The notes under the pieces were generated by a model. That model was not told where the DNA came from and ran no database searches. It was given only the letters and a program-made list of their open reading frames with translations. Below, in pieces: positions 1-64,000 of a DNA stretch of 64,000 bases. Position 1 is the stretch's first letter. Each line of letters starts with the position of its first letter. Origin of the DNA: an uncultured delta proteobacterium (lineage in GTDB: Bacteria > Desulfobacterota > RBG-13-43-22); NCBI GenBank assembly GCA_963743305.1, contig CAVUPH010000018.1, forward strand, positions 58,203 to 122,202, given 5' to 3'. Made by a program: the position numbers and the translations under genes.

Positions 1-205
1 ACAAGTGCTCGTCCCGCTTCGGGATACCGGTATAGATGGAGGCGGCCTCGATCTCGACTTCCACCGAACCCAGGTCGGGTTTGTCCGGATTGAATTGAAG
101 GGACCCGGAAATCTTGTTGAACTGGCCGCGAACCAGGGTGATCATGAAGTGCCGGACGGTAAAAGTGGCCACGGTGTGATCAGGGTCAATTTTCCACTCA
201 GACAT
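1..205 (-). CDS. YceI family protein (partial, runs off the window start)
   Basis: Not in the ORF track. Hand translation from ATG at 205 gives MSEWKIDPDHTVATFTVRHFMITLVRGQFNKISG...ASIYTGIPKRDEHL, with YceI WxIDxxH and RDxHL motifs; GGAGG RBS at 211-215 on the minus strand. Confidence 0.9.
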   Translation of the reverse strand, partial: MSEWKIDPDHTVATFTVRHFMITLVRGQFNKISGSLQFNPDKPDLGSVEVEIEAASIYTGIPKRDEHL

Positions 206-332
206 AGAAACCTCCTTGAAATTCCATTTGCCAACAACTAGAGGAAAGTTTAACATAGTTTAAAAAAAGTTTCTAGTCCAGCGGCTCGACCCTGTTGTAA
301 AAATATTGATACCATTGATATAGGTGGCTTTT

Positions 333-671
333 ATGGGACGCATGAGTTTTGGCCCCGGGAGGCGATCTTCCCGCAGTCCGGTAAAATCCCCGTCCTCGGA
401 AAAAGACCCGGCGGCTTTTGTCCGGGATTTGAAGAAGTCTCTGCCGGTCCGGGAAAGCTATCGGGACCGCTCTCTGGCTATCCACGGATTGATCTGCGCC
501 CGCTGCGGACGGGAATTCGAGCCGGCTCAGCGGCAATTGCTCACCGTCCATCACCGGGACGGGAACCATCAGAATAACCCGCCTGACGGCAGCAACTGGG
601 AAAATCTATGTATCTATTGCCATGAGGATACCCACTCCCGGGAGTTGCTGGGGGAGTATTTAAAAGACTGA
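333..671 (+). CDS. yajD: YajD-family HNH nuclease
   Basis: YRDRSL..ICARCGREF...LLTVHHRDGNHQNNPPDGSNWENLCIYCHEDTHSR matches the YajD HNH signature. Confidence 0.85.
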   Translation: MGRMSFGPGRRSSRSPVKSPSSEKDPAAFVRDLKKSLPVRESYRDRSLAIHGLICARCGREFEPAQRQLLTVHHRDGNHQNNPPDGSNWENLCIYCHEDTHSRELLGEYLKD

Positions 672-2654
672 ATGATTTCCATCGACCGTGTTTCCAAATT
701 CTATGGCCGGCAGGACCTGCTGAAAGAGGTTTCCTTTTCCATCAATCCCGGGGACAAAATGGCCCTGGTCGGGGCCAACGGCACGGGGAAAACCACGCTT
801 TTCAGAATTCTCCTGGGCGAAATCGAGCCGGACAGCGGCCAGGTCCACCTGAAAAAAGGGGTTCGGTTGGGGCATCTTCCTCAGGAGGTGATCCGGGTAA
901 AGGGAAAAAGGGTCCTGGACCAGGTGATGGAAATGGATCCGGAGCTAAAACGGTACCAAATTGAGTACCGGGAGGTCTCGCGACGGTTGATTGCCGCCTC
1001 TGATCCTGCCGACCAGGAGATTTTGGCCCATAAGCAAAGCCGTTTATTGGAGGAACTGGAACGTCTGGGGGGGTATGATCTGGAGGCCCGGGCCCAACAA
1101 ATCCTGTCCGGTTTGGGCTTCTCGGAGGAACAGTTTCAGGCCCCGGTGGAGACTTTAAGCGGAGGGTGGGTCATGCGGGCGGCCCTGGCCCGGATCCTGC
1201 TGTTGAAGCCCGAGCTGCTCCTTTTGGATGAGCCGACCAATCACCTGGACCTGGATTCGTTATTATGGTTGGAGAATTTTCTTAAAGGGACTTCATCGGC
1301 CCTGCTTTTGATTTCCCACGACCGGGTCTTTATGGATAAAGTGGTCCTGCGGGTCCTCGAGCTGGAAAAGGGGGGTCTGACCTCCTATGCCGGCAATTAC
1401 AGCCGGTACCGGGAAGAAAAAGCCAAGCGCCTCCAGCTTCAAGAGGCCGCCTATTATAATCAGGTAGAGAAGATTCGTCAGATTGAGGACTTTGTCGCCC
1501 GAAACCGGTCCCGAAAAGATCGGGCCAAGCAGGTGCAATCCCGGATTAGGGTTCTGGAGCAAATGGAACGCCTCGAACATCCTCGGGAGGAAAATCAGGT
1601 TTCCTTTCAATTCCAGGAGCCGGTACGGACCGGCAAGGTGGTTTTGGAACTCCAGGGAGTCGGGAAATCGTACGGTGAAAAAATACTCTATCAAGGAGTT
1701 GATCTGACGATCAGCCGGGGAGATTGTGTCGCTTTTCTAGGCCCCAACGGCGCCGGGAAGAGCACGCTGATCAAGATCATGGCCGGGATCGTCCCACCCG
1801 ACCAAGGAAAACGGGAACTGGGGCATCATGTCACCCTGGACTATTTTGCCCAGCATCAACTGGACCAGTTGAGAGGCGAGCGAACGGTCTGGCAGGAGAT
1901 CGGCGATGTGGCCGGCGATCGGACCTACGGGGCCTTGCGAAATCAGTTGGCGGCCTTCCTATTCCGGGAGGAGGATGAAATCAAAAAAAAGGTCTCGGTC
2001 CTTTCCGGGGGGGAGAAAAGCCGTCTGGTGATACTCAAGATGCTCCTGGGCGGGGCCAACTTTCTGCTTTTTGACGAACCCACCAACCATCTGGACATCC
2101 CTTCCCGCGACGTGTTGGAAGAGGCGCTGCGTGCCTTTAACGGGACTATTTGCCTGATTACCCACGACCGGCATCTGATCGATGCCCTGGCCAACCGGAC
2201 GGTGTATATTCGAGACGGGCGGCTGGAAATGTTCCCGGGAAATTACCGGGACTTTGAGCAGATCTGGAAAGGACGAGTGGAATCGAAGGAACCTTCCGAG
2301 GACCCAGATCCCAAAGACCTTTCCCGAGCGGCCGGTTCGAAAAACGGTGCCCCGGGCCGCAAAACGACCCAGGAGAAGCGGCAGGAGGCGGAGCGGCGCA
2401 ACGCCCTGTTTAGACAAAAAGCGCCCCTTAAAAAGGAAATCGAAGAGCTGGAAGGGCGGTTAGCCGGGGCCGGCGCCGAGAAAGAAAGACTGGGGGAAAT
2501 CCTGGCCGATCCGGAATTCTACCGCCAGGGGACGGGGATTCAGGAAGCCCAGCAAGGGTATGGACGGCTTCAGAAGGAAATTGAGACCCTGACCGAGCGT
2601 TGGGCGAAAGCCCTCCAACGGTTGGAAGAACTGGAAGCCCAGGCGGTGGACTGA
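672..2654 (+). CDS. ABC-F family ATP-binding protein (Uup/YheS-like)
   Basis: Two ABC domains (GANGTGKT/LSGG/DEPTNHLD and GPNGAGKS/LSGGE/DEPTNHLD), no transmembrane helices, C-terminal coiled coil. Confidence 0.95.
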   Translation: MISIDRVSKFYGRQDLLKEVSFSINPGDKMALVGANGTGKTTLFRILLGEIEPDSGQVHLKKGVRLGHLPQEVIRVKGKRVLDQVMEMDPELKRYQIEYREVSRRLIAASDPADQEILAHKQSRLLEELERLGGYDLEARAQQILSGLGFSEEQFQAPVETLSGGWVMRAALARILLLKPELLLLDEPTNHLDLDSLLWLENFLKGTSSALLLISHDRVFMDKVVLRVLELEKGGLTSYAGNYSRYREEKAKRLQLQEAAYYNQVEKIRQIEDFVARNRSRKDRAKQVQSRIRVLEQMERLEHPREENQVSFQFQEPVRTGKVVLELQGVGKSYGEKILYQGVDLTISRGDCVAFLGPNGAGKSTLIKIMAGIVPPDQGKRELGHHVTLDYFAQHQLDQLRGERTVWQEIGDVAGDRTYGALRNQLAAFLFREEDEIKKKVSVLSGGEKSRLVILKMLLGGANFLLFDEPTNHLDIPSRDVLEEALRAFNGTICLITHDRHLIDALANRTVYIRDGRLEMFPGNYRDFEQIWKGRVESKEPSEDPDPKDLSRAAGSKNGAPGRKTTQEKRQEAERRNALFRQKAPLKKEIEELEGRLAGAGAEKERLGEILADPEFYRQGTGIQEAQQGYGRLQKEIETLTERWAKALQRLEELEAQAVD

Positions 2655-2700
2655 TCCGGGCAAGAAATTATCCCTACCACTTTGATGAACAAGTTAGTAT

Positions 2701-2867
2701 AAATCCGAAATTCGAAGCACGAATTCGACTCGGCTGAGCCTTTCGGTAAACTCAAGGCCCTGAGCTTGTCGAAGGGCTCGTCGCAGGCCGAAATAAGCAC
2801 AAAGGTCCAAAATCCAAATGATCAAAACAAAAACGTTTCGATTTTCGATTTTCGATTTTCGGATTTC
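2701..2867. repeat. Composite intergenic palindrome: AAATCCG/AAATTCG heptamer arms around a CCCTGAGCTTGTCGAAGGG hairpin module
   Basis: Left arm aaatccgaaattcgaagcacgaa, right arm ttcgattttcgattttcggatttc; the same left arm occurs at 49298-49365. Confidence 0.7.
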
Positions 2868-3339
2868 CAGCCGAAAATTAAAATATTTTTGGTTAGCCTT
2901 TTCTTTGATACTGCTGCTGCTTCCTGCGTCCACGGTCTGGGGCGTGGATTGGAAATTTTACAGCGCCAATGAATACTTTTTTTGCCTCTATGATCCCGAT
3001 CGGGTGCTCCGTCCGGAACCGGACGTGGTTCACGTCTGGGCCAACTGGATTGCCACCCCGGAAGGAAAAAAATACCGGACCCGGGAAATGGCTCAAACGA
3101 AAATCCCTAAATCCGCGTTGGAACGCTACGAGTCCACCCGGGTCCGGATGGCCCTCCATTGCGCCGATCGCACCTATCAGCTCTTGTCGATCGCCGATTA
3201 CGATGATCAGCAGCGAGAGATCGGGAATGGATCGCAGGCTTGTTTTTTGGAGGAGTTCGTAACCCGCCAGCCGATTGGAAAGAACTCCAGCGAAGAAGAC
3301 TTGTACAAAATTCTTTGTTCGGGCCAAAAAGGCAAATAG
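2818..3339 (+). CDS. Secreted hypothetical protein, surface-adhesin-E-like
   Basis: Hydrophobic signal peptide followed by DWKFY...VHVW...ALHCADRTYQLLSIADYD. The true start is probably downstream of the repeat-derived N-terminus. Confidence 0.55.
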   Translation: MIKTKTFRFSIFDFRISSRKLKYFWLAFSLILLLLPASTVWGVDWKFYSANEYFFCLYDPDRVLRPEPDVVHVWANWIATPEGKKYRTREMAQTKIPKSALERYESTRVRMALHCADRTYQLLSIADYDDQQREIGNGSQACFLEEFVTRQPIGKNSSEEDLYKILCSGQKGK

Positions 3340-3713
3340 CTGGATTCTTACATCCATCGCTCTGAGAATTAGTTGAATCAAAAATTATAAACCAACTGAA
3401 AATTGGCCAATCTGGGATGGGCACCCTGAGGCAGAAAATTTTTACGAAGAATCTCGGCTTTCAGCTCAGGGACGGCCCGGGGGATCCTTCAGGCGTCAAG
3501 GACGGGCGTGAATCCATCAGAATTACAAAAAAGGTTGAGATCGATTCGATTCAAGCGCCGATTGGCTCGGAAGGCTGTTAGGGTATAAGACGCTTCGCCC
3601 TTTTGGCGGTTTAATCCCCAGGGGCGTCGGCCAAGGAGGACCAATTCGGGATTGTTCTGCGCTATATTGTACCCACGTAGCCAAAAGGGCGAACCAGGGG
3701 TATGACCCTCGGG

Positions 3714-4620
3714 TTAGCCTGCGGCCTTTCGGGCCAGGAAAATCCCCAACAGGACCAACAGGCCGCCCAGGACCTGCCAGTGCTCCAGTCCTTCCCGGAG
3801 AAGAACCCAGGCAAACAGGGCGGCCAGAACCGGCTGGAGCAAAAGGGTTACTGAGGAAAAAGAGGCGGGCAGTTGGGCCAGGGAAAAAGTAATCAGGCCC
3901 TGGCCGGCCACATGGGAGATTAAGGCCAGGCCGATCAGGACCAGCCAGCCCTGGAAAGAAAGGGCGAAAAAATTTTCTCCGGATACCCGGGTGACCCAGA
4001 AGGAGCAGGACCATCGAACCGGCGGTGGTCCAATTCATGATGATCGCCGTGGAAAAATCCCGGCGGAGATATTTGATGGATAAAAGATACCCGGCATAAA
4101 ATATCGAGGCGATCAGGGCCAGAAGATCTCCCCACACCTGTTCCAGACGGAGTTGGAGGCTTCCGCCCACAATCAGGGTGGCGCCGGCTAGAGCCGAAAG
4201 CATACCGACTAAAAAAACTTTTTTGATTCGATCCTTAAACAGCCACCAGCCGCCTAACGTTACCCAGAGAGGAGCATAATTGACCAGCAGGGTGGCGTTG
4301 GCTACGGAGGTGAGACGCAAGGAGACCATGCCAGAGGATAGGTCACCGGCGAAAAATAAGGCGGCCAGAGACAACCGCAGATAGTCGCTTTACCGGGAGA
4401 GGCCGCCTGTCCGAGACGTTGACGCCCTTGATCACGGATCGTCCAGAGCCAGAGGGCGGGCCAGGCCAGCAGCAGACGCCAGAAGGCCGTGGCCAGAGGA
4501 CCGACCTCGCTGATCCGGACAAAAATGGGGGCAAAGGAAATGGCGGCGGCCCCGCCAATGCAGGGCCAGAAGGGGAAGGTGGGGGGTTGTCGGGGTAGAA
4601 GTCGGTGCAATAGAGCTGAT
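3714..4620 (-). pseudogene. EamA/DMT family transporter split by at least two frameshifts (possibly assembly error)
   Basis: Pieces in three frames: AAISFAPIFVRISEVGPLATAFWR; TSVANATLLVNYAPLWV...GDLLALIASIFYAGY; GQGLITFSLAQLPASFSSVTLLLQPVLAALFAWVLLRE. The 5' end is approximate. Confidence 0.8.
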
Positions 4621-4744
4621 GCCGGATATTGGATAAGAAGCGGTTGCAGGGGCCAATGGCGATTGAAAGCACCAAGCTGGTTAGGCGAGACATCAAGGCA
4701 GGTCAAGAGGGCGCCATTTCAATTGCCAGCGGATACGATCCAGG

Positions 4745-5323
4745 TCATCTGGCGTATAATCCGTAGGGAGAGAAGGGGAGGTCCCGGAATATTTTTTTTT
4801 CCTGGTTAAAGGAGCTTTCCAGGAGGGCGGCGATTCGTTGTTGGTCTTCGGGGGTGCGGCCATAACGCTCCTGCAGATAGCGAAACCGGGTCTCCAGGTC
4901 AACGATTTCGTCGTGCAAGACCCGTTTATCGGCATAATGAACGAGCTCTATTTCGGTTATTCGGTGATTTCGGGATTGCCCCTCATCCAGGTTGACGTGC
5001 TGGGCGACGATTTCGGCGACTTCCGGATAACCGCGGGTCCGTAAAAAATCGGCCCCGATTTCGGTATGTTTTTTTTTGGTTTTCAGACACTCGGTCTTGG
5101 CGATGTCATGGAGGAGCGCCCCGGCTTCCAAAAGGGCCAGATCCAGGGGAGGGTTGGAGGACGGCAAATGGGTCGCCAGGACCTGGGCCACCCGGGCCAC
5201 CTGCAGGCTGTGGTTGCGGATATTGGGGAGCATACCCTGGTCTGCCATCAGGGCCAGGCACTCTTCCCGGGAGGGGACGCGGGGCTTAAGCTCGGATGAA
5301 TGGGAGTTAGGGGATAGGGTCAT
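4745..5323 (-). CDS. HD-domain (HDIG-type) phosphohydrolase
   Basis: NIRNHSLQVA...GALLHDIAK...HYADKRV. Confidence 0.9.
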   Translation of the reverse strand: MTLSPNSHSSELKPRVPSREECLALMADQGMLPNIRNHSLQVARVAQVLATHLPSSNPPLDLALLEAGALLHDIAKTECLKTKKKHTEIGADFLRTRGYPEVAEIVAQHVNLDEGQSRNHRITEIELVHYADKRVLHDEIVDLETRFRYLQERYGRTPEDQQRIAALLESSFNQEKKIFRDLPFSPYGLYAR

Positions 5324-5373
5324 CGCTCAGGTTCTCTTTTTAGAAATGAATTAGACGAATTCGATCGAACGCC

Positions 5374-5407
5374 CATGCCCTGGGCGGGAACCTCGAAGCA
5401 TGAAAAT
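5374..5407 (+). repeat. CATGCCC...CATGAAAAT short dispersed element (core only)
   Basis: catgccctgggcgggaacctcgaagcatgaaaat; related copies at 7480, 13182 and 18479 (reverse). Confidence 0.7.
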
Positions 5408-5503
5408 AAAGGGGCAGACATAAGCCTAAGTTTTTGACATTCATAATTATCCATTATTAGTTGATTGATGAATGTTCGAGTGGCGCCGGGTTCAATTTTC
5501 GTA

Positions 5504-7456
5504 CTAAACCCTCAACTCCGGCAGGTCCCGGTACAGCTCCAGGGCCTGGGGATTGGCCAGGGCGTCCCGGTTGGTTACGGGTTTGCCGTGGACCACATTA
5601 CGAACCGCCAACTCCACCTTCTTCATATTGATCGTGTAGGGAATGTCGGCCACCGGGATGATCTTGGCCGGTACATGGCGGGGAGAAGTGTTTTCCCGAA
5701 TGGTTTTGTTGATCTTTTTAGCCAGGGTCTCATTGAATTCCACTCCGGGGGCCAGTTTGATGAAAAGAATGATGCGGACATCGTTGTCCCAGTCCTGGCC
5801 GATGACGATGCTGTCGGCGATCTCCTCCAGGGTCTCCACCTGGCGGTAGATGTCGGCGGTGCCGATGCGCACTCCGCCCGGGTTCAGCGTGGCATCCGAA
5901 CGCCCGTAGAAGATCACCCCGCCGTTTTCGGTGATCTCGATGAAGTCCCCATGGGTCCAGATGTTGGGAAAGACCCGGAAATAGGCGTTCAAATATTTTT
6001 CGTTATCGGGATCTTTCCAGAAATAGAGCGGCATGGAGGGGAAAGGGGCTTCGCAAACCAGTTCCCCCTGTTCGCCGATCACCGCCTTTCCTTCGGTGTC
6101 ATAGGCCTTGACCTTCATGGCCAGACCCCGACACTGCAGCTCCCCCTCGTAGACCGGGCCGAGGGGATTGCCCAGGCCGAAGCAGCCGTTTAAATCCGTT
6201 CCCCCGGCGATGGAGGCCAACTGGACATCCGGCTTGATGTCCCGGTAGACGTAGTGAAAACTTTCAGCCGGGAGCGGGGAACCGGTGGAGAGAATGGCCT
6301 TCATCGGGGTCAGGTCGAATCGTGATCCGGGCTTGAAGCCCTCCTTCTCGATGGCGGCCAGGTAGCGGGCGCTGGTCCCGAAAACGGTTACCTTTTCATC
6401 CTGGGCCAGTTTCCAGAGGGCCCCCGGGTCGGGGTAGAAAGGCGAACCGTCGAACAGTACCAGTGTGGCCCCCACGGCCAGGGAACTGGTCAGCCAGTTC
6501 CACATCATCCAACCGCAGGTGGTGAAATAAAAAATCGTGTCTTCCCGCTTCAGATCGGTGTGGAGCATAAGCTCCTTGAGGTGATGGACCAATATGCCCG
6601 CTACCCCCTGGACCATGCACTTGGGCAGGCCGGTGGTCCCGGAGGAATACATGATATATAGGGGATGATCGGCCGAGACCTGTACAAAGTTGATTTCCGG
6701 GTGATCGACCGGGGTAAGAAAATCCTGATAATGGACGGCGTTGGGGATGGGTCCCAGGTCGGCCCGCTGTTCGGTGTAGGGGACCACCACCACCTTTTGG
6801 ATGGAAGGGAGCTGCGAAATGATATCGGCAACCCGGGCCAGCGAATCAAAGGACTTGCCGTTATAGGAATAGCCATTGGCGGTGAAAAGGACCTTGGGTT
6901 CGATCTGGCCGAAACGGTCCAGGACCCCCTTGATCCCAAAATCCGGCGAGCAGGAAGACCAGACGGCGCCCAGGCTGGCGGCGGCCAGCATGGCGATGAT
7001 GGTTTCCATCATATTGGGCATGAAGCCCACCACCCGGTCCCCGGGTTGAATACCCTCCAGCCGCAGGGACAGGGCCAAGGCCGCTACCTGAGCGTACAAC
7101 TCGGCATAGGTGATTCGGCGCGGTTCCTGCACCTCGCCCTTAAAAATCAGGGCCACTCGGTCGTCCCGATAGCGGAGCAGGTTTTCGGCAAAGTTCAACC
7201 GGGCCCCTTCAAACCACTTCGCCCCGGGCATCTTGCCCGGATCGTCCACCACCCGGTCATAACCCCGGGAGGCCTGGACTCCGGCAAACTCCCAAAAGGC
7301 GGCCCAGAAATCCGGGATCTCGGTGATGGACCACTCGTACAATTCCGGATAGTCCTCAAAGTCCTTATCGAATTTCCGGTTGACCCACTGGATAAAGCGG
7401 GTCAGGTTAGCTTGTTTTTTTCGCTCGGCGGACGGTTCCCAGAGTGGTTTTTTCAT
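5504..7456 (-). CDS. Acetoacetate-CoA ligase
   Basis: MKKPLWEPS start, YSSGTTGLPKCMV, TTCGWMMWNWL, GRSDATLNPGGVRIGT, KKVELAV. Confidence 0.95.
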   Translation of the reverse strand: MKKPLWEPSAERKKQANLTRFIQWVNRKFDKDFEDYPELYEWSITEIPDFWAAFWEFAGVQASRGYDRVVDDPGKMPGAKWFEGARLNFAENLLRYRDDRVALIFKGEVQEPRRITYAELYAQVAALALSLRLEGIQPGDRVVGFMPNMMETIIAMLAAASLGAVWSSCSPDFGIKGVLDRFGQIEPKVLFTANGYSYNGKSFDSLARVADIISQLPSIQKVVVVPYTEQRADLGPIPNAVHYQDFLTPVDHPEINFVQVSADHPLYIMYSSGTTGLPKCMVQGVAGILVHHLKELMLHTDLKREDTIFYFTTCGWMMWNWLTSSLAVGATLVLFDGSPFYPDPGALWKLAQDEKVTVFGTSARYLAAIEKEGFKPGSRFDLTPMKAILSTGSPLPAESFHYVYRDIKPDVQLASIAGGTDLNGCFGLGNPLGPVYEGELQCRGLAMKVKAYDTEGKAVIGEQGELVCEAPFPSMPLYFWKDPDNEKYLNAYFRVFPNIWTHGDFIEITENGGVIFYGRSDATLNPGGVRIGTADIYRQVETLEEIADSIVIGQDWDNDVRIILFIKLAPGVEFNETLAKKINKTIRENTSPRHVPAKIIPVADIPYTINMKKVELAVRNVVHGKPVTNRDALANPQALELYRDLPELRV

Positions 7457-7479
7457 AAGGGCCTCTTTATAACAGATGG

Positions 7480-7531
7480 ATTTCTATCTTATATCCTCAT
7501 GCCCAGGGCGGGTACCCCGAAACATAAAAAT
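7480..7531 (+). repeat. CATGCCC...CATAAAAAT dispersed element
   Basis: atttctatcttatatcctcatgcccagggcgggtaccccgaaacataaaaat, followed by degenerate heptamer repeats (ccttgca ccttgga ccatacg ccctgca cctcgcg) at 7545-7595. Confidence 0.65.
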
Positions 7532-7904
7532 GGTTTTCGCCAAACCTTGCACCTTGGACCATACGCCCTGCACCTCGCGCCTAAGCGTCGAGCCCTGCTT
7601 TTTTATTAAAGCAATTCACCATATTTAAAAAAAAATAAGGTGTCAAGCAGGATATTCGGTAAGCTAACTATCATTAACTGTTTAAGATATGGGATATTTT
7701 GGCTTTCAGGGGCCAGTCGCTGTGAAGAATGATGATCTCCTCGCTCCAAGGGGCCGGTCTGAATTTTTATTCGTACGTTCGATAAATCGCGGCTTATTAA
7801 GAAACAAGGGACCGTAGATCCTCGAATTCAAATCGAAGTAATTTCCACGCTACAAAAAATGTTTGCCTTTTGATTGAAAAGGGTGACAGCGCGGGTCTCT
7901 TCAT

Positions 7905-9629
7905 TCACCGCTGATAGCGGTTGGTGATCGGCAGCCGCCAGTCCTTGCCGAAGGCCCGGGTGGTTATTTTGATGCCCGGCGGGCTTTGGCGGCGTTTATA
8001 TTCGTTGCGGTCCACCAGGCGAATTACCTTTTCCACCATGGCTTGATCAAATCCCCGCCGGACCATCTCCTCCACCGAACAGCTTTCCTCCACATAGGCT
8101 TGAAGAATGGGATCCAGCAGGTCGTATTCGGGCAGGGAGTCGGAATCCTTCTGATCGGGGCGAAGCTCCGCGGAAGGAGGCTTTTCCAGGACCCGTCGGG
8201 GCAGGAGTTCTTTCCCGGCCAGTTGGTTCCGGTGACGGCACAGTTCGTAGACCAGGATCTTGGGCACATCCTTTAACACGGCGAATCCTCCGGCCGTATC
8301 CCCGTACAGGGTGGAATAGCCCACGCCGGTCTCGCTTTTATTGCCGGTGGTCAGCACCAGCCAGCCGAACTTGTTGGAAAGGGCCATCAGGATCGTTCCC
8401 CGGATTCGGGGTTGCAGGTTTTCTTCCGTCAGTTCCTCCGGCAGCCCTTGAAAATGGGGATTCAGGACTTCCAGGTAGGTTTGAAAAAGGGCGTCGATAG
8501 GAATGACGGAAAAATGAATGCCGAGATTTTGGGCCAATTGCTCGGCGTCTTCCAGACTATGGGAAGAGGAAAAGCGGGTGGGCAGGGCGATGCCGTGCAC
8601 CCGCGCGGGCCCCAGGGCGTCGGCGGCCAGGACGGCGGTCAGGGAACTGTCCACCCCGCCGGAAAGACCCAGCACCACTTCCTTGAATCCGTTCTTGCGC
8701 ACATAGTCTCTAGTTCCTAAAACCAGGGCCTGGTAGCCTTCCGCGGTACGGGGCAGAGGGGCTTGCTTTTTAGGAACGGCGGAGACCGTTTTGGAAGCCG
8801 GGGGAAGAGGCGGGAGAAGGATCTCCCGCAGGGAACCGCTATCCTCTCGGGGCTGCTTTCGCCGCCGCGGATCAAATAGACGCCAGCGAAAGACTTCGGT
8901 CAGGTCCAGATCGGCCACCAGAAAATCTTCTTCAAATTGGGCCGCCCGGGCCAGAATTTCCCCCTGGGGTCCGAAGATCAGACTCTGCCCGTCGAAGATC
9001 AGTTCATCCTGGCCGCCCACCAGGTTGCAATAGACCAGATAGGAGCGATTGTCCGCCGCCCGGGTGGCCAGCATCCGCTCCCGATCGCCTCCCTTGCCCA
9101 GGTAGAAGGGTGAGGAGGAGATATTGATCAGCAGTTGGGCCCCGCCGGGGCCGGCCTGTTCCCGGGCCGGGCCGTCCGGGTACCAGAGGTCTTCGCAAAT
9201 ACTGACCCCGAAACAGGCCTCGCCCCATCGAAAGACGACATTGTTTTGCCCCACCTTAAAGTAGCGATTTTCATCAAAAACCCCGTAATTGGGAAGTAAT
9301 TGCTTATGATAAACCGCCTGGATCCGACCATCGGCCGCGACCAGGGCGCTGTTATAGAGATCGTCTTCCACCCAGAGACCGCCGATAACGGCCACTAACC
9401 CTTTCGTCTGGGGCAGGAGGTCCAGGAGGGTCTGCCGGGCGGCATAAACAAAATCCGGTTTCAGCAACAGGTCCTCGGGCGGGTATCCGCTGACGGCCAT
9501 TTCCGGAAAGGCCACCAGGTCCACTTCCTGCCTGCGGGCCAATTCCAACTGTTCTTCGATCTTCCGGCGATTTCCCGGAAGGTCACCCACGGTGGTGTTG
9601 ATCTGGGACAGGGCGATGCGCAGGTTCAT
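7905..9629 (-). CDS. nadE: Glutamine-dependent NAD+ synthetase
   Basis: Nitrilase-like domain (FPE, KQLLPNYGVFDE, ICEDLW) plus synthetase domain (GLSGGVDS, TTGNKSE, PSAELRPDQKD). Start reset to MNLRIALSQ at 9629. Confidence 0.95.
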   Translation of the reverse strand: MNLRIALSQINTTVGDLPGNRRKIEEQLELARRQEVDLVAFPEMAVSGYPPEDLLLKPDFVYAARQTLLDLLPQTKGLVAVIGGLWVEDDLYNSALVAADGRIQAVYHKQLLPNYGVFDENRYFKVGQNNVVFRWGEACFGVSICEDLWYPDGPAREQAGPGGAQLLINISSSPFYLGKGGDRERMLATRAADNRSYLVYCNLVGGQDELIFDGQSLIFGPQGEILARAAQFEEDFLVADLDLTEVFRWRLFDPRRRKQPREDSGSLREILLPPLPPASKTVSAVPKKQAPLPRTAEGYQALVLGTRDYVRKNGFKEVVLGLSGGVDSSLTAVLAADALGPARVHGIALPTRFSSSHSLEDAEQLAQNLGIHFSVIPIDALFQTYLEVLNPHFQGLPEELTEENLQPRIRGTILMALSNKFGWLVLTTGNKSETGVGYSTLYGDTAGGFAVLKDVPKILVYELCRHRNQLAGKELLPRRVLEKPPSAELRPDQKDSDSLPEYDLLDPILQAYVEESCSVEEMVRRGFDQAMVEKVIRLVDRNEYKRRQSPPGIKITTRAFGKDWRLPITNRYQR

Positions 9630-9785
9630 AGGGTAGCCACTCCTTGTAAATATTAAGATAAGTGTATCACAAAGGGGAAAAGGATTGCAATGAACCGAAA
9701 TTTCTTTCGTTGACACTCCGCAGCTTTTTTGATTTAAGGTGAGCGATGGATTGTGTCCTTTTTTATCAGGGGTTTTGTATAGCTC

Positions 9786-9914
9786 AGATCCTTCGCGGAG
9801 TTTATCCTGAGCCGAAAACCCAGATCCTTCGCGTTGCTCAGGATGACGGCAGGCGAAGGGCTCAGGATGACAAGAGAAGGACTCAGGATGACAAGAGAAG
9901 GACTCAGGATTACA
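9786..9914. repeat. Nested/tandem REP-like CTCAGGATGAC cluster
   Basis: ctcaggatgac at 9837, 9861 and 9882, ctcaggattac at 9903 (21-24 bp period); two agatccttcgcg heads at 9786 and 9822. Confidence 0.85.
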
Positions 9915-9962
9915 GGGACCGTGCAATGCCGGTCACCCGGAGCGGAGCGAAAGGAAATAGAT

Positions 9963-10108
9963 TTGACGACCTCGCAAAAAGTCCAAAACCCTGTCATGGC
10001 GAGCGAAGCGAAGCAATCCCCATCATGGTAACTAGCTGATTCTTGGGGATTGCTTCGTCGCTTCACTCCTCGCAATGACAGCGCTGGAGACTTTTTGCGA
10101 AACAATCA
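9963..10108. repeat. ~145-bp palindromic MITE/REP-doublet element, copy A
   Basis: tcgcaaaaagtc...gtcatggcgag..gaagcaatccc / gggattgcttcg..ctcgcaatgac...gactttttgcga. Confidence 0.9.
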
Positions 10109-10150
10109 GATTTATAGCTTTGAATTTATTTAGAGCGGAAGGGAAAGCCC

Positions 10151-10987
10151 ATGTATAGTGATTTGAAAGGTAAGACGGCGTTGGTGACTGGAGCGGGTAA
10201 GGAGACCGGAATCGGTTATGCCATCGGCCGGAAACTGGCCGCCTCGGGAATGAATATTATCCTGGCCGATCTGGGCCGCGAGGGGGCGGGTAACGGACCG
10301 GTCAAGACCGGGACCCGGGAAGAACTGGAAGCGCTTGTTCAAAAAGCCTCGGCGGAATATGGGGTGGGGGCCCTGGGGGTGGAAGTGGATGTGACCGCCA
10401 ATGAATCCATCCAGAGGATGATGGAAAAAATTAAAGAGCGGTTCAGCCGCATCGATGTGCTGGCCAATAATGCCGGCGCCTCCTTCGGTGTTCCCAATTT
10501 ATTTCATACCTATAACGAAGCCGATTGGCTGAAGACGATTGACGTCAATCTGCACAGCGTCTTCCGGGTGACCCGGGCGGTGCTCCCTTTGATGATGAAT
10601 AGCGGGGGAAGCATTATCAACACCGCTTCCCGGGCCGGCAAGGTCCCGCCCTTGTTCAACGGGGCCTACGCTGTGGCCAAAGCCGGTTTGATCATGCTCA
10701 CCAAGGTCATGGCCCAGGAATTGGCCGGAATGAATATCCGGGTGAACGCCATTTGCCCCGGCCAGGTGATGACCGATCTGGAAAAGTGGCGATTCGGTCT
10801 GGAAGCGCAGTTCTATTCCTGTACCAGCGAGGAGCGGGAACAGGCCATGTGCCAGACCATCCCCTTGCGCCGTATCGGGTCGCCGGAGGAAGTGGCCAAC
10901 CTGGTCGCCTTTCTGGCCTCCCGGGAGTCCTCCTATATGACCGGCCAGGCCGTCAATGTGACCGGCGGTCAGTTGATGGAACTGTAA
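10151..10987 (+). CDS. Short-chain dehydrogenase/reductase (SDR)
   Basis: TGAGKETGIG, NNAG, YAVAK, RVNAICPG, TGQAVNVTGG. Confidence 0.95.
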   Translation: MYSDLKGKTALVTGAGKETGIGYAIGRKLAASGMNIILADLGREGAGNGPVKTGTREELEALVQKASAEYGVGALGVEVDVTANESIQRMMEKIKERFSRIDVLANNAGASFGVPNLFHTYNEADWLKTIDVNLHSVFRVTRAVLPLMMNSGGSIINTASRAGKVPPLFNGAYAVAKAGLIMLTKVMAQELAGMNIRVNAICPGQVMTDLEKWRFGLEAQFYSCTSEEREQAMCQTIPLRRIGSPEEVANLVAFLASRESSYMTGQAVNVTGGQLMEL

Positions 10988-11028
10988 AAGCAGGATAAAG
11001 GATCGAGGATAAAGGAAAGGAGTTGAAT

Positions 11029-12723
11029 ATGGCGAATATTTCCGGCGGTCAGCTTACCGCTGAAGCGCTAATCGAAAGAAAGGTGGAATATGTTTTCACC
11101 TTGAGCGGGGGGCACATCACCCCGATTTATCAGTACCTGGAAAATTCAGCGGTCCGGCTGTTTGACACGCGGCATGAACAGGCGGCGGTCTTCATGGCCG
11201 AGGCCTATGGCCGGCTGACCCGAAAACCCGGGGTGGCCATGGTCACGGCCGGGCCGGGTTTTACGAATTCGCTGACCGCCGTGGCCAGCGCCTATCTGGC
11301 CAATACCCCGTTGGTCCTGATCTCCGGTTGCGTGGGGATCGACAGTTGTGAAAAATTGGACCTCCAGGATATGCGTCAGCTCCCGGTAATTGAGCCCATG
11401 GTCAAAAAGGCCCTGGTCTGCCAACGGACCGAACGGATCCCGGAATATATCGATATGGCTTTCCGCACGGCCCGCAGCGGCCGTCCCGGGCCGGTTTACC
11501 TGGAGCTGCCGATTGATATATTAAACGGCTCGGTGGACCCCTACCAGGCCAAGAAAAGAAGAACCGACGTGGAGTCCCACCCGGCCGATCCGGACCAGGC
11601 GGCTATTTTGATGGATATGATTCGTCAGGCCCGGAAGCCGTTGGTCATTGCCGGAAGCGGGGCCTGGTATTCCGGGGCCGAAAAGGCCCTGGTCGAATTT
11701 ATAGAGAAAACCGGTTTGCCGGTCTTTACCGCGGGGCTGGGACGGGGGACTATCCCGGATACCCATCCCCTGTGCTTTGAATCTTCGCTGGCCATTCGAC
11801 CCGGGGCCGGTTTTTTTGCTTTTATGAATACCGATCTGGTTATTCTCCTGGGTAACCGCCTCAGCCTCTTTTATATTTTCGGTGAGGTCTTCAATCCCCA
11901 GGCCAAATTGGTCCAGGTGGATATCCAAGGGGAGGAGCTGGGGCGCAATCGGGCGGTGGACCTACCGGTGGTCAGCGACGTTCGGGCTTTGCTGACCGAA
12001 TTGAACCGTCTGGTCGATCAACAGGGCGCGGCCGAAAGCCTGCGCCGGCAATTCGCCGGCTGGATAGACGAGCTCAAGAAATCGGAAGCCGACAACAAGG
12101 CCATGACCCGACCCACCTGGGAAGGCGATCAGGTCCCCATCCATCCCTTACGGCTGGCCCGGGAGGTCGACGACTTCATGAACCGGGAGGAGGACATCGT
12201 CGTGGCCGACGGCGGAGACACCACCACCTGGATGGGGATGACCCGGACGGTCCGTCGTCCCGGTCATTATTTGGACTATGGTCTGTTCGGCTGCCTGGCC
12301 GTGGGACTGCCCTTTGCCAACGCCGCTCAGCTCCTGAATCCTGATAAACGGGTCTGCCTGCTGACCGGCGACGGGTCGGTGGGCTTCAATTTCATGGAGT
12401 TTGAGACGGCCCTTCGAAAACAATTGCCCATCGTGGTGGTCATCAACAACGACCTGGGTTGGGGCATGATCCGGCACAGCCAGGAAATCAAGATCGGGAG
12501 GGCCATCCCGGACGGCACCTTTATCGGGAAGGTGGATTACCACAAAATGGTGGAGGCCCTGGGCGGACTGGGCCTGTTCGTGGAGCAGCCGGCGGCCATC
12601 CGGCCGGCACTGGAGGAGGCCTTTGCCTCGGGGAAAACGGCCTGCATCAACGTCATGACCGATCCAACGGTCATCAGCCCGGGAAGCATTGCCTTGGCTA
12701 ATCTGGGAGGGTATAAAGCCTGA
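11029..12723 (+). CDS. Thiamine-diphosphate enzyme (acetolactate-synthase-like / 2-hydroxyacyl-CoA lyase-like)
   Basis: LSGGHI, RHEQAA, TAGPG, GRPGPVYLELP, GDGSVGF...NND TPP-binding motif. Confidence 0.9.
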   Translation: MANISGGQLTAEALIERKVEYVFTLSGGHITPIYQYLENSAVRLFDTRHEQAAVFMAEAYGRLTRKPGVAMVTAGPGFTNSLTAVASAYLANTPLVLISGCVGIDSCEKLDLQDMRQLPVIEPMVKKALVCQRTERIPEYIDMAFRTARSGRPGPVYLELPIDILNGSVDPYQAKKRRTDVESHPADPDQAAILMDMIRQARKPLVIAGSGAWYSGAEKALVEFIEKTGLPVFTAGLGRGTIPDTHPLCFESSLAIRPGAGFFAFMNTDLVILLGNRLSLFYIFGEVFNPQAKLVQVDIQGEELGRNRAVDLPVVSDVRALLTELNRLVDQQGAAESLRRQFAGWIDELKKSEADNKAMTRPTWEGDQVPIHPLRLAREVDDFMNREEDIVVADGGDTTTWMGMTRTVRRPGHYLDYGLFGCLAVGLPFANAAQLLNPDKRVCLLTGDGSVGFNFMEFETALRKQLPIVVVINNDLGWGMIRHSQEIKIGRAIPDGTFIGKVDYHKMVEALGGLGLFVEQPAAIRPALEEAFASGKTACINVMTDPTVISPGSIALANLGGYKA

Positions 12724-12782
12724 TTGACAGCTCGCCCGGAAAAATGTAATCATAATGTAATAGTTGCTGTACCGGCGTGCGT

Positions 12783-13020
12783 ATGGTCAGAACACAGATT
12801 CAATTGACGGATGATCAGGCCAAGATGGTCAAGAAGTTGGCCATGGCCCGCGGCGTCTCCATGGCTGAATTCATCCGTCAGGGGTGAGGGTATTTATCGA
12901 TACCTCGCTGCCGGTAGTACGCCTTGCTCGATCGGACGGATGGGAAATTATCCTGAAGCGTCAAGGGGGCGGCTGATGTATTTTCGAAAGGCCATGCTGA
13001 TTACGACTTCGCCCTTCCCG
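12783..13020 (+). pseudogene. Decayed vapBC-type toxin-antitoxin remnant
   Basis: 12783-12887 reads MVRTQIQLTDDQAKMVKKLAMARGVSMAEFIRQG* (truncated ribbon-helix-helix). An overlapping GTG starts VRVFIDTS, then frameshifted YALLDRTDG-NYPEA and AMLITTS, which are PIN N-terminal motifs. Confidence 0.7.
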
Positions 13021-13181
13021 TTTCTCCGATCATCGACCTCTGGAACTGCAAAAAAGGCATCAGCGTTAGGTCGGTTTTATGGAGCCTGGACACGTCCACC
13101 TGCACCTTCGCCAAAGATTTCCCCCAACGCTTCATATGTTCATTATTAGCCATTATTATTTGCCTTGTGGTGCCGAGTTCT

Positions 13182-13236
13182 ATTTTTGTATTAAACCCGG
13201 CCATGCTCGGGGCAAGCACCCACGAAGCATGAAAAT
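13182..13236 (+). repeat. ~55-bp ATTTT...CATGC...CATGAAAAT element (full copy)
   Basis: atttttgtattaaacccggccatgctcggggcaagcacccacgaagcatgaaaat, directly followed by a cccctttttcaaagggggatttagggggattt hairpin repeat. Confidence 0.75.
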
Positions 13237-13460
13237 TTCCCCTCCCCCTTTTTCAAAGGGGGATTTAGGGGGATTTCAAGGGGGCGGGAATAACCACCAA
13301 CCTCTATTTTCGTATTAAGGGATAAGGTAGGATATCTTGGCGGGCCGGGAATGATGGCGGGAAAAGCGTGATGAGGTGATGAAAGGGGGAGGCCCCCCCG
13401 CTCCCTGCCCTCAGGAGGGCCGGGAGCGGAGGGGCAATTTCCCTTTGCCGGGCCAGGCCC

Positions 13461-13559
13461 CTATTTCTTCTTTTTTTCCTGCTTGGCCTTCTTCTTTTCT
13501 TTGGCTGTTTTGGTCGGCTTCTTTTTTGCGTCCTTCTTGGCGTCCATTGATTTGGCCAT
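13461..13559 (-). CDS. 32-aa lysine-rich small protein
   Basis: MAKSMDAKKDAKKKPTKTAKEKKKAKQEKKKK* with an AAGGAGG RBS just upstream; below the ORF-track length cutoff. Confidence 0.75.
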   Translation of the reverse strand: MAKSMDAKKDAKKKPTKTAKEKKKAKQEKKKK

Positions 13560-13658
13560 GAGAGCCCTCCTTAAAAATTAAATTGATGGAGAATACCATT
13601 TTCGTCTTTTAAAAAAAATGGAAAAAAGTTACTTTTTCTAAAAAAAGGAGGCCTCCCG

Positions 13659-15128
13659 ATGAAATATGTCGCCGCCATCGATCAGGGGACCACCAGCACC
13701 CGCTGTTTTCTTTTTGACCGGGCGGGACAACCGAAGGCCGGGGCCCAACAGGAGCACCGGCAGATTTATCCGCGACCGGGCTGGGTGGAGCATGACCCGG
13801 TCGAGATTTGGGATCGGACCCAGCGGGTGTTCGCCGAGGCCCTGGACTCGGTCCGGGCCGAACCGGGTGACCTGGCCGCCATCGGTATCACCAACCAGCG
13901 GGAGACGACGGTGATCTGGGAAAAGGCCGGCGGACGGCCGATCCACAATGCCCTGGTCTGGCAGGATACGCGCACGGCCGGCCTCTGTGCCGAGCTGGCC
14001 GGGCAGGGCGGGCAGGACCGCTTCCGCCCCAAAACCGGCCTGCCGCTGGCCACGTATTTCTCGGGCCCGAAAATCCTCTGGCTGCTGGACCAGGTTCCCG
14101 GCGCTCGGGAGCGGGCCGAAAACGGCGATTTATTGTTCGGGACGATCGACACCTGGCTGGTCTGGAACCTGACCGGCGCTCATGTCACCGATGTGACCAA
14201 CGCCGGCCGGACCCTGCTGATGAACCTGGAGACCCTGGATTGGGATGAAGACCTGCTTCGCGAACTGAAGGTGCCTCGAGCCCTGCTGCCGCGGATCGTT
14301 TCCTCGAGCGAGGTCTACGGCGTCACCGGGCAAGGCGTGTCGGTGTCGGGGATTCTGGGCGATCAACAGGCCGCCCTCTTCGGGCAGACCTGCTTCTCCC
14401 CGGGTGAGGCCAAAAATACTTACGGCACCGGTTGCTTCATGCTGCTCAACACCGGAGAAACCGCGGTGCCTTCGAACAACGGCCTGTTGACCACGCTGGG
14501 GTACCAACTGGGAAGACAACCCCCGGTCTATGCCCTGGAAGGCTCGATTGCCGTAACCGGCGCGCTGGTGCAATGGCTGCGGGACAACCTCGGCCTGATC
14601 GGGCAGTCCGCCGAAGTGGAGGCGCTGGCCGGCTCCGTGGACGACAACGGCGGCATCTACTTCGTGCCGGCCTTCAGCGGTTTATATGCGCCTTACTGGA
14701 AGGACAGCGCCCGGGGGGCTATCGTCGGGATGACCCGCTACGTGAACAAGGGGCATATCGCCCGCGCCGCCCTGGAAGCCACGGCCTTTCAGACCCGCGA
14801 AGTGCTGGAGGCGATGAATAAAGACAGCGGCGTTCGGTTGAGCTCCTTGAGAGTGGACGGCGGGATGGTCCGCAACGAGCTCCTGATGCAGTTCCAGGCG
14901 GACATCCTCCAGGTCCCGGTGACTCGTCCCCGGATCTCCGAAACCACCGCCCTCGGGGCGGCCTATGCCGCCGGCCTGGCGGTCGGCTTCTGGTCCAACC
15001 TGGAAGAACTGCGCCGGAACTGGCAGGCCGATAAAACCTGGCGACCCCGGATGGGAGAGGAAGAGCGCGATCGGCTGTATCGCGGCTGGCAGAAGGCTGT
15101 CACCCGCACCTTTGATTGGATCGATTAA
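13659..15128 (+). CDS. glpK: Glycerol kinase
   Basis: [47 protein letters not shown]. Confidence 0.97.
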
Positions 15129-15169
15129 CAGTTTGATGAAGTGGATCAAAGAATGAGGAGGTAAGAATC

Positions 15170-16900
15170 ATGCCCAAGCAAAGAATGACCCCCAGCGAAG
15201 CGCTGGTCGAGACCCTGGTGGCCGAGGGGGTAAAAACAGTATTCGGGATCGTGGGTTCGGCCTTCATGGATGCCCTGGATTTATTCCCGGCGGCGGGAAT
15301 CCGCTTTGTTTCCGTGGCCCACGAACAGGCCGCCGCCCACGCCGCTGACGGCCTGGCCCGGGTGACCGGCCGGCCCCAGGTCTGCATCGCCCAGAACGGC
15401 CCGGGGGTGGCCAATTTCGTGTCCGCCGTCACCGCCGCCTTCTGGGCCCACTCGCCGGTGGTGGCCATCACCCCGGAAACGGGTTCCCTGGGGATCGGGA
15501 CCGGCGGGTTTCAGGAACTGGACCAGATGGCCTGGTTCAAGGAGCAGACGGTCTACCAGGTGCGCGTCAATCGGCCGGAGCGAATGGCCGAGTTGGCCCG
15601 CCGGGCGTTTTATCTGGCCAAATTGGAAAACGGACCGGCCCAGCTCAATATCCCCCGCGATTACTTTTACGGTTTGTGCGAGGATGAGATCTACCCCACG
15701 CTGACCGTCTCCCGGGGCAGCGGACCGCGGGAGGCCCTGGAAGCGGCCGCCCGGCTGCTGCTCAAGGCCAAAACCCCGGTCATTCTGGCCGGAGGCGGGG
15801 TCTCCCAGGGGAACGCGCTGGAAGAAGTAATGGCCCTGGCCGAGTACCTCGGCGCCCCGGTGGCCAACACCTATCTGCACAATGACACTTTCCCGGGGGA
15901 CCATCCGCTGGCCGTGGGGCCCATCGGCTACTGCGGCTCCAAGGCGGCCATGCGGACCTTAGCCCAAGCCGATGTGGTCCTGGCCCTGGGCACCCGCCTG
16001 GGCCCCTTCGGCACCCTGCCCCAGTACGGATTGGACTATTGGCCTAAACAGGCCAAGCTTATTCAGGTGGACGTGAATGCCCGGGTCCTGGGCCTCAGTC
16101 GGCGAGTGGACGTGGCCAGCCCGGCGGAAGTGAAGGAATTCACCCGTGAAATGATCCTGCTGCTCAAAACCCGCAAACCGGAGATGAAAATTAATCGAAA
16201 ACGCCTGCGGGAGTTGGAAAATGAGAAACGGGACTGGTCCGAGGAATTACGGAAGGAATCTTCCTCCACAGCCAAACTGATGCACCCCCGGAGATTTCTA
16301 TGGGAGCTGTCCCGGGCCATCCCCCCGGGTTCCATCGTCACCACGGACATCGGCAATAATTCCTCTATGTGCAATGCTTATCTGAAGTTCAACGACGTCC
16401 GGCAGCATCTGGCCGCCCTGAGCTGGGGTAATTGCGGCTTTGCCTACGGGGCCGCCCTGGGGGCCAAGATCGGCCGGCCCAAGGTCCCGGTCTTTGCCTT
16501 CCAGGGAGACGGAGCCTACGGGATCAGCGGCCTGGCCGAAGTCATGACGGCGGTGCGGGAAAATATCCCGGTGATCGCCGTGGTGGCCAATAACCAGGAG
16601 TGGGGGGCGGAGAAGAAAAATCAGATCGATTATTACGATAACCGTTTTGTGGGCGCTAACCTGCCGGACAACCCGGATTACGCCCGGTTGGCGGAGGATA
16701 TGGGGGCCAAGGGCTTTCGGGTGGAGGACTACCGGGACGTGCCGGAGGTGGTGCGCGAGGCCGTCAAGTCCAACCGGCCCTGCGTGATCAACGCGCTGAT
16801 TGAAGGCGGCGAAAAGGTCCTGGCCGAGCCCTTCCGGAGGGATGCCTTGAAAAAGCCGGTGCGCCTTCTGCCTAAATACAAGCACTTGACGGTTCGGTAA
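15170..16900 (+). CDS. xsc: Sulfoacetaldehyde acetyltransferase
   Basis: MTPSEALVE, FGIVGSAFMD, AQNGPG, GPIGYCGSKAAM, FGTLPQYGLDYWP, WGAEKKNQ, EPFRRDALKKP are Xsc-family motifs. Confidence 0.92.
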   Translation: MPKQRMTPSEALVETLVAEGVKTVFGIVGSAFMDALDLFPAAGIRFVSVAHEQAAAHAADGLARVTGRPQVCIAQNGPGVANFVSAVTAAFWAHSPVVAITPETGSLGIGTGGFQELDQMAWFKEQTVYQVRVNRPERMAELARRAFYLAKLENGPAQLNIPRDYFYGLCEDEIYPTLTVSRGSGPREALEAAARLLLKAKTPVILAGGGVSQGNALEEVMALAEYLGAPVANTYLHNDTFPGDHPLAVGPIGYCGSKAAMRTLAQADVVLALGTRLGPFGTLPQYGLDYWPKQAKLIQVDVNARVLGLSRRVDVASPAEVKEFTREMILLLKTRKPEMKINRKRLRELENEKRDWSEELRKESSSTAKLMHPRRFLWELSRAIPPGSIVTTDIGNNSSMCNAYLKFNDVRQHLAALSWGNCGFAYGAALGAKIGRPKVPVFAFQGDGAYGISGLAEVMTAVRENIPVIAVVANNQEWGAEKKNQIDYYDNRFVGANLPDNPDYARLAEDMGAKGFRVEDYRDVPEVVREAVKSNRPCVINALIEGGEKVLAEPFRRDALKKPVRLLPKYKHLTVR

Positions 16901-16929
16901 CTCTTTTCTCGGTTACGAAACCGTCATTT

Positions 16930-17073
16930 TTGATGGTTTCGCAAAAAGTCCCCAGCGCCGTCATTGCGAGGAGTGAAGCGACGAAGCAATCCCCAAGAAT
17001 CAGCCGGTTACCATGGGGGGGATTGCTTCGCTTCGCTCGCAATGACAGGTTCTTGGACTTTTTGCGAGACATC
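16930..17073. repeat. ~145-bp palindromic element, copy B (inverted relative to A)
   Basis: ttgatggtttcgcaaaaagtcccc...gtcattgcgaggagtgaagcgacgaagcaatcc...ggactttttgcga. Confidence 0.9.
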
Positions 17074-17146
17074 GTTTCTAATGGACTCACTGAAAAGGGA
17101 AGATCGAAATTTAGGAGAAGGCTTTTAGAGGAAAGGGGTACCAAGT

Positions 17147-18238
17147 ATGGAGATCAAATGGGGAAAACTGGTCGGGCTGGTTTTCATCGGGATCTGTCTC
17201 ATCATTAACCCGGCGTCGGCTGCCCAGAAGAAAGCCGCGGTGAAGAAAGCGAAAGTGACGCAAAAAGAACCCGCGCGACCGAAGGCGGCGGATGTCAATA
17301 CGGCGCTGGTCTTTGGGAAGGCCGGAACGGGTCCGGGCGAGTTCGAGACCATCGACGGCGTCTGGGTGGATGCCCGGGGCCGGATCCTGGTCGTCGACAA
17401 GGGGAATAATCGGATCAGCTTTTTTAATGGCGGCGGCCGGTTTTTAAAGTCTTTCGGGGAATCGGGCGAAGGACCGGGCCAATTCAACCTGTGCACGGGT
17501 GTCGTCATTGACCGGCAGCAGCGCATCATCGTCTCCGACCAGGGCAATTTCCGCATCCAGGTCTTCGATGCGGATGGAAAATTTCTGACCGCTTTCGGAC
17601 GCCAGGGAAACGGTGACGGGGAATTTCAGGAACCCATGGGCCTGGCCCTGGATGAAAAGGGTAATCTCTACGTTGCCGACGGGACCCGGGACGATGTTCA
17701 GGTTTTCGACGAAAATTTCGCCTTTGTCCGGAAATTCGGAATCTTAAACCCTGATGCCGGACGAATGGAAATGATCGAGTCAGTGGCTGTCGGCCCCCCG
17801 CCACAGCAGGAAGTCTATGTCTCCGACGAAAAGAATTCCCGCATCCAGCGCTTCAGCGCCGAGGGGGCGCACCTCGGGACAATCGGCAAAAAGGGTTTCG
17901 GACCGGGGATGTTTGCCAAAGAAGTGGAAGGATTGACGTTTGATAATCTGGGGTACCTCTACGCGATGGATGAAACCGGGGGCAAGATCGAAGTCTTTGA
18001 CCCGGAAGGCCGGCCGGTTCATTCCTTCGGCGGGGGGTTGGGCATCCGGCCGGGCCAATTCAATTCACCGGACGGCCTTCACTACAGCCCCCTTTACAAT
18101 AGCATCCTGGTCGCCGACCAGCGGAATCACCGCGTTCAGGTCTTTCATCTGGATGATATCTGGAAAAACAAAAAGCGGGCAGTTCAAAAACACGAGAACC
18201 GACAGATCGACCATTCCACCGACGACGGTCGGTCATGA
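17147..18238 (+). CDS. Secreted NHL-repeat six-bladed beta-propeller protein
   Basis: Signal peptide plus about six GxGxGEF...VxDxxNxRIQVF repeats. Confidence 0.9.
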   Translation: MEIKWGKLVGLVFIGICLIINPASAAQKKAAVKKAKVTQKEPARPKAADVNTALVFGKAGTGPGEFETIDGVWVDARGRILVVDKGNNRISFFNGGGRFLKSFGESGEGPGQFNLCTGVVIDRQQRIIVSDQGNFRIQVFDADGKFLTAFGRQGNGDGEFQEPMGLALDEKGNLYVADGTRDDVQVFDENFAFVRKFGILNPDAGRMEMIESVAVGPPPQQEVYVSDEKNSRIQRFSAEGAHLGTIGKKGFGPGMFAKEVEGLTFDNLGYLYAMDETGGKIEVFDPEGRPVHSFGGGLGIRPGQFNSPDGLHYSPLYNSILVADQRNHRVQVFHLDDIWKNKKRAVQKHENRQIDHSTDDGRS

Positions 18239-18373
18239 TCCCTGGGTACCCCTTAATACGAAAATAATCTTGAATACCGCTTTTTAGGCGGCTTCGGGTA
18301 ATTTTTCCAAGTCCACTTTATAACCGAGGGCTTCCATTCTACATTTAGTATGAGAATAACCCGGCCGCCCCAT

Positions 18374-18465
18374 TGTCTTTGCGAACGAAGCGAAGCAATC
18401 CCCCTGTTGGCTTACTCCGCCCCCCAAGCTCAATCGGGGGATTGCTTCGCTTCGCTCGCAATGAC
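18374..18465. repeat. Inner core of the palindromic element, copy C (no outer arms)
   Basis: tgtctttgcgaacgaagcgaagcaatcccc...ggggattgcttcgcttcgctcgcaatgac. Confidence 0.85.
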
Positions 18466-18478
18466 GCGCATTTCGAAT

Positions 18479-18532
18479 ATTTTCATGATTTGCGGGTGCC
18501 TACCCGCGGGCATGGGGGTTTAGTACGAAAAT
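18479..18532 (-). repeat. ~55-bp element, full copy on the reverse strand
   Basis: attttcatgatttgcgggtgcctacccgcgggcatgggggtttagtacgaaaat; the end motif matches attttcgtactaaaccc at 5495-5511. Confidence 0.75.
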
Positions 18533-18726
18533 AGAACTCGGCACCACTCGGGCATTCATCAATAATTAATAATTAACAAATTAATTATTAATTATTAATT
18601 TCAATACCGATTTAATACGGAGCGGCCCGCCAGGGACACGATCGAGTTAAGGACCCCTTTTGGTGCTCTTGACCAGAACCGGAAACGCCCGGCTCCGTCA
18701 TCCTTTGCTTAGACTGATATATTTGT

Positions 18727-19608
18727 CTACAACAGATGGTCTTGTTTCAATCGATTGATGATTTCTGTGGTCGAATAGCTTCGGTTCATCGTGTAAAAAT
18801 GAAGTCCGGCCACGTCCTCTTTGAGCAAACCTTGGCATTGCTCGGTGGCAAAATCGATGCCTACCTGGAGTACCGCCTGACTGTCGGCCTGATCCACGCC
18901 ATCCAAACGACGCTGCAATTGAGGCACAATTTTGGAGCCACATATCTTGGACAACATTTGGGTCATTTTTACTGTATACACCGGCATAATGCCCGGAATA
19001 ATCGGCACATCGATGCCAATCGCGTGGCACTTGTCAACGAAGCGCAAAAAATAGTCGTTGTCGTAGAAATACTGAGTCACAACATAGTTCACGCCGTTGT
19101 CCACTTTTTGCTTCAGATACTCGATGTCTTTTTCCAGACTTTGAGCTTCGACATGCCCTTCGGGGTATCCGGCACATCCAAGTATAAAATCATAGCGCTT
19201 TTTTACAAAAGCGATTATATCCGAAGCATGGGCAAAACTATCCGGATGGGCGGTAAAATTCTTTTCTTTGGGTTGATCGCCTCTGATTACATAAATGGTT
19301 TGGACGCCCAGCGCTTTATAATCGTCCAGAACGCTGACAATCTGATCAGGCCCCAGACCGTATCCCGCTATGTAAGCCACCGTAGGCAAGTGTTTGTCGG
19401 CTATCAACTGCTTGACCGTCTGGTAGGACCCTTCACGGGTGGAACCACCGGCGCCGAATGTAACGGACAGGTAATCCGGCTTCAGCCGTGATAGGCTATC
19501 CACAGTGTCCGAAAACGATTCAGCCGCTTTTTGGTCTCTGGGGGGAGAAAATTCCATGGAAACAGCCGGTTTTTTGTTTTGATACAAATCTTTAACGTTC
19601 ACTGACAT
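18727..19608 (-). CDS. metF: 5,10-methylenetetrahydrofolate reductase
   Basis: SMEFSPP, SVTFGAGGS, IRGD, AGYPEGH, VTQYFYD, GLHFYTMN. Visibly lower GC than flanking genes. Confidence 0.92.
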   Translation of the reverse strand: MSVNVKDLYQNKKPAVSMEFSPPRDQKAAESFSDTVDSLSRLKPDYLSVTFGAGGSTREGSYQTVKQLIADKHLPTVAYIAGYGLGPDQIVSVLDDYKALGVQTIYVIRGDQPKEKNFTAHPDSFAHASDIIAFVKKRYDFILGCAGYPEGHVEAQSLEKDIEYLKQKVDNGVNYVVTQYFYDNDYFLRFVDKCHAIGIDVPIIPGIMPVYTVKMTQMLSKICGSKIVPQLQRRLDGVDQADSQAVLQVGIDFATEQCQGLLKEDVAGLHFYTMNRSYSTTEIINRLKQDHLL

Positions 19609-19678
19609 CCTCCTTTGTAAGAATAACTGTTTATGGTTCCTCTGCCAAAATCCTTTTCACCCAAATTTCGGTCAGAAA

Positions 19679-20509
19679 AGCGTACATAGAGTTCCACCGG
19701 GAGCGCTAGCGATCCGGTGGAGCGTCTGGTGTACGCCCGGCATAGGCGTGATCTTATGGGGGACCCGACCTGTTCAGTCGAGGAAGTCCCTGTATGCCAA
19801 ACTCGTTACTGTCGTAAGCAGGAACATAAATACTAGCCGAAAGCAAGGGCGATCTCGCGAGGGATCGTCCGAAGGAAGCTGGAGTGCAAAGCTATGAGCT
19901 CGACGATGATAGAAATGGCATACAAGGCCCAGTCTCCGGGTAAGTCAGCACAACGTGACAAAGCCCCGGGTTTAGGAGACACGGTAAATGCCGCGGTTGT
20001 GTAACGACAGATCACGTCCTTATCCGGGGAGGCCTGTTCGACAGGCGGTCCAGTCAACATTGGACAGCATCCGGCCTGGAAAGATGCCGAATGACCGGGC
20101 AGGAGTCAGCCGAGGTCATAGTAGTTCGCCATCGACGAACGAAGGACCGAACCCAGGGCATGGAAAAGGCCCGGCAACTGGACCATCGCCATGAACCAGT
20201 CCGGGGGATCGAGTGGCCGGGGCGTTGCTGATTAACACAATCCTAATGAACACCTGCGGACTGCTATCTCGGTCGGGATGAGCCGGAAAGGCTCCTGACG
20301 ACTCTCACGCACCCTGGCCACCCAGAAGGGCATGATCCCGCCTTGAAGTGACTCAAGGATCAAGGGTTGCTGTCTGTCAAAGATCAGTGAGTAAACATCC
20401 ATTACACGGTTACGGCTCGGTAGTCTATCTGCGGAACACGCCTAGTGCGGACCCGCATGCTAGGTGGTGCGGGAGGGGAAGAGAAAAACTCCTCCTTGCC
20501 CGATTATGC
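19679..20509 (-). other. Integron attC site (57 bp after removing the intron), interrupted by a group II intron
   Basis: Joining 19679-19730 to 20505-20509 and reading the minus strand gives GCATAAC-CAGACG-CTCCACCGGA-TCGCTAGCGC-TCCCGGTGGAA-CTCTAT-GTACGCT: perfect R'' box, hairpin, degenerate R'. Confidence 0.8.
19731..20504 (+). mobile_element. Class IIC (attC-targeting) group II intron, 774 nt, with the intron-encoded protein internally deleted
   Basis: 5' end GTACGCCCGGCATAGGCG (IIC-like); domain V gaacacgcctagtgcggacccgcatgctaggtggtgcgggagg; short domain VI ending CCCGAT; maturase C-terminal remnant at 20245-20423. Confidence 0.88.
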
Positions 20510-20613
20510 CATGGTCCTTCACTCCTGTCCCAAAACTTCAGCAGTTCCTCTCTTTGCTTTTTCGATCTGCGGGTCTTACCTGTCGGATTCTTTCCAGTGC
20601 ATTGTTTCCCCAA

Positions 20614-21006
20614 TCAGACTTTTAGTGCATACAGTTGGTTATGAGCGGCCGAAATGAGTGCGTTGATGGCTCCCATGGTTACATAGGCATCGTTTGGAGA
20701 TTCTTTAAGATTCGTTTTTGAGAATGCGATGGTGCCGCGCTCAATTGCTTTGCTGAACTGCTCATCACGAAAACGGCACCCGATGAGATTTGGGTGATCA
20801 ATCTCAGCGATTTTGGCGTTGAACTCACAGTTCGTCAGACGAGTGCTTCGTAAAGGACCTACGTCTGACGAAACAAAGGTCTGCAATAAAATTTCCATTT
20901 TATCATGGCAAAACCTAATCGTCTCTCTGCGTCGATGGTCGGTTGTCGATACCCCCCCGGTATTCCTCTGCATGAGGATGAACTCCATATCGTTCTTGAT
21001 GATCAC
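20614..21006 (-). CDS. Hypothetical ORF, possibly a decayed cassette gene
   Basis: 130-aa ORF in cassette orientation between two attC sites; no recognised motif. Confidence 0.25.
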   Translation of the reverse strand: MIIKNDMEFILMQRNTGGVSTTDHRRRETIRFCHDKMEILLQTFVSSDVGPLRSTRLTNCEFNAKIAEIDHPNLIGCRFRDEQFSKAIERGTIAFSKTNLKESPNDAYVTMGAINALISAAHNQLYALKV

Positions 21007-21039
21007 GTTCGGCTCGTACGGTATTCCGTATGAATTTCG

Positions 21040-21549
21040 AGCCGTTGGATACCAGATCTGTAAGAAGGGTTAGCGATTTTGTGCCAAATGACTTGGTCAC
21101 GACTGGTCGAAGTCCTTCGACGACATTCAATATTGATTCTCTTATCTTGCAGAGGAAATTCATGCGTACCTCCGAAGCTTCCTATTTCCTGCTTCGAATT
21201 TTTACCAGCACCCATTCTCCACGCTCAATGATTCAAGGATATCCTTTTCCTCGACATCCAAAACTATTTTTTTCATTTCTTTGCCCTCGCGTTCTTGTTT
21301 GTAGCGTTTCTACTGGGGATAATGGTCTTGAGAAATAGCTCCTCACTTTTTTCGGTGTAAGGAACAGATCCGCGTAGTCATCAATCCTGATTATGGCGAT
21401 GTTTTGTCCTGGATATCGATCCGGTTTGGATGTTCTATTGTGTCGAGAACATCTCCTCTTTCCATCAGCACGACAACCTGTTAAAAACAAAGGCCTCTAG
21501 TTTTCCTGAGCATCTCGTTTTTTTCATTATCCCATCGAAAGACATTCAT
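21040..21549 (-). pseudogene. Decayed BrnT-like toxin plus CopG/BrnA-like antitoxin
   Basis: From 21549: MNVFRWDNEKNEMLRKTRGLCF*QVVVLMERGDVLDTIEHPN / YPGQNIAIIRIDDYA / EELFLKTIIPSR. Antitoxin pieces LDVEEKDILES / ERGEW / DKRINI are scattered over frames. Confidence 0.75.
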
Positions 21550-21661
21550 ATTATATGTTTACGACAATGTGTGCCTTTTGTCAATATCTATTCTTTTAAT
21601 TCCTTCTTTTCCATACCCTTCAAATCATACCAGGGCCATGCCTCACGACTTGGCCCGGGAT

Positions 21662-22643
21662 CTATACCGAGCATTTCGAAAACAGTTCCTCAAACAGCTT
21701 TTTCAAGGCCCCATCTTCCGCCATTCGGGACACCAGCCTTTTCCTTTCCTGGCTGACTGCGCTGGCGCCTATCCCGAAAAGGCTTCCGATCTCGTCTCCG
21801 GTCAGATCCGCCTACCCGATACAGCAATTCCATGGCCAACCGGCGCCGGTCCCCCTTGGAAGATTTAAGCTCTTCCAAACTCAAACCGGTTTCCACTGCC
21901 AGCAATTCCAGGACCTGCTCCTTGGATCGATAGCGTTTCAAGTCGTTATATCCGCTGTAATCCCCGATCGGCAGATCCTTAATGTGTTTTTCCCGGACCC
22001 ATTGGATATAACCCGCCCGGCCCAGAACACACCCGCCGACTATTTTTCCTTTCAGTTCGATACCCCCGACGAGGTCTTCTCGAATACGTTTTCCATAACC
22101 TCGCCGTCCCTTCGCGTTGTCTCCGCCGAATTCACCCAAAACCAACCCGTAATCCACCCCCGGCCAGCGGTCTTTGATATTCAAATATCCCGGTAGAGTG
22201 CTCCAGGGATAGTCCAGCAGATAGTGCCAGCGGATTTTGGGGTCCTCCGATTCCAGTTCTCGTGTCCGGACGGGGTTCAAGTGGATATAACGGGACAGCT
22301 CGGATAGATAGCTCTCTTTTTCTACCAGAATGCTTTTATATCGGCCTTGGTACAAGTGGCCCACCCGCCGGTGCCGGCGGTTGAAATAGCCGGTATACGT
22401 GATGTTAAACCGCCGCATGAATTCGTTCAGATTGCCCAAAGGAGTCTCCAGCAGCAGATGAAAATGATTCTCCATCAAAACCCCGGCATATATCTTCACG
22501 TTATAGATGGTTCGGGACCCCGCCAGGATATCCAGGAACTCCGTCCGGTCCGTATCGTCCCGGAAGATGTCCTGACGGTCATTGCCCCGGCAGGTGACGT
22601 GATATACCGCCCCGGGATATCGGATGCGCAAAGGTCGACTCAT
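21662..22643 (-). mobile_element. REP-associated tyrosine transposase (RAYT, Y1 HUH) with a C-terminal HTH; one frameshift near 21808
   Basis: MSRPLR, YHVTCRGN, LMENHFHLL, GHLYQGRYKS, YIHLNPVR, YPWS. Removing one base restores LTGDEIGSLFGIGASAVSQ...CSV* ending at 21662. End motif aataggggtcaattctttattgttgaca at 22675-22702. Confidence 0.9.
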
Positions 22644-22702
22644 GGAATCCCTGTATCAAATTGGCACAGAAGATGTCAACAATAAAGAATTGACCCCTAT
22701 TC

Positions 22703-23010
22703 TCTACGTCCTCCCAGTTGAGCCGCGTAGTCTTGCTGGTCCGGCCGTTCATTCTGAGGAAGATCTGCTCGTTGGTGAGATCAATGTACTGGTATAGATT
22801 CGGGAACGCCTGCTCTAACTCCTCTTCTCCCAGCTCTTGCCCGAGGTGGGCTTTCACTGGAATACTCCGGGCTAGTTCCCGGTATTCGCGTGACAAGTCA
22901 TCCTCGAAATCTGTCCTCGCCTGTTGAGTGCTCTTGCGAACCTGCCAGGCGGCGACGAGCACTGCTACTGCCGTGCCGATCGACCCTATGGCGGACATTT
23001 TGATGCTCAT
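22703..23010 (-). pseudogene. Cassette-like hypothetical gene truncated by the RAYT element
   Basis: Starts just after the attC R' box; N-terminal transmembrane helix. The ORF runs into the RAYT end (NRGQFFIVD is translated ggggtcaattc motif). Confidence 0.6.
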
Positions 23011-23033
23011 TGTTCGTACCCTATCTCTCTTCG

Positions 23034-23096
23034 GCCTAACGTGGAGGTAAGGAACGGCGCGCTTTTGCGCCGTCCAGCTTGAGTCTAGGATTAGAA
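23034..23096 (-). other. Integron attC site (63 bp)
   Basis: Minus strand TTCTAAT-CCTAGA-CTCAAGCT-GGACGGCGC-AAAA-GCGCGCCGTTCC-TTACCT-CCAC-GTTAGGC: canonical R' GTTRRRY, central hairpin, one-mismatch R''. Confidence 0.75.
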
Positions 23097-23141
23097 CTCA
23101 TGTTGGCATCACGAAAACGACTTTTATTCGTCTGTTAGAAT

Positions 23142-23975
23142 TCAAAGACCGAATTCCAATTTTAAGCTCTTCAGGTCTTCCTCAAATTGATCCGCCATTT
23201 TCAACGTATAGATGCGCTCGATGTAGCCCTCATTCTGAAACTTGATTATCTTGGCCAAATCGCTTTGGCGCTGGTTCCATGATAAACCGTCTGTAAAGAA
23301 TAGTAATTTGGTGTCGTGACGCTTTGCCCTCATTATTTTTTCGATATCACCGATAACATCGGTCATTTTTGAACCGGTTGCGGCATACCCCTTCGCCTCA
23401 ACAATTATTTTGGGAAGTTCACGCCCGGGAATTGAAAAGTCACACTTCGCTTTTGTTCCGGAGATGCCGGTAAAATTGCACCGAACATCGTATGCCTTGA
23501 ATATCATTTTTATAATCTCTTCAACGAAATTTTCAAGATTGCGACCGCGCCTCATGCCGCTGATTGCACTGCCACGTCCACTCCTGAGCCGTTCCTCAAG
23601 AGTGTCTGACCAGTGCGGGACTCGGTTGATGCAGACCATCATTGACTGAGGGACCCCTAGGGCAACTAATGCTTGAATGAAATCATCCGGATGATCGTGA
23701 AATCGTTTAATTCCACAACCGCCGCTTCCTAATGCAGAGCTGAGCATCGGGGTGAACTGGTCCTTTGACAATCCAAGGAATAAACGAAAGATGAGCAATG
23801 CATCATCAAAATTATTTTCAAGAATGCGTTTTATGTCCGCTGGTCCATATTTCTTTTTTTGTGGAATATTTCTTAGATAAGCAATGACTCGAATAGCCAC
23901 ATCATCCTGCCAATCAACCTGTAGCGGCTGCAGAGACTCCAAAATCTCAGCCAAAGTTTGTCGCGTTCGCCTCAT
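23142..23975 (-). CDS. Type II restriction endonuclease, DpnII-like PD-(D/E)xK
   Basis: KCDFSIP...IIVEAKGYAATGSKMTDVIGD, FFTDGLSW; 1 bp downstream of a methyltransferase. Confidence 0.8.
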   Translation of the reverse strand: MRRTRQTLAEILESLQPLQVDWQDDVAIRVIAYLRNIPQKKKYGPADIKRILENNFDDALLIFRLFLGLSKDQFTPMLSSALGSGGCGIKRFHDHPDDFIQALVALGVPQSMMVCINRVPHWSDTLEERLRSGRGSAISGMRRGRNLENFVEEIIKMIFKAYDVRCNFTGISGTKAKCDFSIPGRELPKIIVEAKGYAATGSKMTDVIGDIEKIMRAKRHDTKLLFFTDGLSWNQRQSDLAKIIKFQNEGYIERIYTLKMADQFEEDLKSLKLEFGL

Positions 23976-23976
23976 T

Positions 23977-25059
23977 TTAGCACCCGACTATCAGAAATTC
24001 ATCAACCAGAGCCCGCTCGACATGGTTGTGTGTCCCGAAATGATACCGGTGAGGCTTCTTGTAAGTGATTACCTTTCCCTTATACTGATTCATAATGGAT
24101 TCAATCTCTTCCAAATTTGGAAAACCATTTGAACTATAGGACAAAACAATAATTGAATGCCTGAATTTATCAAAAAGGCGATTAAAAGCGTCTATTGCGG
24201 TTCGCCGATAGCTGAAAGGCGTATAGCGCTTCGTGATCTTCTTGACCTTCGTATTCTCCATAATTTCAAGTCCTCTCCAATAGCAGGAGAGTCCTTCCAG
24301 AAAGTGGTATCTCTTCACATAGCAATTATCGTCTGATCTTGGAACATAAGGCGGGTCAAGATAAACGAGATCTACGCCCTTCGGCGGTATGTCGAAAACG
24401 TCTCTGTGATAAATTTCATTTTGCTTTCCATTGTCGAATATGAGGTGATTAAATACCTGTATCTGCTCGAGGAAATGCGCTTCGATGGATAGTCTCATAT
24501 CGCGTCGGCCATCATCGTACCTGGAAGAGTTGCCCGAGACTGTAAACACGCCGCGGGGCTGCTTTTTGAGACAGGATCGCATCAATGCTGTACGGACGAT
24601 ATTCTGCTGGTATTCATTACTCAATCGCTCAAGATTCCCGCAAATCCGGTCGAGAAACTTAAGATCTTCTATGTCGAAGAATATTCCAGCGAATTTTTGT
24701 TGAATAAAATCGGGGGATTTTATTCGAGTGGATAACAGACGGTTCAGAACTTTTGTATCGACCTGCTCTTTGCTATTTTCAATGGTAGCCTTTGCTATCA
24801 CTGTGGGGAAATTGAGAAAATCGGACCCGATGACTCTCTTTCCCATGCTTTTCAACAAATAGGCGACACATCCGCTGCCAAGAAACGGGTCAGCCGCGGA
24901 GTCAAAATCAAAAGATTTCAATACGCTGTAAATCCAAGGTAAAAGACGATTTTTCGAACCCATGTAGCGAAGTTCCGGATAAAACCCAGCTCTAGGAGGG
25001 AGTGGAAGATCATCATGAACTTCTGCAAAAAGTTTCTGCTGTGCTTCTGCGTAGCGCAT
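23977..25059 (-). CDS. N6-adenine DNA methyltransferase (D12/Dam class)
   Basis: RYMGSK, DPFLGSG, YLDPPY. Confidence 0.93.
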   Translation of the reverse strand: MRYAEAQQKLFAEVHDDLPLPPRAGFYPELRYMGSKNRLLPWIYSVLKSFDFDSAADPFLGSGCVAYLLKSMGKRVIGSDFLNFPTVIAKATIENSKEQVDTKVLNRLLSTRIKSPDFIQQKFAGIFFDIEDLKFLDRICGNLERLSNEYQQNIVRTALMRSCLKKQPRGVFTVSGNSSRYDDGRRDMRLSIEAHFLEQIQVFNHLIFDNGKQNEIYHRDVFDIPPKGVDLVYLDPPYVPRSDDNCYVKRYHFLEGLSCYWRGLEIMENTKVKKITKRYTPFSYRRTAIDAFNRLFDKFRHSIIVLSYSSNGFPNLEEIESIMNQYKGKVITYKKPHRYHFGTHNHVERALVDEFLIVGC

Positions 25060-25230
25060 TTAATCTCTGGGACCTCATTTTTTGATACGATGTCCTTTTC
25101 TTATGGCGCGTATCTTCCTTTTTTTCAACTATATTATTTAAGCGTTAAGGGAAGCGGGATGGGGAAAGTCAGTCTTCAGGCGCGAGGGCGGGGGAAAAAG
25201 GCCGGATGGAAGATAGAAGATAGAAGAGGG

Positions 25231-25389
25231 AAGATTGACGGAGGTCATCCCCGAAAAGCCTTCCGGCAGGGCCCTTCCTTTTTGCTAGGAAATCATAGGC
25301 TTAGTCGCTTCAAAGATTGACGGAGGTCATCCCCTAAAAGTCTTCAGGTAGGGACCCCCCCCGTTTTGCTTGGAAATCATAGGCTTAGT
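25231..25389 (+). repeat. Tandem ~76-bp imperfect direct repeat (82-bp period)
   Basis: aagattgacggaggtcatcccc...ggaaatcataggcttagt starting at 25231 and 25313. Confidence 0.85.
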
Positions 25390-25503
25390 TGCTCCGCGCC
25401 CGATCGGGGCGAGGCGAAATAGCAGGTCCGGCCCTCATTCTTTTTTTGGCCAAAAATGGAAAAATAGCCTTATAATAAAAAAGATTTTTCTGTTTTCCTA
25501 ATT

Positions 25504-25662
25504 TTGACGACCTCGCAAAAAGTCCAAAACCCTGTCATTGCGACCCCGGACTTGATCCGGGGGAAGCAATCCCCACCATGGTAACTAGCTGATTCTTGGG
25601 GATTGCTTCGTCGCTTCACTCCTCGCAATGACAGCGCTGGGGACTTTTTGCGAAACCATCAA
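25504..25662. repeat. Palindromic element, copy D (with a swapped hairpin module)
   Basis: Near-identical to copy A but carries ccccggacttgatccgggg in the left arm. Confidence 0.9.
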
Positions 25663-25783
25663 TTTTTACTAACGCGTATCCGCAAATCCAAGGTTTCCGG
25701 AGAGAACTGGCAGCGATCGGGTGAAAGAGGACCCCTGGCCTCGGCCGGAAACTTAGGGGCATAACCGTGCCATTGGAGATAAT

Positions 25784-27469
25784 ATGAAAAAACGTTTGAC
25801 CAGAGAGCAACTATCGCAGGAACTGGGGAAAATGCGCCGGCAACTTCAGTCACTCGAAAGGTGCGGTTGGGAAAGGGAGGCCATCCAGGGCAAATACGAC
25901 AAACTCCTGGAATCGGCCCCGGACGCCATGTTCTTCGTCGATCGAGAGGCCCGGATTCTTCTCACCAATGCCCAGGCGGAGAAATTGCTCGGATACCCCG
26001 CGGAAGAGTTGATCGGGAAAGACCTGCACTTTCTGATTCCGGAAAGATATCGCCTCACCCATAGAAAGAATCTGGCCGACTACTTTTCGCAGCCCGTTGT
26101 TCGAAATATGGGAAGCGGCCTGAATATCTATGGACTCCGAAAAGACGGGACCGAATTCCCGGCGGACATCAGCCTCAGCCCGATCGAGGCGAACGGGGAA
26201 TTGCTGGTCATTGCCTCGGTCAGAGACGTCACGGAACGCAAGCAGGCGGAAATGCAGATTGAGCGGAATTACCGGATCCAGACGGCGATCAGCTCCGTAC
26301 TCAAGATTTCCTTGGAGCCGATTTCCCTGGAAGAGCAGTTGAACAGAGTACTGGACCTGATTTTGATGATCCCCGGCCTTTCCTCCCAACGCCAGGGAAC
26401 CATCTATGTGGTCGAAAACGAAGCGGAGGTCCTGGTTTTAAAGGCCTGGCGGAGCCTTCCTGAAATGCCCCCTCCCAGCGCCAGGATCTCCTTCAGCCAA
26501 TGCCTTTGCGGGAAAGATATCTCAACCTGTACGTCGGCCCTTACGGAGCGTTGGGATGGAAAACAGGAAATTCAACGGCCCGCCGAATTTCCGCAGGGCT
26601 ATTATTGCCTGCCCATTGCCTTAGCCGGACAGACGCTGGGACTGATCATCATCTTCATCGAAGAAGGCCACGAAAAAACGTTGGAGGAAGAAAGGTTCCT
26701 GACCGCCGTGGCCGACACCCTGGCAGCCGTGATGATGCGTCAGCAGGCCGAAAGGGAGAAAAGCCGGCTTAAGGAAGAATTGGCCGAGGCGGAGAAAAAA
26801 GCGGCCCTCGGAAGAATAACCGCCAGTTTGGCCGACAAAATCAGAAACCCCCTGACCGCCGTCGGAGGGTTCGCCAGGAGACTCGACAAAAAGATTCCCG
26901 AAGGGTCTAAAGAAAAGGAGTATACGAAATTTATTCTGGCCGAGGTCGGCCGCCTGGAAAACATATTGCGAAACGTCCTTTCTTTGTCCTGGGGCCCGGC
27001 CGCCCGCCCGGAGAGGTGCGACCTGAAAGAAATTGTCCGGGAAGCCCTGGAGATTTTCGAGGAGCTGTGTAAAGAACGCTCCATATCCCTGGAGCGGTCC
27101 TTGGAAGACGTGCCGCCCATCGAGGGGGAAAGAGAGTTGTTCCTGGTGACGGTCGAGAATCTGATTTTCAATGCCATCGATGCGATGCCTAACGGAGGCC
27201 GGCTATCTGTGGCTACGGGTACAGCGACGGTCAACGGGACGGCCTATGCGACGGTCAAGGTCAGCGATACCGGGGAAGGGATAAAGAAAGAAGATCTGGA
27301 CAGGATTTTTGAACCCTTTTTTACGACCAGGGTCTCCGCTAAAAGGATCGGACTGGGTCTTTCCGTTGCCAAGAGGGTCCTGGAGGATCACCAGGGGTGG
27401 ATCCAGGTGGAAAGCACGGTCGGCTCGGGCGCCCGCTTTGTTCTCTACTTCCCTCACGCGGCGGAGTAG
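25784..27469 (+). CDS. PAS/GAF sensor histidine-kinase-like protein lacking the phospho-acceptor His
   Basis: PAS (LLESAPDAM...RKDGTEFPADISLSP), GAF-like region, H-box LADKIRNPL, NLIFNAIDAM, DTGEGI, FEPFFTT, GLGLS. Confidence 0.9.
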   Translation: MKKRLTREQLSQELGKMRRQLQSLERCGWEREAIQGKYDKLLESAPDAMFFVDREARILLTNAQAEKLLGYPAEELIGKDLHFLIPERYRLTHRKNLADYFSQPVVRNMGSGLNIYGLRKDGTEFPADISLSPIEANGELLVIASVRDVTERKQAEMQIERNYRIQTAISSVLKISLEPISLEEQLNRVLDLILMIPGLSSQRQGTIYVVENEAEVLVLKAWRSLPEMPPPSARISFSQCLCGKDISTCTSALTERWDGKQEIQRPAEFPQGYYCLPIALAGQTLGLIIIFIEEGHEKTLEEERFLTAVADTLAAVMMRQQAEREKSRLKEELAEAEKKAALGRITASLADKIRNPLTAVGGFARRLDKKIPEGSKEKEYTKFILAEVGRLENILRNVLSLSWGPAARPERCDLKEIVREALEIFEELCKERSISLERSLEDVPPIEGERELFLVTVENLIFNAIDAMPNGGRLSVATGTATVNGTAYATVKVSDTGEGIKKEDLDRIFEPFFTTRVSAKRIGLGLSVAKRVLEDHQGWIQVESTVGSGARFVLYFPHAAE

Positions 27470-27477
27470 TCCGATAA

Positions 27478-27517
27478 GCAGGCGTCTAGAGGGTCAAACC
27501 CTGAGTCGGACGCCTGC
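27478..27517. terminator. Hairpin between convergent genes
   Basis: gcaggcgtc...gacgcctgc inverted repeat; no clear U tract. Confidence 0.4.
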
Positions 27518-27522
27518 TGCGC

Positions 27523-28296
27523 TTATTCCGGCGAGTTGTAATTTTGGTAGTTGTAGGGGTTATCGAATCCAATTCTTTGATACACCGGCTTCCCCAGGGC
27601 AGAGGCCTGCAGGCTGGCAAAAGTACAGCCCTTGTTCCTCCCGGCTACCAGAGATTGGACGGTTATGGCCTTTCCAAAACCCTGGTTTCTGAATTGATCC
27701 AGAGTGGCGACCCAATAGATCCCCGCCACCGGTCCGGTTTTAATCAACATCGAAGTGCAGGCCGGCTGGTTGTCGGCGTACCCGACGAACAGTTCCGCAT
27801 CCGGCAGCTTCAATAATCGCTCGGTGACCACGAAGGGGCCGGAACCCGCGGGAAGAGAATAACTTTTTTCGATGACTTCCTGAGCCTGGGCTAATTCCTC
27901 GGGACTCGAAATCCGCCGGATATCCAAATCCTTCTGGAAGACGTTTTTATCCGGCAGGTCCAACAGGGTCATGACCGTTTCGGAGGGAGCCTCCTGATAG
28001 CCTCTTTGAGACAACAGAGGGATAAAGTCTTTTTCCAGACCGAATCTGAACGAGATACGGAAAGGCAGTTTCCCTGGTTCAAAAAACTGCTCGCCTTTTT
28101 TTATTAGCTTCTCCGGGTTCGACGTCTTCTCCTTCACGAAGAGGACATTAAACCGCCTGTTTGGAAAACCGCTGTTGAAGATGGTGAATTTGTAGCTATT
28201 AAAGAATTCACCGGCGACGGTATTGGAGAGTAACAGCCCCATACAGGAAACATAATTATAATCGACTAAATCCTGCCGGGCTCTATCCAAATCCAT
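27523..28296 (-). CDS. GNAT family acetyltransferase
   Basis: VAGIYWVATLDQFRNQGFG, LQASALGKPVYQRIGF. Confidence 0.9.
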   Translation of the reverse strand: MDLDRARQDLVDYNYVSCMGLLLSNTVAGEFFNSYKFTIFNSGFPNRRFNVLFVKEKTSNPEKLIKKGEQFFEPGKLPFRISFRFGLEKDFIPLLSQRGYQEAPSETVMTLLDLPDKNVFQKDLDIRRISSPEELAQAQEVIEKSYSLPAGSGPFVVTERLLKLPDAELFVGYADNQPACTSMLIKTGPVAGIYWVATLDQFRNQGFGKAITVQSLVAGRNKGCTFASLQASALGKPVYQRIGFDNPYNYQNYNSPE

Positions 28297-28320
28297 GGTG
28301 TGCCTCCCGTTTCTCGATTT

Positions 28321-28659
28321 CTAATAAAGCAGCTCACCGGTTTCCCTGAGCTTGTCGAGCCAGAGTTGCTTAAGCACCCGAAGATCTTCCGTTGCGTCAT
28401 AGTCCGAATCATTCGTGGGCGCAAGTTGGTCCAAGGCTTCGAAGGTAAAAGCGTCAGACCCGAATTCGGCCCAGTCCTTCCGCAGTTCCTGGTTCGGGTG
28501 TGAACCGTGCTCTAGCTGAAAACGAAGTCGATTAAGCATTCCCGGAAGATTCGGGCTCGATCCGATAAGCGATTTCATCCGGATATTGTTGCGGACTCGG
28601 TACACCCCCGCTGGAAGGGGGGTCTCTCTATAGGTACGAATAATTTCTTTACGATCCAA
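28321..28659 (-). CDS. Small GIY-YIG nuclease family protein
   Basis: AGVYRVRN...LIGSSPNL...RFQL..GSHPNQELRKDW...FTFEAL. Confidence 0.8.
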   Translation of the reverse strand: MDRKEIIRTYRETPLPAGVYRVRNNIRMKSLIGSSPNLPGMLNRLRFQLEHGSHPNQELRKDWAEFGSDAFTFEALDQLAPTNDSDYDATEDLRVLKQLWLDKLRETGELLY

Positions 28660-28775
28660 GACGCTTACTCCTGGTTAAGGTTTCTGTGGGGCTTTTCATG
28701 CGGCGTTGACTCGTGGTAGGCAGCTTCCGCGGCAGGAAAACTATGCCCAGCGCCTGATCCACCAAGGCTCTTTTC

Positions 28776-29039
28776 CTACTCAAAGTGCGTCCACATCCGG
28801 ATGACCTTCACGGTCTTGATGTCTTCTAAAACCTGATATACCAGGCGGTGCTGGATGTTGATTCGCCGGGAATAGGAACCGAAGAGATCACCTTTGAGCT
28901 TTTCATAAGGAGGAGGGTCCTGATAGGGGCTTTCCCGAAGGAGTTCCAACAACCGGGAGGCTGTCGGCTTAAGTCCTGATCGGGCTATCTTCTTGGCGTC
29001 CTTTTGAGCCTGCTTGGTAAAAACCAGGCGCCAGCTCAC
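28776..29039 (-). CDS. yoeB: Txe/YoeB family toxin
   Basis: PYQDPPPYEKLKGDLFGSYSRRINIQHRLVY...MWTHF; GTG start overlaps the antitoxin stop. Confidence 0.92.
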   Translation of the reverse strand: MSWRLVFTKQAQKDAKKIARSGLKPTASRLLELLRESPYQDPPPYEKLKGDLFGSYSRRINIQHRLVYQVLEDIKTVKVIRMWTHFE

Positions 29040-29278
29040 CAACCCGGTTCCTCCGCACACTTATCGACAGGGGTCAGCAAGCCCTTCTTGATGGACTCGC
29101 GCATTCCCGGTAAGGAAGTGAGATACAGCGTCTCTTCAATGGCCCGCCAATCTTCCTCGGAAACAAGTACCGCAGTACTCCTCTTGCCCACAATCTGAAC
29201 CGGAACGTGACTTTCCTTCACTTCGTCAACCAAGTTGTAGAGCCGTTTTCTGGCTTCAGATGCCGATAATATGGTCAT
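29036..29278 (-). CDS. yefM: Phd/YefM family antitoxin
   Basis: SASEARKRLYNLVDEV...AVLVSEEDWRAIEETLYL..LPGMRESI. Confidence 0.92.
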   Translation of the reverse strand: MTILSASEARKRLYNLVDEVKESHVPVQIVGKRSTAVLVSEEDWRAIEETLYLTSLPGMRESIKKGLLTPVDKCAEEPGW

Positions 29279-29297
29279 TCCGGGCGAACCTCCTAAT

Positions 29298-29336
29298 CGT
29301 ACCATATATGGTACGGCACAGCGGGGGAAATGTCAA
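29298..29336 (-). promoter_or_regulatory. Sigma-70 promoter of the TA operon with an overlapping operator palindrome
   Basis: TTGACA-17-TACCAT on the minus strand; perfect 18-bp palindrome CGTACCATATATGGTACG at 29298-29315. Confidence 0.75.
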
Positions 29337-29480
29337 GTCAGTTTATAAGGATTTAAAGAAGATTCAAAGGCAAGAAAGGCAATCCTTCGGACGATTGGTT
29401 TCCAACCTCCTGGCCCAGGCCCTGGGGTAGCGTCAATCGGCCAAAAATTCGATCCAGCCGACAGGGATCCTTTTAGCCGA

Positions 29481-31574
29481 TCAGCTTAGGATAATGCTGG
29501 CGTCCACGGCGATCGGCTTTCCTTGGACGATCAGCAGCGGATTGACGTCGATCTCCCGGATCGCCTCCACCCGGCAGGCCAGTTCACCCAGACGGATCAG
29601 CCAGTCGGCCAGGAGGTTCAGATCCACCGGGGGTATCCCGCGAAAGCCTTCCAGCAGTGCCCGGCCCCGCAATTCCGAAACCATGGGCTCCACTTCCAGC
29701 CGTGTAACCGGGGCCAGTCGAAAGACCACATCCCGATAAACCTCGGCCCGGACGCCGCCCAGGCCCAGCATGACCGCCGGACCGAACTGAGGATCCCGGA
29801 CGACGCCGACGATCAATTCCAGGTCGCCTTTCAATTGCGGTTGGACAATAAAAGCCGTAGGCGGGTTAGGCCGGTCGGCCATTTCCTCCAAAGCGCTTTG
29901 CAGCGCTTCCGGGGTGTAGAGATCCAGGCGGACCAGGCCGGCCTCGGTCTTATGGACCAGGCCGGGCGAGCGGCCCTTGAGAACCACCGGGTAGCCGAAG
30001 GTCCGGGCCGCTTGCCGGGCGGCTGAAAGGTCCTCGACGGGAATTTCCGGCACGGTGGCCAATCCCAGCTCCTGCAGCAAATTTTTGGAATCCCTTTCAT
30101 CCAGGACGGTTCCCCGGAACGCTTCCACTTTTCTCTTGATGGAGGGAAACACTTCGGCGTCCACTTCGCGGGCCAGGACCGGCGCCGCTTCCCGGACTTT
30201 ACTGAATTTGAAAATCCCGGCCAGGACCTTGACCACCCGCTGAATTTCATTGAAAACCGGAAAACCCCTTTTCTCGACCGACAGGCGGGTGGGATGGAAC
30301 CCTTTCTCGTGGCCCATGACCCAGAAGAGCACCGGCTTGCGGGTTTCCGGAAGATCGGCCAGTATTTTTTCCATGTCGAGGAACCAGACGCCGAACCCGG
30401 CGAAGAGATGCACAATGATTCCGTCCACCCCAGGGTCCTCCAAGAGGGCGGCCAGCCCTTCCCGGTAGGTGATCTCCGGGCCGTGTTTTTCCATGGCCGG
30501 CCAGAAATCCACCGGGTTGCTGACCGGCATCCAAGGCGGGGACAATGCTTCCAGCCGCTGTTTGGTTTGCGGGGCCAGATCGGCCAGCGTCAACCCGGAG
30601 GCTTCGAGGTGATCGGTGGTTACGATCCCGGCCGCCCCGCTGAAAGTAAAAACCGCCACCCGGGGTTTCCCTTCCTTCGGGCGAGACGTTTCAAAATCCA
30701 TTTCCAGGGTCCGGGCCAGATCCACCAGCTCAAAAAAATCATCGGCTTGATAAACCCCGGCCTGGTCCAGGGCGCCTCGAATCAGTTCAAAGTTTCCGGC
30801 CAGTGACGCCGTGTGGGAGGCGGCCGCCCGGGCGCCGGCAGCGCTTTTCCCCCCTTTGAGCACCACGATGGGCTTTTTTCTCCGGGCGGCCAGTTCGAAA
30901 AATCGCCGTCCCCGGGGAAAGGACTCGACGTACAGGGCAATGACCCGGGTGTCGTCATCCTCCAGAAAATACTCCAGCAGATCGGTTTCATCGACGTCGC
31001 TTTTATTCCCGATGGAACAGGCCTTGGCCAGACGCAGGGTTTTGTGGCTCATGAGGGTGGTCATGAAACCGCCGGCCAACAGACCGCTCTGGACGATCAG
31101 GGAGACCCCCCCGGGATTTAAGTTATCTTCCCAGGCCTCAGGGGTGATGAAGGAAAAGACGTATCTTTTCCGGATGTCGATCAGGCCCATGCAGTTGGGG
31201 CCCCAAAGCCGTATCCCGCCCCGGCGGGCGATCTCCAGACAGCGTTCCTGCAGTGCGCGGCCTTCGGGTCCCACTTCGGCGAAACCGCCGGATTCGATGA
31301 TGGCTCCCTTGACGCCCCGGGCCGCGCATTCCTCCAGGATCTGCGGAACTCCGGGGGCCGGGATAAAAATCAGGGCCAGCTCCACCGGGTTCGGGACGTC
31401 GGAAATCGAGGGATAACAGGTCAGCCCGAGAATCTCGGGATAGCGGGGATTAACCGGATAAATCGGGCCGTCGTAGCCCAAGGTCAAGTTGCTGAGCAGG
31501 TTATACCCGCCGGTATGGATTTTAGGGGTGGCGCCGACCAGGGCGATCCCTTGGGGTTCAAAGAAAGATTTCAT
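29481..31574 (-). CDS. ADP-forming acyl-CoA synthetase (acetate-CoA ligase family, fused alpha-beta)
   Basis: IALVGA, GPNCMG, IGNKSDV, ASHTASLAG, HKTEAGLV, DPQFGPAVMLGLGG, EIDVNPL. Confidence 0.92.
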   Translation of the reverse strand: MKSFFEPQGIALVGATPKIHTGGYNLLSNLTLGYDGPIYPVNPRYPEILGLTCYPSISDVPNPVELALIFIPAPGVPQILEECAARGVKGAIIESGGFAEVGPEGRALQERCLEIARRGGIRLWGPNCMGLIDIRKRYVFSFITPEAWEDNLNPGGVSLIVQSGLLAGGFMTTLMSHKTLRLAKACSIGNKSDVDETDLLEYFLEDDDTRVIALYVESFPRGRRFFELAARRKKPIVVLKGGKSAAGARAAASHTASLAGNFELIRGALDQAGVYQADDFFELVDLARTLEMDFETSRPKEGKPRVAVFTFSGAAGIVTTDHLEASGLTLADLAPQTKQRLEALSPPWMPVSNPVDFWPAMEKHGPEITYREGLAALLEDPGVDGIIVHLFAGFGVWFLDMEKILADLPETRKPVLFWVMGHEKGFHPTRLSVEKRGFPVFNEIQRVVKVLAGIFKFSKVREAAPVLAREVDAEVFPSIKRKVEAFRGTVLDERDSKNLLQELGLATVPEIPVEDLSAARQAARTFGYPVVLKGRSPGLVHKTEAGLVRLDLYTPEALQSALEEMADRPNPPTAFIVQPQLKGDLELIVGVVRDPQFGPAVMLGLGGVRAEVYRDVVFRLAPVTRLEVEPMVSELRGRALLEGFRGIPPVDLNLLADWLIRLGELACRVEAIREIDVNPLLIVQGKPIAVDASIILS

Positions 31575-31818
31575 AAAAGGCCTTTCGCGGTTCCTGATTT
31601 TAAAACAGACCTGGTATAGCACATAAGTCAGAGGTTGGATAGTCCTAGCATCCACCGGCTGCCTTGACTTCCCCCCCCTATTTAGTTATAAATAGAAATA
31701 CTCATCGTTCGCAACTGAATTCAAAATCCACCGACCCTATTGACTCCCATAGAAACGGATAAACCTCTATGGTTGTTGGTTGTCCCGAATCGATCCACTC
31801 AATATTCGAGGAGCTATC

Positions 31819-33084
31819 ATGTATATCTCCGCCTTAAGACCCTACGCCTTGAAACGGTTGGAGGAAATCGAAAAAGCCGATATTCTGGTCGGGATTCCCT
31901 CCTTCAACAATGAAAAAACGATCGCCCAGGTGGTCCAGATGGTCTCCCACGGCCTGAATAAATACTTCCGAGACCAAAAAAGCGTCATCATGATCGCCGA
32001 CGGCGGATCGACGGATGATACCCGGGAGGTGGTAAAAGAATTTGAGTTGAAGCCCTGGCAGGAAAAATTGCTGATCATTTACCGGGGGCCCGGCGGTAAA
32101 GGTACGGCTTTTCGCTCTATTTTCGAGGCGGTGGAGAAGCTGAAGGTCAAGGCCTGCATGGTGGTGGACTCGGATATTCGCAGCATCACTTCGGACTGGG
32201 TGAGTTACCTGCTGAGTCCGGTGCTGGAACAGGGCTACCAGTACGTCACCCCCATCTACAATCGCCATAAATATGATGGCACCATCACTAACAATATTGT
32301 CTATAACCTGACCCGGGCGCTATACGGGAAGCGTATCCGGCAGCCGATCGGCGGAGACTTCGCATTTTCCGCCGAGGTGGCGGCCCATTTTCTCGGCCAG
32401 CCGGTTTGGGATACGGAGATCGCCCGCTTCGGCATCGACATCTGGATGACCGTAGAAGCCATTATCGGAAACTTTAAAATCACCCAGGCCAATCTGGGGG
32501 TCAAGATCCACGACGCCAAAGATCCGGCCACACACCTGGCCCCCATGTTCCGGCAGGTGGTTTGGACGTTTTTTCATCTGATGGAACAGTATGAATCCTA
32601 TTGGCTGAAGGTGAAGGAAAGCCAGCCCCTGGAAGTCTTGGGCGCCTGCGCCATGGGTGAACCGGAACCGATCAAGGTCGACCTGGAGGCCTTGGTTTAT
32701 AAATTCAAAGTGGGGTTCAAACAATTCGGGGTTTTTTGGAAGGATATTCTGGATTCCGGAAGCTACAATACTTTGAAAAAGGCCTCCAAAATGGAAACGC
32801 AGCATTTTTCTCTGCCCATTGAGGCCTGGGTTAAAATTCTGTACGAACTGGCCGCCACCTTTCATTACTGGCCTATCAACCGCAACAAGCTGATCGACCT
32901 GATGACCCCTCTCTATCACGCCCGCGTCGCTTCTTTCGTTCGGGAGAGTTGGGATATGGATTCGAATGCCGCCGAGGCCCTGGTGGAAAAACAGGCCGAG
33001 GCCTTTGAGGCCAATAAAAAATATCTGATCGAGGTCTGGCAGAAAAAAAGGAAGATCTTTCAACGCTTGAGCGAGAAACTCTGA
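31819..33084 (+). CDS. Glycosyltransferase, glucosylglycerate/mannosylglycerate synthase-like (single step)
   Basis: ILVGIPSFNNEKTI, DGGSTD, GKGTA, VDSD, RHKYDGTITN, IRQPIGGDF, FGIDIWMT, KIHDAKDP. Confidence 0.75.
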   Translation: MYISALRPYALKRLEEIEKADILVGIPSFNNEKTIAQVVQMVSHGLNKYFRDQKSVIMIADGGSTDDTREVVKEFELKPWQEKLLIIYRGPGGKGTAFRSIFEAVEKLKVKACMVVDSDIRSITSDWVSYLLSPVLEQGYQYVTPIYNRHKYDGTITNNIVYNLTRALYGKRIRQPIGGDFAFSAEVAAHFLGQPVWDTEIARFGIDIWMTVEAIIGNFKITQANLGVKIHDAKDPATHLAPMFRQVVWTFFHLMEQYESYWLKVKESQPLEVLGACAMGEPEPIKVDLEALVYKFKVGFKQFGVFWKDILDSGSYNTLKKASKMETQHFSLPIEAWVKILYELAATFHYWPINRNKLIDLMTPLYHARVASFVRESWDMDSNAAEALVEKQAEAFEANKKYLIEVWQKKRKIFQRLSEKL

Positions 33085-33085
33085 G

Positions 33086-33958
33086 TTGGCAAAGACCCCG
33101 ACCATTCGAAATCGGAACATCAGGGCCGCAATTAAAAACACGGTGGTTGTTTTCACCGACCTGGACGGGACCCTTTTAGATCACCAAACCTACGGGTTTG
33201 AACCGGCCCGCCCGGCTCTGGAGATAATCAAGGAAAAGAAAATTCCCCTGATCCTTTGTTCCAGCAAGACCCGGGCGGAGATGGAAGGGTACCGGCAAAA
33301 GCTGGGGATCACCGGCCCGTTCATCGTGGAGAACGGGGCGGCTATTTTTATTCCCCCGGAGAGTTTGAAAATGGAAGGCGCCTTATTCCGGGAAGCCCAC
33401 GGCTTTCAAGTCGTGGAGTTTGGTCTCCCCTACGGGCAACTCGTCCGGTCCCTGCAGGAACTCCGGGAGGAAACCGGTCTAAAACTGATCGGCTTTTCCG
33501 ACATGTCCGTAGAGGAGGTCGAACAGGTCACCGGGCTGGGTCGGGACTTAGCCGAACAGTCCAAGCAGCGGGAGTATTCAGAGCCTTTTCTTTTGGCCGA
33601 CGAAGGCGCGCCCGTCTCTTTGTTGATGCGGGCGGTGAAGCGACGCCGATTAAACCTGGCCCAGGGAGGGAGATTCTTCCATTTGACGGGCGACCATGAC
33701 AAGGGTCGGGCTGTTCGCTATCTGACCACGCTTTATGGGAAAGAGATCCCGGACCTGATCACGATCGGGTTGGGGGACAGTCCCAATGATAGGGCGCTGC
33801 TGGAAAATGTGGATCTGCCGGTGCTGGTTAAAAAACCATTCGGCGGGCATGAAGTCTGGCACGGTGAAAAGGAGGTCCTTTATACCCAGGGCGTGGGACC
33901 GGAAGGATGGAACGAAGCCATACTAACCCTGTTGAATAAGGAGGGTCGGCATGAGTGA
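33086..33958 (+). CDS. gpgP: Mannosyl/glucosyl-3-phosphoglycerate phosphatase (HAD IIB)
   Basis: FTDLDGTLLD, SSKTRAE, ENG, REYSEPF, GGRFFH, DKG, LGDSPND, GPEGWN. Confidence 0.88.
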   Translation: MAKTPTIRNRNIRAAIKNTVVVFTDLDGTLLDHQTYGFEPARPALEIIKEKKIPLILCSSKTRAEMEGYRQKLGITGPFIVENGAAIFIPPESLKMEGALFREAHGFQVVEFGLPYGQLVRSLQELREETGLKLIGFSDMSVEEVEQVTGLGRDLAEQSKQREYSEPFLLADEGAPVSLLMRAVKRRRLNLAQGGRFFHLTGDHDKGRAVRYLTTLYGKEIPDLITIGLGDSPNDRALLENVDLPVLVKKPFGGHEVWHGEKEVLYTQGVGPEGWNEAILTLLNKEGRHE

Positions 33959-35156
33959 TTTTTTTCAAAACGGAGTGATTACCACCCTGCATCGATTGAA
34001 CCGGGAAAACCGGGCGGAATTGGAACGGGAGATGATCCACCACAGCCTGCGGCGACCCATCGCCCTGGTGCTGCCGGCCCTTTATTCGGAACTGGAAACT
34101 CCGGCCCTGCCAAAGATTGTCGAGGCCCTGAAGGAGGTGCCCTATCTGACCCAAATCGTGATCACCATGGGCCGCACCGATGAAAACCAATTCCGGCAGG
34201 CCAAAAAATTTTTTGAGGTCCTGCCCCAGGAAAAGGTGATCATCTGGAATGACGGACCGCGACTGGAGCGGATCTATCAAAGCATCGAAAAGGAATTCGG
34301 ACGTTTTGAAAAGGGGAAGGGGCTTTCCGCCTGGATGGCCTATGGCTACGTCCTGGCCGCCAGCAAATGCCAGGTCATCGCCCTCCACGATTGCGATATA
34401 TTAAGCTATGACACCGAAATGCTGGCCCGTCTCTGCTACCCCATCGTCAACGCCCATCTGAATTATGAATTCTGTAAGGGGTATTACGGCCGGGTGACCG
34501 ACCGGCTGCATGGCCGGGTGACCCGCCTGTTTGTTACGCCCCTGATTCGCGGCCTGATCCAGATGCTGGGCCCCAATCCCTTTCTCGCCTATCTGGACAG
34601 CTTCCGCTATCCGCTGGCCGGGGAATTCGCCATGGTGACCGACTTGGCCTGGCGCAACCGCATCCCCAGCGATTGGGGGCTGGAGGTCGGGGTCCTGGCC
34701 GAGATTTACCGGAACTGTACGCTCACCGGTATCTGCCAGGCCGACCTGGCCGACAATTATGAACACAAGCACCAGGATCTCTCGCCCGACGACGCCTCCA
34801 AGGGCTTGATGAAGATGACCGCCGACATCGCCCAAAGCCTTTTCCGGACACTGGCCGGGGAAGGGGTCGTCTTTTCCGAGGGCTTCTTCAAATCCCTAAG
34901 CACCACCTATGTGAAGCAGGCCCAGGACGCCATCAAGCGCTACCACGACGACGCCCTGATCAACTCGCTGGTTTTTGACCGCCATGAAGAGGCCACGGCT
35001 ATGGAAGCCTTTGCTCGGAGCATCCAACTAGCCGGGGACCAGACCCTGGAGGATCCCCTGAATATTCCGCTGATCCCCAATTGGAGCCGGGTCCTGTCCG
35101 CCCTGCCCGACTTGTTTGACCAGCTTTTGGAAGTGGTGGAAAAGGATAACGCTTGA
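33951..35156 (+). CDS. gpgS: Glucosyl-3-phosphoglycerate synthase
   Basis: MSDFFQNGVITTLH, ALHDCDI, FCKGYY, GRVTRLFVTPL, FRYPLAGEF, DWGLEVG, YEHKHQ. Confidence 0.82.
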   Translation: MSDFFQNGVITTLHRLNRENRAELEREMIHHSLRRPIALVLPALYSELETPALPKIVEALKEVPYLTQIVITMGRTDENQFRQAKKFFEVLPQEKVIIWNDGPRLERIYQSIEKEFGRFEKGKGLSAWMAYGYVLAASKCQVIALHDCDILSYDTEMLARLCYPIVNAHLNYEFCKGYYGRVTDRLHGRVTRLFVTPLIRGLIQMLGPNPFLAYLDSFRYPLAGEFAMVTDLAWRNRIPSDWGLEVGVLAEIYRNCTLTGICQADLADNYEHKHQDLSPDDASKGLMKMTADIAQSLFRTLAGEGVVFSEGFFKSLSTTYVKQAQDAIKRYHDDALINSLVFDRHEEATAMEAFARSIQLAGDQTLEDPLNIPLIPNWSRVLSALPDLFDQLLEVVEKDNA

Positions 35157-35317
35157 GAGGTAGGCTTTGTCCGCAAGGTTAGGAACTCTTTTTGGGCCTG
35201 ACCTTTTCTCTGACTTCGGAAAGGGATCTTCTTAACGGTCTCAGAATAATATTGACCGGATTCCTTAACGCTGCCCAGTCATAAACAAAGGCAAAGGACG
35301 ATCTCTCACAGATGTAA

Positions 35318-35460
35318 GCTGGTTCCGTAAAAAGTCCCCCGGGCTGTCATTGCGAGGAGTGATGCGACGAAGCAATCCCCAAGAATCAGTCAGTTGCCAT
35401 TGGGGGGATTGCTTCGCTTCGCTCGCAATGACGGGTATTTTGACTTTTTGCGAGGTTATC
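35318..35460. repeat. Palindromic element, copy E
   Basis: ccgtaaaaagtcccc...gtcattgcgaggag..gaagcaatcccc...ctcgcaatgac...gactttttgcga. Confidence 0.88.
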
Positions 35461-35517
35461 TTATAAGCCTGTCAATAAATGGCCGGCAGGTTCAGGGGCT
35501 CAGGTAAACAGTTGCCT

Positions 35518-36735
35518 CTATCTTCCGGCACAGGCCGGATCGGCTTTTTCATAGTACATTTTGAACAGTTCCCGGGTGATGATCATTTTTTGTACGTTGG
35601 AGGTCCCTTCCAGGTATTCCATGCCCCGGGCATCGGCGGCCAACTGGCTGATCAGGGCGTTGCGCAGATACCCCCTGCCGCCCATGATAATCTGGGCCCG
35701 GGCGGCCACCTCCATAACCATTTGGGTGGCGAAGAGCTTGGCCAGGGAAGAGCTCAACCGGTAATGGGGCGAGCCCACCTGCTCCAGGGCGTGGAAGCAC
35801 AGTCCCCGGGCCGCGTTCATCTTGGAGTACATGTCGGCGATCTGGAAGCTGATATCCTGGCTGCTGGTGAGGGGGTGGTCGAACTGCCTCCGGCGCAGGG
35901 CGTAATAATAGATTTCGCGGAAAATCCGGTAAGCCAGTCCGCAGCAGATGCCGGCGATGTGAATCCGCCCGCGGTCGATCACCTCGAGGGCCAATAACAG
36001 GCCCTTCCCTTCCTCGCCGATCCTGTTGGCTTCGGGTACCCGCACATCCTGGAAGACCAGACGTCCCGTAGGCAGCGCCTTCAGACCGTCTTTTTCCGGC
36101 AAACCTTCGACGGAGAAGCCCGCGGTCCCGTTTTCAACAATCAGGAGGCTGAGGGAACGCGGACCCTTGGTCCCGCGGGTGTTGACCAGGATGGCGTAGA
36201 TATCGGCCAGTCCGCTGTTGGAGATGAAAATCTTTTCCCCGGTCAACAGGTATTGTCCATCGGTTCGCTTGGCCGAAAATCCGATGGCGCTGGCGTCGGA
36301 TCCCGCTTTTTCCTCGGTCATGGCAATGGCCCCGAATTGCCCGGCGGCCATTCGGGGCAGATACGCTTCTTTCTGCCGTTGATTGCCTTGACAGACGATG
36401 TCGATAGCCCGCCCGTGGGATACCAGGATAATGCCGATGGCCGGAGAGGCATAGCCCAGGAGCTCCATGAAACAATAGATGTCCGACTCCGAGATTTTTT
36501 GTCCACCGAATTCCCGGGGGATGAACCGCTCAAAGATACGGGCCTCTTTGAGACCCAGGGTGATCCGATCCCATTCTTCGGGGAAAACGGCCTTATGGTT
36601 TTCAATCTTGTTCTCTAGATCCGGATAGTTGGGAATGATCCGTTCCTCCAGGAGGGCCAGAAAATCTTTTACCCCTTCTTTTTCTTTCCACCCCGGTTTG
36701 AAGGAATCGAGGATGCTCAAAAGGTTGTCCATCAT
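35518..36735 (-). CDS. Acyl-CoA dehydrogenase
   Basis: AMTEEKAGSD, GEKIFISN, RRQFD, QIIMGGRGY, YLEGTSNVQK. Confidence 0.93.
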   Translation of the reverse strand: MMDNLLSILDSFKPGWKEKEGVKDFLALLEERIIPNYPDLENKIENHKAVFPEEWDRITLGLKEARIFERFIPREFGGQKISESDIYCFMELLGYASPAIGIILVSHGRAIDIVCQGNQRQKEAYLPRMAAGQFGAIAMTEEKAGSDASAIGFSAKRTDGQYLLTGEKIFISNSGLADIYAILVNTRGTKGPRSLSLLIVENGTAGFSVEGLPEKDGLKALPTGRLVFQDVRVPEANRIGEEGKGLLLALEVIDRGRIHIAGICCGLAYRIFREIYYYALRRRQFDHPLTSSQDISFQIADMYSKMNAARGLCFHALEQVGSPHYRLSSSLAKLFATQMVMEVAARAQIIMGGRGYLRNALISQLAADARGMEYLEGTSNVQKMIITRELFKMYYEKADPACAGR

Positions 36736-37367
36736 AAACCTCCACTGGTGGTCGGGAGCCCGCCCTGGTCGGGAGGGGCGGTCCCCGCGATTTCCTGTCC
36801 GCGATCTTTTAATTCCGCTTCAGCCAATTTTACCGCCGCCGGCGTAAAAAACCAACGCCGAACCCTGGCCGAGAGAAACTGATATAGTTCGTCCGCGTCC
36901 AAACCCTGCCTTTTTATTTCATTCCAGAAGCCGATGCGGGAGAAACGCCAGAGCTTATCCGCGTCTTTCAGGATCTCTTCCTCCAGGGAACCGGCCTGTT
37001 CTCCGGAGTCATGCCGCCCGATCAAGAGGACGATCCGTTCGATCCACGGCGTCGGATAGTTCTGGGACTGGAGGATGTGTCGGGCAATGACCGCCCCTTC
37101 CTTTTCATGGATCCGGTTGAGCCGTTCGGCCTCCTCCCCCCCGGCCCGCACCCCGAAGGCGATTTTGATCTGCGCGGGTTCCAGTCTCGACCAGCCGACA
37201 TCATGCAAAATAACGGCCGGTTCCACGATCCGCGCTTCACCCCCCCCTTCTCCCAGCAGGCGCAAGGCATAGCCATGAGAAACCCGGGCATGCGGGAGAT
37301 CGCCCCTCTTCTTTAAATAAGGTTCAGCCAGCCGGAAAAGCTCGCGGATGAATTCATCCCAATCCAT
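36732..37367 (-). CDS. HD-domain protein
   Basis: DLPHARV, AVILHDVGWS, HEKEG, HD, DADKLWRF. Confidence 0.88.
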   Translation of the reverse strand: MDWDEFIRELFRLAEPYLKKRGDLPHARVSHGYALRLLGEGGGEARIVEPAVILHDVGWSRLEPAQIKIAFGVRAGGEEAERLNRIHEKEGAVIARHILQSQNYPTPWIERIVLLIGRHDSGEQAGSLEEEILKDADKLWRFSRIGFWNEIKRQGLDADELYQFLSARVRRWFFTPAAVKLAEAELKDRGQEIAGTAPPDQGGLPTTSGGL

Positions 37368-37488
37368 GTCTGGAAAAATACTATAGGGGGGGAAAGAAAA
37401 CAAGGGAAAGGTCTAATCAAAAATATTAGAATTTTGGGTTCAAAAGTTAGACTTGTTTATCCCGTTGATATTTCCTACAATAGGGCCG

Positions 37489-38832
37489 ATGAAGCGCAAA
37501 TTATTAATCATCGGCGGAGGTCCGGCCTTTCAGGATAAGGTCCGGCACCACTTTCAGGATCGCTATGAGATAAAAATTTCCTCCTCCGGGAAAGAAGCCC
37601 TGCCCCCGCTCATGACCTGCAAACCCGCCATGGTCCTTTTAGGCGCCCCGCTGCCGGACACGAATAGCCTGGAAATACTTCAGCGGATTCAACAGGAATT
37701 CCCCCAATCCAAGACCATTCTCTTTTCCGCCTTCCAGGATATGGATACGACCATTCAGGCCATTAAATTGGGGGCCTATGATTATGTCCTGGAAGATATC
37801 GATCTCCAGGAATTGGATCATAAAATACAAAAGGCCATTCGTATCTTGACGTTAAATACCCAGATCGCTCCTCTCCAGGAACCGCCATCCCTTTCCGCTA
37901 ACGGATTTACGCTCATCGGCCAGAGCAAGGCCATGCGGGATATATATAAATTTATCGGACTGATCTCCAATACCACGGCCCTGGTCGGCATTCGAGGCGA
38001 AACGGGAACGGGGAAGAAATTGATGGCGCAGGTCATCCATCAAAACAGCCCCAATCGGGAAGGCCCCTTTGTCACCGTGGACTGCACCACGATTGTCGAA
38101 ACCCTGTCGGAGAGCACCCTCTACGGCCACGAAAAAGGCTCTTTTACCGGGGCCGTGGAGAGTCACCGGGGCTTATTTGAAATGGCGGCGGAGGGGACCA
38201 TTTTTCTCGATGAGATCGCGGATCTCCCGCTTTCCATGCAGGGCAAGCTCCTGCGTTTTTTACAGGATAAGGAATACCACCGTATCGGGGGCACTTCCCA
38301 GAAAAAATCCAATGCCCGCATCGTGGTCGCCACCAACCGGGACCTTTATCAGGCCATCGCCCAGGGTAAATTCCGAAAAGACCTCTACTACCGGCTCAAA
38401 GTTCTGACCATCTATATCCCTCCCCTTCGGGAACGCCGGGAAGACATTCCCCTCTTGATCCAGCATTTTTTACATAAGATCAATCGCGAGCACCATACCC
38501 GGGTATTGAAGATCGAAGACCGGGCGGTACAATTGCTGAGCGAATACGACTGGCCGGGAAATGTTCGGGAGATGGAAAATCTGCTGACCCTGGCCTGCAT
38601 TCTGGGCAAGGAGGAGGTCATTCTGGAGGAGACGGTCAAAGAGATTCTGAACCGCAGCCAACGCCTTCCTTATGATCGCCCGGATGTTTCCTCCCTGGGC
38701 GAAGCCGAGGAAGCGATCCTGAAAAGGGCTTTAAAAACAACGCAAGGGAATTTGACCCAGGCGGCCAAATTATTAAAAATTTCCCGGCCGACCTTGCGGA
38801 CTAAAATTCAAAAGTACCGGCTGGCTCTTTAA
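37489..38832 (+). CDS. Sigma-54 enhancer-binding protein with a degenerate receiver domain
   Basis: GETGTGK, GHEKGSFTGA, FLDEI, ATNRDL, WPGNVRE, Fis-type HTH; the REC-like N-terminus lacks the acidic pocket. Confidence 0.93.
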   Translation: MKRKLLIIGGGPAFQDKVRHHFQDRYEIKISSSGKEALPPLMTCKPAMVLLGAPLPDTNSLEILQRIQQEFPQSKTILFSAFQDMDTTIQAIKLGAYDYVLEDIDLQELDHKIQKAIRILTLNTQIAPLQEPPSLSANGFTLIGQSKAMRDIYKFIGLISNTTALVGIRGETGTGKKLMAQVIHQNSPNREGPFVTVDCTTIVETLSESTLYGHEKGSFTGAVESHRGLFEMAAEGTIFLDEIADLPLSMQGKLLRFLQDKEYHRIGGTSQKKSNARIVVATNRDLYQAIAQGKFRKDLYYRLKVLTIYIPPLRERREDIPLLIQHFLHKINREHHTRVLKIEDRAVQLLSEYDWPGNVREMENLLTLACILGKEEVILEETVKEILNRSQRLPYDRPDVSSLGEAEEAILKRALKTTQGNLTQAAKLLKISRPTLRTKIQKYRLAL

Positions 38833-38841
38833 GGGCAATAC

Positions 38842-38877
38842 GGCAAAGATCTTTCCGGTCCTGGCAAAGGTTTTTCC
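38842..38877. promoter_or_regulatory. Tandem candidate upstream activator sites
   Basis: GGCAAAGATCTTTCC (38842) and GGCAAAGGTTTTTCC (38863), imperfect palindromes 21 bp apart, about 75-110 bp upstream of the sigma-54 promoter. Confidence 0.6.
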
Positions 38878-38951
38878 AGGACGATCATCCGTTGAATAGG
38901 CACCTCTCAAAATAACCCCCTGAATTACTTCTATTTTTTTCTTGCGGTTTT

Positions 38952-38967
38952 TGGCATTGAACTTGCT
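38952..38967 (+). promoter_or_regulatory. Sigma-54 (-24/-12) promoter
   Basis: TGGCATTGAACTTGCT with exact GG-N10-GC spacing. Confidence 0.85.
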
Positions 38968-39055
38968 TATTTAAGGAAACCAGAGATTCGAATTTCTGAT
39001 AATTAAGCATGACCAGCAGCTAATCCCTCCATTCGGGAAGCGGAAAGGTGCACCT

Positions 39056-39808
39056 ATGCGATTGAAAGACAAAGTAGCCATCGTCACCGGAGCCGCCAAG
39101 GGCCTGGGCCGGGCTTTTTGCCTGGGTTTGGCAGGGGAAGGGGCCCGAATCATGGCCGTGACCCGCAAGGATCTGGACAACCTGGAGCAAACCGTCCGGA
39201 TGGTCCGTTCCCTGGGCGGGGAGGCCGAAATGATTCAAGCCGACGTGGCCCTGGAGGGAGATACCCGGGCCATGGCCCAGGAAACGCTCAAAAGATTTGG
39301 TCGCGTAGATATCCTGCTCAACAACGCGGCTATTTATGACGGGATCAAAAGGAAGCCGTTTTTTGAGATTGATCTGGCGGAATGGGACCTGGTTATGAAT
39401 GTGAATGTCAAAGGGGCCTTTTTATCCGCCCGGGCCGTCTTTCCTTTCATGAAAGAACAGGGTTATGGAAAGATCGTTAATCTGGCCTCGGAGGTTTTCT
39501 TTACCGGGTCCACCGGGTTTGCCCATTACGTGGCCTCCAAAGGGGGCATTATCGGTCTGACCCGAGCCCTGGCGGTGGAACTGGGACCGCATAATATCTG
39601 CATCAACTGTATTGCTCCCGGTTTTACCGATACCGAGGCCAGCCGGGGAATGGCCGATGTCTCCAAATACGATGTTTCCAAGACGCCTTTGAGACGGCTG
39701 GAAAAGCCGGAAGATCTGGTGGGGGCCGCCCTTTTTCTGGCTTCTCCGGAAAGTGATTTTATAACCGGGCAGACCCTGTTGATCGACGGGGGACGGGCCA
39801 TGCATTAA
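39056..39808 (+). CDS. Short-chain dehydrogenase/reductase (SDR)
   Basis: TGAAKGLG, NNAA, YVASK, NCIAPG, ITGQTLLIDGG. Confidence 0.95.
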   Translation: MRLKDKVAIVTGAAKGLGRAFCLGLAGEGARIMAVTRKDLDNLEQTVRMVRSLGGEAEMIQADVALEGDTRAMAQETLKRFGRVDILLNNAAIYDGIKRKPFFEIDLAEWDLVMNVNVKGAFLSARAVFPFMKEQGYGKIVNLASEVFFTGSTGFAHYVASKGGIIGLTRALAVELGPHNICINCIAPGFTDTEASRGMADVSKYDVSKTPLRRLEKPEDLVGAALFLASPESDFITGQTLLIDGGRAMH

Positions 39809-40041
39809 AACATAAGCGCAATTCATCCGGAATGGAGTCCGGAAGGATCACGAAATTCGAAGATCAAAAAGCGAACGTCCAAGCAGCTTCGAATTCGCCC
39901 ACCTTCACATGTTTCAAGGGCAGTTCGCCGACCCTGGACAAGAAAATAGGTTTTACGGCCAGGCACTAAAACGAATCGGGCAGAATCCGGGTCTCTCTTT
40001 CGAGAGACCCTAATTAATAACCACCAAAAGGAGGAGGAAGC

Positions 40042-41724
40042 ATGAAAGTGTATGATGTCGTCCCCGGTTTGGAATTTGAACCAGAAAGAGATTTTGCCCA
40101 ATCGCCCGCCTGGTTTTTGGACGGCACCCATTCCGTCCCGCCCTGGACCCCCATGTTTGGTTGGTTTTGGATCAACTTCTGCCGCCACGGTATGCAGTAC
40201 GGTGCGGAAAAGCTGAGCCTGCCGACGGTTAAGGGCTGGGATTGGCGTTTTCACCGAGGGGGTGGGTACCTGACCTTGTTGCTGGTCCACAGCGAGGAAG
40301 AAAAACAACGAAGAGAGACGGAATTTCGCAAGGCCATCCTCCCCTTTATTGAAGATTATGACGGCTTGTGGGGAGGACTGGTCAAGGAGATCTTGGGGCG
40401 TTATGAAAAGCTGAAGGCCCTGGATCTGGAGCAGGCTACCAACATTGAACTCCTGGATAATTTTGAAGAGACGATCAACACCTGCCGCCGGATGTGGGAA
40501 ATCCACATGTACATGATGTACGGCACCTATACGGCCTATATCCTTTTTGAAAACATGTGCCGGGAACTGGCCGGCATCGACGACACCTCCCCGGCCTTCC
40601 ATAAGCTGGTTTCGGGTTTTGACAATAAGGTCTTTCAGGTAGACCGCCGTCTCTGGGAGTTTTCCAAAAGGGCCCGAGAGGATGGACTGGCCGACACCAT
40701 CCTGGACAGCAAGCCCGCTGAAATCCAGGGCCGTCTCCAGGAATCGGCCAAGGGCAAAGAATTCATGAAAGACTTTATGGCCTTCATGAATGAAGACGGC
40801 TGGCGCATGCAACGGATGTCCGAGATGAATATGCCCACCTGGGTGGAAGACCCCACACCGGCCCTGGTCAACGTGAAACAGTTTCTTCAGAAGGGCGGGG
40901 GCTTTAACCTCGAGGCGGAGCGGGGCAAAATAACCGAACAGCGGAAAGCGGCGGAAAAAGAGGTTCTGGCCAAGGTTCCCCAGGATCAGCGGGGCTGGTT
41001 TGGTCGCTTGATGGTTTTGGCCCAAAAGAGCGGGGTCTTCAGCGAAGAGCATGACCACTACCTGGATCTCTATACGCATGCCATGATGCGTCGCAGCGCC
41101 TTGGGTCTGGGAAAGCGTTTCGCCCAGAAAGGGGCCCTCAACGAGGCCGACGATATTTTCTTCCTCATGCCCGATGAGGTGCGCCGGGCCGGGATCAACC
41201 CCGACCAATTTGATTTGCGCTACATTGTGGATCGTCGCAGAGCGGAGTGGCAGGAATGGCAAAAGACGCCCAACCCGCCGGCCTTCTTAAAGGAGGGTTT
41301 CGATCTGGATATGGCCATGGGGGTCCTGGTGCAATCCATGGATCCTATCGCCCTGAAAGTCGTGGTCGGTTCCATGCCCCAGGTCCGTCCGGAGCTCAAG
41401 GCCGACCTCTACGGGAGCTGCGGTTCCCCCGGAGTGGCCGAAGGTCCGGCCCGGGTGATCTTGAACGAAGACGAACTTCACCTGGTCGAAGAGGGAGATA
41501 TCCTGGTAGCGGCCAGCACCTCGCCCAGTTGGACCCCGGTTTTTTCCATGATCAAGGGCGTGGTCGTGGACCGCGGGGCCAGCCTTTCCCATGCCGCTAT
41601 TGTGGGAAGGGAATACGGCATTCCGGTGGTCATGAATGTCTTTGAGGGTACGGCCAAGATCAAGTCCGGTCAGCGGATCAAGGTCGATGCCAATCTGGGG
41701 GTCGTGTTTATTTTGGACAAATAA
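40042..41724 (+). CDS. Phenylphosphate-synthase subunit A-like phospho-His protein
   Basis: WFLDGTHSVPPWTPMFGW N-terminus; C-terminal PEP-utiliser mobile domain GSPGVAEGPARV...TSPSW...SHAAIVGREYGIP. Confidence 0.8.
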   Translation: MKVYDVVPGLEFEPERDFAQSPAWFLDGTHSVPPWTPMFGWFWINFCRHGMQYGAEKLSLPTVKGWDWRFHRGGGYLTLLLVHSEEEKQRRETEFRKAILPFIEDYDGLWGGLVKEILGRYEKLKALDLEQATNIELLDNFEETINTCRRMWEIHMYMMYGTYTAYILFENMCRELAGIDDTSPAFHKLVSGFDNKVFQVDRRLWEFSKRAREDGLADTILDSKPAEIQGRLQESAKGKEFMKDFMAFMNEDGWRMQRMSEMNMPTWVEDPTPALVNVKQFLQKGGGFNLEAERGKITEQRKAAEKEVLAKVPQDQRGWFGRLMVLAQKSGVFSEEHDHYLDLYTHAMMRRSALGLGKRFAQKGALNEADDIFFLMPDEVRRAGINPDQFDLRYIVDRRRAEWQEWQKTPNPPAFLKEGFDLDMAMGVLVQSMDPIALKVVVGSMPQVRPELKADLYGSCGSPGVAEGPARVILNEDELHLVEEGDILVAASTSPSWTPVFSMIKGVVVDRGASLSHAAIVGREYGIPVVMNVFEGTAKIKSGQRIKVDANLGVVFILDK

Positions 41725-41788
41725 AAAACCCATTGGGACCTTTCCTTCCCCGCGACGGGGAGGGAAAGGTCTTCCAGGAGCAGGTTCC

Positions 41789-42814
41789 ATGAGCGATAAA
41801 TGGATCTTTTGGTTTGAGGAATTGGGGACCGGGGACAACGACCGGGTAGGGAAAAAATGCGCCAACCTGGGGGAGATGACCCGACTGGGCCTGCGCATTC
41901 CCCCCGGATTTGCCATTTCCATAGACGGGTACGAACGATTTATGGCCGAAACCGGAGCCGGCGAGGAGATTCGGCGCTATGTCCAGGAAAACCGGGAGCA
42001 TTTAAAGGAAGTTAAAAATCAAATACTAGCCAGTCAGGCTATCCGGAACATTATCGAGTCCAAAGAAATGCCCCCGGCCATGAGGGAGGAGTTGTTCCAA
42101 TATTACGACCAGTTGAAAGAACGGGCCGGAGTCCAGGAGCTTTCGGTGGCCGTCCGGTCCAGCGGGGCGGTCAGCATGCCCGGCCAGATGGAGAGCTATC
42201 TGAATGTCCGCCGGAAGGAAGCGGTACTCCAGAAAGTGATCCAGGTCTGGGGAAGCGCCTTTACCACCCGGGCCATTGCCTTTCGGCTGGAGAAAGGGAT
42301 GGCCATGGAAAAGGCTCCCATCGGCATCGCCGTCCTGAAGATGGTGGAGGCCAAGTCCGCCGGCGTGGTCTTGACGGTCTTACCGACGAGCGGAGACCTC
42401 TCGAAGGTAATCGTGGAAGGCAACTGGGGTTTGGGTGAGAGTGTGGTCAGCGGCGAAATTAACCCCGATCAGTTTATTGTCGATAAAAGCGACGGGACGG
42501 TGGAAAGCACCGTCCATAGTAAAACCAAGATGGTGATTTATCATGAGGGGGGGACCGTTACCGCCCAGGTTCCGGAGGCCATCCAGGAAAAGCCCTGTGT
42601 CAACCCGGAGGAATTGAAAGAGATCGTGCGGATCGCCAAACAAGTGGAGGAGCATTTTCAAACTCCCCAGGACATGGAATGGGTCCTGGATGGCGTTCAA
42701 TCCATTCCGGAGAGTCTTTATTGGGTCCAGGCCCGACCGGCTAAATACGCCCAGGTCAAAGAAAAGGAATCCGAATATCTGGCGGAGCTGATGACCCGCC
42801 TGTTTAAGTTTTAA
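41789..42814 (+). CDS. Phenylphosphate-synthase subunit B-like ATP-binding protein
   Basis: VGKKCANLGEM, PPGFA, VAVRSSG, GQMESYLNV, GNWGLGESVVSG, QDMEW, VQARP: a stand-alone PEP-synthase N-terminal domain. Confidence 0.85.
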   Translation: MSDKWIFWFEELGTGDNDRVGKKCANLGEMTRLGLRIPPGFAISIDGYERFMAETGAGEEIRRYVQENREHLKEVKNQILASQAIRNIIESKEMPPAMREELFQYYDQLKERAGVQELSVAVRSSGAVSMPGQMESYLNVRRKEAVLQKVIQVWGSAFTTRAIAFRLEKGMAMEKAPIGIAVLKMVEAKSAGVVLTVLPTSGDLSKVIVEGNWGLGESVVSGEINPDQFIVDKSDGTVESTVHSKTKMVIYHEGGTVTAQVPEAIQEKPCVNPEELKEIVRIAKQVEEHFQTPQDMEWVLDGVQSIPESLYWVQARPAKYAQVKEKESEYLAELMTRLFKF

Positions 42815-42845
42815 TTCCTTTCTTCAGGCCGGAAAAGGAGAAACG

Positions 42846-43505
42846 ATGGCCATCCTGTTTACGCAATATTGGGATGTGATGCCCGGTAAATTTGATGCCT
42901 ATACGGCTTTTATTACCCAGGAGTACAATCCCGCCCTGCAGCAGTTGGGGATTCGGTTGGTGGGAGGGTATTATGTGGCGGTAGGCGAAGGTCCCCGGAT
43001 TGTGGCCGTAGCCACGGTGGATGAAACCGAGAATTTGCGGAAGACCATTTCATCCCCGGCCTACCGGGAGATTTCCAATAAATTACTCGAATACGTCTGG
43101 AAATATACCAATAAAGTCTATGTGCCCTCCGGACGCATCCAGGAAGGACCGTACCGCATCCAGACCGGGGTTTGGAAATTCAACCAGTATTATAATGTCC
43201 TCCGGGGTCAGGAGGAGGCCCATCGAAAGTTCGTCAAGGAAGAGTGCCTGCCGGGGATGGAAGAATTAAAGATCCCGCTTACCGGAGGGTGGCGTCTGGT
43301 CATCGGCAGCGGGCCGAGGATCCTGGCTGAAGCTACCGGGCGAAGTATTGTCGATATCGCCAGGGCCATTGATACCTCTCTCTTCAGAAAGTTGGTCAGG
43401 ACCCTGAAAAATGAGTTTGCCACGGACTACGGCAGCCGGATTCTGGCCCCGACGGGACGGATTGAAGTGCCGTACCTGATGAGCGAAATGATGAAGAAAT
43501 TTTAG
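42846..43505 (+). CDS. Hypothetical protein with two internal repeats (NIPSNAP/dimeric alpha-beta-barrel-like)
   Basis: Halves align: FTQYWDVMPG..GGYYVAVGEGPRIVA..VPSGRI and FNQYYNVLRG..GGWRLVIGSGPRILA..APTGRI. Confidence 0.7.
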   Translation: MAILFTQYWDVMPGKFDAYTAFITQEYNPALQQLGIRLVGGYYVAVGEGPRIVAVATVDETENLRKTISSPAYREISNKLLEYVWKYTNKVYVPSGRIQEGPYRIQTGVWKFNQYYNVLRGQEEAHRKFVKEECLPGMEELKIPLTGGWRLVIGSGPRILAEATGRSIVDIARAIDTSLFRKLVRTLKNEFATDYGSRILAPTGRIEVPYLMSEMMKKF

Positions 43506-43588
43506 CCGGAAGCTTTAGAATTTCCGGCTAAAATTTCTATATTTCCGTTTTTTTTATTTGGAAGAAAGGTGATCTGGAGAACAACGAC

Positions 43589-45531
43589 ATGATCCCGGAA
43601 CGGCCCATCTATTGGATGATCGGGGAGGTCTGGGTCTTTTATGTCCTGGCGACCCTGGCCGTCGGCCTGCTGGTCCTCGGAGTGGCCGCCCACCTCCGGG
43701 TGTGGATGAAAAGCGCTCCCGGGAGCCGGACGGTGTTTTCCGGGCCCGCCCTGGGGCAGGCCTTCCTGGATGTCTTCCTGGGGCGGACCGCCTTCAAAGG
43801 GGAGCCCTGGGCCGGTCTCATGCATTTTTTGATCTTCTGGGGATTTATCGTCCTCTTGATCGGCACTTCCCTGCTGGCCGGGCATGAATATCTCTCTCCT
43901 TTTCTGATCGGCCGGGCCCATCTGGTTTTCGAAGTCGCCATGGAAATCGGGGGACTCCTCCTCATTGCCGGTGTCGTCTGGGCCTTGATTCGTCGGTATC
44001 TGCAACGGGTCCCGCGGCTGGAACGCCGTCTGGAGGACGCCGTCATCCCGGTCGGTTTGCTGATCGTGGCCTGTTCCGGGTTCCTGTTGGAAGGCTTACG
44101 GCTGGCGGTTCAAAAGCCCGCCTGGGCCCAGTGGTCCTTTGTCGGGTCCGGGATCGCCGGTCTGATCCCCGAGCCGGCCGCCTTGACGACCTACCCCTAC
44201 CTCTGGTGGGGACACGCCCTGGTGAGTCTGGGTTTCATTGCCCTGATCCCCTACGGCAAACTCTTTCATTTGGTGGGAGGGCCGGCGGCCCTCTACCTCC
44301 ACCGCGCTCCCGAAATAAGGAAGCCGGCCGAATCCGAAGATGCTGGAAATGGAAGAAGGCCCCTCCCTGGCGGAGGTGGTTTTCTATGACGCCTGCATGC
44401 GCTGTGGACGCTGCGTTCAGTCCTGTCCCTCCAACGGCGCCGGCGAGCCCCTGGCCCCCCGTGATTTCGTCCAGGCCGCCCGTCGGGGTCTCTGGCAGGA
44501 ACATTCTCCCCAGGGCGATATCCGCTTTCTAACTCCCGAGAAGGCCCTCGAAGATAAAACGGCCTGGTACTGCACCACCTGCGCCGCCTGTCGGGAGATC
44601 TGCCCGGTGTATGGCGTCCCTTTCAAGCTGATAACGAAGCAGCGGACCCGACTGATCGAAGAAGGGAAGGAAGTCCCCGACCTGATGAATCAGACCCTGG
44701 AGCGGCTCTTCAACTATGACAACCCCTGGGTGTCTTCCAAGCGGGAACGGGCCGTCTGGGCCAAGGGTCTGGGGCTCCCGATCCTGAAAGCGGACGGGAA
44801 AGTGTCCCCCTTGTGTTATTTCGTGGGCTGCACGACCTCTTACGATGCCCGGGCCCAGGGGATCGCCAGGGCCTTCACGGACCTCCTGCAAAAGGCCGGA
44901 GTGCGCTTCGGGATCATCGGCGACAAGGAACCCTGCTGCGGAGATATCGGCCGGGTGACCGGGGAAATCGGACTGTTCCAGGAAAAGAGGGAAAACACCC
45001 TGGAACTCTTTGACCGCCTGGGTATCCGGGAGGTGGTCACCTCATCGCCCCATTGCTTCCACTCGCTTTTCCATGAATATCCCGGAAGACCCTTTGAGGT
45101 GCGGCACTATACCCTGGTCCTGAGGGAATTGATCGCCGCGAAAAGGCTGACTTTCAAAAGCGCCGGGACCCGGACAGGTGACCTTTCACGATCCCTGCTA
45201 TTTGGGCCGCCACAATCGCCTCTTCGATGAACCCCGGGAAATCATCCGCGCCCTGCCCGGCGTAACCCTGGTGGAAATGGCCCACCATGGGCCGAACAGC
45301 CTCTGCTGCGGCGGCGGCGGCGGACGGATGTGGCAGGGGACGGACCTGCGGGGGGAGGCGCGCATGAGTGAAATTCGGATGAAGGAGGCCCGGGACAGCG
45401 GGGCGGAAGTTTTGATTACCGCCTGCCCTCTCTGCCTGGTCATGCTGGAAGATGCCTGGAAGACTTTGGGTTTAGAAGAGAAGATGAAGGTCATGGATTT
45501 GAACGAGGTGGTATTGGAAGCTATGGGATAG
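43589..45531 (+). CDS. Membrane-anchored Fe-S oxidoreductase (NarI-like + 2x[4Fe-4S] + CCG domains; ETF:quinone oxidoreductase-like) with two +1 frameshifts
   Basis: MHFLIFWGF and WWGH..KLFH; CMRCGRCVQSCP and CTTCAACREICP; CCG, HDPCYLGR, CCGGGGG. Frame breaks near 44345 and 45178. Confidence 0.85.
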
Positions 45532-45564
45532 GGATGGTTGCCGGTTAACGATGCGTTTGCCGGT

Positions 45565-45595
45565 GTAGGTTGGGTAGCGTAAAACGAAACCCAAT
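45565..45595. repeat. GTAG-type REP-like hairpin
   Basis: gtaggttgggtagcgtaaaacgaaacccaat. Confidence 0.55.
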
Positions 45596-45625
45596 GGAGA
45601 GGCAAGATTAAATCAGTTCTTTGGC

Positions 45626-45704
45626 CGTCATCCCGGACTCGATCCGGGATCCAGGTGACTCGGAATCTGCACTTCCCTGGATTCCGGCCTTCGCCGGAAT
45701 GACG
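45626..45704. repeat. CGTC-type REP doublet
   Basis: cgtcatcccggactcgatccgggatccag...ctggattccggccttcgccggaatgacg. Confidence 0.85.
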
Positions 45705-45750
45705 ACGTCGGGTTCATTTTTAATTCGTTACGCGGGATGAAAGGAAAATT

Positions 45751-46734
45751 ATGAATGAGATTTTAATTTTGGCGGAGGGGCTGGGAGATGTTCCCGACAA
45801 GAAGACCCTGGAGCTCTTTCGGGCCGGGTCGGAGCTGGCCGGGGATCTGGGGATCCCGGTCTCGGCCGTCGTAGCGGGAGAAAAGGTAGCCTCCCTGGCA
45901 GCCGCGGCTGCCGCCTATGGGCTGCATAAGATCTACCAACTGGAGCACCCCCTGCTCCAAGGCTTTCAGCCGGAGGCCTGGGTGGGGGCCTTGGAGTGGC
46001 TGTGCCGGCAAATCAACCCCCGGATCCTGCTGATCGGCCAGGCGTATATCGGCCGGGAAGTGGCCCCCCGACTGGCCTTTCGACTCCAGACCGAGCTGAC
46101 CACCGACTGCCTGGGCCTGTCCATCGACCCGCAGGACGGTCTGCTGATCCGCACCAAGCCCATTTACGGGGGCAATGCCATCGCCACCTTGAAAGGAGCC
46201 GGTTCGCCGCAGATGGTCACCGTCCGGAAAAACGTCTACGAACCCCTGGAGGCGGGAAGCGGGTCGAGCGAAATAGTAGCGCTGACGCCCCCGCTGGAAG
46301 AATCAGCCATCCGGGTCAAATTCCTGAAGACGGTGCCGGAGGAAGTGGTCGAACTGGACAAGGCCAACATGGTGATTTCCGGCGGCCGGGGCATTGCCGA
46401 AAAGGAGGATTTCGAACTTTTGGAAGCCCTGGCCCGCGCTTTGGGCAAAACCCACGGCCAGGTGCTCATCGGCTGCAGCCGACCGGTGGTGGATAAATGC
46501 TGGCTGTCCTCCGACCGGCAGGTCGGATTGACCGGGTCGATCATCGCCCCGGACGTCTACCTGGCCATCGGCATCTCCGGGGCCATCCAACACCTGGTGG
46601 GCATGGTCCGGTCCAAGAAGATCATCGCCATCAATACCGATGCCGGCTGCAACATGTTCAAGGTGGCCGACTACGGCGTGGTGGAGGACTATAAGGACCT
46701 GCTGCCGGCCCTGGTCAAGAAACTGGAGGGATAG
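45751..46734 (+). CDS. etfA: Electron transfer flavoprotein alpha subunit
   Basis: ISGGRG, CSRPVVD, QVGLTG, YLAIGISGAIQHLVGM. Confidence 0.95.
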   Translation: MNEILILAEGLGDVPDKKTLELFRAGSELAGDLGIPVSAVVAGEKVASLAAAAAAYGLHKIYQLEHPLLQGFQPEAWVGALEWLCRQINPRILLIGQAYIGREVAPRLAFRLQTELTTDCLGLSIDPQDGLLIRTKPIYGGNAIATLKGAGSPQMVTVRKNVYEPLEAGSGSSEIVALTPPLEESAIRVKFLKTVPEEVVELDKANMVISGGRGIAEKEDFELLEALARALGKTHGQVLIGCSRPVVDKCWLSSDRQVGLTGSIIAPDVYLAIGISGAIQHLVGMVRSKKIIAINTDAGCNMFKVADYGVVEDYKDLLPALVKKLEG

Positions 46735-46736
46735 CC

Positions 46737-47531
46737 ATGAAGGAACCGAACATCATCGTCTGCGCCAAACAGATACCGGACCCCGAGGCGCCTTTCTCGG
46801 ACGTCCGGGTCGATGTGGAAAAAATGGAAGTCATCGTCGACGCTCCCAACGTCATCAGCCCTTACGATGAAAACGCCCTGGAGGCCGCCATCCGAATCAA
46901 GGAGGAACTGGGGGGCAAGATCACCGTTCTCAGCCTGGGCCGAAAGGTGGCGGACACGGTGCTGCGCAAGACCCTGGCGGCCGGGGCCGACGCTCTGATA
47001 CTCCTGGAAGACCCTTCCTTTGAGCGGCTGGACAGCAACTCCGTGGCCTACGTCCTTTCCCGGGCCATTCAGAAGATCGGCGCCTACGACCTGATCCTTA
47101 CCGGCAGACAGGCCGGAGACTGGGACGCCGGGCAGGTGGGGCTTATCCTGGCCGAGTGGCTGGGAATTCCGGCCATCAATCTGGCCCGGTCGGTAAAAAT
47201 TCAGGACGACCGGCTCCTGGTGGAAAAGACCGTGCCCGTAGGCTACGAGGTGGTGGAGACCGGATTGCCGGCCCTGGTCACGGTGAGTAACGAGGTGGGG
47301 GAGTTACGCTACGTTTCCCGGACCAAGATGATGGCCCTGCTCAAGCGCCCCATCCCGATCCCCAAGTGGGGGGCCAAAGACCTGGTGGACGATCCCGCCC
47401 GTCTGAAGCCGATCCAAATGCTGTCCCTGGCGCCGCCGGCGGACATGGGGCGGCAGTGCCTGATCATCGAGGGCGCCTCTCCGGAGGAAAAGGCGGAGAA
47501 GCTGGCCGCCGTGATTATGGAGATCCGTTGA
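46737..47531 (+). CDS. etfB: Electron transfer flavoprotein beta subunit
   Basis: IIVCAKQIPD, PYDENALEAA, TGRQAGDWDAGQVG, PALVTV. Confidence 0.95.
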   Translation: MKEPNIIVCAKQIPDPEAPFSDVRVDVEKMEVIVDAPNVISPYDENALEAAIRIKEELGGKITVLSLGRKVADTVLRKTLAAGADALILLEDPSFERLDSNSVAYVLSRAIQKIGAYDLILTGRQAGDWDAGQVGLILAEWLGIPAINLARSVKIQDDRLLVEKTVPVGYEVVETGLPALVTVSNEVGELRYVSRTKMMALLKRPIPIPKWGAKDLVDDPARLKPIQMLSLAPPADMGRQCLIIEGASPEEKAEKLAAVIMEIR

Positions 47532-47630
47532 GACTCCGTCCTTTTGAAAAGGGAGGTTGGGAGGGATTTTTGAAAAAGTCAAGGCCAAATTAATTCATAC
47601 CAAATAGAAAATAAACAGGGAGGATACAAG

Positions 47631-49271
47631 ATGCCTGACAAAACGTATGATGCAATTATTATCGGGGGAGGACATCATGGAACCACGATAGCCCCCTATT
47701 TGGCCAAAGCGGGTTTGAAAGTGGGAGTATTTGAACGGCTGGACCACCTGGGCGGTGGAGCGATCACGGAAGACCTCCCCTCACCGGGTTTCCGGGGGAA
47801 CTTTTGTGCCCACTTCACCCGGTATTACGGTCACCCGGCCTATAAGGAATTCAATCTCCGGGACGAAGGCCTGGAATACACTTTTCCCGATACCAACGAA
47901 GCCATCATCTTCGACGACGGGACCAGTTACGTGGCCTACGCCGCCTTTACCGTGGTCGATCCCCAAACCGGCGAAAGCCGGTTCAACGAGACCAATGTCA
48001 AGAAGACCCACGACCAGATCGCCCGCTTTTCCAAGAAGGATGCGGAGACCTATTTGGACCTGACGGAAAAATATAAGAACAAGTGGCGGGCCGCCTTCCA
48101 TAAGCACCGTTATTCGCCCCCCACACCCTACGGTGTGCCCGATGCCCTGGAGGAATTGTGTAACGATCCCCAGAGCGGCCTGGATGTGCCCATGCAGTTT
48201 ATGACCTGCAAGCAGATCGCTCGCTACTTCTTCGAGAGCGACGAACTGCGCATCCTGACCCTGCGGGGCTATCTGACCTCCTGGGGCTGTTTTCCGGACG
48301 ACGTGCCCGGCCTGATGGTCACCATCGCCACCATTCACCTGACCCTGGGCTGGGAACCGGCCGCCATCGCCAAGGGGGGGACCGGGGCCATCACCAGCGC
48401 CCTGGTTTCCGCCGGCCGCAAACTGGGGGTGGAGTATCATCTCAATTCCGAGGTTCAGCGAGTGCTCCTTGATAACGGCCGGGCCACAGGCCTCAAACTG
48501 CTGGACGGGACGGAAGTGACGGCCAAGCAACTGGTGGTCTCGGACAACGCCTCGCCCCAACTCTTCCTGCGGCTCATCGGTGAAGACCGGATCACCGAGG
48601 ACATGAAGCGCAAGGCCCGGGTCTATCAGTTCGACCGAGGCGAGCTGTTCTGGGGCACAGTGGGGGTCCACGAACTGCCCAATTACACGGCGGCCAAGGA
48701 CAACCCCGACGTGAACGCCACCCCCCGCACCTATTTCGCCCCCAAGGACCTGGGCTTCATGGAAGACAAATACCAGCACGAGATCTTTTTGTTCGGGATG
48801 CCCTCCAAGATGTTCATCCTGACCGCCCCGGACAGCATCTGGGACCGCAGCCGGGTGCCCGAGGGAAAATATTCCCTGCACGTGGAAGAGTTCACCTGCC
48901 CGGCCCGCCTCTTCTCCCGTAAGGAATGGAAGCAGATGACCCAGGAATTCGTGGACGTGCTCTTCGAGCGTTGGGCCGAGTACGCCCCCAACATGACCAA
49001 GGATAATCTGATCGTGCAGCGGATCACCAACCCCACGGACATTCAGGACACGCACCTGGATATGCGGGAAGGGGGCTGGTGTGAAGGCAACGTGGCCGGC
49101 GTGCAGAACGGGCGCTTCCGAGGTGTGCCCGGAGGATACCGGACCTTCATCCCGAACCTGTACATGTGCTCTTCCGGCGTGTATGGGGGGCCGGGCATCG
49201 GACGCGGGTCGAGCTATAACTGCTATAAGATGATAGCCGAGGACCTGAAACTGCCGATGCCTAAATACTAG
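47631..49271 (+). CDS. FAD-dependent oxidoreductase, phytoene-desaturase-like family
   Basis: IIGGGHHG...FER...GG FAD motif, KGGTGAITSAL, YRTFIPNLYMCSSGVYGGPGI. Confidence 0.88.
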   Translation: MPDKTYDAIIIGGGHHGTTIAPYLAKAGLKVGVFERLDHLGGGAITEDLPSPGFRGNFCAHFTRYYGHPAYKEFNLRDEGLEYTFPDTNEAIIFDDGTSYVAYAAFTVVDPQTGESRFNETNVKKTHDQIARFSKKDAETYLDLTEKYKNKWRAAFHKHRYSPPTPYGVPDALEELCNDPQSGLDVPMQFMTCKQIARYFFESDELRILTLRGYLTSWGCFPDDVPGLMVTIATIHLTLGWEPAAIAKGGTGAITSALVSAGRKLGVEYHLNSEVQRVLLDNGRATGLKLLDGTEVTAKQLVVSDNASPQLFLRLIGEDRITEDMKRKARVYQFDRGELFWGTVGVHELPNYTAAKDNPDVNATPRTYFAPKDLGFMEDKYQHEIFLFGMPSKMFILTAPDSIWDRSRVPEGKYSLHVEEFTCPARLFSRKEWKQMTQEFVDVLFERWAEYAPNMTKDNLIVQRITNPTDIQDTHLDMREGGWCEGNVAGVQNGRFRGVPGGYRTFIPNLYMCSSGVYGGPGIGRGSSYNCYKMIAEDLKLPMPKY

Positions 49272-49297
49272 ACCAAAAGCACCCGCATATTGGGTTA

Positions 49298-49366
49298 AAT
49301 TCGAAGCACGAAATCCGAAATCCGAGAATGTTTGTTTCGGATTTCGTGCTTCGAATTTCGAATTTA
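49298..49366. repeat. Heptamer-built palindrome
   Basis: aaattcgaagcacgaaatccga...tcggatttcgtgcttcgaattt. Confidence 0.8.
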
Positions 49367-49400
49367 ATCGTCGTAGTCTTCTCGATTCTTGAGGAAAGCA

Positions 49401-52046
49401 ATGCAGGTGATACAATTCCAGGTTAACGGCATCCCGCGCCGGGTAATTATCGATCCTCAGCGGAAGCTCAGCGAGGTCATTCGGAGAGAATTGAAGTTAA
49501 CGGGCACCAAGGAAGGCTGCAAGGAGGGGCACTGCGGCACCTGTACGGTCCTGCTGGATGGTCAGGCCGTTTTGGCCTGCAAGGTCCCGGTCATCAAGGT
49601 TCGCGGCCGGTCGGTGACCACCATCGAAGGGCTGGGCACTCCCGACCGGCCCCATCCGCTGCAACTGGCTTTTGCCAAGGCCGGGGCCATTCAATGCGGG
49701 TTCTGTACCCCGGGTCTGATCCTTCGCTCCCAGGCCCTGCTCACCAAAAATCCATCGCCTTCCCGGACGGAAATCCAAAGTGCCCTGCAGCCTCATCTCT
49801 GCCGCTGCACCGGTTACCAGAAGGTCTTCGAGGCCGTCGAACTGGCCGCCGCGGTTCTGCGCGGGGAAAGGGGCCCGATCTCCCTGCGAACGGAAGGGGA
49901 CCTCATCGGCCGGCCGGTGGTCCGCGGCGATGCCCTGAACAAGGCCACCGGCACGACCCTCTACGCCGACGACATCACCGTGGACGGCTGCTGCTTCCTG
50001 AAGGTCCTGCGCAGCCCTTACCCCCATGCCCAGATCCTGGAGATCGACAAGGCCGCCGCCGAGCAGGCCCCCGGGGTCCTGGCGGTCCTTACCGCGGCGG
50101 ATGTGGGCGGGACCAATATCCTCAAGATGGCCGGGGACGATCAACCCCTGCTCTGCGGGGACAAAGTACGCTACATCGGCGACCCCGTGGCCGCCGTGGC
50201 GGCCCGGTCCGAGGAGGAGGCCCGCCTGGCCCTGAACTTGGTCAAGGTGACCTATAAACCGCTCGAACCCCTGATGACCCCCGGAGAGGCGTTGGCGAAA
50301 GGCGCCCCCCGGGTGCACGACGATCGGGAAAACCTGTTTTTTCAGCAACCGATTATCTTCGGCGGGGCCGAGAAGGGCCGCCTGGAAGCTGCGTTTACCG
50401 TCGAGGCCCGCTACACCACGCAGACGGTCGACCACGGCTACCTCGAACCGGATTCCGGTATCGCTTTCATTCACGAAAACGGTCAACTGGTGATCGTTTC
50501 CGGGAGCCAGAATATCCATGCCCACCGCAAGACCATCGCCGGGGCCATCGGACTTACCCTGGAGCAGGTCCGGGTGATCCAACCGCCCATGGGAGGCGCT
50601 TTCGGCGGACATCTCGACGTCTCCGTAGGCGGCCTGATCGCCCTGGCCGCCTGGAAACTCCAAAAACCGGTGAAACTGGTTTTCACCCGGGCGGAGACCT
50701 TCCAGGCCACCACCAAGCGGCACCCTTTTTACCTGGACTTCAAAATCGGGGCCGCCAAAGATGGCACCTTTACCGGCCTGGAGGTCGATCTGTTGGCCGA
50801 CGGCGGGGCCTACAAGTCTTTTTCCAACAGCGTCACCACCCGGGGGCTGGTTCACGCCAGCGGTCCCTATCGCTTTCCTCAGGCCCATCTGCTCGGGCGG
50901 GCCGTTTACACCAACACGGTGGTCCGGGGCGCCATGCGGGGCTTCGGCGTTCCCCAGACCATTTTTGCCCTGGAATCGGCGGTGGACGAGCTGGCCCTGA
51001 AAATGGGGATCGATCCGCTGGAACTGCGCCTCAAAAACGCCTTTATCCCCGGCGATACGACCGTCTGCGGACAGGCCCTCACCGACGCCTTCGGCTATCG
51101 GGAGTGCCTGGAAACCCTGCGGCCCCACTACCGGCGGGCCCTGGATGAGGCCCGAACCCAGGGAACCGCGGAGGTGAAGCGGGGCGTGGGACTGGCCGGC
51201 ATCTGGTTCGGCCCCGGGCGCAGCGCCCCCGATCAGTCCGAGGCCTGGGCCGAGTTGCTTCCGGATGACCGGCTTCAGGTCTGGATCGGCGCGGCCGACA
51301 TGGGTCAGGGGGCGGAGACCCTGTTCTGGCAGGTGGCCGCCCAGACCATGGCCTTCCCCCTGGACCGGGTCCAGGTCTGCACTACCGACACCCGCTTCAC
51401 GCCGGACGGCAACTTTTCAGCGGGCAGCCGCCAGACCTATGTCTCGGGTCGGGCCGTCCAGATGGCGGTCGAAGAATTGAAAAACGCCATGGAGACCCAC
51501 GGGGTCGCCACCTATGAACAGATGAAGGCCAAGGACCTGCCCATGATCTACAAGGCGATCAACCGAACTGAAACCACCAAGCTCGACCCGGAAGACGGCC
51601 ACGGTGTGCCCTGGGAGACGTACTCCTTCGGGATCCAGATGGCGGAGGTGGCGGTGGAGATGAAGACCGGAAAGATCCGGGTATTGAAAGTGACCGCGGT
51701 AAGCGACCTGGGCACGGTGATCAATCGCCAGATCGTGGAGGGCCAGATCGAAGGCGCGATCGTCATGGGCCTGGGCTACGCCCTGTCGGAGGATTTCGTC
51801 TACAACGTGACCGACAGTTTCGCCAAATTCCGGATCCCGCGGGCCAAGGACGCCCCCCGCATGGAAGTGATCACCCTGGATATCCCCAGAAAGAAAGGTC
51901 CTTTCGGGGCTTCGGGCACGGCCGAATATGCCGATGCCCCCACGGCCCCGGCCATTATGAATGCCGTCGCCCAGGCTTGCGGGGCCCGTATCCGGGACCT
52001 GCCGGCCACGCCGGAGAAAGTTCTGGCAGCCCTTAATAACCCTTAA
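49401..52046 (+). CDS. Molybdopterin aldehyde oxidoreductase (Mop-like, fused 2x[2Fe-2S] + Moco domains, no FAD domain)
   Basis: GCKEGHCGTC, QCGFCTPG, CRCTGY, GGAFGG, AMRGFG, AGSR, EGQIEG, GPFGASGTAE. Confidence 0.92.
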   Translation: MQVIQFQVNGIPRRVIIDPQRKLSEVIRRELKLTGTKEGCKEGHCGTCTVLLDGQAVLACKVPVIKVRGRSVTTIEGLGTPDRPHPLQLAFAKAGAIQCGFCTPGLILRSQALLTKNPSPSRTEIQSALQPHLCRCTGYQKVFEAVELAAAVLRGERGPISLRTEGDLIGRPVVRGDALNKATGTTLYADDITVDGCCFLKVLRSPYPHAQILEIDKAAAEQAPGVLAVLTAADVGGTNILKMAGDDQPLLCGDKVRYIGDPVAAVAARSEEEARLALNLVKVTYKPLEPLMTPGEALAKGAPRVHDDRENLFFQQPIIFGGAEKGRLEAAFTVEARYTTQTVDHGYLEPDSGIAFIHENGQLVIVSGSQNIHAHRKTIAGAIGLTLEQVRVIQPPMGGAFGGHLDVSVGGLIALAAWKLQKPVKLVFTRAETFQATTKRHPFYLDFKIGAAKDGTFTGLEVDLLADGGAYKSFSNSVTTRGLVHASGPYRFPQAHLLGRAVYTNTVVRGAMRGFGVPQTIFALESAVDELALKMGIDPLELRLKNAFIPGDTTVCGQALTDAFGYRECLETLRPHYRRALDEARTQGTAEVKRGVGLAGIWFGPGRSAPDQSEAWAELLPDDRLQVWIGAADMGQGAETLFWQVAAQTMAFPLDRVQVCTTDTRFTPDGNFSAGSRQTYVSGRAVQMAVEELKNAMETHGVATYEQMKAKDLPMIYKAINRTETTKLDPEDGHGVPWETYSFGIQMAEVAVEMKTGKIRVLKVTAVSDLGTVINRQIVEGQIEGAIVMGLGYALSEDFVYNVTDSFAKFRIPRAKDAPRMEVITLDIPRKKGPFGASGTAEYADAPTAPAIMNAVAQACGARIRDLPATPEKVLAALNNP

Positions 52047-52077
52047 ATTCGAAACAAAGTTCAAATGATCAAAAGGG

Positions 52078-52166
52078 CTCCCCCTCCCTCGACGGGAGGG
52101 GGTTGGGGGGTGGGTGAATCCCGAATCCTCGTCCCTGCCGGCACTTCCCTGTCAAGGGGGAGGGAA
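52078..52166. repeat. C/G-tract REP-like doublet
   Basis: ccccctccctcgacgggaggggg...cttccctgtcaagggggaggga; related hairpins near 13239, 41742 and 47536. Confidence 0.65.
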
Positions 52167-52220
52167 TTTTTTGAATTTCGAATTTGAGATAAAATTTGAA
52201 TATCTTTGGCGATAAGTTGC

Positions 52221-53110
52221 ATGCTTATAAAACCCGACTGCATTTCTTGCATTCTGAAAATGGCTATTACGGCCATCCGGAACTTAACGACCGACGAAGC
52301 CGTTATCCGGGACCTGACCATTCAGATTTTGACCATTCCCGCCCTCCAGGGACGACAATGGGACCTCTCCAGTCCCGAGGTGATCGAACAGGTCATGGAA
52401 AAAATCGTGCGGCGCTTTCCATTCCCCGGACCCGTTCCAGGCTTTGAAGTTAGAACAAAATCGGATCGGTCAAGCCCTCTATCCGACGGCTTGAAAAAAT
52501 TGGTGCAGGAGGCCGATGACCCCTTGCAGGCGGCGGTAAAAATGGCCATCCTGGGGAATGCCATCGACCTCATGATTTCGGATCAGTCCCTGGACGTGGA
52601 AAAAACGCTGGTTCAAGGGCTGCGAGCAACCTTGGTCCGGAGAAACCGATCGCGGTCTTTAAGGAAAAACTCGGGCAAACCCGTTCCCTGGTTTACCTGG
52701 GGGATAATTGCGGTGAGATCGTTTTCGATAAGTTGTTATTGGAAATTATTCGAGAGACCTATCATCCGCAGGTGGTCTTTGTGGTCCGAAGCGTTCCCGC
52801 GCTGAATGACGCCACCCGAAGCGAAGCGGAAATGGTGGGACTGGATCAGGTGGCGACCATTATGCCCAATGGGCTTCAGGCCCCGGTCCCGGGCACCATT
52901 CTATCCCGGTGTTCCGAAGAGTTGAGGGAATTGATCCGGGAGGCCGATCTGGTCATTTCCAAGGGCGGCGGCAATTTCGACACCTTGGAAGGGGAAAAGG
53001 ATTTGGGTGCGGATATATCGTTTATGCTGCTGTCCAAATGCATCCCCTATTGCCACTATTTTCAAACCGGAATGTTTCAACCGATCCTGGCCAATTTTTT
53101 CACCTCCTGA
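52221..53110 (+). CDS. DUF89/ARMT1-family metal-dependent phosphatase, frameshifted
   Basis: PDCISC, AILGNAID, LGDNCGEIVFD (other frame), PALNDAT, ISKGGGNFDTL; indels between about 52410 and 52680. Confidence 0.82.
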
Positions 53111-53198
53111 TTCGAAAATTTCCCCCAGTCGGACCTAATAAAAATCCCTTCGGTATTCCGGCGGTATGGAAGCCACTGCTGCGGGGAAAGATTTTTGC

Positions 53199-53268
53199 TT
53201 GACATGGCCATTTATTGGGTCATATAATACCCGTAAGTAGCTTAAAGGGGGTTATATATGACCAATAA
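53199..53268 (+). promoter_or_regulatory. Sigma-70 promoter and inverted-repeat operator of the hipBA-like operon
   Basis: TTGACA-18-TATAAT; arms ttattgggtcatataataccc and gggttatatatgaccaataa cover the -10 box and the start codon. Confidence 0.75.
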
Positions 53269-53602
53269 TTCACATTTTCAATCCAGCCTTCCCCAGGAAG
53301 TGGCAGATGCCGTTTCCCGATTGGGTGAACACATTCGAATCGCCAGGAAACGGCGCGGAATGACCCTGGAGGAGGTGGCCTCCCGGATGTTCGTGACCCG
53401 AAAGACTTTGTCGCGCCTGGAAAACGGCGATCTCGGCGTTTCTCTGGCGGTCCTGGCCTCGGCCCTGTGGGTGTTGGGGTTTGAGAAAGACCTCCTGGAA
53501 ATCGCCCATCCGGAAAAGGACCAGGTGGGGATATACCGGGAGCGGCAACGCCTTCCCCAGCGGGTGCGGCCTTCCAAAGCCAGCGATGATTTGGACTTCT
53601 GA
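53258..53602 (+). CDS. XRE-family HTH antitoxin (HipB-like)
   Basis: LGEHIRIARKRRGMTLEEVASRMFVTRKTLSRLENGD. Confidence 0.88.
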   Translation: MTNNSHFQSSLPQEVADAVSRLGEHIRIARKRRGMTLEEVASRMFVTRKTLSRLENGDLGVSLAVLASALWVLGFEKDLLEIAHPEKDQVGIYRERQRLPQRVRPSKASDDLDF

Positions 53603-53604
53603 TC

Positions 53605-54816
53605 ATGGCGGGAAAAAAAATCACGGTTTTCATTTACCTGCCCGGAGAACCGGTGGCGGTCCCCGCAGGGATCTTCACTTATGAAGGCGACCTGCAGATA
53701 GGGACCTTCGCTTACGGCCGGAAGTACTTGGAGCGGAAAAACGCCCTGCCGGTGGACCCGGTCGCCCTGCCGCTTGGTCTTACCCCACGGGCCGTCACAA
53801 CCAATAAGGGTTTGTACGGCGCATTCCGTGACGCGGCCCCGGATTATTGGGGACGGCTGGTCATCGCGGCGGAGCGAAAGGTCCCCCCGGAAGCCCTTTC
53901 GGAAATAGACTTCCTGTTGGACGCCAACGCCACCCGAGTGGGCAACTTGGATTTCCGAACAACCCCGAATGATCCGGAGCCGCCTCTTGAGCCGCCCCAT
54001 TTCAACCGACTGGAAGAGGTCCTGGAGGCCGCCTCCAAGGTCGAGGCGGGCGAGGAGCTTTCAGGTCATCTACTGCACCTGTTGCGCCAGGGGACCAGCG
54101 TGGGTGGGGCCCGGCCCAAATGCACGGTTGAGTGGCAGGAGGCCTTATGGATCGCCAAGTTCCCGGCCCGGAGCGACACCGTAAACATCCCCCGCATTGA
54201 ATACGCCGCCATGACGCTGGCCGGAAAATGCGGAATACGGATTCCCGTCGTGCACCTTCAATCCATCGGGAAAACCTTCGTTCTGCTGGTTCGGCGTTTC
54301 GACCGCGAGAAACACCCGGAGGGCTGGGCACGAAAGGGTTTCCTGAGTGCCCTTTCACTCCGGCAGTGGGATGAAGCCGACCGTCTGAATTGGGATTATG
54401 GGGCCATCGCCAATACCATGCTTCGTCATACGTCGGTCCCTGACATCCGGGAGTTGTTCCGGCGCATGGTCTTTAATATTCTGGTGCGCAACACGGACGA
54501 CCATCCCCGGAATCACGGATTTCTTTTCGATGCTTCCGGGATGGAGCTGTCCCCGGCCTATGACCTCGTGCCGTCTCTTACCCAGCCTGGAGTGGGAACG
54601 GCGTTTTCCCTGGCCATGTCCGTTGGAACGCGAGGCCGGGAGGCGTCTCTGGAAAATGCCCTGAGCCGGGCCAGGCGATTCGGATTATCCGGGGAAGAGG
54701 CCGGGACGGTTCTGGAACAAATGGTGGAAACCGTGCGGGGTTGGCGAGACCACTTCGCAGCAGTCGGTTGCCCTGAGGTCGAGATACGGGCCTTGGAGCC
54801 ATCGTTGGCGCGTTAG
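53605..54816 (+). CDS. hipA: HipA-family kinase toxin
   Basis: DAAPDYWGR, GTSVGGARPK, IAKFP, RRFDR, NTDDHPRNHGF, LSPAYD. Confidence 0.92.
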   Translation: MAGKKITVFIYLPGEPVAVPAGIFTYEGDLQIGTFAYGRKYLERKNALPVDPVALPLGLTPRAVTTNKGLYGAFRDAAPDYWGRLVIAAERKVPPEALSEIDFLLDANATRVGNLDFRTTPNDPEPPLEPPHFNRLEEVLEAASKVEAGEELSGHLLHLLRQGTSVGGARPKCTVEWQEALWIAKFPARSDTVNIPRIEYAAMTLAGKCGIRIPVVHLQSIGKTFVLLVRRFDREKHPEGWARKGFLSALSLRQWDEADRLNWDYGAIANTMLRHTSVPDIRELFRRMVFNILVRNTDDHPRNHGFLFDASGMELSPAYDLVPSLTQPGVGTAFSLAMSVGTRGREASLENALSRARRFGLSGEEAGTVLEQMVETVRGWRDHFAAVGCPEVEIRALEPSLAR

Positions 54817-54850
54817 GGAGGACTTCCAACGGTCAACTGCCAAGTGCCCT

Positions 54851-54980
54851 GAAAAATTTCTTGACAGCCCCTTCGACCAAATTTAGGCTGTGAACGATGC
54901 TTCACATTAAACCACAGGTACCGAAGAAATTATAACGCCTATCCGCCGGGACCAGATCGCCCAGGCCATATTGCGCCTGG
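54851..54980 (+). promoter_or_regulatory. Degenerate duplicate of the tetR promoter/operator and first codons
   Basis: TTGACA-17-TAGGCT, TGTGAA-N6-TTCACA at 54889-54906, then TEEIITPIRRDQIAQAIL aligning with TetR TEKIQTQIRKDQIVRAVL. Confidence 0.75.
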
Positions 54981-55029
54981 AGCCCTCCGCGCCGTACCGG
55001 CACTTCATGGGCAAGGAGGAGTGGAGAAC

Positions 55030-55518
55030 ATGAACGGATTCGTTAAGAGATATTGGGCTTGGTTGCCGGCCATGATCATGTTCATGACCGGGTGGGGGCT
55101 TTATCCATCGGCGGTACAGGCACAAGAACTGTCCAAAGGGCAACTGGTTTACGTGCCCATTTATTCCCATGTCTATTACGGCGACCGGGAACGGACCATA
55201 CTGCTAACCGGCATCCTGAGTGTTCGTAACACGGACCCGGGGCAGGCCATTACCCTGTTACAGGCGGATTATTACGATTCCGAGGGGAAGCTGCTCCGGA
55301 AGTATATTGCCCAACCCGTCACCCTGGGTCCCCTGGGCTCCACCCGGTTTATCGTAAAAACCTCGGATACCGCCGGCGGGTCAGGGGCTAATTTTCTGGT
55401 GCGCTGGAAAGCGGAAACCCCGGTCAATGAACCCATCCTGGAGGGGGTGATGATCGGCGCCTCCGGGCAGCAGGGCATTTCCTTCACCTCCCGGGGAGTA
55501 GCGATCAAGGAAAAGTAA
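55030..55518 (+). CDS. DUF3124 family exported protein
   Basis: GQLVYVPIYSHVY, LSVRNTD, DYYDSEGK, GGSGANFLVRW, GISFTSRG. Confidence 0.85.
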   Translation: MNGFVKRYWAWLPAMIMFMTGWGLYPSAVQAQELSKGQLVYVPIYSHVYYGDRERTILLTGILSVRNTDPGQAITLLQADYYDSEGKLLRKYIAQPVTLGPLGSTRFIVKTSDTAGGSGANFLVRWKAETPVNEPILEGVMIGASGQQGISFTSRGVAIKEK

Positions 55519-55543
55519 TCCCGAAAAGATACACAGGACATCG

Positions 55544-55561
55544 TACCCCCCCCGGGGGGTA
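55544..55561. promoter_or_regulatory. Candidate CsoR/RcnR-type operator
   Basis: TACCCCCCCCGGGGGGTA: TAC/GTA flanking C and G tracts. Confidence 0.4.
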
Positions 55562-55691
55562 TGCTTTGTCGTCACCCTTGGGCGTGACTCCTCGCCAGGA
55601 CATTCCGCCAAAGCGTTGGTGGTTACGCTTCGCGGGTGTCACCTGGGGCCCGGGGGTTGATGAAGAACAACCTCCCAAAGGGTTATCGCCA

Positions 55692-57695
55692 ATGGAAATC
55701 CCCCTTTTGACCGACATCGCTATCATCCTGGGCCTGTCCATCGGGATCCTGTTCGTATTCCTCCGCCTGAAAATGCCGGCCCTGATCGGTTTCTTCCTGA
55801 CGGGGATCCTGGCCGGGCCCCACGGGTTGGGACTGGTCAAGGCCGTCCACGAAGTGGAGGTCATGGCCGAAATCGGGGTGGTCCTGCTGCTGTTCACCAT
55901 CGGGATCGAGTTCTCCATCAACCAACTATTGCGGATTAAAAAGTCGGTCTTGCTGGGAGGGTCGCTTCAGGTCCTGTTGACCACCGGGGCCACCTTTCTG
56001 GCGGCCCAGTGGTTCGGCCTGGGGATCGGGCAGTCCGTCTTTCTGGGTTTTTTGCTTTCCCTGAGCAGCACGGCCATCGTCCTGAAACTGCTTCAGGAAA
56101 GGGCCGAGGTGGATTCGCCGCATGGCCGCACCACCCTCGGCATCTTGATTTTCCAGGATATCGTCATCGTGCCCATGATGCTGTTGACCCCCCTGCTGGG
56201 CGGCGACGGGGGAAACCTGGGCCCCGCGGTCCTGCTCATGCTGCTGAAAGGGGTGGGGGTCATTGCCTTCGTTTTTCTGGCCACCAAATGGGCGGTCCCC
56301 TTTTTGCTCTTCCAAATTGTCGGGACCAAGAGCCGGGAGTTGTTTCTCTTCGGGGTTCTCGGCATCTGTATGGGGGTGGCCTGGCTCACCTCCAGCGTCG
56401 GGCTTTCGCTCTCTCTGGGGGCCTTTCTGGCCGGGTTGATCATCTCCGAATCGGAATACAACCATCAGGCCCTGGGCAACGTCCTGCCTTTCAAGGATAT
56501 TTTTTCCGGATTTTTCTTCGTGTCCATCGGCATGCTCCTCGATGTGCGTTTTCTGATCAATCATCTTTTTTGGGTGCTATTGCTGGTGGGGGCCATCATG
56601 GCAGCGAAAACCATCCTGGCCGCCCTGGCCGCCGGGACCCTGCGCTTTCCGCTGCGCACCGTTCTGTTGGTGGGGCTGGGGCTGTGCCAGGTGGGGGAGT
56701 TTTCCTTTGTCCTGGCGGAAATGGGCAGCCGGTTCGGGCTGTTGGCCGGCGATCACTACTAGTTGTTCCTGGCCGTATCCATACTCACCATGGCGGCCAC
56801 CCCCTTCCTGATCCCCCTGGCTCCGCGAGTGGCCGATAGCTTCTTGAAGATTCCCGGTCTGGCCCGTTTCCAGAGCGGGATTTTGCCGGACAAGGGGATC
56901 CAGCTTCCTCTCCTGAACGATCATCTGCTCATCGTGGGCTTTGGAGTGAACGGCCGGAATCTGGCCCGGGCGGCCCGCGGGGGACAGATCCCCTACTTGA
57001 TCCTGGAGATGAACCCGGAGACGGTCCGGGAAGAGCGGGACAAGGGGGAGCCGATTTTCTTCGGGGACGCCACCCAGGAACCGGTGCTCGAGTTAGCCGG
57101 TCTGGGGCGGGCCCGGGTCCTGGTCGTTGTGATCAATGATGCCGCGGCCGTCCGGCGGATTACCGAGATGGCGCGCAGGCTGAATCCGAAAATTTACATT
57201 ATTGTCCGGACCCGGTTCCTGCAGGAAGTGCCGGCCTTATATGCCTTGGGGGCCGATGAAGTCATCCCCGAGGAGTTTGAAACCGCCGTGGAGATATTTA
57301 CTCGCGTCCTGAAAAAGTACCTGGTCCCGCAGGAGGACATCGGACGCCTCACCGCCGACGTCCGTTCGGAAGGATATCGGATGTTTCGGACTCCCACCTT
57401 GTCGGGGTTGGCCCTGGAGGATTTGAAGCGCCATGTTCCGGATATGGATATTCATACCTTTCGCGTCGGGCTCTATGCGCCGGTGACGGCCAAAACCCTG
57501 TCGGAGCTGGATATAAGGAAACGGTATGGGGTCACCGTCCTGGCTGTCCGCCGGGGTTCCGAAATGCTGGTAAATCCGGATGGGGAGATGCGAGGCCGCC
57601 CGGATGACCTCTGGTTTGTCATGGGGAACCCGGATCAACTGGTCCGGGCGGCCGCCCTGTTTTCGAATCCCCGGGAGAATGAGGCTCATCGATGA
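55692..57695 (+). pseudogene. CPA2/Kef-type cation:proton antiporter with TrkA-N and TrkA-C domains; in-frame TAG at 56760-56762
   Basis: GILAGPHG, LLLFTIGIEF, SLSSTAIV, LIFQD, LGAFLAG, QVGEFSFVL then DHY*LFLAVS continuing in the same frame into GFGVNG and FGDAT. Confidence 0.9.
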
Positions 57696-59817
57696 AATGG
57701 TATCAGCGTGAGGTGGAGGACATTCTCAGAAAACTGGAAACTTCGGTCAAGGGCCTGACGGAAGCGGAAGCGGCGGAACGGATCCAAGAATTCGGCCCCA
57801 ACAAGCTGGCCGAGGAAGGGCAGATCAGCCGATTAAAACTTCTCCTGCACCAGTTTACCAGTCCCTTGATTTATGTTCTGATGATAGCCGCCGTGGTGAC
57901 TTTTTTTCTCCAGGAATATAAGGATACCGGCGTAATCGTGGCGGTGATCGTCCTGAACGCCGTCATCGGCTATTCCCAGGAATTGAAGGCCGAAAAAAAT
58001 GTTCGGGCCTTGAAAAAACTGATCGTCCCCAAGGCTCGGGTGATCCGGGAAGGCCGGGAACTGGAGATCGATAGCGAAGGGCTGGTCCCGGGAGACTTAG
58101 TGGTTTTATCTTCCGGCTCCAAAGTACCGGCGGATTTGCGGTTGGTCAAAGCCATGGAACTCCGAATTGATGAGGCCATGCTGACCGGGGAATCCCTGCC
58201 GGCCGAAAAGAATCCTGGAACCATCCGGGAAGAGAATCTCTCTCGGAATGGCTGGCCGTCGATTCCGGTCTCACTCCCGAACTGGAAATGGTCTTCCGCA
58301 TAGGTCTTTTGTGCAACGAATCGGGGCTGTACGAGGAGGAAGGGAGCTACCGGGTGGATGGGGACCCGACCGAAGCCGCCCTGATCGTCTCCGCTCTAAA
58401 GGCCGGCCTCGATGCGGAGCTGGAGCGGAACAACTCCCCGCAAATCGACATTATCCCCTTCGAGTCGGAACGGGGCTATATGGCCACCCTGCACCGGTAT
58501 GGAGAAAAAAAATGGGTTTTCATCAAAGGCGCCCCAGAGAAACTTTTTGACATCTGCACCACATGTTCCGGAGGTCCCTGGGAAAAGGTCGGCCACATTG
58601 CTGAAAATTTCGCCCGGGAGGGATTACGGGTGCTGGCTATGGCCTACAAAGAAGTCCCCCCTGAAACCGAGGAGCTCGGCCATGAGCTATTGGAAACCGG
58701 TCTGGTCTTTGCCGGACTACAGGGGATGATGGATCCGCCCCGACCCGAGGTGATCGGCGCCATCGAAGGCTGCCGGAAGGCCGGGATCCGGGTAATAATG
58801 ATCACCGGGGACCATGCCGTCACCGCCCGGACTATTGCCCGAAAACTGGGGATCGGGGACAAAGACCCGGAGGTCATTACGGGCCGGCATCTGGAGACCA
58901 TGAGTGATGATGATTTATACCAACGGGTACGCGAGGTCTCGGTCTATGCCCGCGTTTCCCCCAACCACAAACTGCGGATCGTCCAGCAACTGATCAAGCA
59001 CGGGGATATCGTAGCCGTCACCGGGGACGGGGTGAACGACGCCCCGGCTTTGAAGGCGGCCCATATCGGGGTAGCCATGGGTCAGGGCGGCACCGACGTG
59101 GCCAGGGAGGCCTCGGACATGGTCCTGACGGACGATAACTTCACCAGCATCTTTAACGCCGTGGAAGAGGGCCGGATCGTTTTCGATAACCTGCGCAAGG
59201 TCACCTTCTTTCTGATTCCCACCGGGATCGCGGCCATCCTGTCAATCCTGGGATCGGTCCTGTTCGGGCTGCCTTTGCCCTATCTGCCGGCCCAGTTGCT
59301 CTGGATCAACCTGGTTTCCAATGGCCTCCAGGACGTGGCCCTGGCCTTTGAGCCGGGGGAAAAGGGGGTCCTGTTAAGGCCGCCACGCGATCCGCAAGAG
59401 GGGATCATGTCCCGACTGTTGATTGAACGGACGGTATTGGTCAGTCTGTTGATTTCCGCCGGCGTCCTCTACGAATTCGTCCGGGCCCTGGACCAGGAAG
59501 CTTCCCTGGAAAAGGCCCGGACTCTGGCCATGACCACCATGGTCTTTTTTCAGTTCTTTCAGGCCTGGAACAGCCGCTCCGAATATCAATCGATCTTCCG
59601 CATCAGTCCCGTGAGCAACCCCTTCCTTTTCTATGGAATGATCGCCGCCGTGCTGTCGCAACTGGCCGTAATCTATGTCCCTTCACTGCAATGGGTCTTC
59701 CGGACCGAACCAATCACGGGGAATGAATGGCTGGCCATCCTGCTGATTTCCATGACCGTCGTCGGGGTAGTTGAACTGGACAAATGGTGGCGGAGAAGGA
59801 GCACGCCCCGTGTTTGA
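57692..59817 (+). pseudogene. P-type IIA cation-transporting ATPase with an internal deletion and frameshift near 58240
   Basis: LTGES, GDPTE, KGAPE, DPPR, MITGD, TGDGVNDAPAL and LWINL are present; TM3-4 (PEGL) and DKTGT are absent. Confidence 0.88.
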
Positions 59818-59820
59818 TTA

Positions 59821-59883
59821 TTACAGGTGGTTCTTCCGGTGGCCATGATCGCCATCATCCGCAAGGTCATTATCCTGGATGGT
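59821..59883 (+). pseudogene. PsiE-family membrane protein fragment
   Basis: Translates LQVVLPVAMIAIIRKVIILDG, resembling the PsiE-family AIARKVIILD motif; no start codon. Confidence 0.55.
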
Positions 59884-59966
59884 AACAACGCCGGGTCAGC
59901 AGCCACGATGGCCCCTGATTTAGAGAGTTCTTTGAATACCATCCTCCGCTGAACCAGAAAAAATTC

Positions 59967-60012
59967 TTGACAGCTTCGAAGCCCGAATTTATGATGTGAA
60001 TGAATATTCACA
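59967..60012 (+). promoter_or_regulatory. tetR promoter with overlapping palindromic operator
   Basis: TTGACA-17-TATGAT; TGTGAATGAATATTCACA at 59995-60012. Confidence 0.8.
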
Positions 60013-60019
60013 TTAAGCT

Positions 60020-60673
60020 ATGGTCACCGAAAAAATTCAAACGCAAATCCGAAAAGATCAGATTGTCCGGGCCGTCCTGGACCTGATTTCCCGGCACGGC
60101 CTGAAGGGGTTAAATGTGGCCGCCGTGGCCGCTGAAATCGGACTGGTCCCCTCGGCCTTGTATCGGCACTTCAAGGGAAAAGAGGAGATGGTGGATGCGG
60201 CCCTGGAGGTCATCCGCCGAAAACTCTTGGGCAATGTGGATGCCGTATGTAAAGAAACCGAGGACCCGCTGGAACGGCTCCGGTTGCTGCTGGGGCGCCA
60301 CCTGGAGATGATCCGGGACAACCAGGCCATCCCCCGGATCATCTTTTCCGAAGACGCCGGTTACCCGGACCGGAAAAAAAAGGTCTATCAGACCGTCAAA
60401 ACGTTCCTTTCCCGGGTGGAGGCCATTGTCCGGCGGGGGCAAAAAAGCGGACAGATCCGGGGAGAATATACCCCGGAAATGGTGGCGGTCCTGTTCCTGG
60501 GGCTGTTTCAACCCGCCGCCGTCCTATCGTATCTGAGCGGCGGCCGCTACGATGTGGAGCGGCATATCCGCCGGGCTTGGCCCATATTCCGGGAAGCCAT
60601 TCGGGCGGCCCAACCGCTCCCAGTCCGAAAAGAACGTCTGGTCAAAAATCAAAAAAAAGGGGAAACGGCATGA
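60020..60673 (+). CDS. TetR/AcrR family regulator
   Basis: RKDQIVRAVLDLISRHGLKGLNVAAVAAEIGLVPSALYRHFKGKEE. Confidence 0.93.
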   Translation: MVTEKIQTQIRKDQIVRAVLDLISRHGLKGLNVAAVAAEIGLVPSALYRHFKGKEEMVDAALEVIRRKLLGNVDAVCKETEDPLERLRLLLGRHLEMIRDNQAIPRIIFSEDAGYPDRKKKVYQTVKTFLSRVEAIVRRGQKSGQIRGEYTPEMVAVLFLGLFQPAAVLSYLSGGRYDVERHIRRAWPIFREAIRAAQPLPVRKERLVKNQKKGETA

Positions 60674-61347
60674 AAACCAGACGGTATTTTCTCCAAACGA
60701 CTATTTTATTGATGGCCTGTTGGGCGACGGTTCTGCTTCGGCCTGCGACGGGGGCCGCTCATTGCGACACCCTGGCCGGTCCGGTGGTCCAGGATGCCAA
60801 GGCCGCTCTGGAGAAAGGGGACGTCACCCCGGTGCTGAAGTGGGTCAAGCAGGACCAGGAGAAAGAGGTTCGGAATGCCTACCGCCGGGCACTGGCGGCC
60901 AAGACCAAAGCTCCGGCGGTAAAAGAAAAAGCCGAGATGCAATTTTTTGGAACCCTGGTCCGGATTCACCGGGCGGGGGAAGGCGCCCCTTATACCGGGC
61001 TCAAACCGGGTGAGGCTATTGAACCCATCGTCGCGGCCGCCGACCAATCACTGGAAACAGGAAAAGTGGAAGACCTGATTAAACAGGTAGGCGATGAAAC
61101 GGCTACCGGTATCCGCAAGCGGTTTGAACTGGTCGTGGAAAAGAAAAAACACGCCGAGGAGAGCGTCGCCGCCGGCCGGGAATACGTTGCCGCCTACGTT
61201 GATTTTACTCATTATGTTGAGGGGCTATATCAAAAGGCGGCGGGCGAAACCGGGAATCACCACCCGGCCGCCCATCTCGGAAAAAAGACAAAAAAGGGTA
61301 AGTCCGAAGGAGGTCAAACAGAGAGTCATTCGAACCATAAACATTGA
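60670..61347 (+). CDS. Exported DUF6448-like protein with His-rich tail
   Basis: Signal peptide then AHCDTLAGPVV, VLKWV, TLVRIHRAGEGAPYTGLKP, GREYVAAYVDFTHYVE. Confidence 0.75.
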   Translation: MKTRRYFLQTTILLMACWATVLLRPATGAAHCDTLAGPVVQDAKAALEKGDVTPVLKWVKQDQEKEVRNAYRRALAAKTKAPAVKEKAEMQFFGTLVRIHRAGEGAPYTGLKPGEAIEPIVAAADQSLETGKVEDLIKQVGDETATGIRKRFELVVEKKKHAEESVAAGREYVAAYVDFTHYVEGLYQKAAGETGNHHPAAHLGKKTKKGKSEGGQTESHSNHKH

Positions 61348-61595
61348 TGACGCTTCGCCTTTTTGGATGGGTACCCTGCATATTTGGTATGGCTGCCGAG
61401 ACCCGGCGGCCACCAATGCCCGATTTCAGACCAGGTTACCATTCTGTTGGCCACACGCCCAAGGGCGAACAACCACATTCCCCAGATCCTGGATCCCTTC
61501 GCTCCCCGAAAAGGATTCCTTGGGTTCGATGGTTGGCAAAAGAAAGAGCTGTTTAACGGAATTTTCCGAATAGGGAGATGGAGGGAGGAATACCA

Positions 61596-62717
61596 ATGGC
61601 CGGAGAAGTATTTCAAAACCGTTTGCACAAGTGCTGTCAACTCATGGAGACCGCTGGCCTGGAGGCCCTCCTGCTGACCAAGCCCTCCAACATGTTCTAT
61701 CTCACCGGAGATGGGCGGCTGTGCGCTTATTCCCTGGTCACCCGGGAAGGGAAGGTAGCCCTGGGAGTACCGCAGACGGATATTGAGGACGTCAAGCAGT
61801 TGGCCTTTTTCGATCATCTCAACGGCTTTGAAAACGAGGTGGGGATGATCCACTCCATCGCCCATCATTTCAAACATTTTGGGATTGACCAGGGAAAGGT
61901 GGGATTGGAATTCACCTTTCTGACCCAGTCCATGATGGGTATGTTGACCCACCCCCATGCCAAGCCCAAAGAGATTACCGTCAAGGATGCCACCCCCATT
62001 CTTTCCGAGTTGCGTTTGGTCAAGGAACCGGAGGAGATCGAAAGGATGCGGGAAGCGGGCCGGGTGGCCGCCGCGGGGATGAAGGCGGCCGTGGCGGCCG
62101 TGAAACCGGGATTGACGGAAAGCCAGATAGCCGCGGAAGCCGAATATGCCCTGCGCCAGGCCGGTGCCGAGGATTTTTGGAGGAGCTACGTTTCTTCCGG
62201 CCCAAGGACCAGTATTGCCCACGGCCTGCCCAGCTCTCGGAAACTTGAGACCGGGGATCTGGTCATGATCGACCTCCATCCCATCGTCAACAACTATAGC
62301 TCCGACCTTTGCCGGACCGTTTGCGTAGGAAAGCCGACCCTGGAACAACAGGCGGCCTACGACCTGTATGTCAAGGCCCAGCAGGCCGCTATCACCAAGG
62401 CCAAGGCCGGGGTAGAGATGGTCGATCTGGAAGAAACCATGCACGGAATTTTTAAAGAGGCCGGGCATGGCGCTCATATTTTTGGACCTCCCATCCATGG
62501 CATCGGCATAAACTTTGAAGAATCGCCCCTTCCGCCCGGGCATGCCTTTTTTCACGGTGAAAAAGCCCCCCCTCCTTTGCCGACCAATGTAGTCATCGCC
62601 GTTGGAAATTGTGGATTGTACACCGGTCCCTGGGGAGTCCGAGTGGAGGATACCGTAGCGGTTGGCGCGGACGGCCCATCCGGGATGACTGATTTCCCTT
62701 ACTCCCTGACCATTTAA
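61596..62717 (+). CDS. M24 (Xaa-Pro peptidase/creatinase-like) protein
   Basis: LRLVKEPEEI, MIDL, YSSDLCRT, HGIG, GVRVEDTV. Confidence 0.85.
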   Translation: MAGEVFQNRLHKCCQLMETAGLEALLLTKPSNMFYLTGDGRLCAYSLVTREGKVALGVPQTDIEDVKQLAFFDHLNGFENEVGMIHSIAHHFKHFGIDQGKVGLEFTFLTQSMMGMLTHPHAKPKEITVKDATPILSELRLVKEPEEIERMREAGRVAAAGMKAAVAAVKPGLTESQIAAEAEYALRQAGAEDFWRSYVSSGPRTSIAHGLPSSRKLETGDLVMIDLHPIVNNYSSDLCRTVCVGKPTLEQQAAYDLYVKAQQAAITKAKAGVEMVDLEETMHGIFKEAGHGAHIFGPPIHGIGINFEESPLPPGHAFFHGEKAPPPLPTNVVIAVGNCGLYTGPWGVRVEDTVAVGADGPSGMTDFPYSLTI

Positions 62718-62734
62718 CAAGGAAAGGAATCGCC

Positions 62735-62929
62735 ATGAGCCGCAGGGTGACCATCAACGAAGAAGAGTGTATCGGCTGTGGGACTTGTTCGGAGCTTTGC
62801 CCGGAAGTCTTTCAAATGAATGAAGAAAAAGAAAAGGCCGAAGTGATCAAACCGGAAGGCGGGCCCTTCGATTGCATTACCGAAGCCATAGAGAGTTGTC
62901 CGGTTTCTTGTATCCACTGGGAGGAATAA
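62735..62929 (+). CDS. Monocluster ferredoxin
   Basis: CIGCGTCSELCPEVF...CPVSCI. Confidence 0.93.
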   Translation: MSRRVTINEEECIGCGTCSELCPEVFQMNEEKEKAEVIKPEGGPFDCITEAIESCPVSCIHWEE

Positions 62930-62945
62930 AAAGGAGGTAGAGGTC

Positions 62946-63242
62946 ATGTTTGCGGTTATTATTAATTTTCCGGCTATAAAAGAAGGTCAGGATGCAGCGT
63001 TTCGGGAGTGGTTTGAGTGGTCCAATAAAGAGTTTGCCAATCATAAAGGCTTTATCCAACGGCTGCTTCTAAAGCCTGTGCAGGGCGGAGGGAACTATGT
63101 GGCCATAGTAGAGCACGAGAGCCGTGAAACTTTCATGGCCATGCATACCAGCCCTGCCCATGAAGAAGCCGGTAGGCGTGTGGCCTCGTTATTGGACGGC
63201 CACCCGACCCCTCAGTTTTATGAGGTTGTTATCGGAGGCTAG
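62946..63242 (+). CDS. Antibiotic-biosynthesis-monooxygenase (ABM) family protein
   Basis: 98 aa, KGFIQRLLL...YVAIVEHESRETFMAMHTSPAH; strong RBS. Confidence 0.75.
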   Translation: MFAVIINFPAIKEGQDAAFREWFEWSNKEFANHKGFIQRLLLKPVQGGGNYVAIVEHESRETFMAMHTSPAHEEAGRRVASLLDGHPTPQFYEVVIGG

Positions 63243-63383
63243 GCCCGGGATTCCAAATGATGGTGAACTATTGCTCTTTGAAAGAAACCGAATTAGATTT
63301 TTCGCGGTGGGGAAATAGTTGACCTCACGGAAATAAGTGAAATTTCCTGTTCGATTCCCAAATGCTTTTAAGGAGGTTATCCC

Positions 63384-63950
63384 ATGTTACCTATAGGTCC
63401 CCTGATGATTGAACATCGGCTGATCGAAAAAATGATCGCGGTGATTAAAAAAGAAATCGACCGAGGTGAACAGGAAAAAACAATAAATCCTGAATTCATC
63501 GATTTGGCTGTTGACTTCATCCGAATATATGCCGACCGGTGCCACCACGGAAAAGAAGAAGACATCCTCTTCCGGGAATTAAACAAAAAGCCTTTATCCA
63601 GTGAACAAAAACAAATCATGGAAGAATTGATTGAAGAACATCGGCAGGGGCGAATGACCGTGGCTGATCTGGTGGAAGCCAAAGGCCGATACCTGAGAGG
63701 GGATCCGGAAGCCTTGCCTTTTATGCTAAATCGGATGCAATTTCTTGTTGACTTCTATCCTAAACATATTGAAAAGGAAGACCGCCATTTCTTCCTGCCT
63801 ATCATGAATTACTTCAGCCAGGCCGAAAAAGAGGTCATGCTGGCGGAAGAATATGAATTTGACAAAACTCTGATCCATCTAATATACACGGAAAAAATCC
63901 ATCAGGCGGAAAAGACAGAGACCTCGGGTAAAACCGTACTTGTTTTATAA
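63384..63950 (+). CDS. Hemerythrin (HHE) domain protein
   Basis: EHRLI, CHHGKEEDILF, EH, HIEKED. Confidence 0.9.
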   Translation: MLPIGPLMIEHRLIEKMIAVIKKEIDRGEQEKTINPEFIDLAVDFIRIYADRCHHGKEEDILFRELNKKPLSSEQKQIMEELIEEHRQGRMTVADLVEAKGRYLRGDPEALPFMLNRMQFLVDFYPKHIEKEDRHFFLPIMNYFSQAEKEVMLAEEYEFDKTLIHLIYTEKIHQAEKTETSGKTVLVL

Positions 63951-64000
63951 CAGCAAGAATCATCTAAGCCAAGGAAAGGAATATTTAGTGCCGGCGGAGC

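Follow-up and report, generated by a model that had tools for sequence, protein, structure and literature searches.

A sigma-54-linked gene cluster with a carboxylase-free phenylphosphate-synthase-like dikinase: candidate for an anaerobic counterpart of the Cre pathway

Introduction

Phosphorylation-initiated catabolism of phenolic compounds is known in three forms, the anaerobic carboxylation of phenol and the aerobic Cre and Hpe pathways. The Cre pathway of Corynebacterium glutamicum comprises the kinase CreHI, the P450 CreJEF, alcohol and aldehyde dehydrogenases and the phosphohydrolase CreD, and in anaerobic phenol degradation the CBS-domain protein PpsC is the third subunit of phenylphosphate synthase. 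CreHI is mentioned in the accessible parts of two reports (PMC12167813 and bioRxiv 10.1101/2020.01.08.898148), the first of which, in that part of its text, describes PpsAB, CreHI and HpeHI as having a separate ATP-grasp subunit, an RPH-like second protein and a catalytic histidine (PMC12167813). The limonene dehydrogenase and delta24-desaturase carry a covalent-flavin (FMN) motif, G-F-L/R-X-N/S-T/L-H-A (PMC11061730). Our literature search found no description of an anaerobic phosphorylation-oxidation route.

Here we analyse a gene cluster in 64,000 nucleotides of DNA (the window) from an uncultured delta proteobacterium of the phylum Desulfobacterota. By analogy with the Cre pathway, the cluster could encode a sigma-54-controlled anaerobic counterpart acting on a hydroxylated aromatic with an oxidisable side chain, of the alkylphenol type, a reading that we find about equally easy to accept and to doubt.

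Results

A preliminary description of this DNA had reported a co-directional run of genes behind a sigma-54 promoter. ORF calls together with Pfam and NCBIfam profiles recovered in the window every gene that it named, all on the + strand, and the promoter was found as well. The run follows a gene for an NtrC-type sigma-54 activator with receiver, AAA+ sigma-54 interaction and Fis-type HTH domains (37453–38832, + strand; Pfam). By pattern match, the −24/−12 promoter TGGCAT-N5-TTGCT (TGGCATTGAACTTGCT, 38952–38967, + strand) precedes the SDR start by about 90 bp and is the sole match within the window, where 0.04 were expected. Neighbourhoods were counted in 41 window-type loci with full flanks and in the best 80 related loci (lowest identity 66%). 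A sigma-54 activator gene adjoins the cluster in 10 of these 80 and the same promoter pattern is found upstream of the SDR gene in all ten; judged by its sequence, this is a real, conserved sigma-54 element.

The absence of UbiD, UbiX and the CBS-domain PpsC, also reported previously, was borne out by a profile search of the genome's contigs, which gave zero matches for UbiD, UbiX and CBS on the window's contig, C18 (the genome has 30 CBS matches, 0 of them there). No P450 domain was found by Pfam in any cluster ORF.

Divergent from the regulator lies a gene for an HD-domain phosphohydrolase (36732–37403, − strand; HD domain, 1.3e-05), which was missing from the earlier gene list. It is translationally coupled to an acyl-CoA dehydrogenase gene (35518–36735), and its product shares 30% identity with the HD protein encoded in the phenol cluster of this genome. 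Genes for an ADP-forming acyl-CoA synthetase and an acyl-CoA dehydrogenase occur upstream in the window and in three related loci (L005, L006 and L074).

The PpsA-like dikinase subunit (40042–41724, + strand) combines, according to Pfam and AF2, an RPH-like substrate-binding part with a phosphohistidine swivel domain, the latter (PEP-utilizers, residues 483–553) being the only domain recognised by Pfam. His517, near the C terminus, lies within DRGASLSHAAIVGRE (GASLSHAAIVGRE), and an alignment of 44 sequences shows it to be invariant; the strict pattern T/SxxGGxxxH is unmatched in this protein, which has RG-A in place of GG. Residues 233–559 match RPH 5FBS (phmmer), and the AF2 model (pLDDT 89.5) has a full-length match to rifampin phosphotransferase only (TMq 0.69–0.70). 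The ATP-grasp domain (PPDK_N, 2.1e-85; Pfam) is carried by a separate PpsB-like protein (41789–42814, + strand) with an ORF of 341–392 aa, whose true start is probably at 41789, giving 341 aa as in loci L003 and L004. This protein matches HpeI (9GOJ, 174.9 bits) and the RPH ATP-grasp domain. Both proteins carry the features of two-component RPH-like small-molecule dikinases, and such an activity is predicted for them from sequence and structural model.

The genome's own phenol-type PpsA and PpsB, encoded on another contig beside UbiD, UbiX, a CoA ligase and an Hcr-like enzyme (C10:1816–17884), share 26.7% and 34.6% identity with the window PpsA-like and PpsB-like proteins, respectively. The kinase tree resolves two clades, the window type (35 rows, SH-aLRT 99) and the C10 type (21 rows, 100), with branches of 1.72 + 2.74 between them, and UbiD is adjacent in 54/54 full-flank C10-type loci versus 1/41 full-flank window-type loci. 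The preliminary description had considered that the kinase might group with true phenol PpsA while a co-regulated carboxylase cluster lay elsewhere; a canonical ppsAB-ubiD-ubiX-hcr cluster is indeed present on C10, but the window kinase groups apart. We rejected the identification of this kinase as phenylphosphate synthase proper, given its 26.7% identity, its separate clade, the adjacency of UbiD in one locus of 41 and the lack of a CBS-domain PpsC on the contig. The gene design recurs with a second kinase lineage, 39–40% identical to that of the window, which in 17 loci is found among CrtI-family, SDR, AOR and DUF89 genes with no UbiD.

The kinase is accompanied by a 219-aa tandem ferredoxin-like alpha+beta-barrel protein (42846–43505, + strand; AF2, Foldseek) with zero Pfam and zero NCBIfam matches. 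Its AF2 model (pLDDT 91.3) resembles tandem ABM-type 'putative monooxygenases', HemQ/Cld and an anthrone-oxidase-like protein in Foldseek, at TM of about 0.6, and its presence in 38 of the 41 full-flank loci makes it a specific companion of the window kinase lineage.

A membrane oxidoreductase with NarI-like, 2x[4Fe-4S] and 2xCCG domains (43589–45531, + strand; Pfam on three ORF pieces) is split by tblastn over three frames (43589–44323, 44379–45239 and 45151–45525), with two frameshifts, near 44323–44379 and 45151–45239. The corresponding gene is a single ORF of 646–656 aa in L004 and L003, and metatranscriptome contigs of relatives have one base fewer at 44343 and at 45176; the frameshifts in this gene and in the DUF89 gene described below are probably assembly indels. 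The protein could form the link between ETF and quinone, and is followed by EtfA (45751–46734, + strand; ETF and ETF_alpha domains) and EtfB (46737–47531, + strand; ETF domain). Of the 15 loci that carry the window's flavoprotein subtype, 14 have EtfB and the flavoprotein gene as direct neighbours. Across loci, ETF and the membrane oxidoreductase go with just this one flavoprotein subtype.

The flavoprotein itself (47631–49271, + strand) belongs to the CrtI/phytoene-desaturase family (Amino_oxidase, DAO and NAD_binding_8 domains), and its best NCBIfam match, CrtO ketolase, is far under the cut-off of that model. It may be an O2-independent enzyme that oxidises C-H bonds. Its N-terminal GFRGNFCAH, found in 15/15 ORFs of the subtype, resembles the covalent-flavin motif but is one residue longer, with Cys-Ala-His; among partner flavoproteins of other loci, 23/27 ORFs match the motif exactly (GFLHNTHA). 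The window holds a single flavoprotein gene and no partner subunit; a pair of paralogous flavoprotein genes, together with a 101-aa ORF, occurs in 29 of the best 80 related loci.

The SDR oxidoreductase (39056–39808, + strand; adh_short_C2, 2.9e-60), which reaches zero NCBIfam equivalog cut-offs, could be the alcohol dehydrogenase of the pathway. The molybdenum aldehyde oxidoreductase (49389–52046, + strand; Pfam) has the single-chain Mop-type architecture of 2x[2Fe-2S] and MoCo domains with no FAD domain. Among solved relatives it matches D. gigas MOP best (586 bits, full length), and NCBIfam pterin_aldehy scores 786 bits, under the cut-off of 1100. A DUF89/ARMT1-type phosphatase gene (52221–53110, + strand; Pfam on both pieces), preceded by a terminator-like hairpin at 52144–52163, is split by tblastn over two frames (52221–52625 and 52637–53107), with the frameshift at 52625–52637. 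In 9 other loci DUF89 lies directly 3' of the barrel-protein gene.

Across the 41 full-flank loci, PpsB was present in 41, the CrtI-family flavoprotein in 38 and the SDR in 36. An aldehyde oxidiser was found in 33 (tungsten AOR in 24, Mop in 11) and a phosphatase also in 33 (HD in 25, DUF89 in 11). These swaps between non-homologous enzymes, Mop for AOR and HD for DUF89, are an argument that the pathway needs both aldehyde oxidation and phosphate removal. Kinase, barrel protein, flavoprotein and SDR occur together in 36–38 of the 41 loci; the Mo enzyme and DUF89, at 11/41 each, are less fixed than the preliminary description assumed. In 5 of the best 80 related loci, the cluster includes a gene for a PaaK-like CoA ligase.

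A relative of the kinase is encoded in 224 of 252 matched stretches of a species-representative genome collection; the best 120 protein relatives listed are 82–92% identical, and those listed are annotated only generically, as 'PEP-utilizing enzyme'. A sample of 401 genomes of the phylum contained 21 carriers, and the cluster is widespread in uncultured oxygen-free bacteria.

The carriers also have the benzoyl-CoA ring hydrolase Oah (TIGR03200, cut-off 464.45). In the 401-genome sample it was found in 21/21 carriers, 20 above the cut-off and one as a truncated hit of 461.8, versus 93/380 non-carriers (24%). Within the window's own family the counts were 8/8 carriers and 1/7 non-carriers, and with 5/5 alphaproteobacterial carriers the total reaches 26/26, an association that may only mark the lifestyle of the lineage, since the carriers are kin and general aromatic degraders (20 of the 21 in the phylum also have a C10-type, that is phenol-type, PpsA). 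The substrate had been suggested to be a hydroxylated (hetero)aromatic; its aromatic nature gains support from the Oah co-occurrence, but the heteroaromatic option gains none. HcrA-like genes (E<=1e-220) were present in only 13 of the 21 carriers, which excludes 4-hydroxybenzoate as a universal product.

Discussion

From the gene content we infer the following reactions and their order, as well as the substrate and which way the electrons flow. The PpsB-like and PpsA-like proteins would move the beta-phosphate of ATP, via His517, to the substrate hydroxyl, releasing AMP and Pi, with the 219-aa barrel protein assisting. The flavoprotein would then oxidise a C-H bond of the side chain, taking the oxygen from water, and its electrons would pass through EtfAB and the membrane NarI/FeS/CCG oxidoreductase to the quinone pool. 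The resulting alcohol could be converted to the aldehyde by the SDR and the aldehyde to the acid by the Mop-type enzyme, after which an HD or DUF89 phosphatase would take off the phosphate and the hydroxy-aromatic acid would enter the benzoyl-CoA pathway. Cresol or another alkylphenol is the simplest substrate candidate. The core of the scheme in the preliminary description, phosphorylation, O2-free oxidation and dephosphorylation with no carboxylase, is backed by every comparative test that we ran, but the Mo enzyme and DUF89 turned out to be less fixed components.

Several points count against this explanation. Known flavin p-cresol methylhydroxylases require a free phenol, and a phosphate ester should hinder benzylic hydride abstraction. 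For sulfate reducers and syntrophs, splitting ATP to AMP is an expensive step. In the window, DUF89 is frameshifted behind a terminator-like site, and the HD gene is on the opposite strand and coupled to an acyl-CoA dehydrogenase gene; the flavoprotein lacks both the exact motif and a partner subunit. The genes and their families, the promoter, the gene association, the swaps of analogous enzymes and the co-occurrence with Oah are direct observations.

Phosphorylation might instead serve to activate a leaving group, so that the aryl or alkyl phosphate is reductively dephosphorylated or eliminated, with ETF and the membrane complex feeding the flavoprotein or with the flavoprotein acting on the resulting alkene. 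The ATP-to-AMP cost would suit a difficult reaction, as in phenylphosphate carboxylation, and ETF/FeS-CCG systems are in general reversible in principle. Kinase-plus-elimination logic appears in the accessible parts of reports on anaerobic cholesterol degradation (PMC8449060, PMC7411048), but the steroid kinase is, in the accessible text, an unrelated ATP-to-ADP enzyme (PMC8449060). We hold this activation role to be unlikely, as the HD or DUF89 phosphatase kept in 33/41 loci would reverse it, those relatives of the flavoprotein family that have been characterised carry out oxidations (PMC11061730) and the conserved SDR and aldehyde oxidiser suit an oxidative side-chain route. More improbable still is that the dikinase acts as a synthase of the phenol or aniline type, comparable to Pas-alpha/beta of Desulfatiglans anilini, with UbiD carboxylation encoded elsewhere and the neighbouring oxidoreductases serving another step or pathway. 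Pas-alpha and Pps-alpha share 26.7% identity (PMC7500099), as do the window kinase and C10 PpsA, D. anilini draws its carboxylase subunits from different clusters, and two UbiD genes lie elsewhere in the source genome. However, a UbiD-type gene adjoins pas-alpha in the ani cluster (PMC7500099), versus 1/41 loci here; the set of flavoprotein, SDR, aldehyde oxidiser and phosphatase accompanies the kinase in several gene orders and also the second kinase lineage; and no D. anilini record is among the best 80 loci (lowest identity 66%). Pas-alpha might be nearer to the window kinase lineage.

The characterised flavoprotein relatives have limonene and the side chain of a sterol as substrates (PMC11061730), a secondary alcohol of rifampin is also among the groups phosphorylated by the dikinase family (the RPH fold match), and acyl-CoA dehydrogenase and ADP-forming acyl-CoA synthetase genes lie upstream in the window, L005, L006 and L074. 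The substrate could accordingly be a phosphorylated terpenoid, steroid or alicyclic alcohol, whose allylic methyl is hydroxylated by the limonene-dehydrogenase-like flavoprotein on the way to an acid. We regard this as similarly improbable in the face of Oah in 26/26 carriers tested versus 24% of non-carriers, of PaaK-like ligases within some clusters and of the nearest homologous kinases of known substrate, which, in the accessible part of the source, act on phenols (PMC12167813). In the system of the 3-hydroxypyridine dehydrogenase HpdA of Ensifer adhaerens, two PEP-synthase-like genes beside a Mo-hydroxylase are essential for conversion, according to the accessible part of the report (bioRxiv 10.1101/2020.01.08.898148), and the window too has a xanthine-oxidase-family enzyme. 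A dikinase supporting a Mo hydroxylase on a hydroxy-N-heterocycle is nevertheless hard to credit here, since the window enzyme is Mop-type with aldehyde oxidoreductase architecture, no SRPBCC or FAD subunit was found by Pfam, and the Mo enzyme is present in 11/41 loci, with tungsten AOR, no ring hydroxylase, in 24/41.

Returning to the Cre-like reading, a bolder form of it, possible but in our view doubtful, is a new O2-independent methyl or alkyl oxidation of phenols barred from the quinone-methide route, in which an aryl phosphate is formed and then hydroxylated with water by a limonene-dehydrogenase-type flavoenzyme; at least two kinase lineages would then serve different isomers or substituents. 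If true, this would be a third anaerobic strategy for cresols and alkylphenols, beside PCMH and fumarate addition, widespread in Desulfobacterota of soil, groundwater and sediment and in some Alphaproteobacteria. The Cre-like reading in general would add an anaerobic, carboxylase-free form of phosphorylation-initiated catabolism built from flavin, ETF and Mo/W enzymes. Assigning the cluster would supply a missing piece in models of carbon cycling and contaminant degradation for anoxic soils, aquifers and sediments, and would provide functions for a new dikinase clade, a new tandem-barrel protein family and a new branch of limonene-dehydrogenase-like flavoenzymes.

The cluster shares with PpsAB(C) and phenylphosphate carboxylase of Thauera, Geobacter and Desulfatiglans the kinase family, the subunit split, the serine before the swivel histidine and, in many loci, sigma-54-type promoters, but it has no UbiD/UbiX neighbour and a tandem alpha+beta-barrel protein in place of the CBS protein. 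HpeHI of the Hpe system of Rhodococcus rhodochrous GD02, as described in the accessible parts of PMC12167813 and PMC9618137, is also an RPH-like dikinase that starts phenolic catabolism, with a dedicated phosphatase acting later; however, Hpe has a biotin carboxylase and a NagD/HAD-type phosphatase, and HpeI scores 174.9 bits with the window PpsB-like protein versus 266.2 bits with the genome's phenol PpsB. With the limonene dehydrogenase CtmAB and the delta24-desaturase (PMC11061730) the flavoprotein has in common its phytoene-dehydrogenase-family annotation and a putative O2-free oxidation of activated C-H bonds, and partner flavoproteins of related loci carry the motif exactly, with a near match in the window protein; the window differs in having one flavoprotein gene, not an alpha/beta pair, linked to EtfAB and the membrane oxidoreductase. 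The likeness to the Cre pathway is one of logic, with a two-component dikinase lacking a carboxylase, candidate enzymes for the sequence methyl, alcohol, aldehyde and acid, and a phosphatase. In place of the P450 or any oxygenase, however, the window has a CrtI-family flavoprotein, ETF and a membrane oxidoreductase, its predicted route would use an SDR, Mo- or W-dependent aldehyde oxidoreductases and HD or DUF89 phosphatases, and the hosts of the cluster are strict anaerobes or organisms with the benzoyl-CoA pathway.

Organisation of the gene cluster

The preliminary description of the window had proposed an operon for phosphorylation, oxidation and dephosphorylation that lacks a carboxylase, and ORF calls, Pfam and NCBIfam recovered the co-directional gene run it described. 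In order, the run encodes an NtrC-type sigma-54 activator (37453-38832), an SDR (39056-39808), a PpsA-like protein (40042-41724), a PpsB-like ATP-grasp protein with its start probably at 41789, judging from the 341-aa ORFs in the related loci L003 and L004 of other genomes, a 219-aa protein without any family match (42846-43505; hereafter the barrel protein), a NarI-like/4Fe-4S/2xCCG membrane oxidoreductase, EtfA and EtfB, a CrtI-family flavoprotein (47631-49271), a Mop-type aldehyde oxidoreductase (49389-52046), whose top solved relative, over its full length, is the D. gigas MOP, and finally a DUF89 protein. As had been stated, no match to UbiD, UbiX or CBS was found anywhere on the window's contig. 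The genes were as listed, but not all in intact frames, as the membrane oxidoreductase gene carries two frameshifts and the DUF89 gene one. DUF89 comes last in the run and is preceded by a terminator-like hairpin that had been missed, and the list had also omitted an HD phosphohydrolase gene (36732-37403) divergent from the regulator.

The -24/-12 promoter TGGCATTGAACTTGCT at 38952-38967 is the sole match in the window for TGGCAY-N5-TTGCW (0.04 expected), and in related loci with this regulator the pattern recurs ahead of the SDR gene without exception (10/10); a pattern search for the exact TGGCAC-N5-TTGC gave 0 matches.

The membrane oxidoreductase is a single ORF of 646-656 aa in the close relatives L003 and L004, and in L003, which is 97% identical, it is the flavoprotein gene that is split instead. 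Relatives' contigs from RNA libraries have one base fewer at 44343 and 45176, positions inside, or at most 2 bases from, the ORF overlaps that mark the two frameshifts. For these reasons we read the frameshifts as probable assembly indels rather than gene decay. A P-type cation ATPase gene, broken into overlapping ORFs (57692-58303 and 58288-59817) and preceded by a Na+/H+ exchanger and a TrkA-domain ORF (55566-57695), is probably split by another indel, consistent with an error-prone assembly. Metatranscriptome contigs matched pieces of all cluster genes with 88-99% likeness; because these are relatives' contigs in RNA libraries, they neither prove transcription nor rank the genes, and uncovered stretches carry no information.

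Two intergenic palindromic repeats were seen, one of paired GC-rich hairpins between the membrane oxidoreductase gene and etfA (45600-45700) and one a long TTCGAA-rich hairpin 3' of the flavoprotein gene (49296-49365). Both look like repeat elements common to many organisms or loci, given that the metatranscriptome contigs there have a very high summed depth and numerous loose ends. Directly 3' of the cluster, an Xre-type HTH gene and, after it, one for a HipA-like kinase (53258-54816) likely form a toxin-antitoxin pair, and a perfect sigma-70-like promoter is found at 53199-53228.

The kinase is distinct from phenylphosphate synthase

A search for a carboxylase elsewhere in the same genome did find one, in a canonical cluster for anaerobic phenol degradation on contig C10 (694-17884; locus L083), yet the window kinase groups apart from the PpsA encoded there. 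The C10 cluster encodes LysR, PpsA (628 aa), PpsB, UbiD, an AMP-forming CoA ligase, UPF0261, UbiX, UPF0261 and an HD protein, and ends with the FAD and Mo subunits of a 4-hydroxybenzoyl-CoA-reductase-like enzyme. The PpsA-like protein of the window is 26.7% identical to C10 PpsA over 596 aa, and its PpsB-like protein 34.6% identical to C10 PpsB.

Species-representative genomes were searched with each PpsA, keeping the best 80 of 224 relatives of the window protein and the best 80 of 216 relatives of the C10 protein. A quick IQ-TREE phylogeny (LG+G4) was built from 60 of the 158 extracted sequences, namely the window and C10 proteins, all window-set sequences that were of C10 type or shared under 78% identity, every third other window-set sequence and every fourth C10-set sequence. 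In this tree of window-set and C10-set sequences, the lineage of the window kinase (window type; 35 rows, SH-aLRT 99) and the UbiD-linked lineage (C10 type; 21 rows, SH-aLRT 100) are separated by branches of 1.72 + 2.74. The PpsB-like protein is also the more distant from HpeI (9GOJ), with a bit score of 174.9 versus 266.2 for C10 PpsB. Judged from sequence, the window kinase is not a phenylphosphate synthase.

Its membership of the PpsAB/CreHI/HpeHI dikinase family nevertheless holds. The AF2 model of the PpsA-like protein (pLDDT 89.5) found a full-length structural match only in rifampin phosphotransferase, and a passage of the HpeH study reports that HpeH likewise matches this enzyme over its whole length (PMC12167813). 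His517 is invariant across 44 aligned sequences, and the residue before it is a Ser, a feature shared with PpsA and CreH; the strict regex [TS]..GG...H had no match in the window's proteins, while a relaxed pattern gave a near-match. All homologues of the PpsA-like protein among the matches listed (P0001-P0120) have the precomputed Pfam domain PF27448. Pas-alpha, the Desulfatiglans anilini kinase subunit, is given as only 26.7% identical to Pps-alpha in the section of PMC7500099 concerned. A kinase of a third type, used as query, returned 10 loci, 0 of them from D. anilini, and a steroid 25-hydroxy kinase considered as a homologue was dropped, being an unrelated ATP-to-ADP enzyme. On the C10 side, TGGCAY-N5-TTGCW occurs ~40-220 bp upstream of canonical ppsA in 16 of 80 loci (among L097-L157), and a homologue of the sigma-54 activator lies beside 65 of the 80.

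Conservation of the neighbourhood

Neighbouring genes were scored by tblastn (E<=1e-6, at least 45% query coverage, best non-overlapping match) in loci where 6 kb or more flank the kinase gene on each side, of which 41 were of window type and 54 of C10 type. PpsB was found in every locus of both types (41/41 and 54/54). The window-type kinase keeps, as anticipated, the CrtI-family flavoprotein (38/41, versus 0/54 in C10-type loci) and also the SDR (36/41 versus 3/54), and UbiD, present in 54/54 C10-type loci, occurs in only 1/41, where it adjoins a second kinase of C10 type. The barrel protein accompanies 38/41 window-type and 0/54 C10-type kinases. The expected co-occurrence of the Mo enzyme and DUF89 with the kinase fared less well, as each is present in 11/41 loci; it is an aldehyde oxidiser of either type (AOR 24, Mop 11) and a phosphatase of either type (HD 25, DUF89 11) that are each found in 33/41. 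C10-type loci scored 1/54 for the aldehyde oxidisers, and their 0/54 for HD or DUF89 is not meaningful, since flanks were 7 kb and the HD gene of the C10 cluster itself lies 8.7 kb downstream of ppsA.

The gene set of window-type loci persists despite a variable order. Loci without Mop encode a tungsten-type aldehyde:ferredoxin oxidoreductase (W-AOR) between the SDR and kinase genes (Pfam on L064, L014, L024 and L057), and the barrel-protein gene is followed by ABM then HD in 15 loci, by DUF89 in 9 and by the membrane oxidoreductase in 12. Two non-homologous replacements at the same steps, Mop by AOR and HD by DUF89, argue that neither aldehyde oxidation nor phosphate-ester cleavage is dispensable. 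Two Desulfatiglandales MAGs (L057:6224-7804) encode a 526-aa PpsB-like ATP-grasp protein with an N-terminal response-regulator receiver domain, next to a 1016-aa HdrA-like FAD/FeS protein and a W-AOR.

The same kind of cluster is built around a second dikinase lineage, which shares 39-40% identity with the PpsA-like protein of the window and has PpsB encoded ahead of PpsA. Its 17 loci, which include duplicates of one contig, place the kinase among CrtI-family, SDR, AOR and DUF89 genes, and 0/17 contain UbiD. Clusters in L166-L179 (e.g. L167:2022-13000 and L166:2-11000) hold a CrtI-family pair, SDR, DUF89, ABM and W-AOR, or EtfAB with the membrane oxidoreductase, the latter combination in 1/17 loci. 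The barrel-protein gene is absent from 16/17, and L165 alone has one, ~7 kb downstream of the kinase genes. The barrel protein is a companion of the window-type lineage only. Its model, predicted with confidence (pLDDT 91.3), shows a tandem ferredoxin-like alpha+beta barrel, resembling tandem ABM-type 'putative monooxygenases', HemQ/chlorite-dismutase-like proteins and an anthrone-oxidase-like protein (TM ~0.6); the ESM Atlas gave a weak NIPSNAP lead (11-17% of cluster members).

Substrate, flavoprotein and proposed pathway

The window-type kinase, counted from 63% identity upwards, is encoded by 21 of 401 sampled genomes of the phylum; two genomes with only 41-44% paralogues were left out of this count. 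The benzoyl-CoA ring hydrolase Oah/BamA (TIGR03200) is encoded by 21/21 carriers (20 above the cut-off and one as a truncated match, 461.8 versus 464.45) and by 93/380 non-carriers. Within the window's own family the counts are 8/8 and 1/7, and alphaproteobacterial carriers have it in 5/5. As related genomes are not independent and carriers are generally aromatic degraders (20/21 also have a C10-type PpsA at 42% identity or more, versus 72/401 overall), this association favours, without proving, an aromatic substrate. HcrA-like genes (E<=1e-220) are found in 13/21 carriers and 73/401 genomes overall; they are missing in 8 carriers, so a 4-hydroxy product is not possible for all.

The flavoprotein has two subtypes across related loci. 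That of the window has EtfB directly adjacent in 14/15 loci and GFRGNFCAH in 15/15 ORFs. The other is accompanied by a paralogous second flavoprotein and a 101-aa ORF, with no adjacent ETF, in 27/29 loci; ETF genes lie beside it instead in six loci, the alphaproteobacterial ones included. The paralogous partner has GFLHNTHA in 23/27 ORFs, which corresponds exactly to the covalent-FMN motif that a passage of PMC11061730 gives for limonene dehydrogenase CtmAB and steroid delta24-desaturase, which according to the same source oxidise activated C-H bonds without oxygen. In the window's proteins the strict regex GF..[NS][TL]HA had no match and a relaxed pattern gave a near-match. A benzene-activation candidate flavoprotein was rejected as a relative, being assigned in the text concerned to the unrelated glycolate-oxidase/VAO family (PMC13416013).

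We propose that the dikinase would phosphorylate a phenolic hydroxyl with ATP, after which a side-chain C-H bond would be oxidised in a flavin- and water-dependent step, electrons passing through ETF and the membrane oxidoreductase to quinone. The SDR would then convert alcohol to aldehyde, from which Mop (elsewhere AOR) would make the acid. HD or DUF89 would remove the phosphate, and the product would be activated with CoA and enter the benzoyl-CoA pathway. An ADP-forming acyl-CoA synthetase (724 aa), encoded with GNAT-domain genes upstream of the cluster (27523-31655) and also adjoining it in a Roseiarcus MAG (L074:16680-20621), L005 and L006, may be the CoA-activating step. With every reaction read from genes, families and associations, we give the complete scheme roughly even chances. 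Its weak points are hydride abstraction from the methyl group of an aryl phosphate and the energetic price of converting ATP to AMP. According to older literature, a Desulfotomaculum strain reportedly oxidises the methyl group of m-cresol. The relevant part of that strain's genome paper predicts fumarate addition instead (PMC4148979).

Full-text searches of the literature turned up no description of this gene combination, and the named relatives of the PpsA-like protein among the matches listed are all generically named and all from metagenome-assembled genomes. The cluster would extend a known theme, the phosphorylation-initiated catabolism of phenolics, with oxygen-free C-H oxidation by CrtI-family flavoproteins doing the job that a P450 performs in the aerobic Cre pathway.
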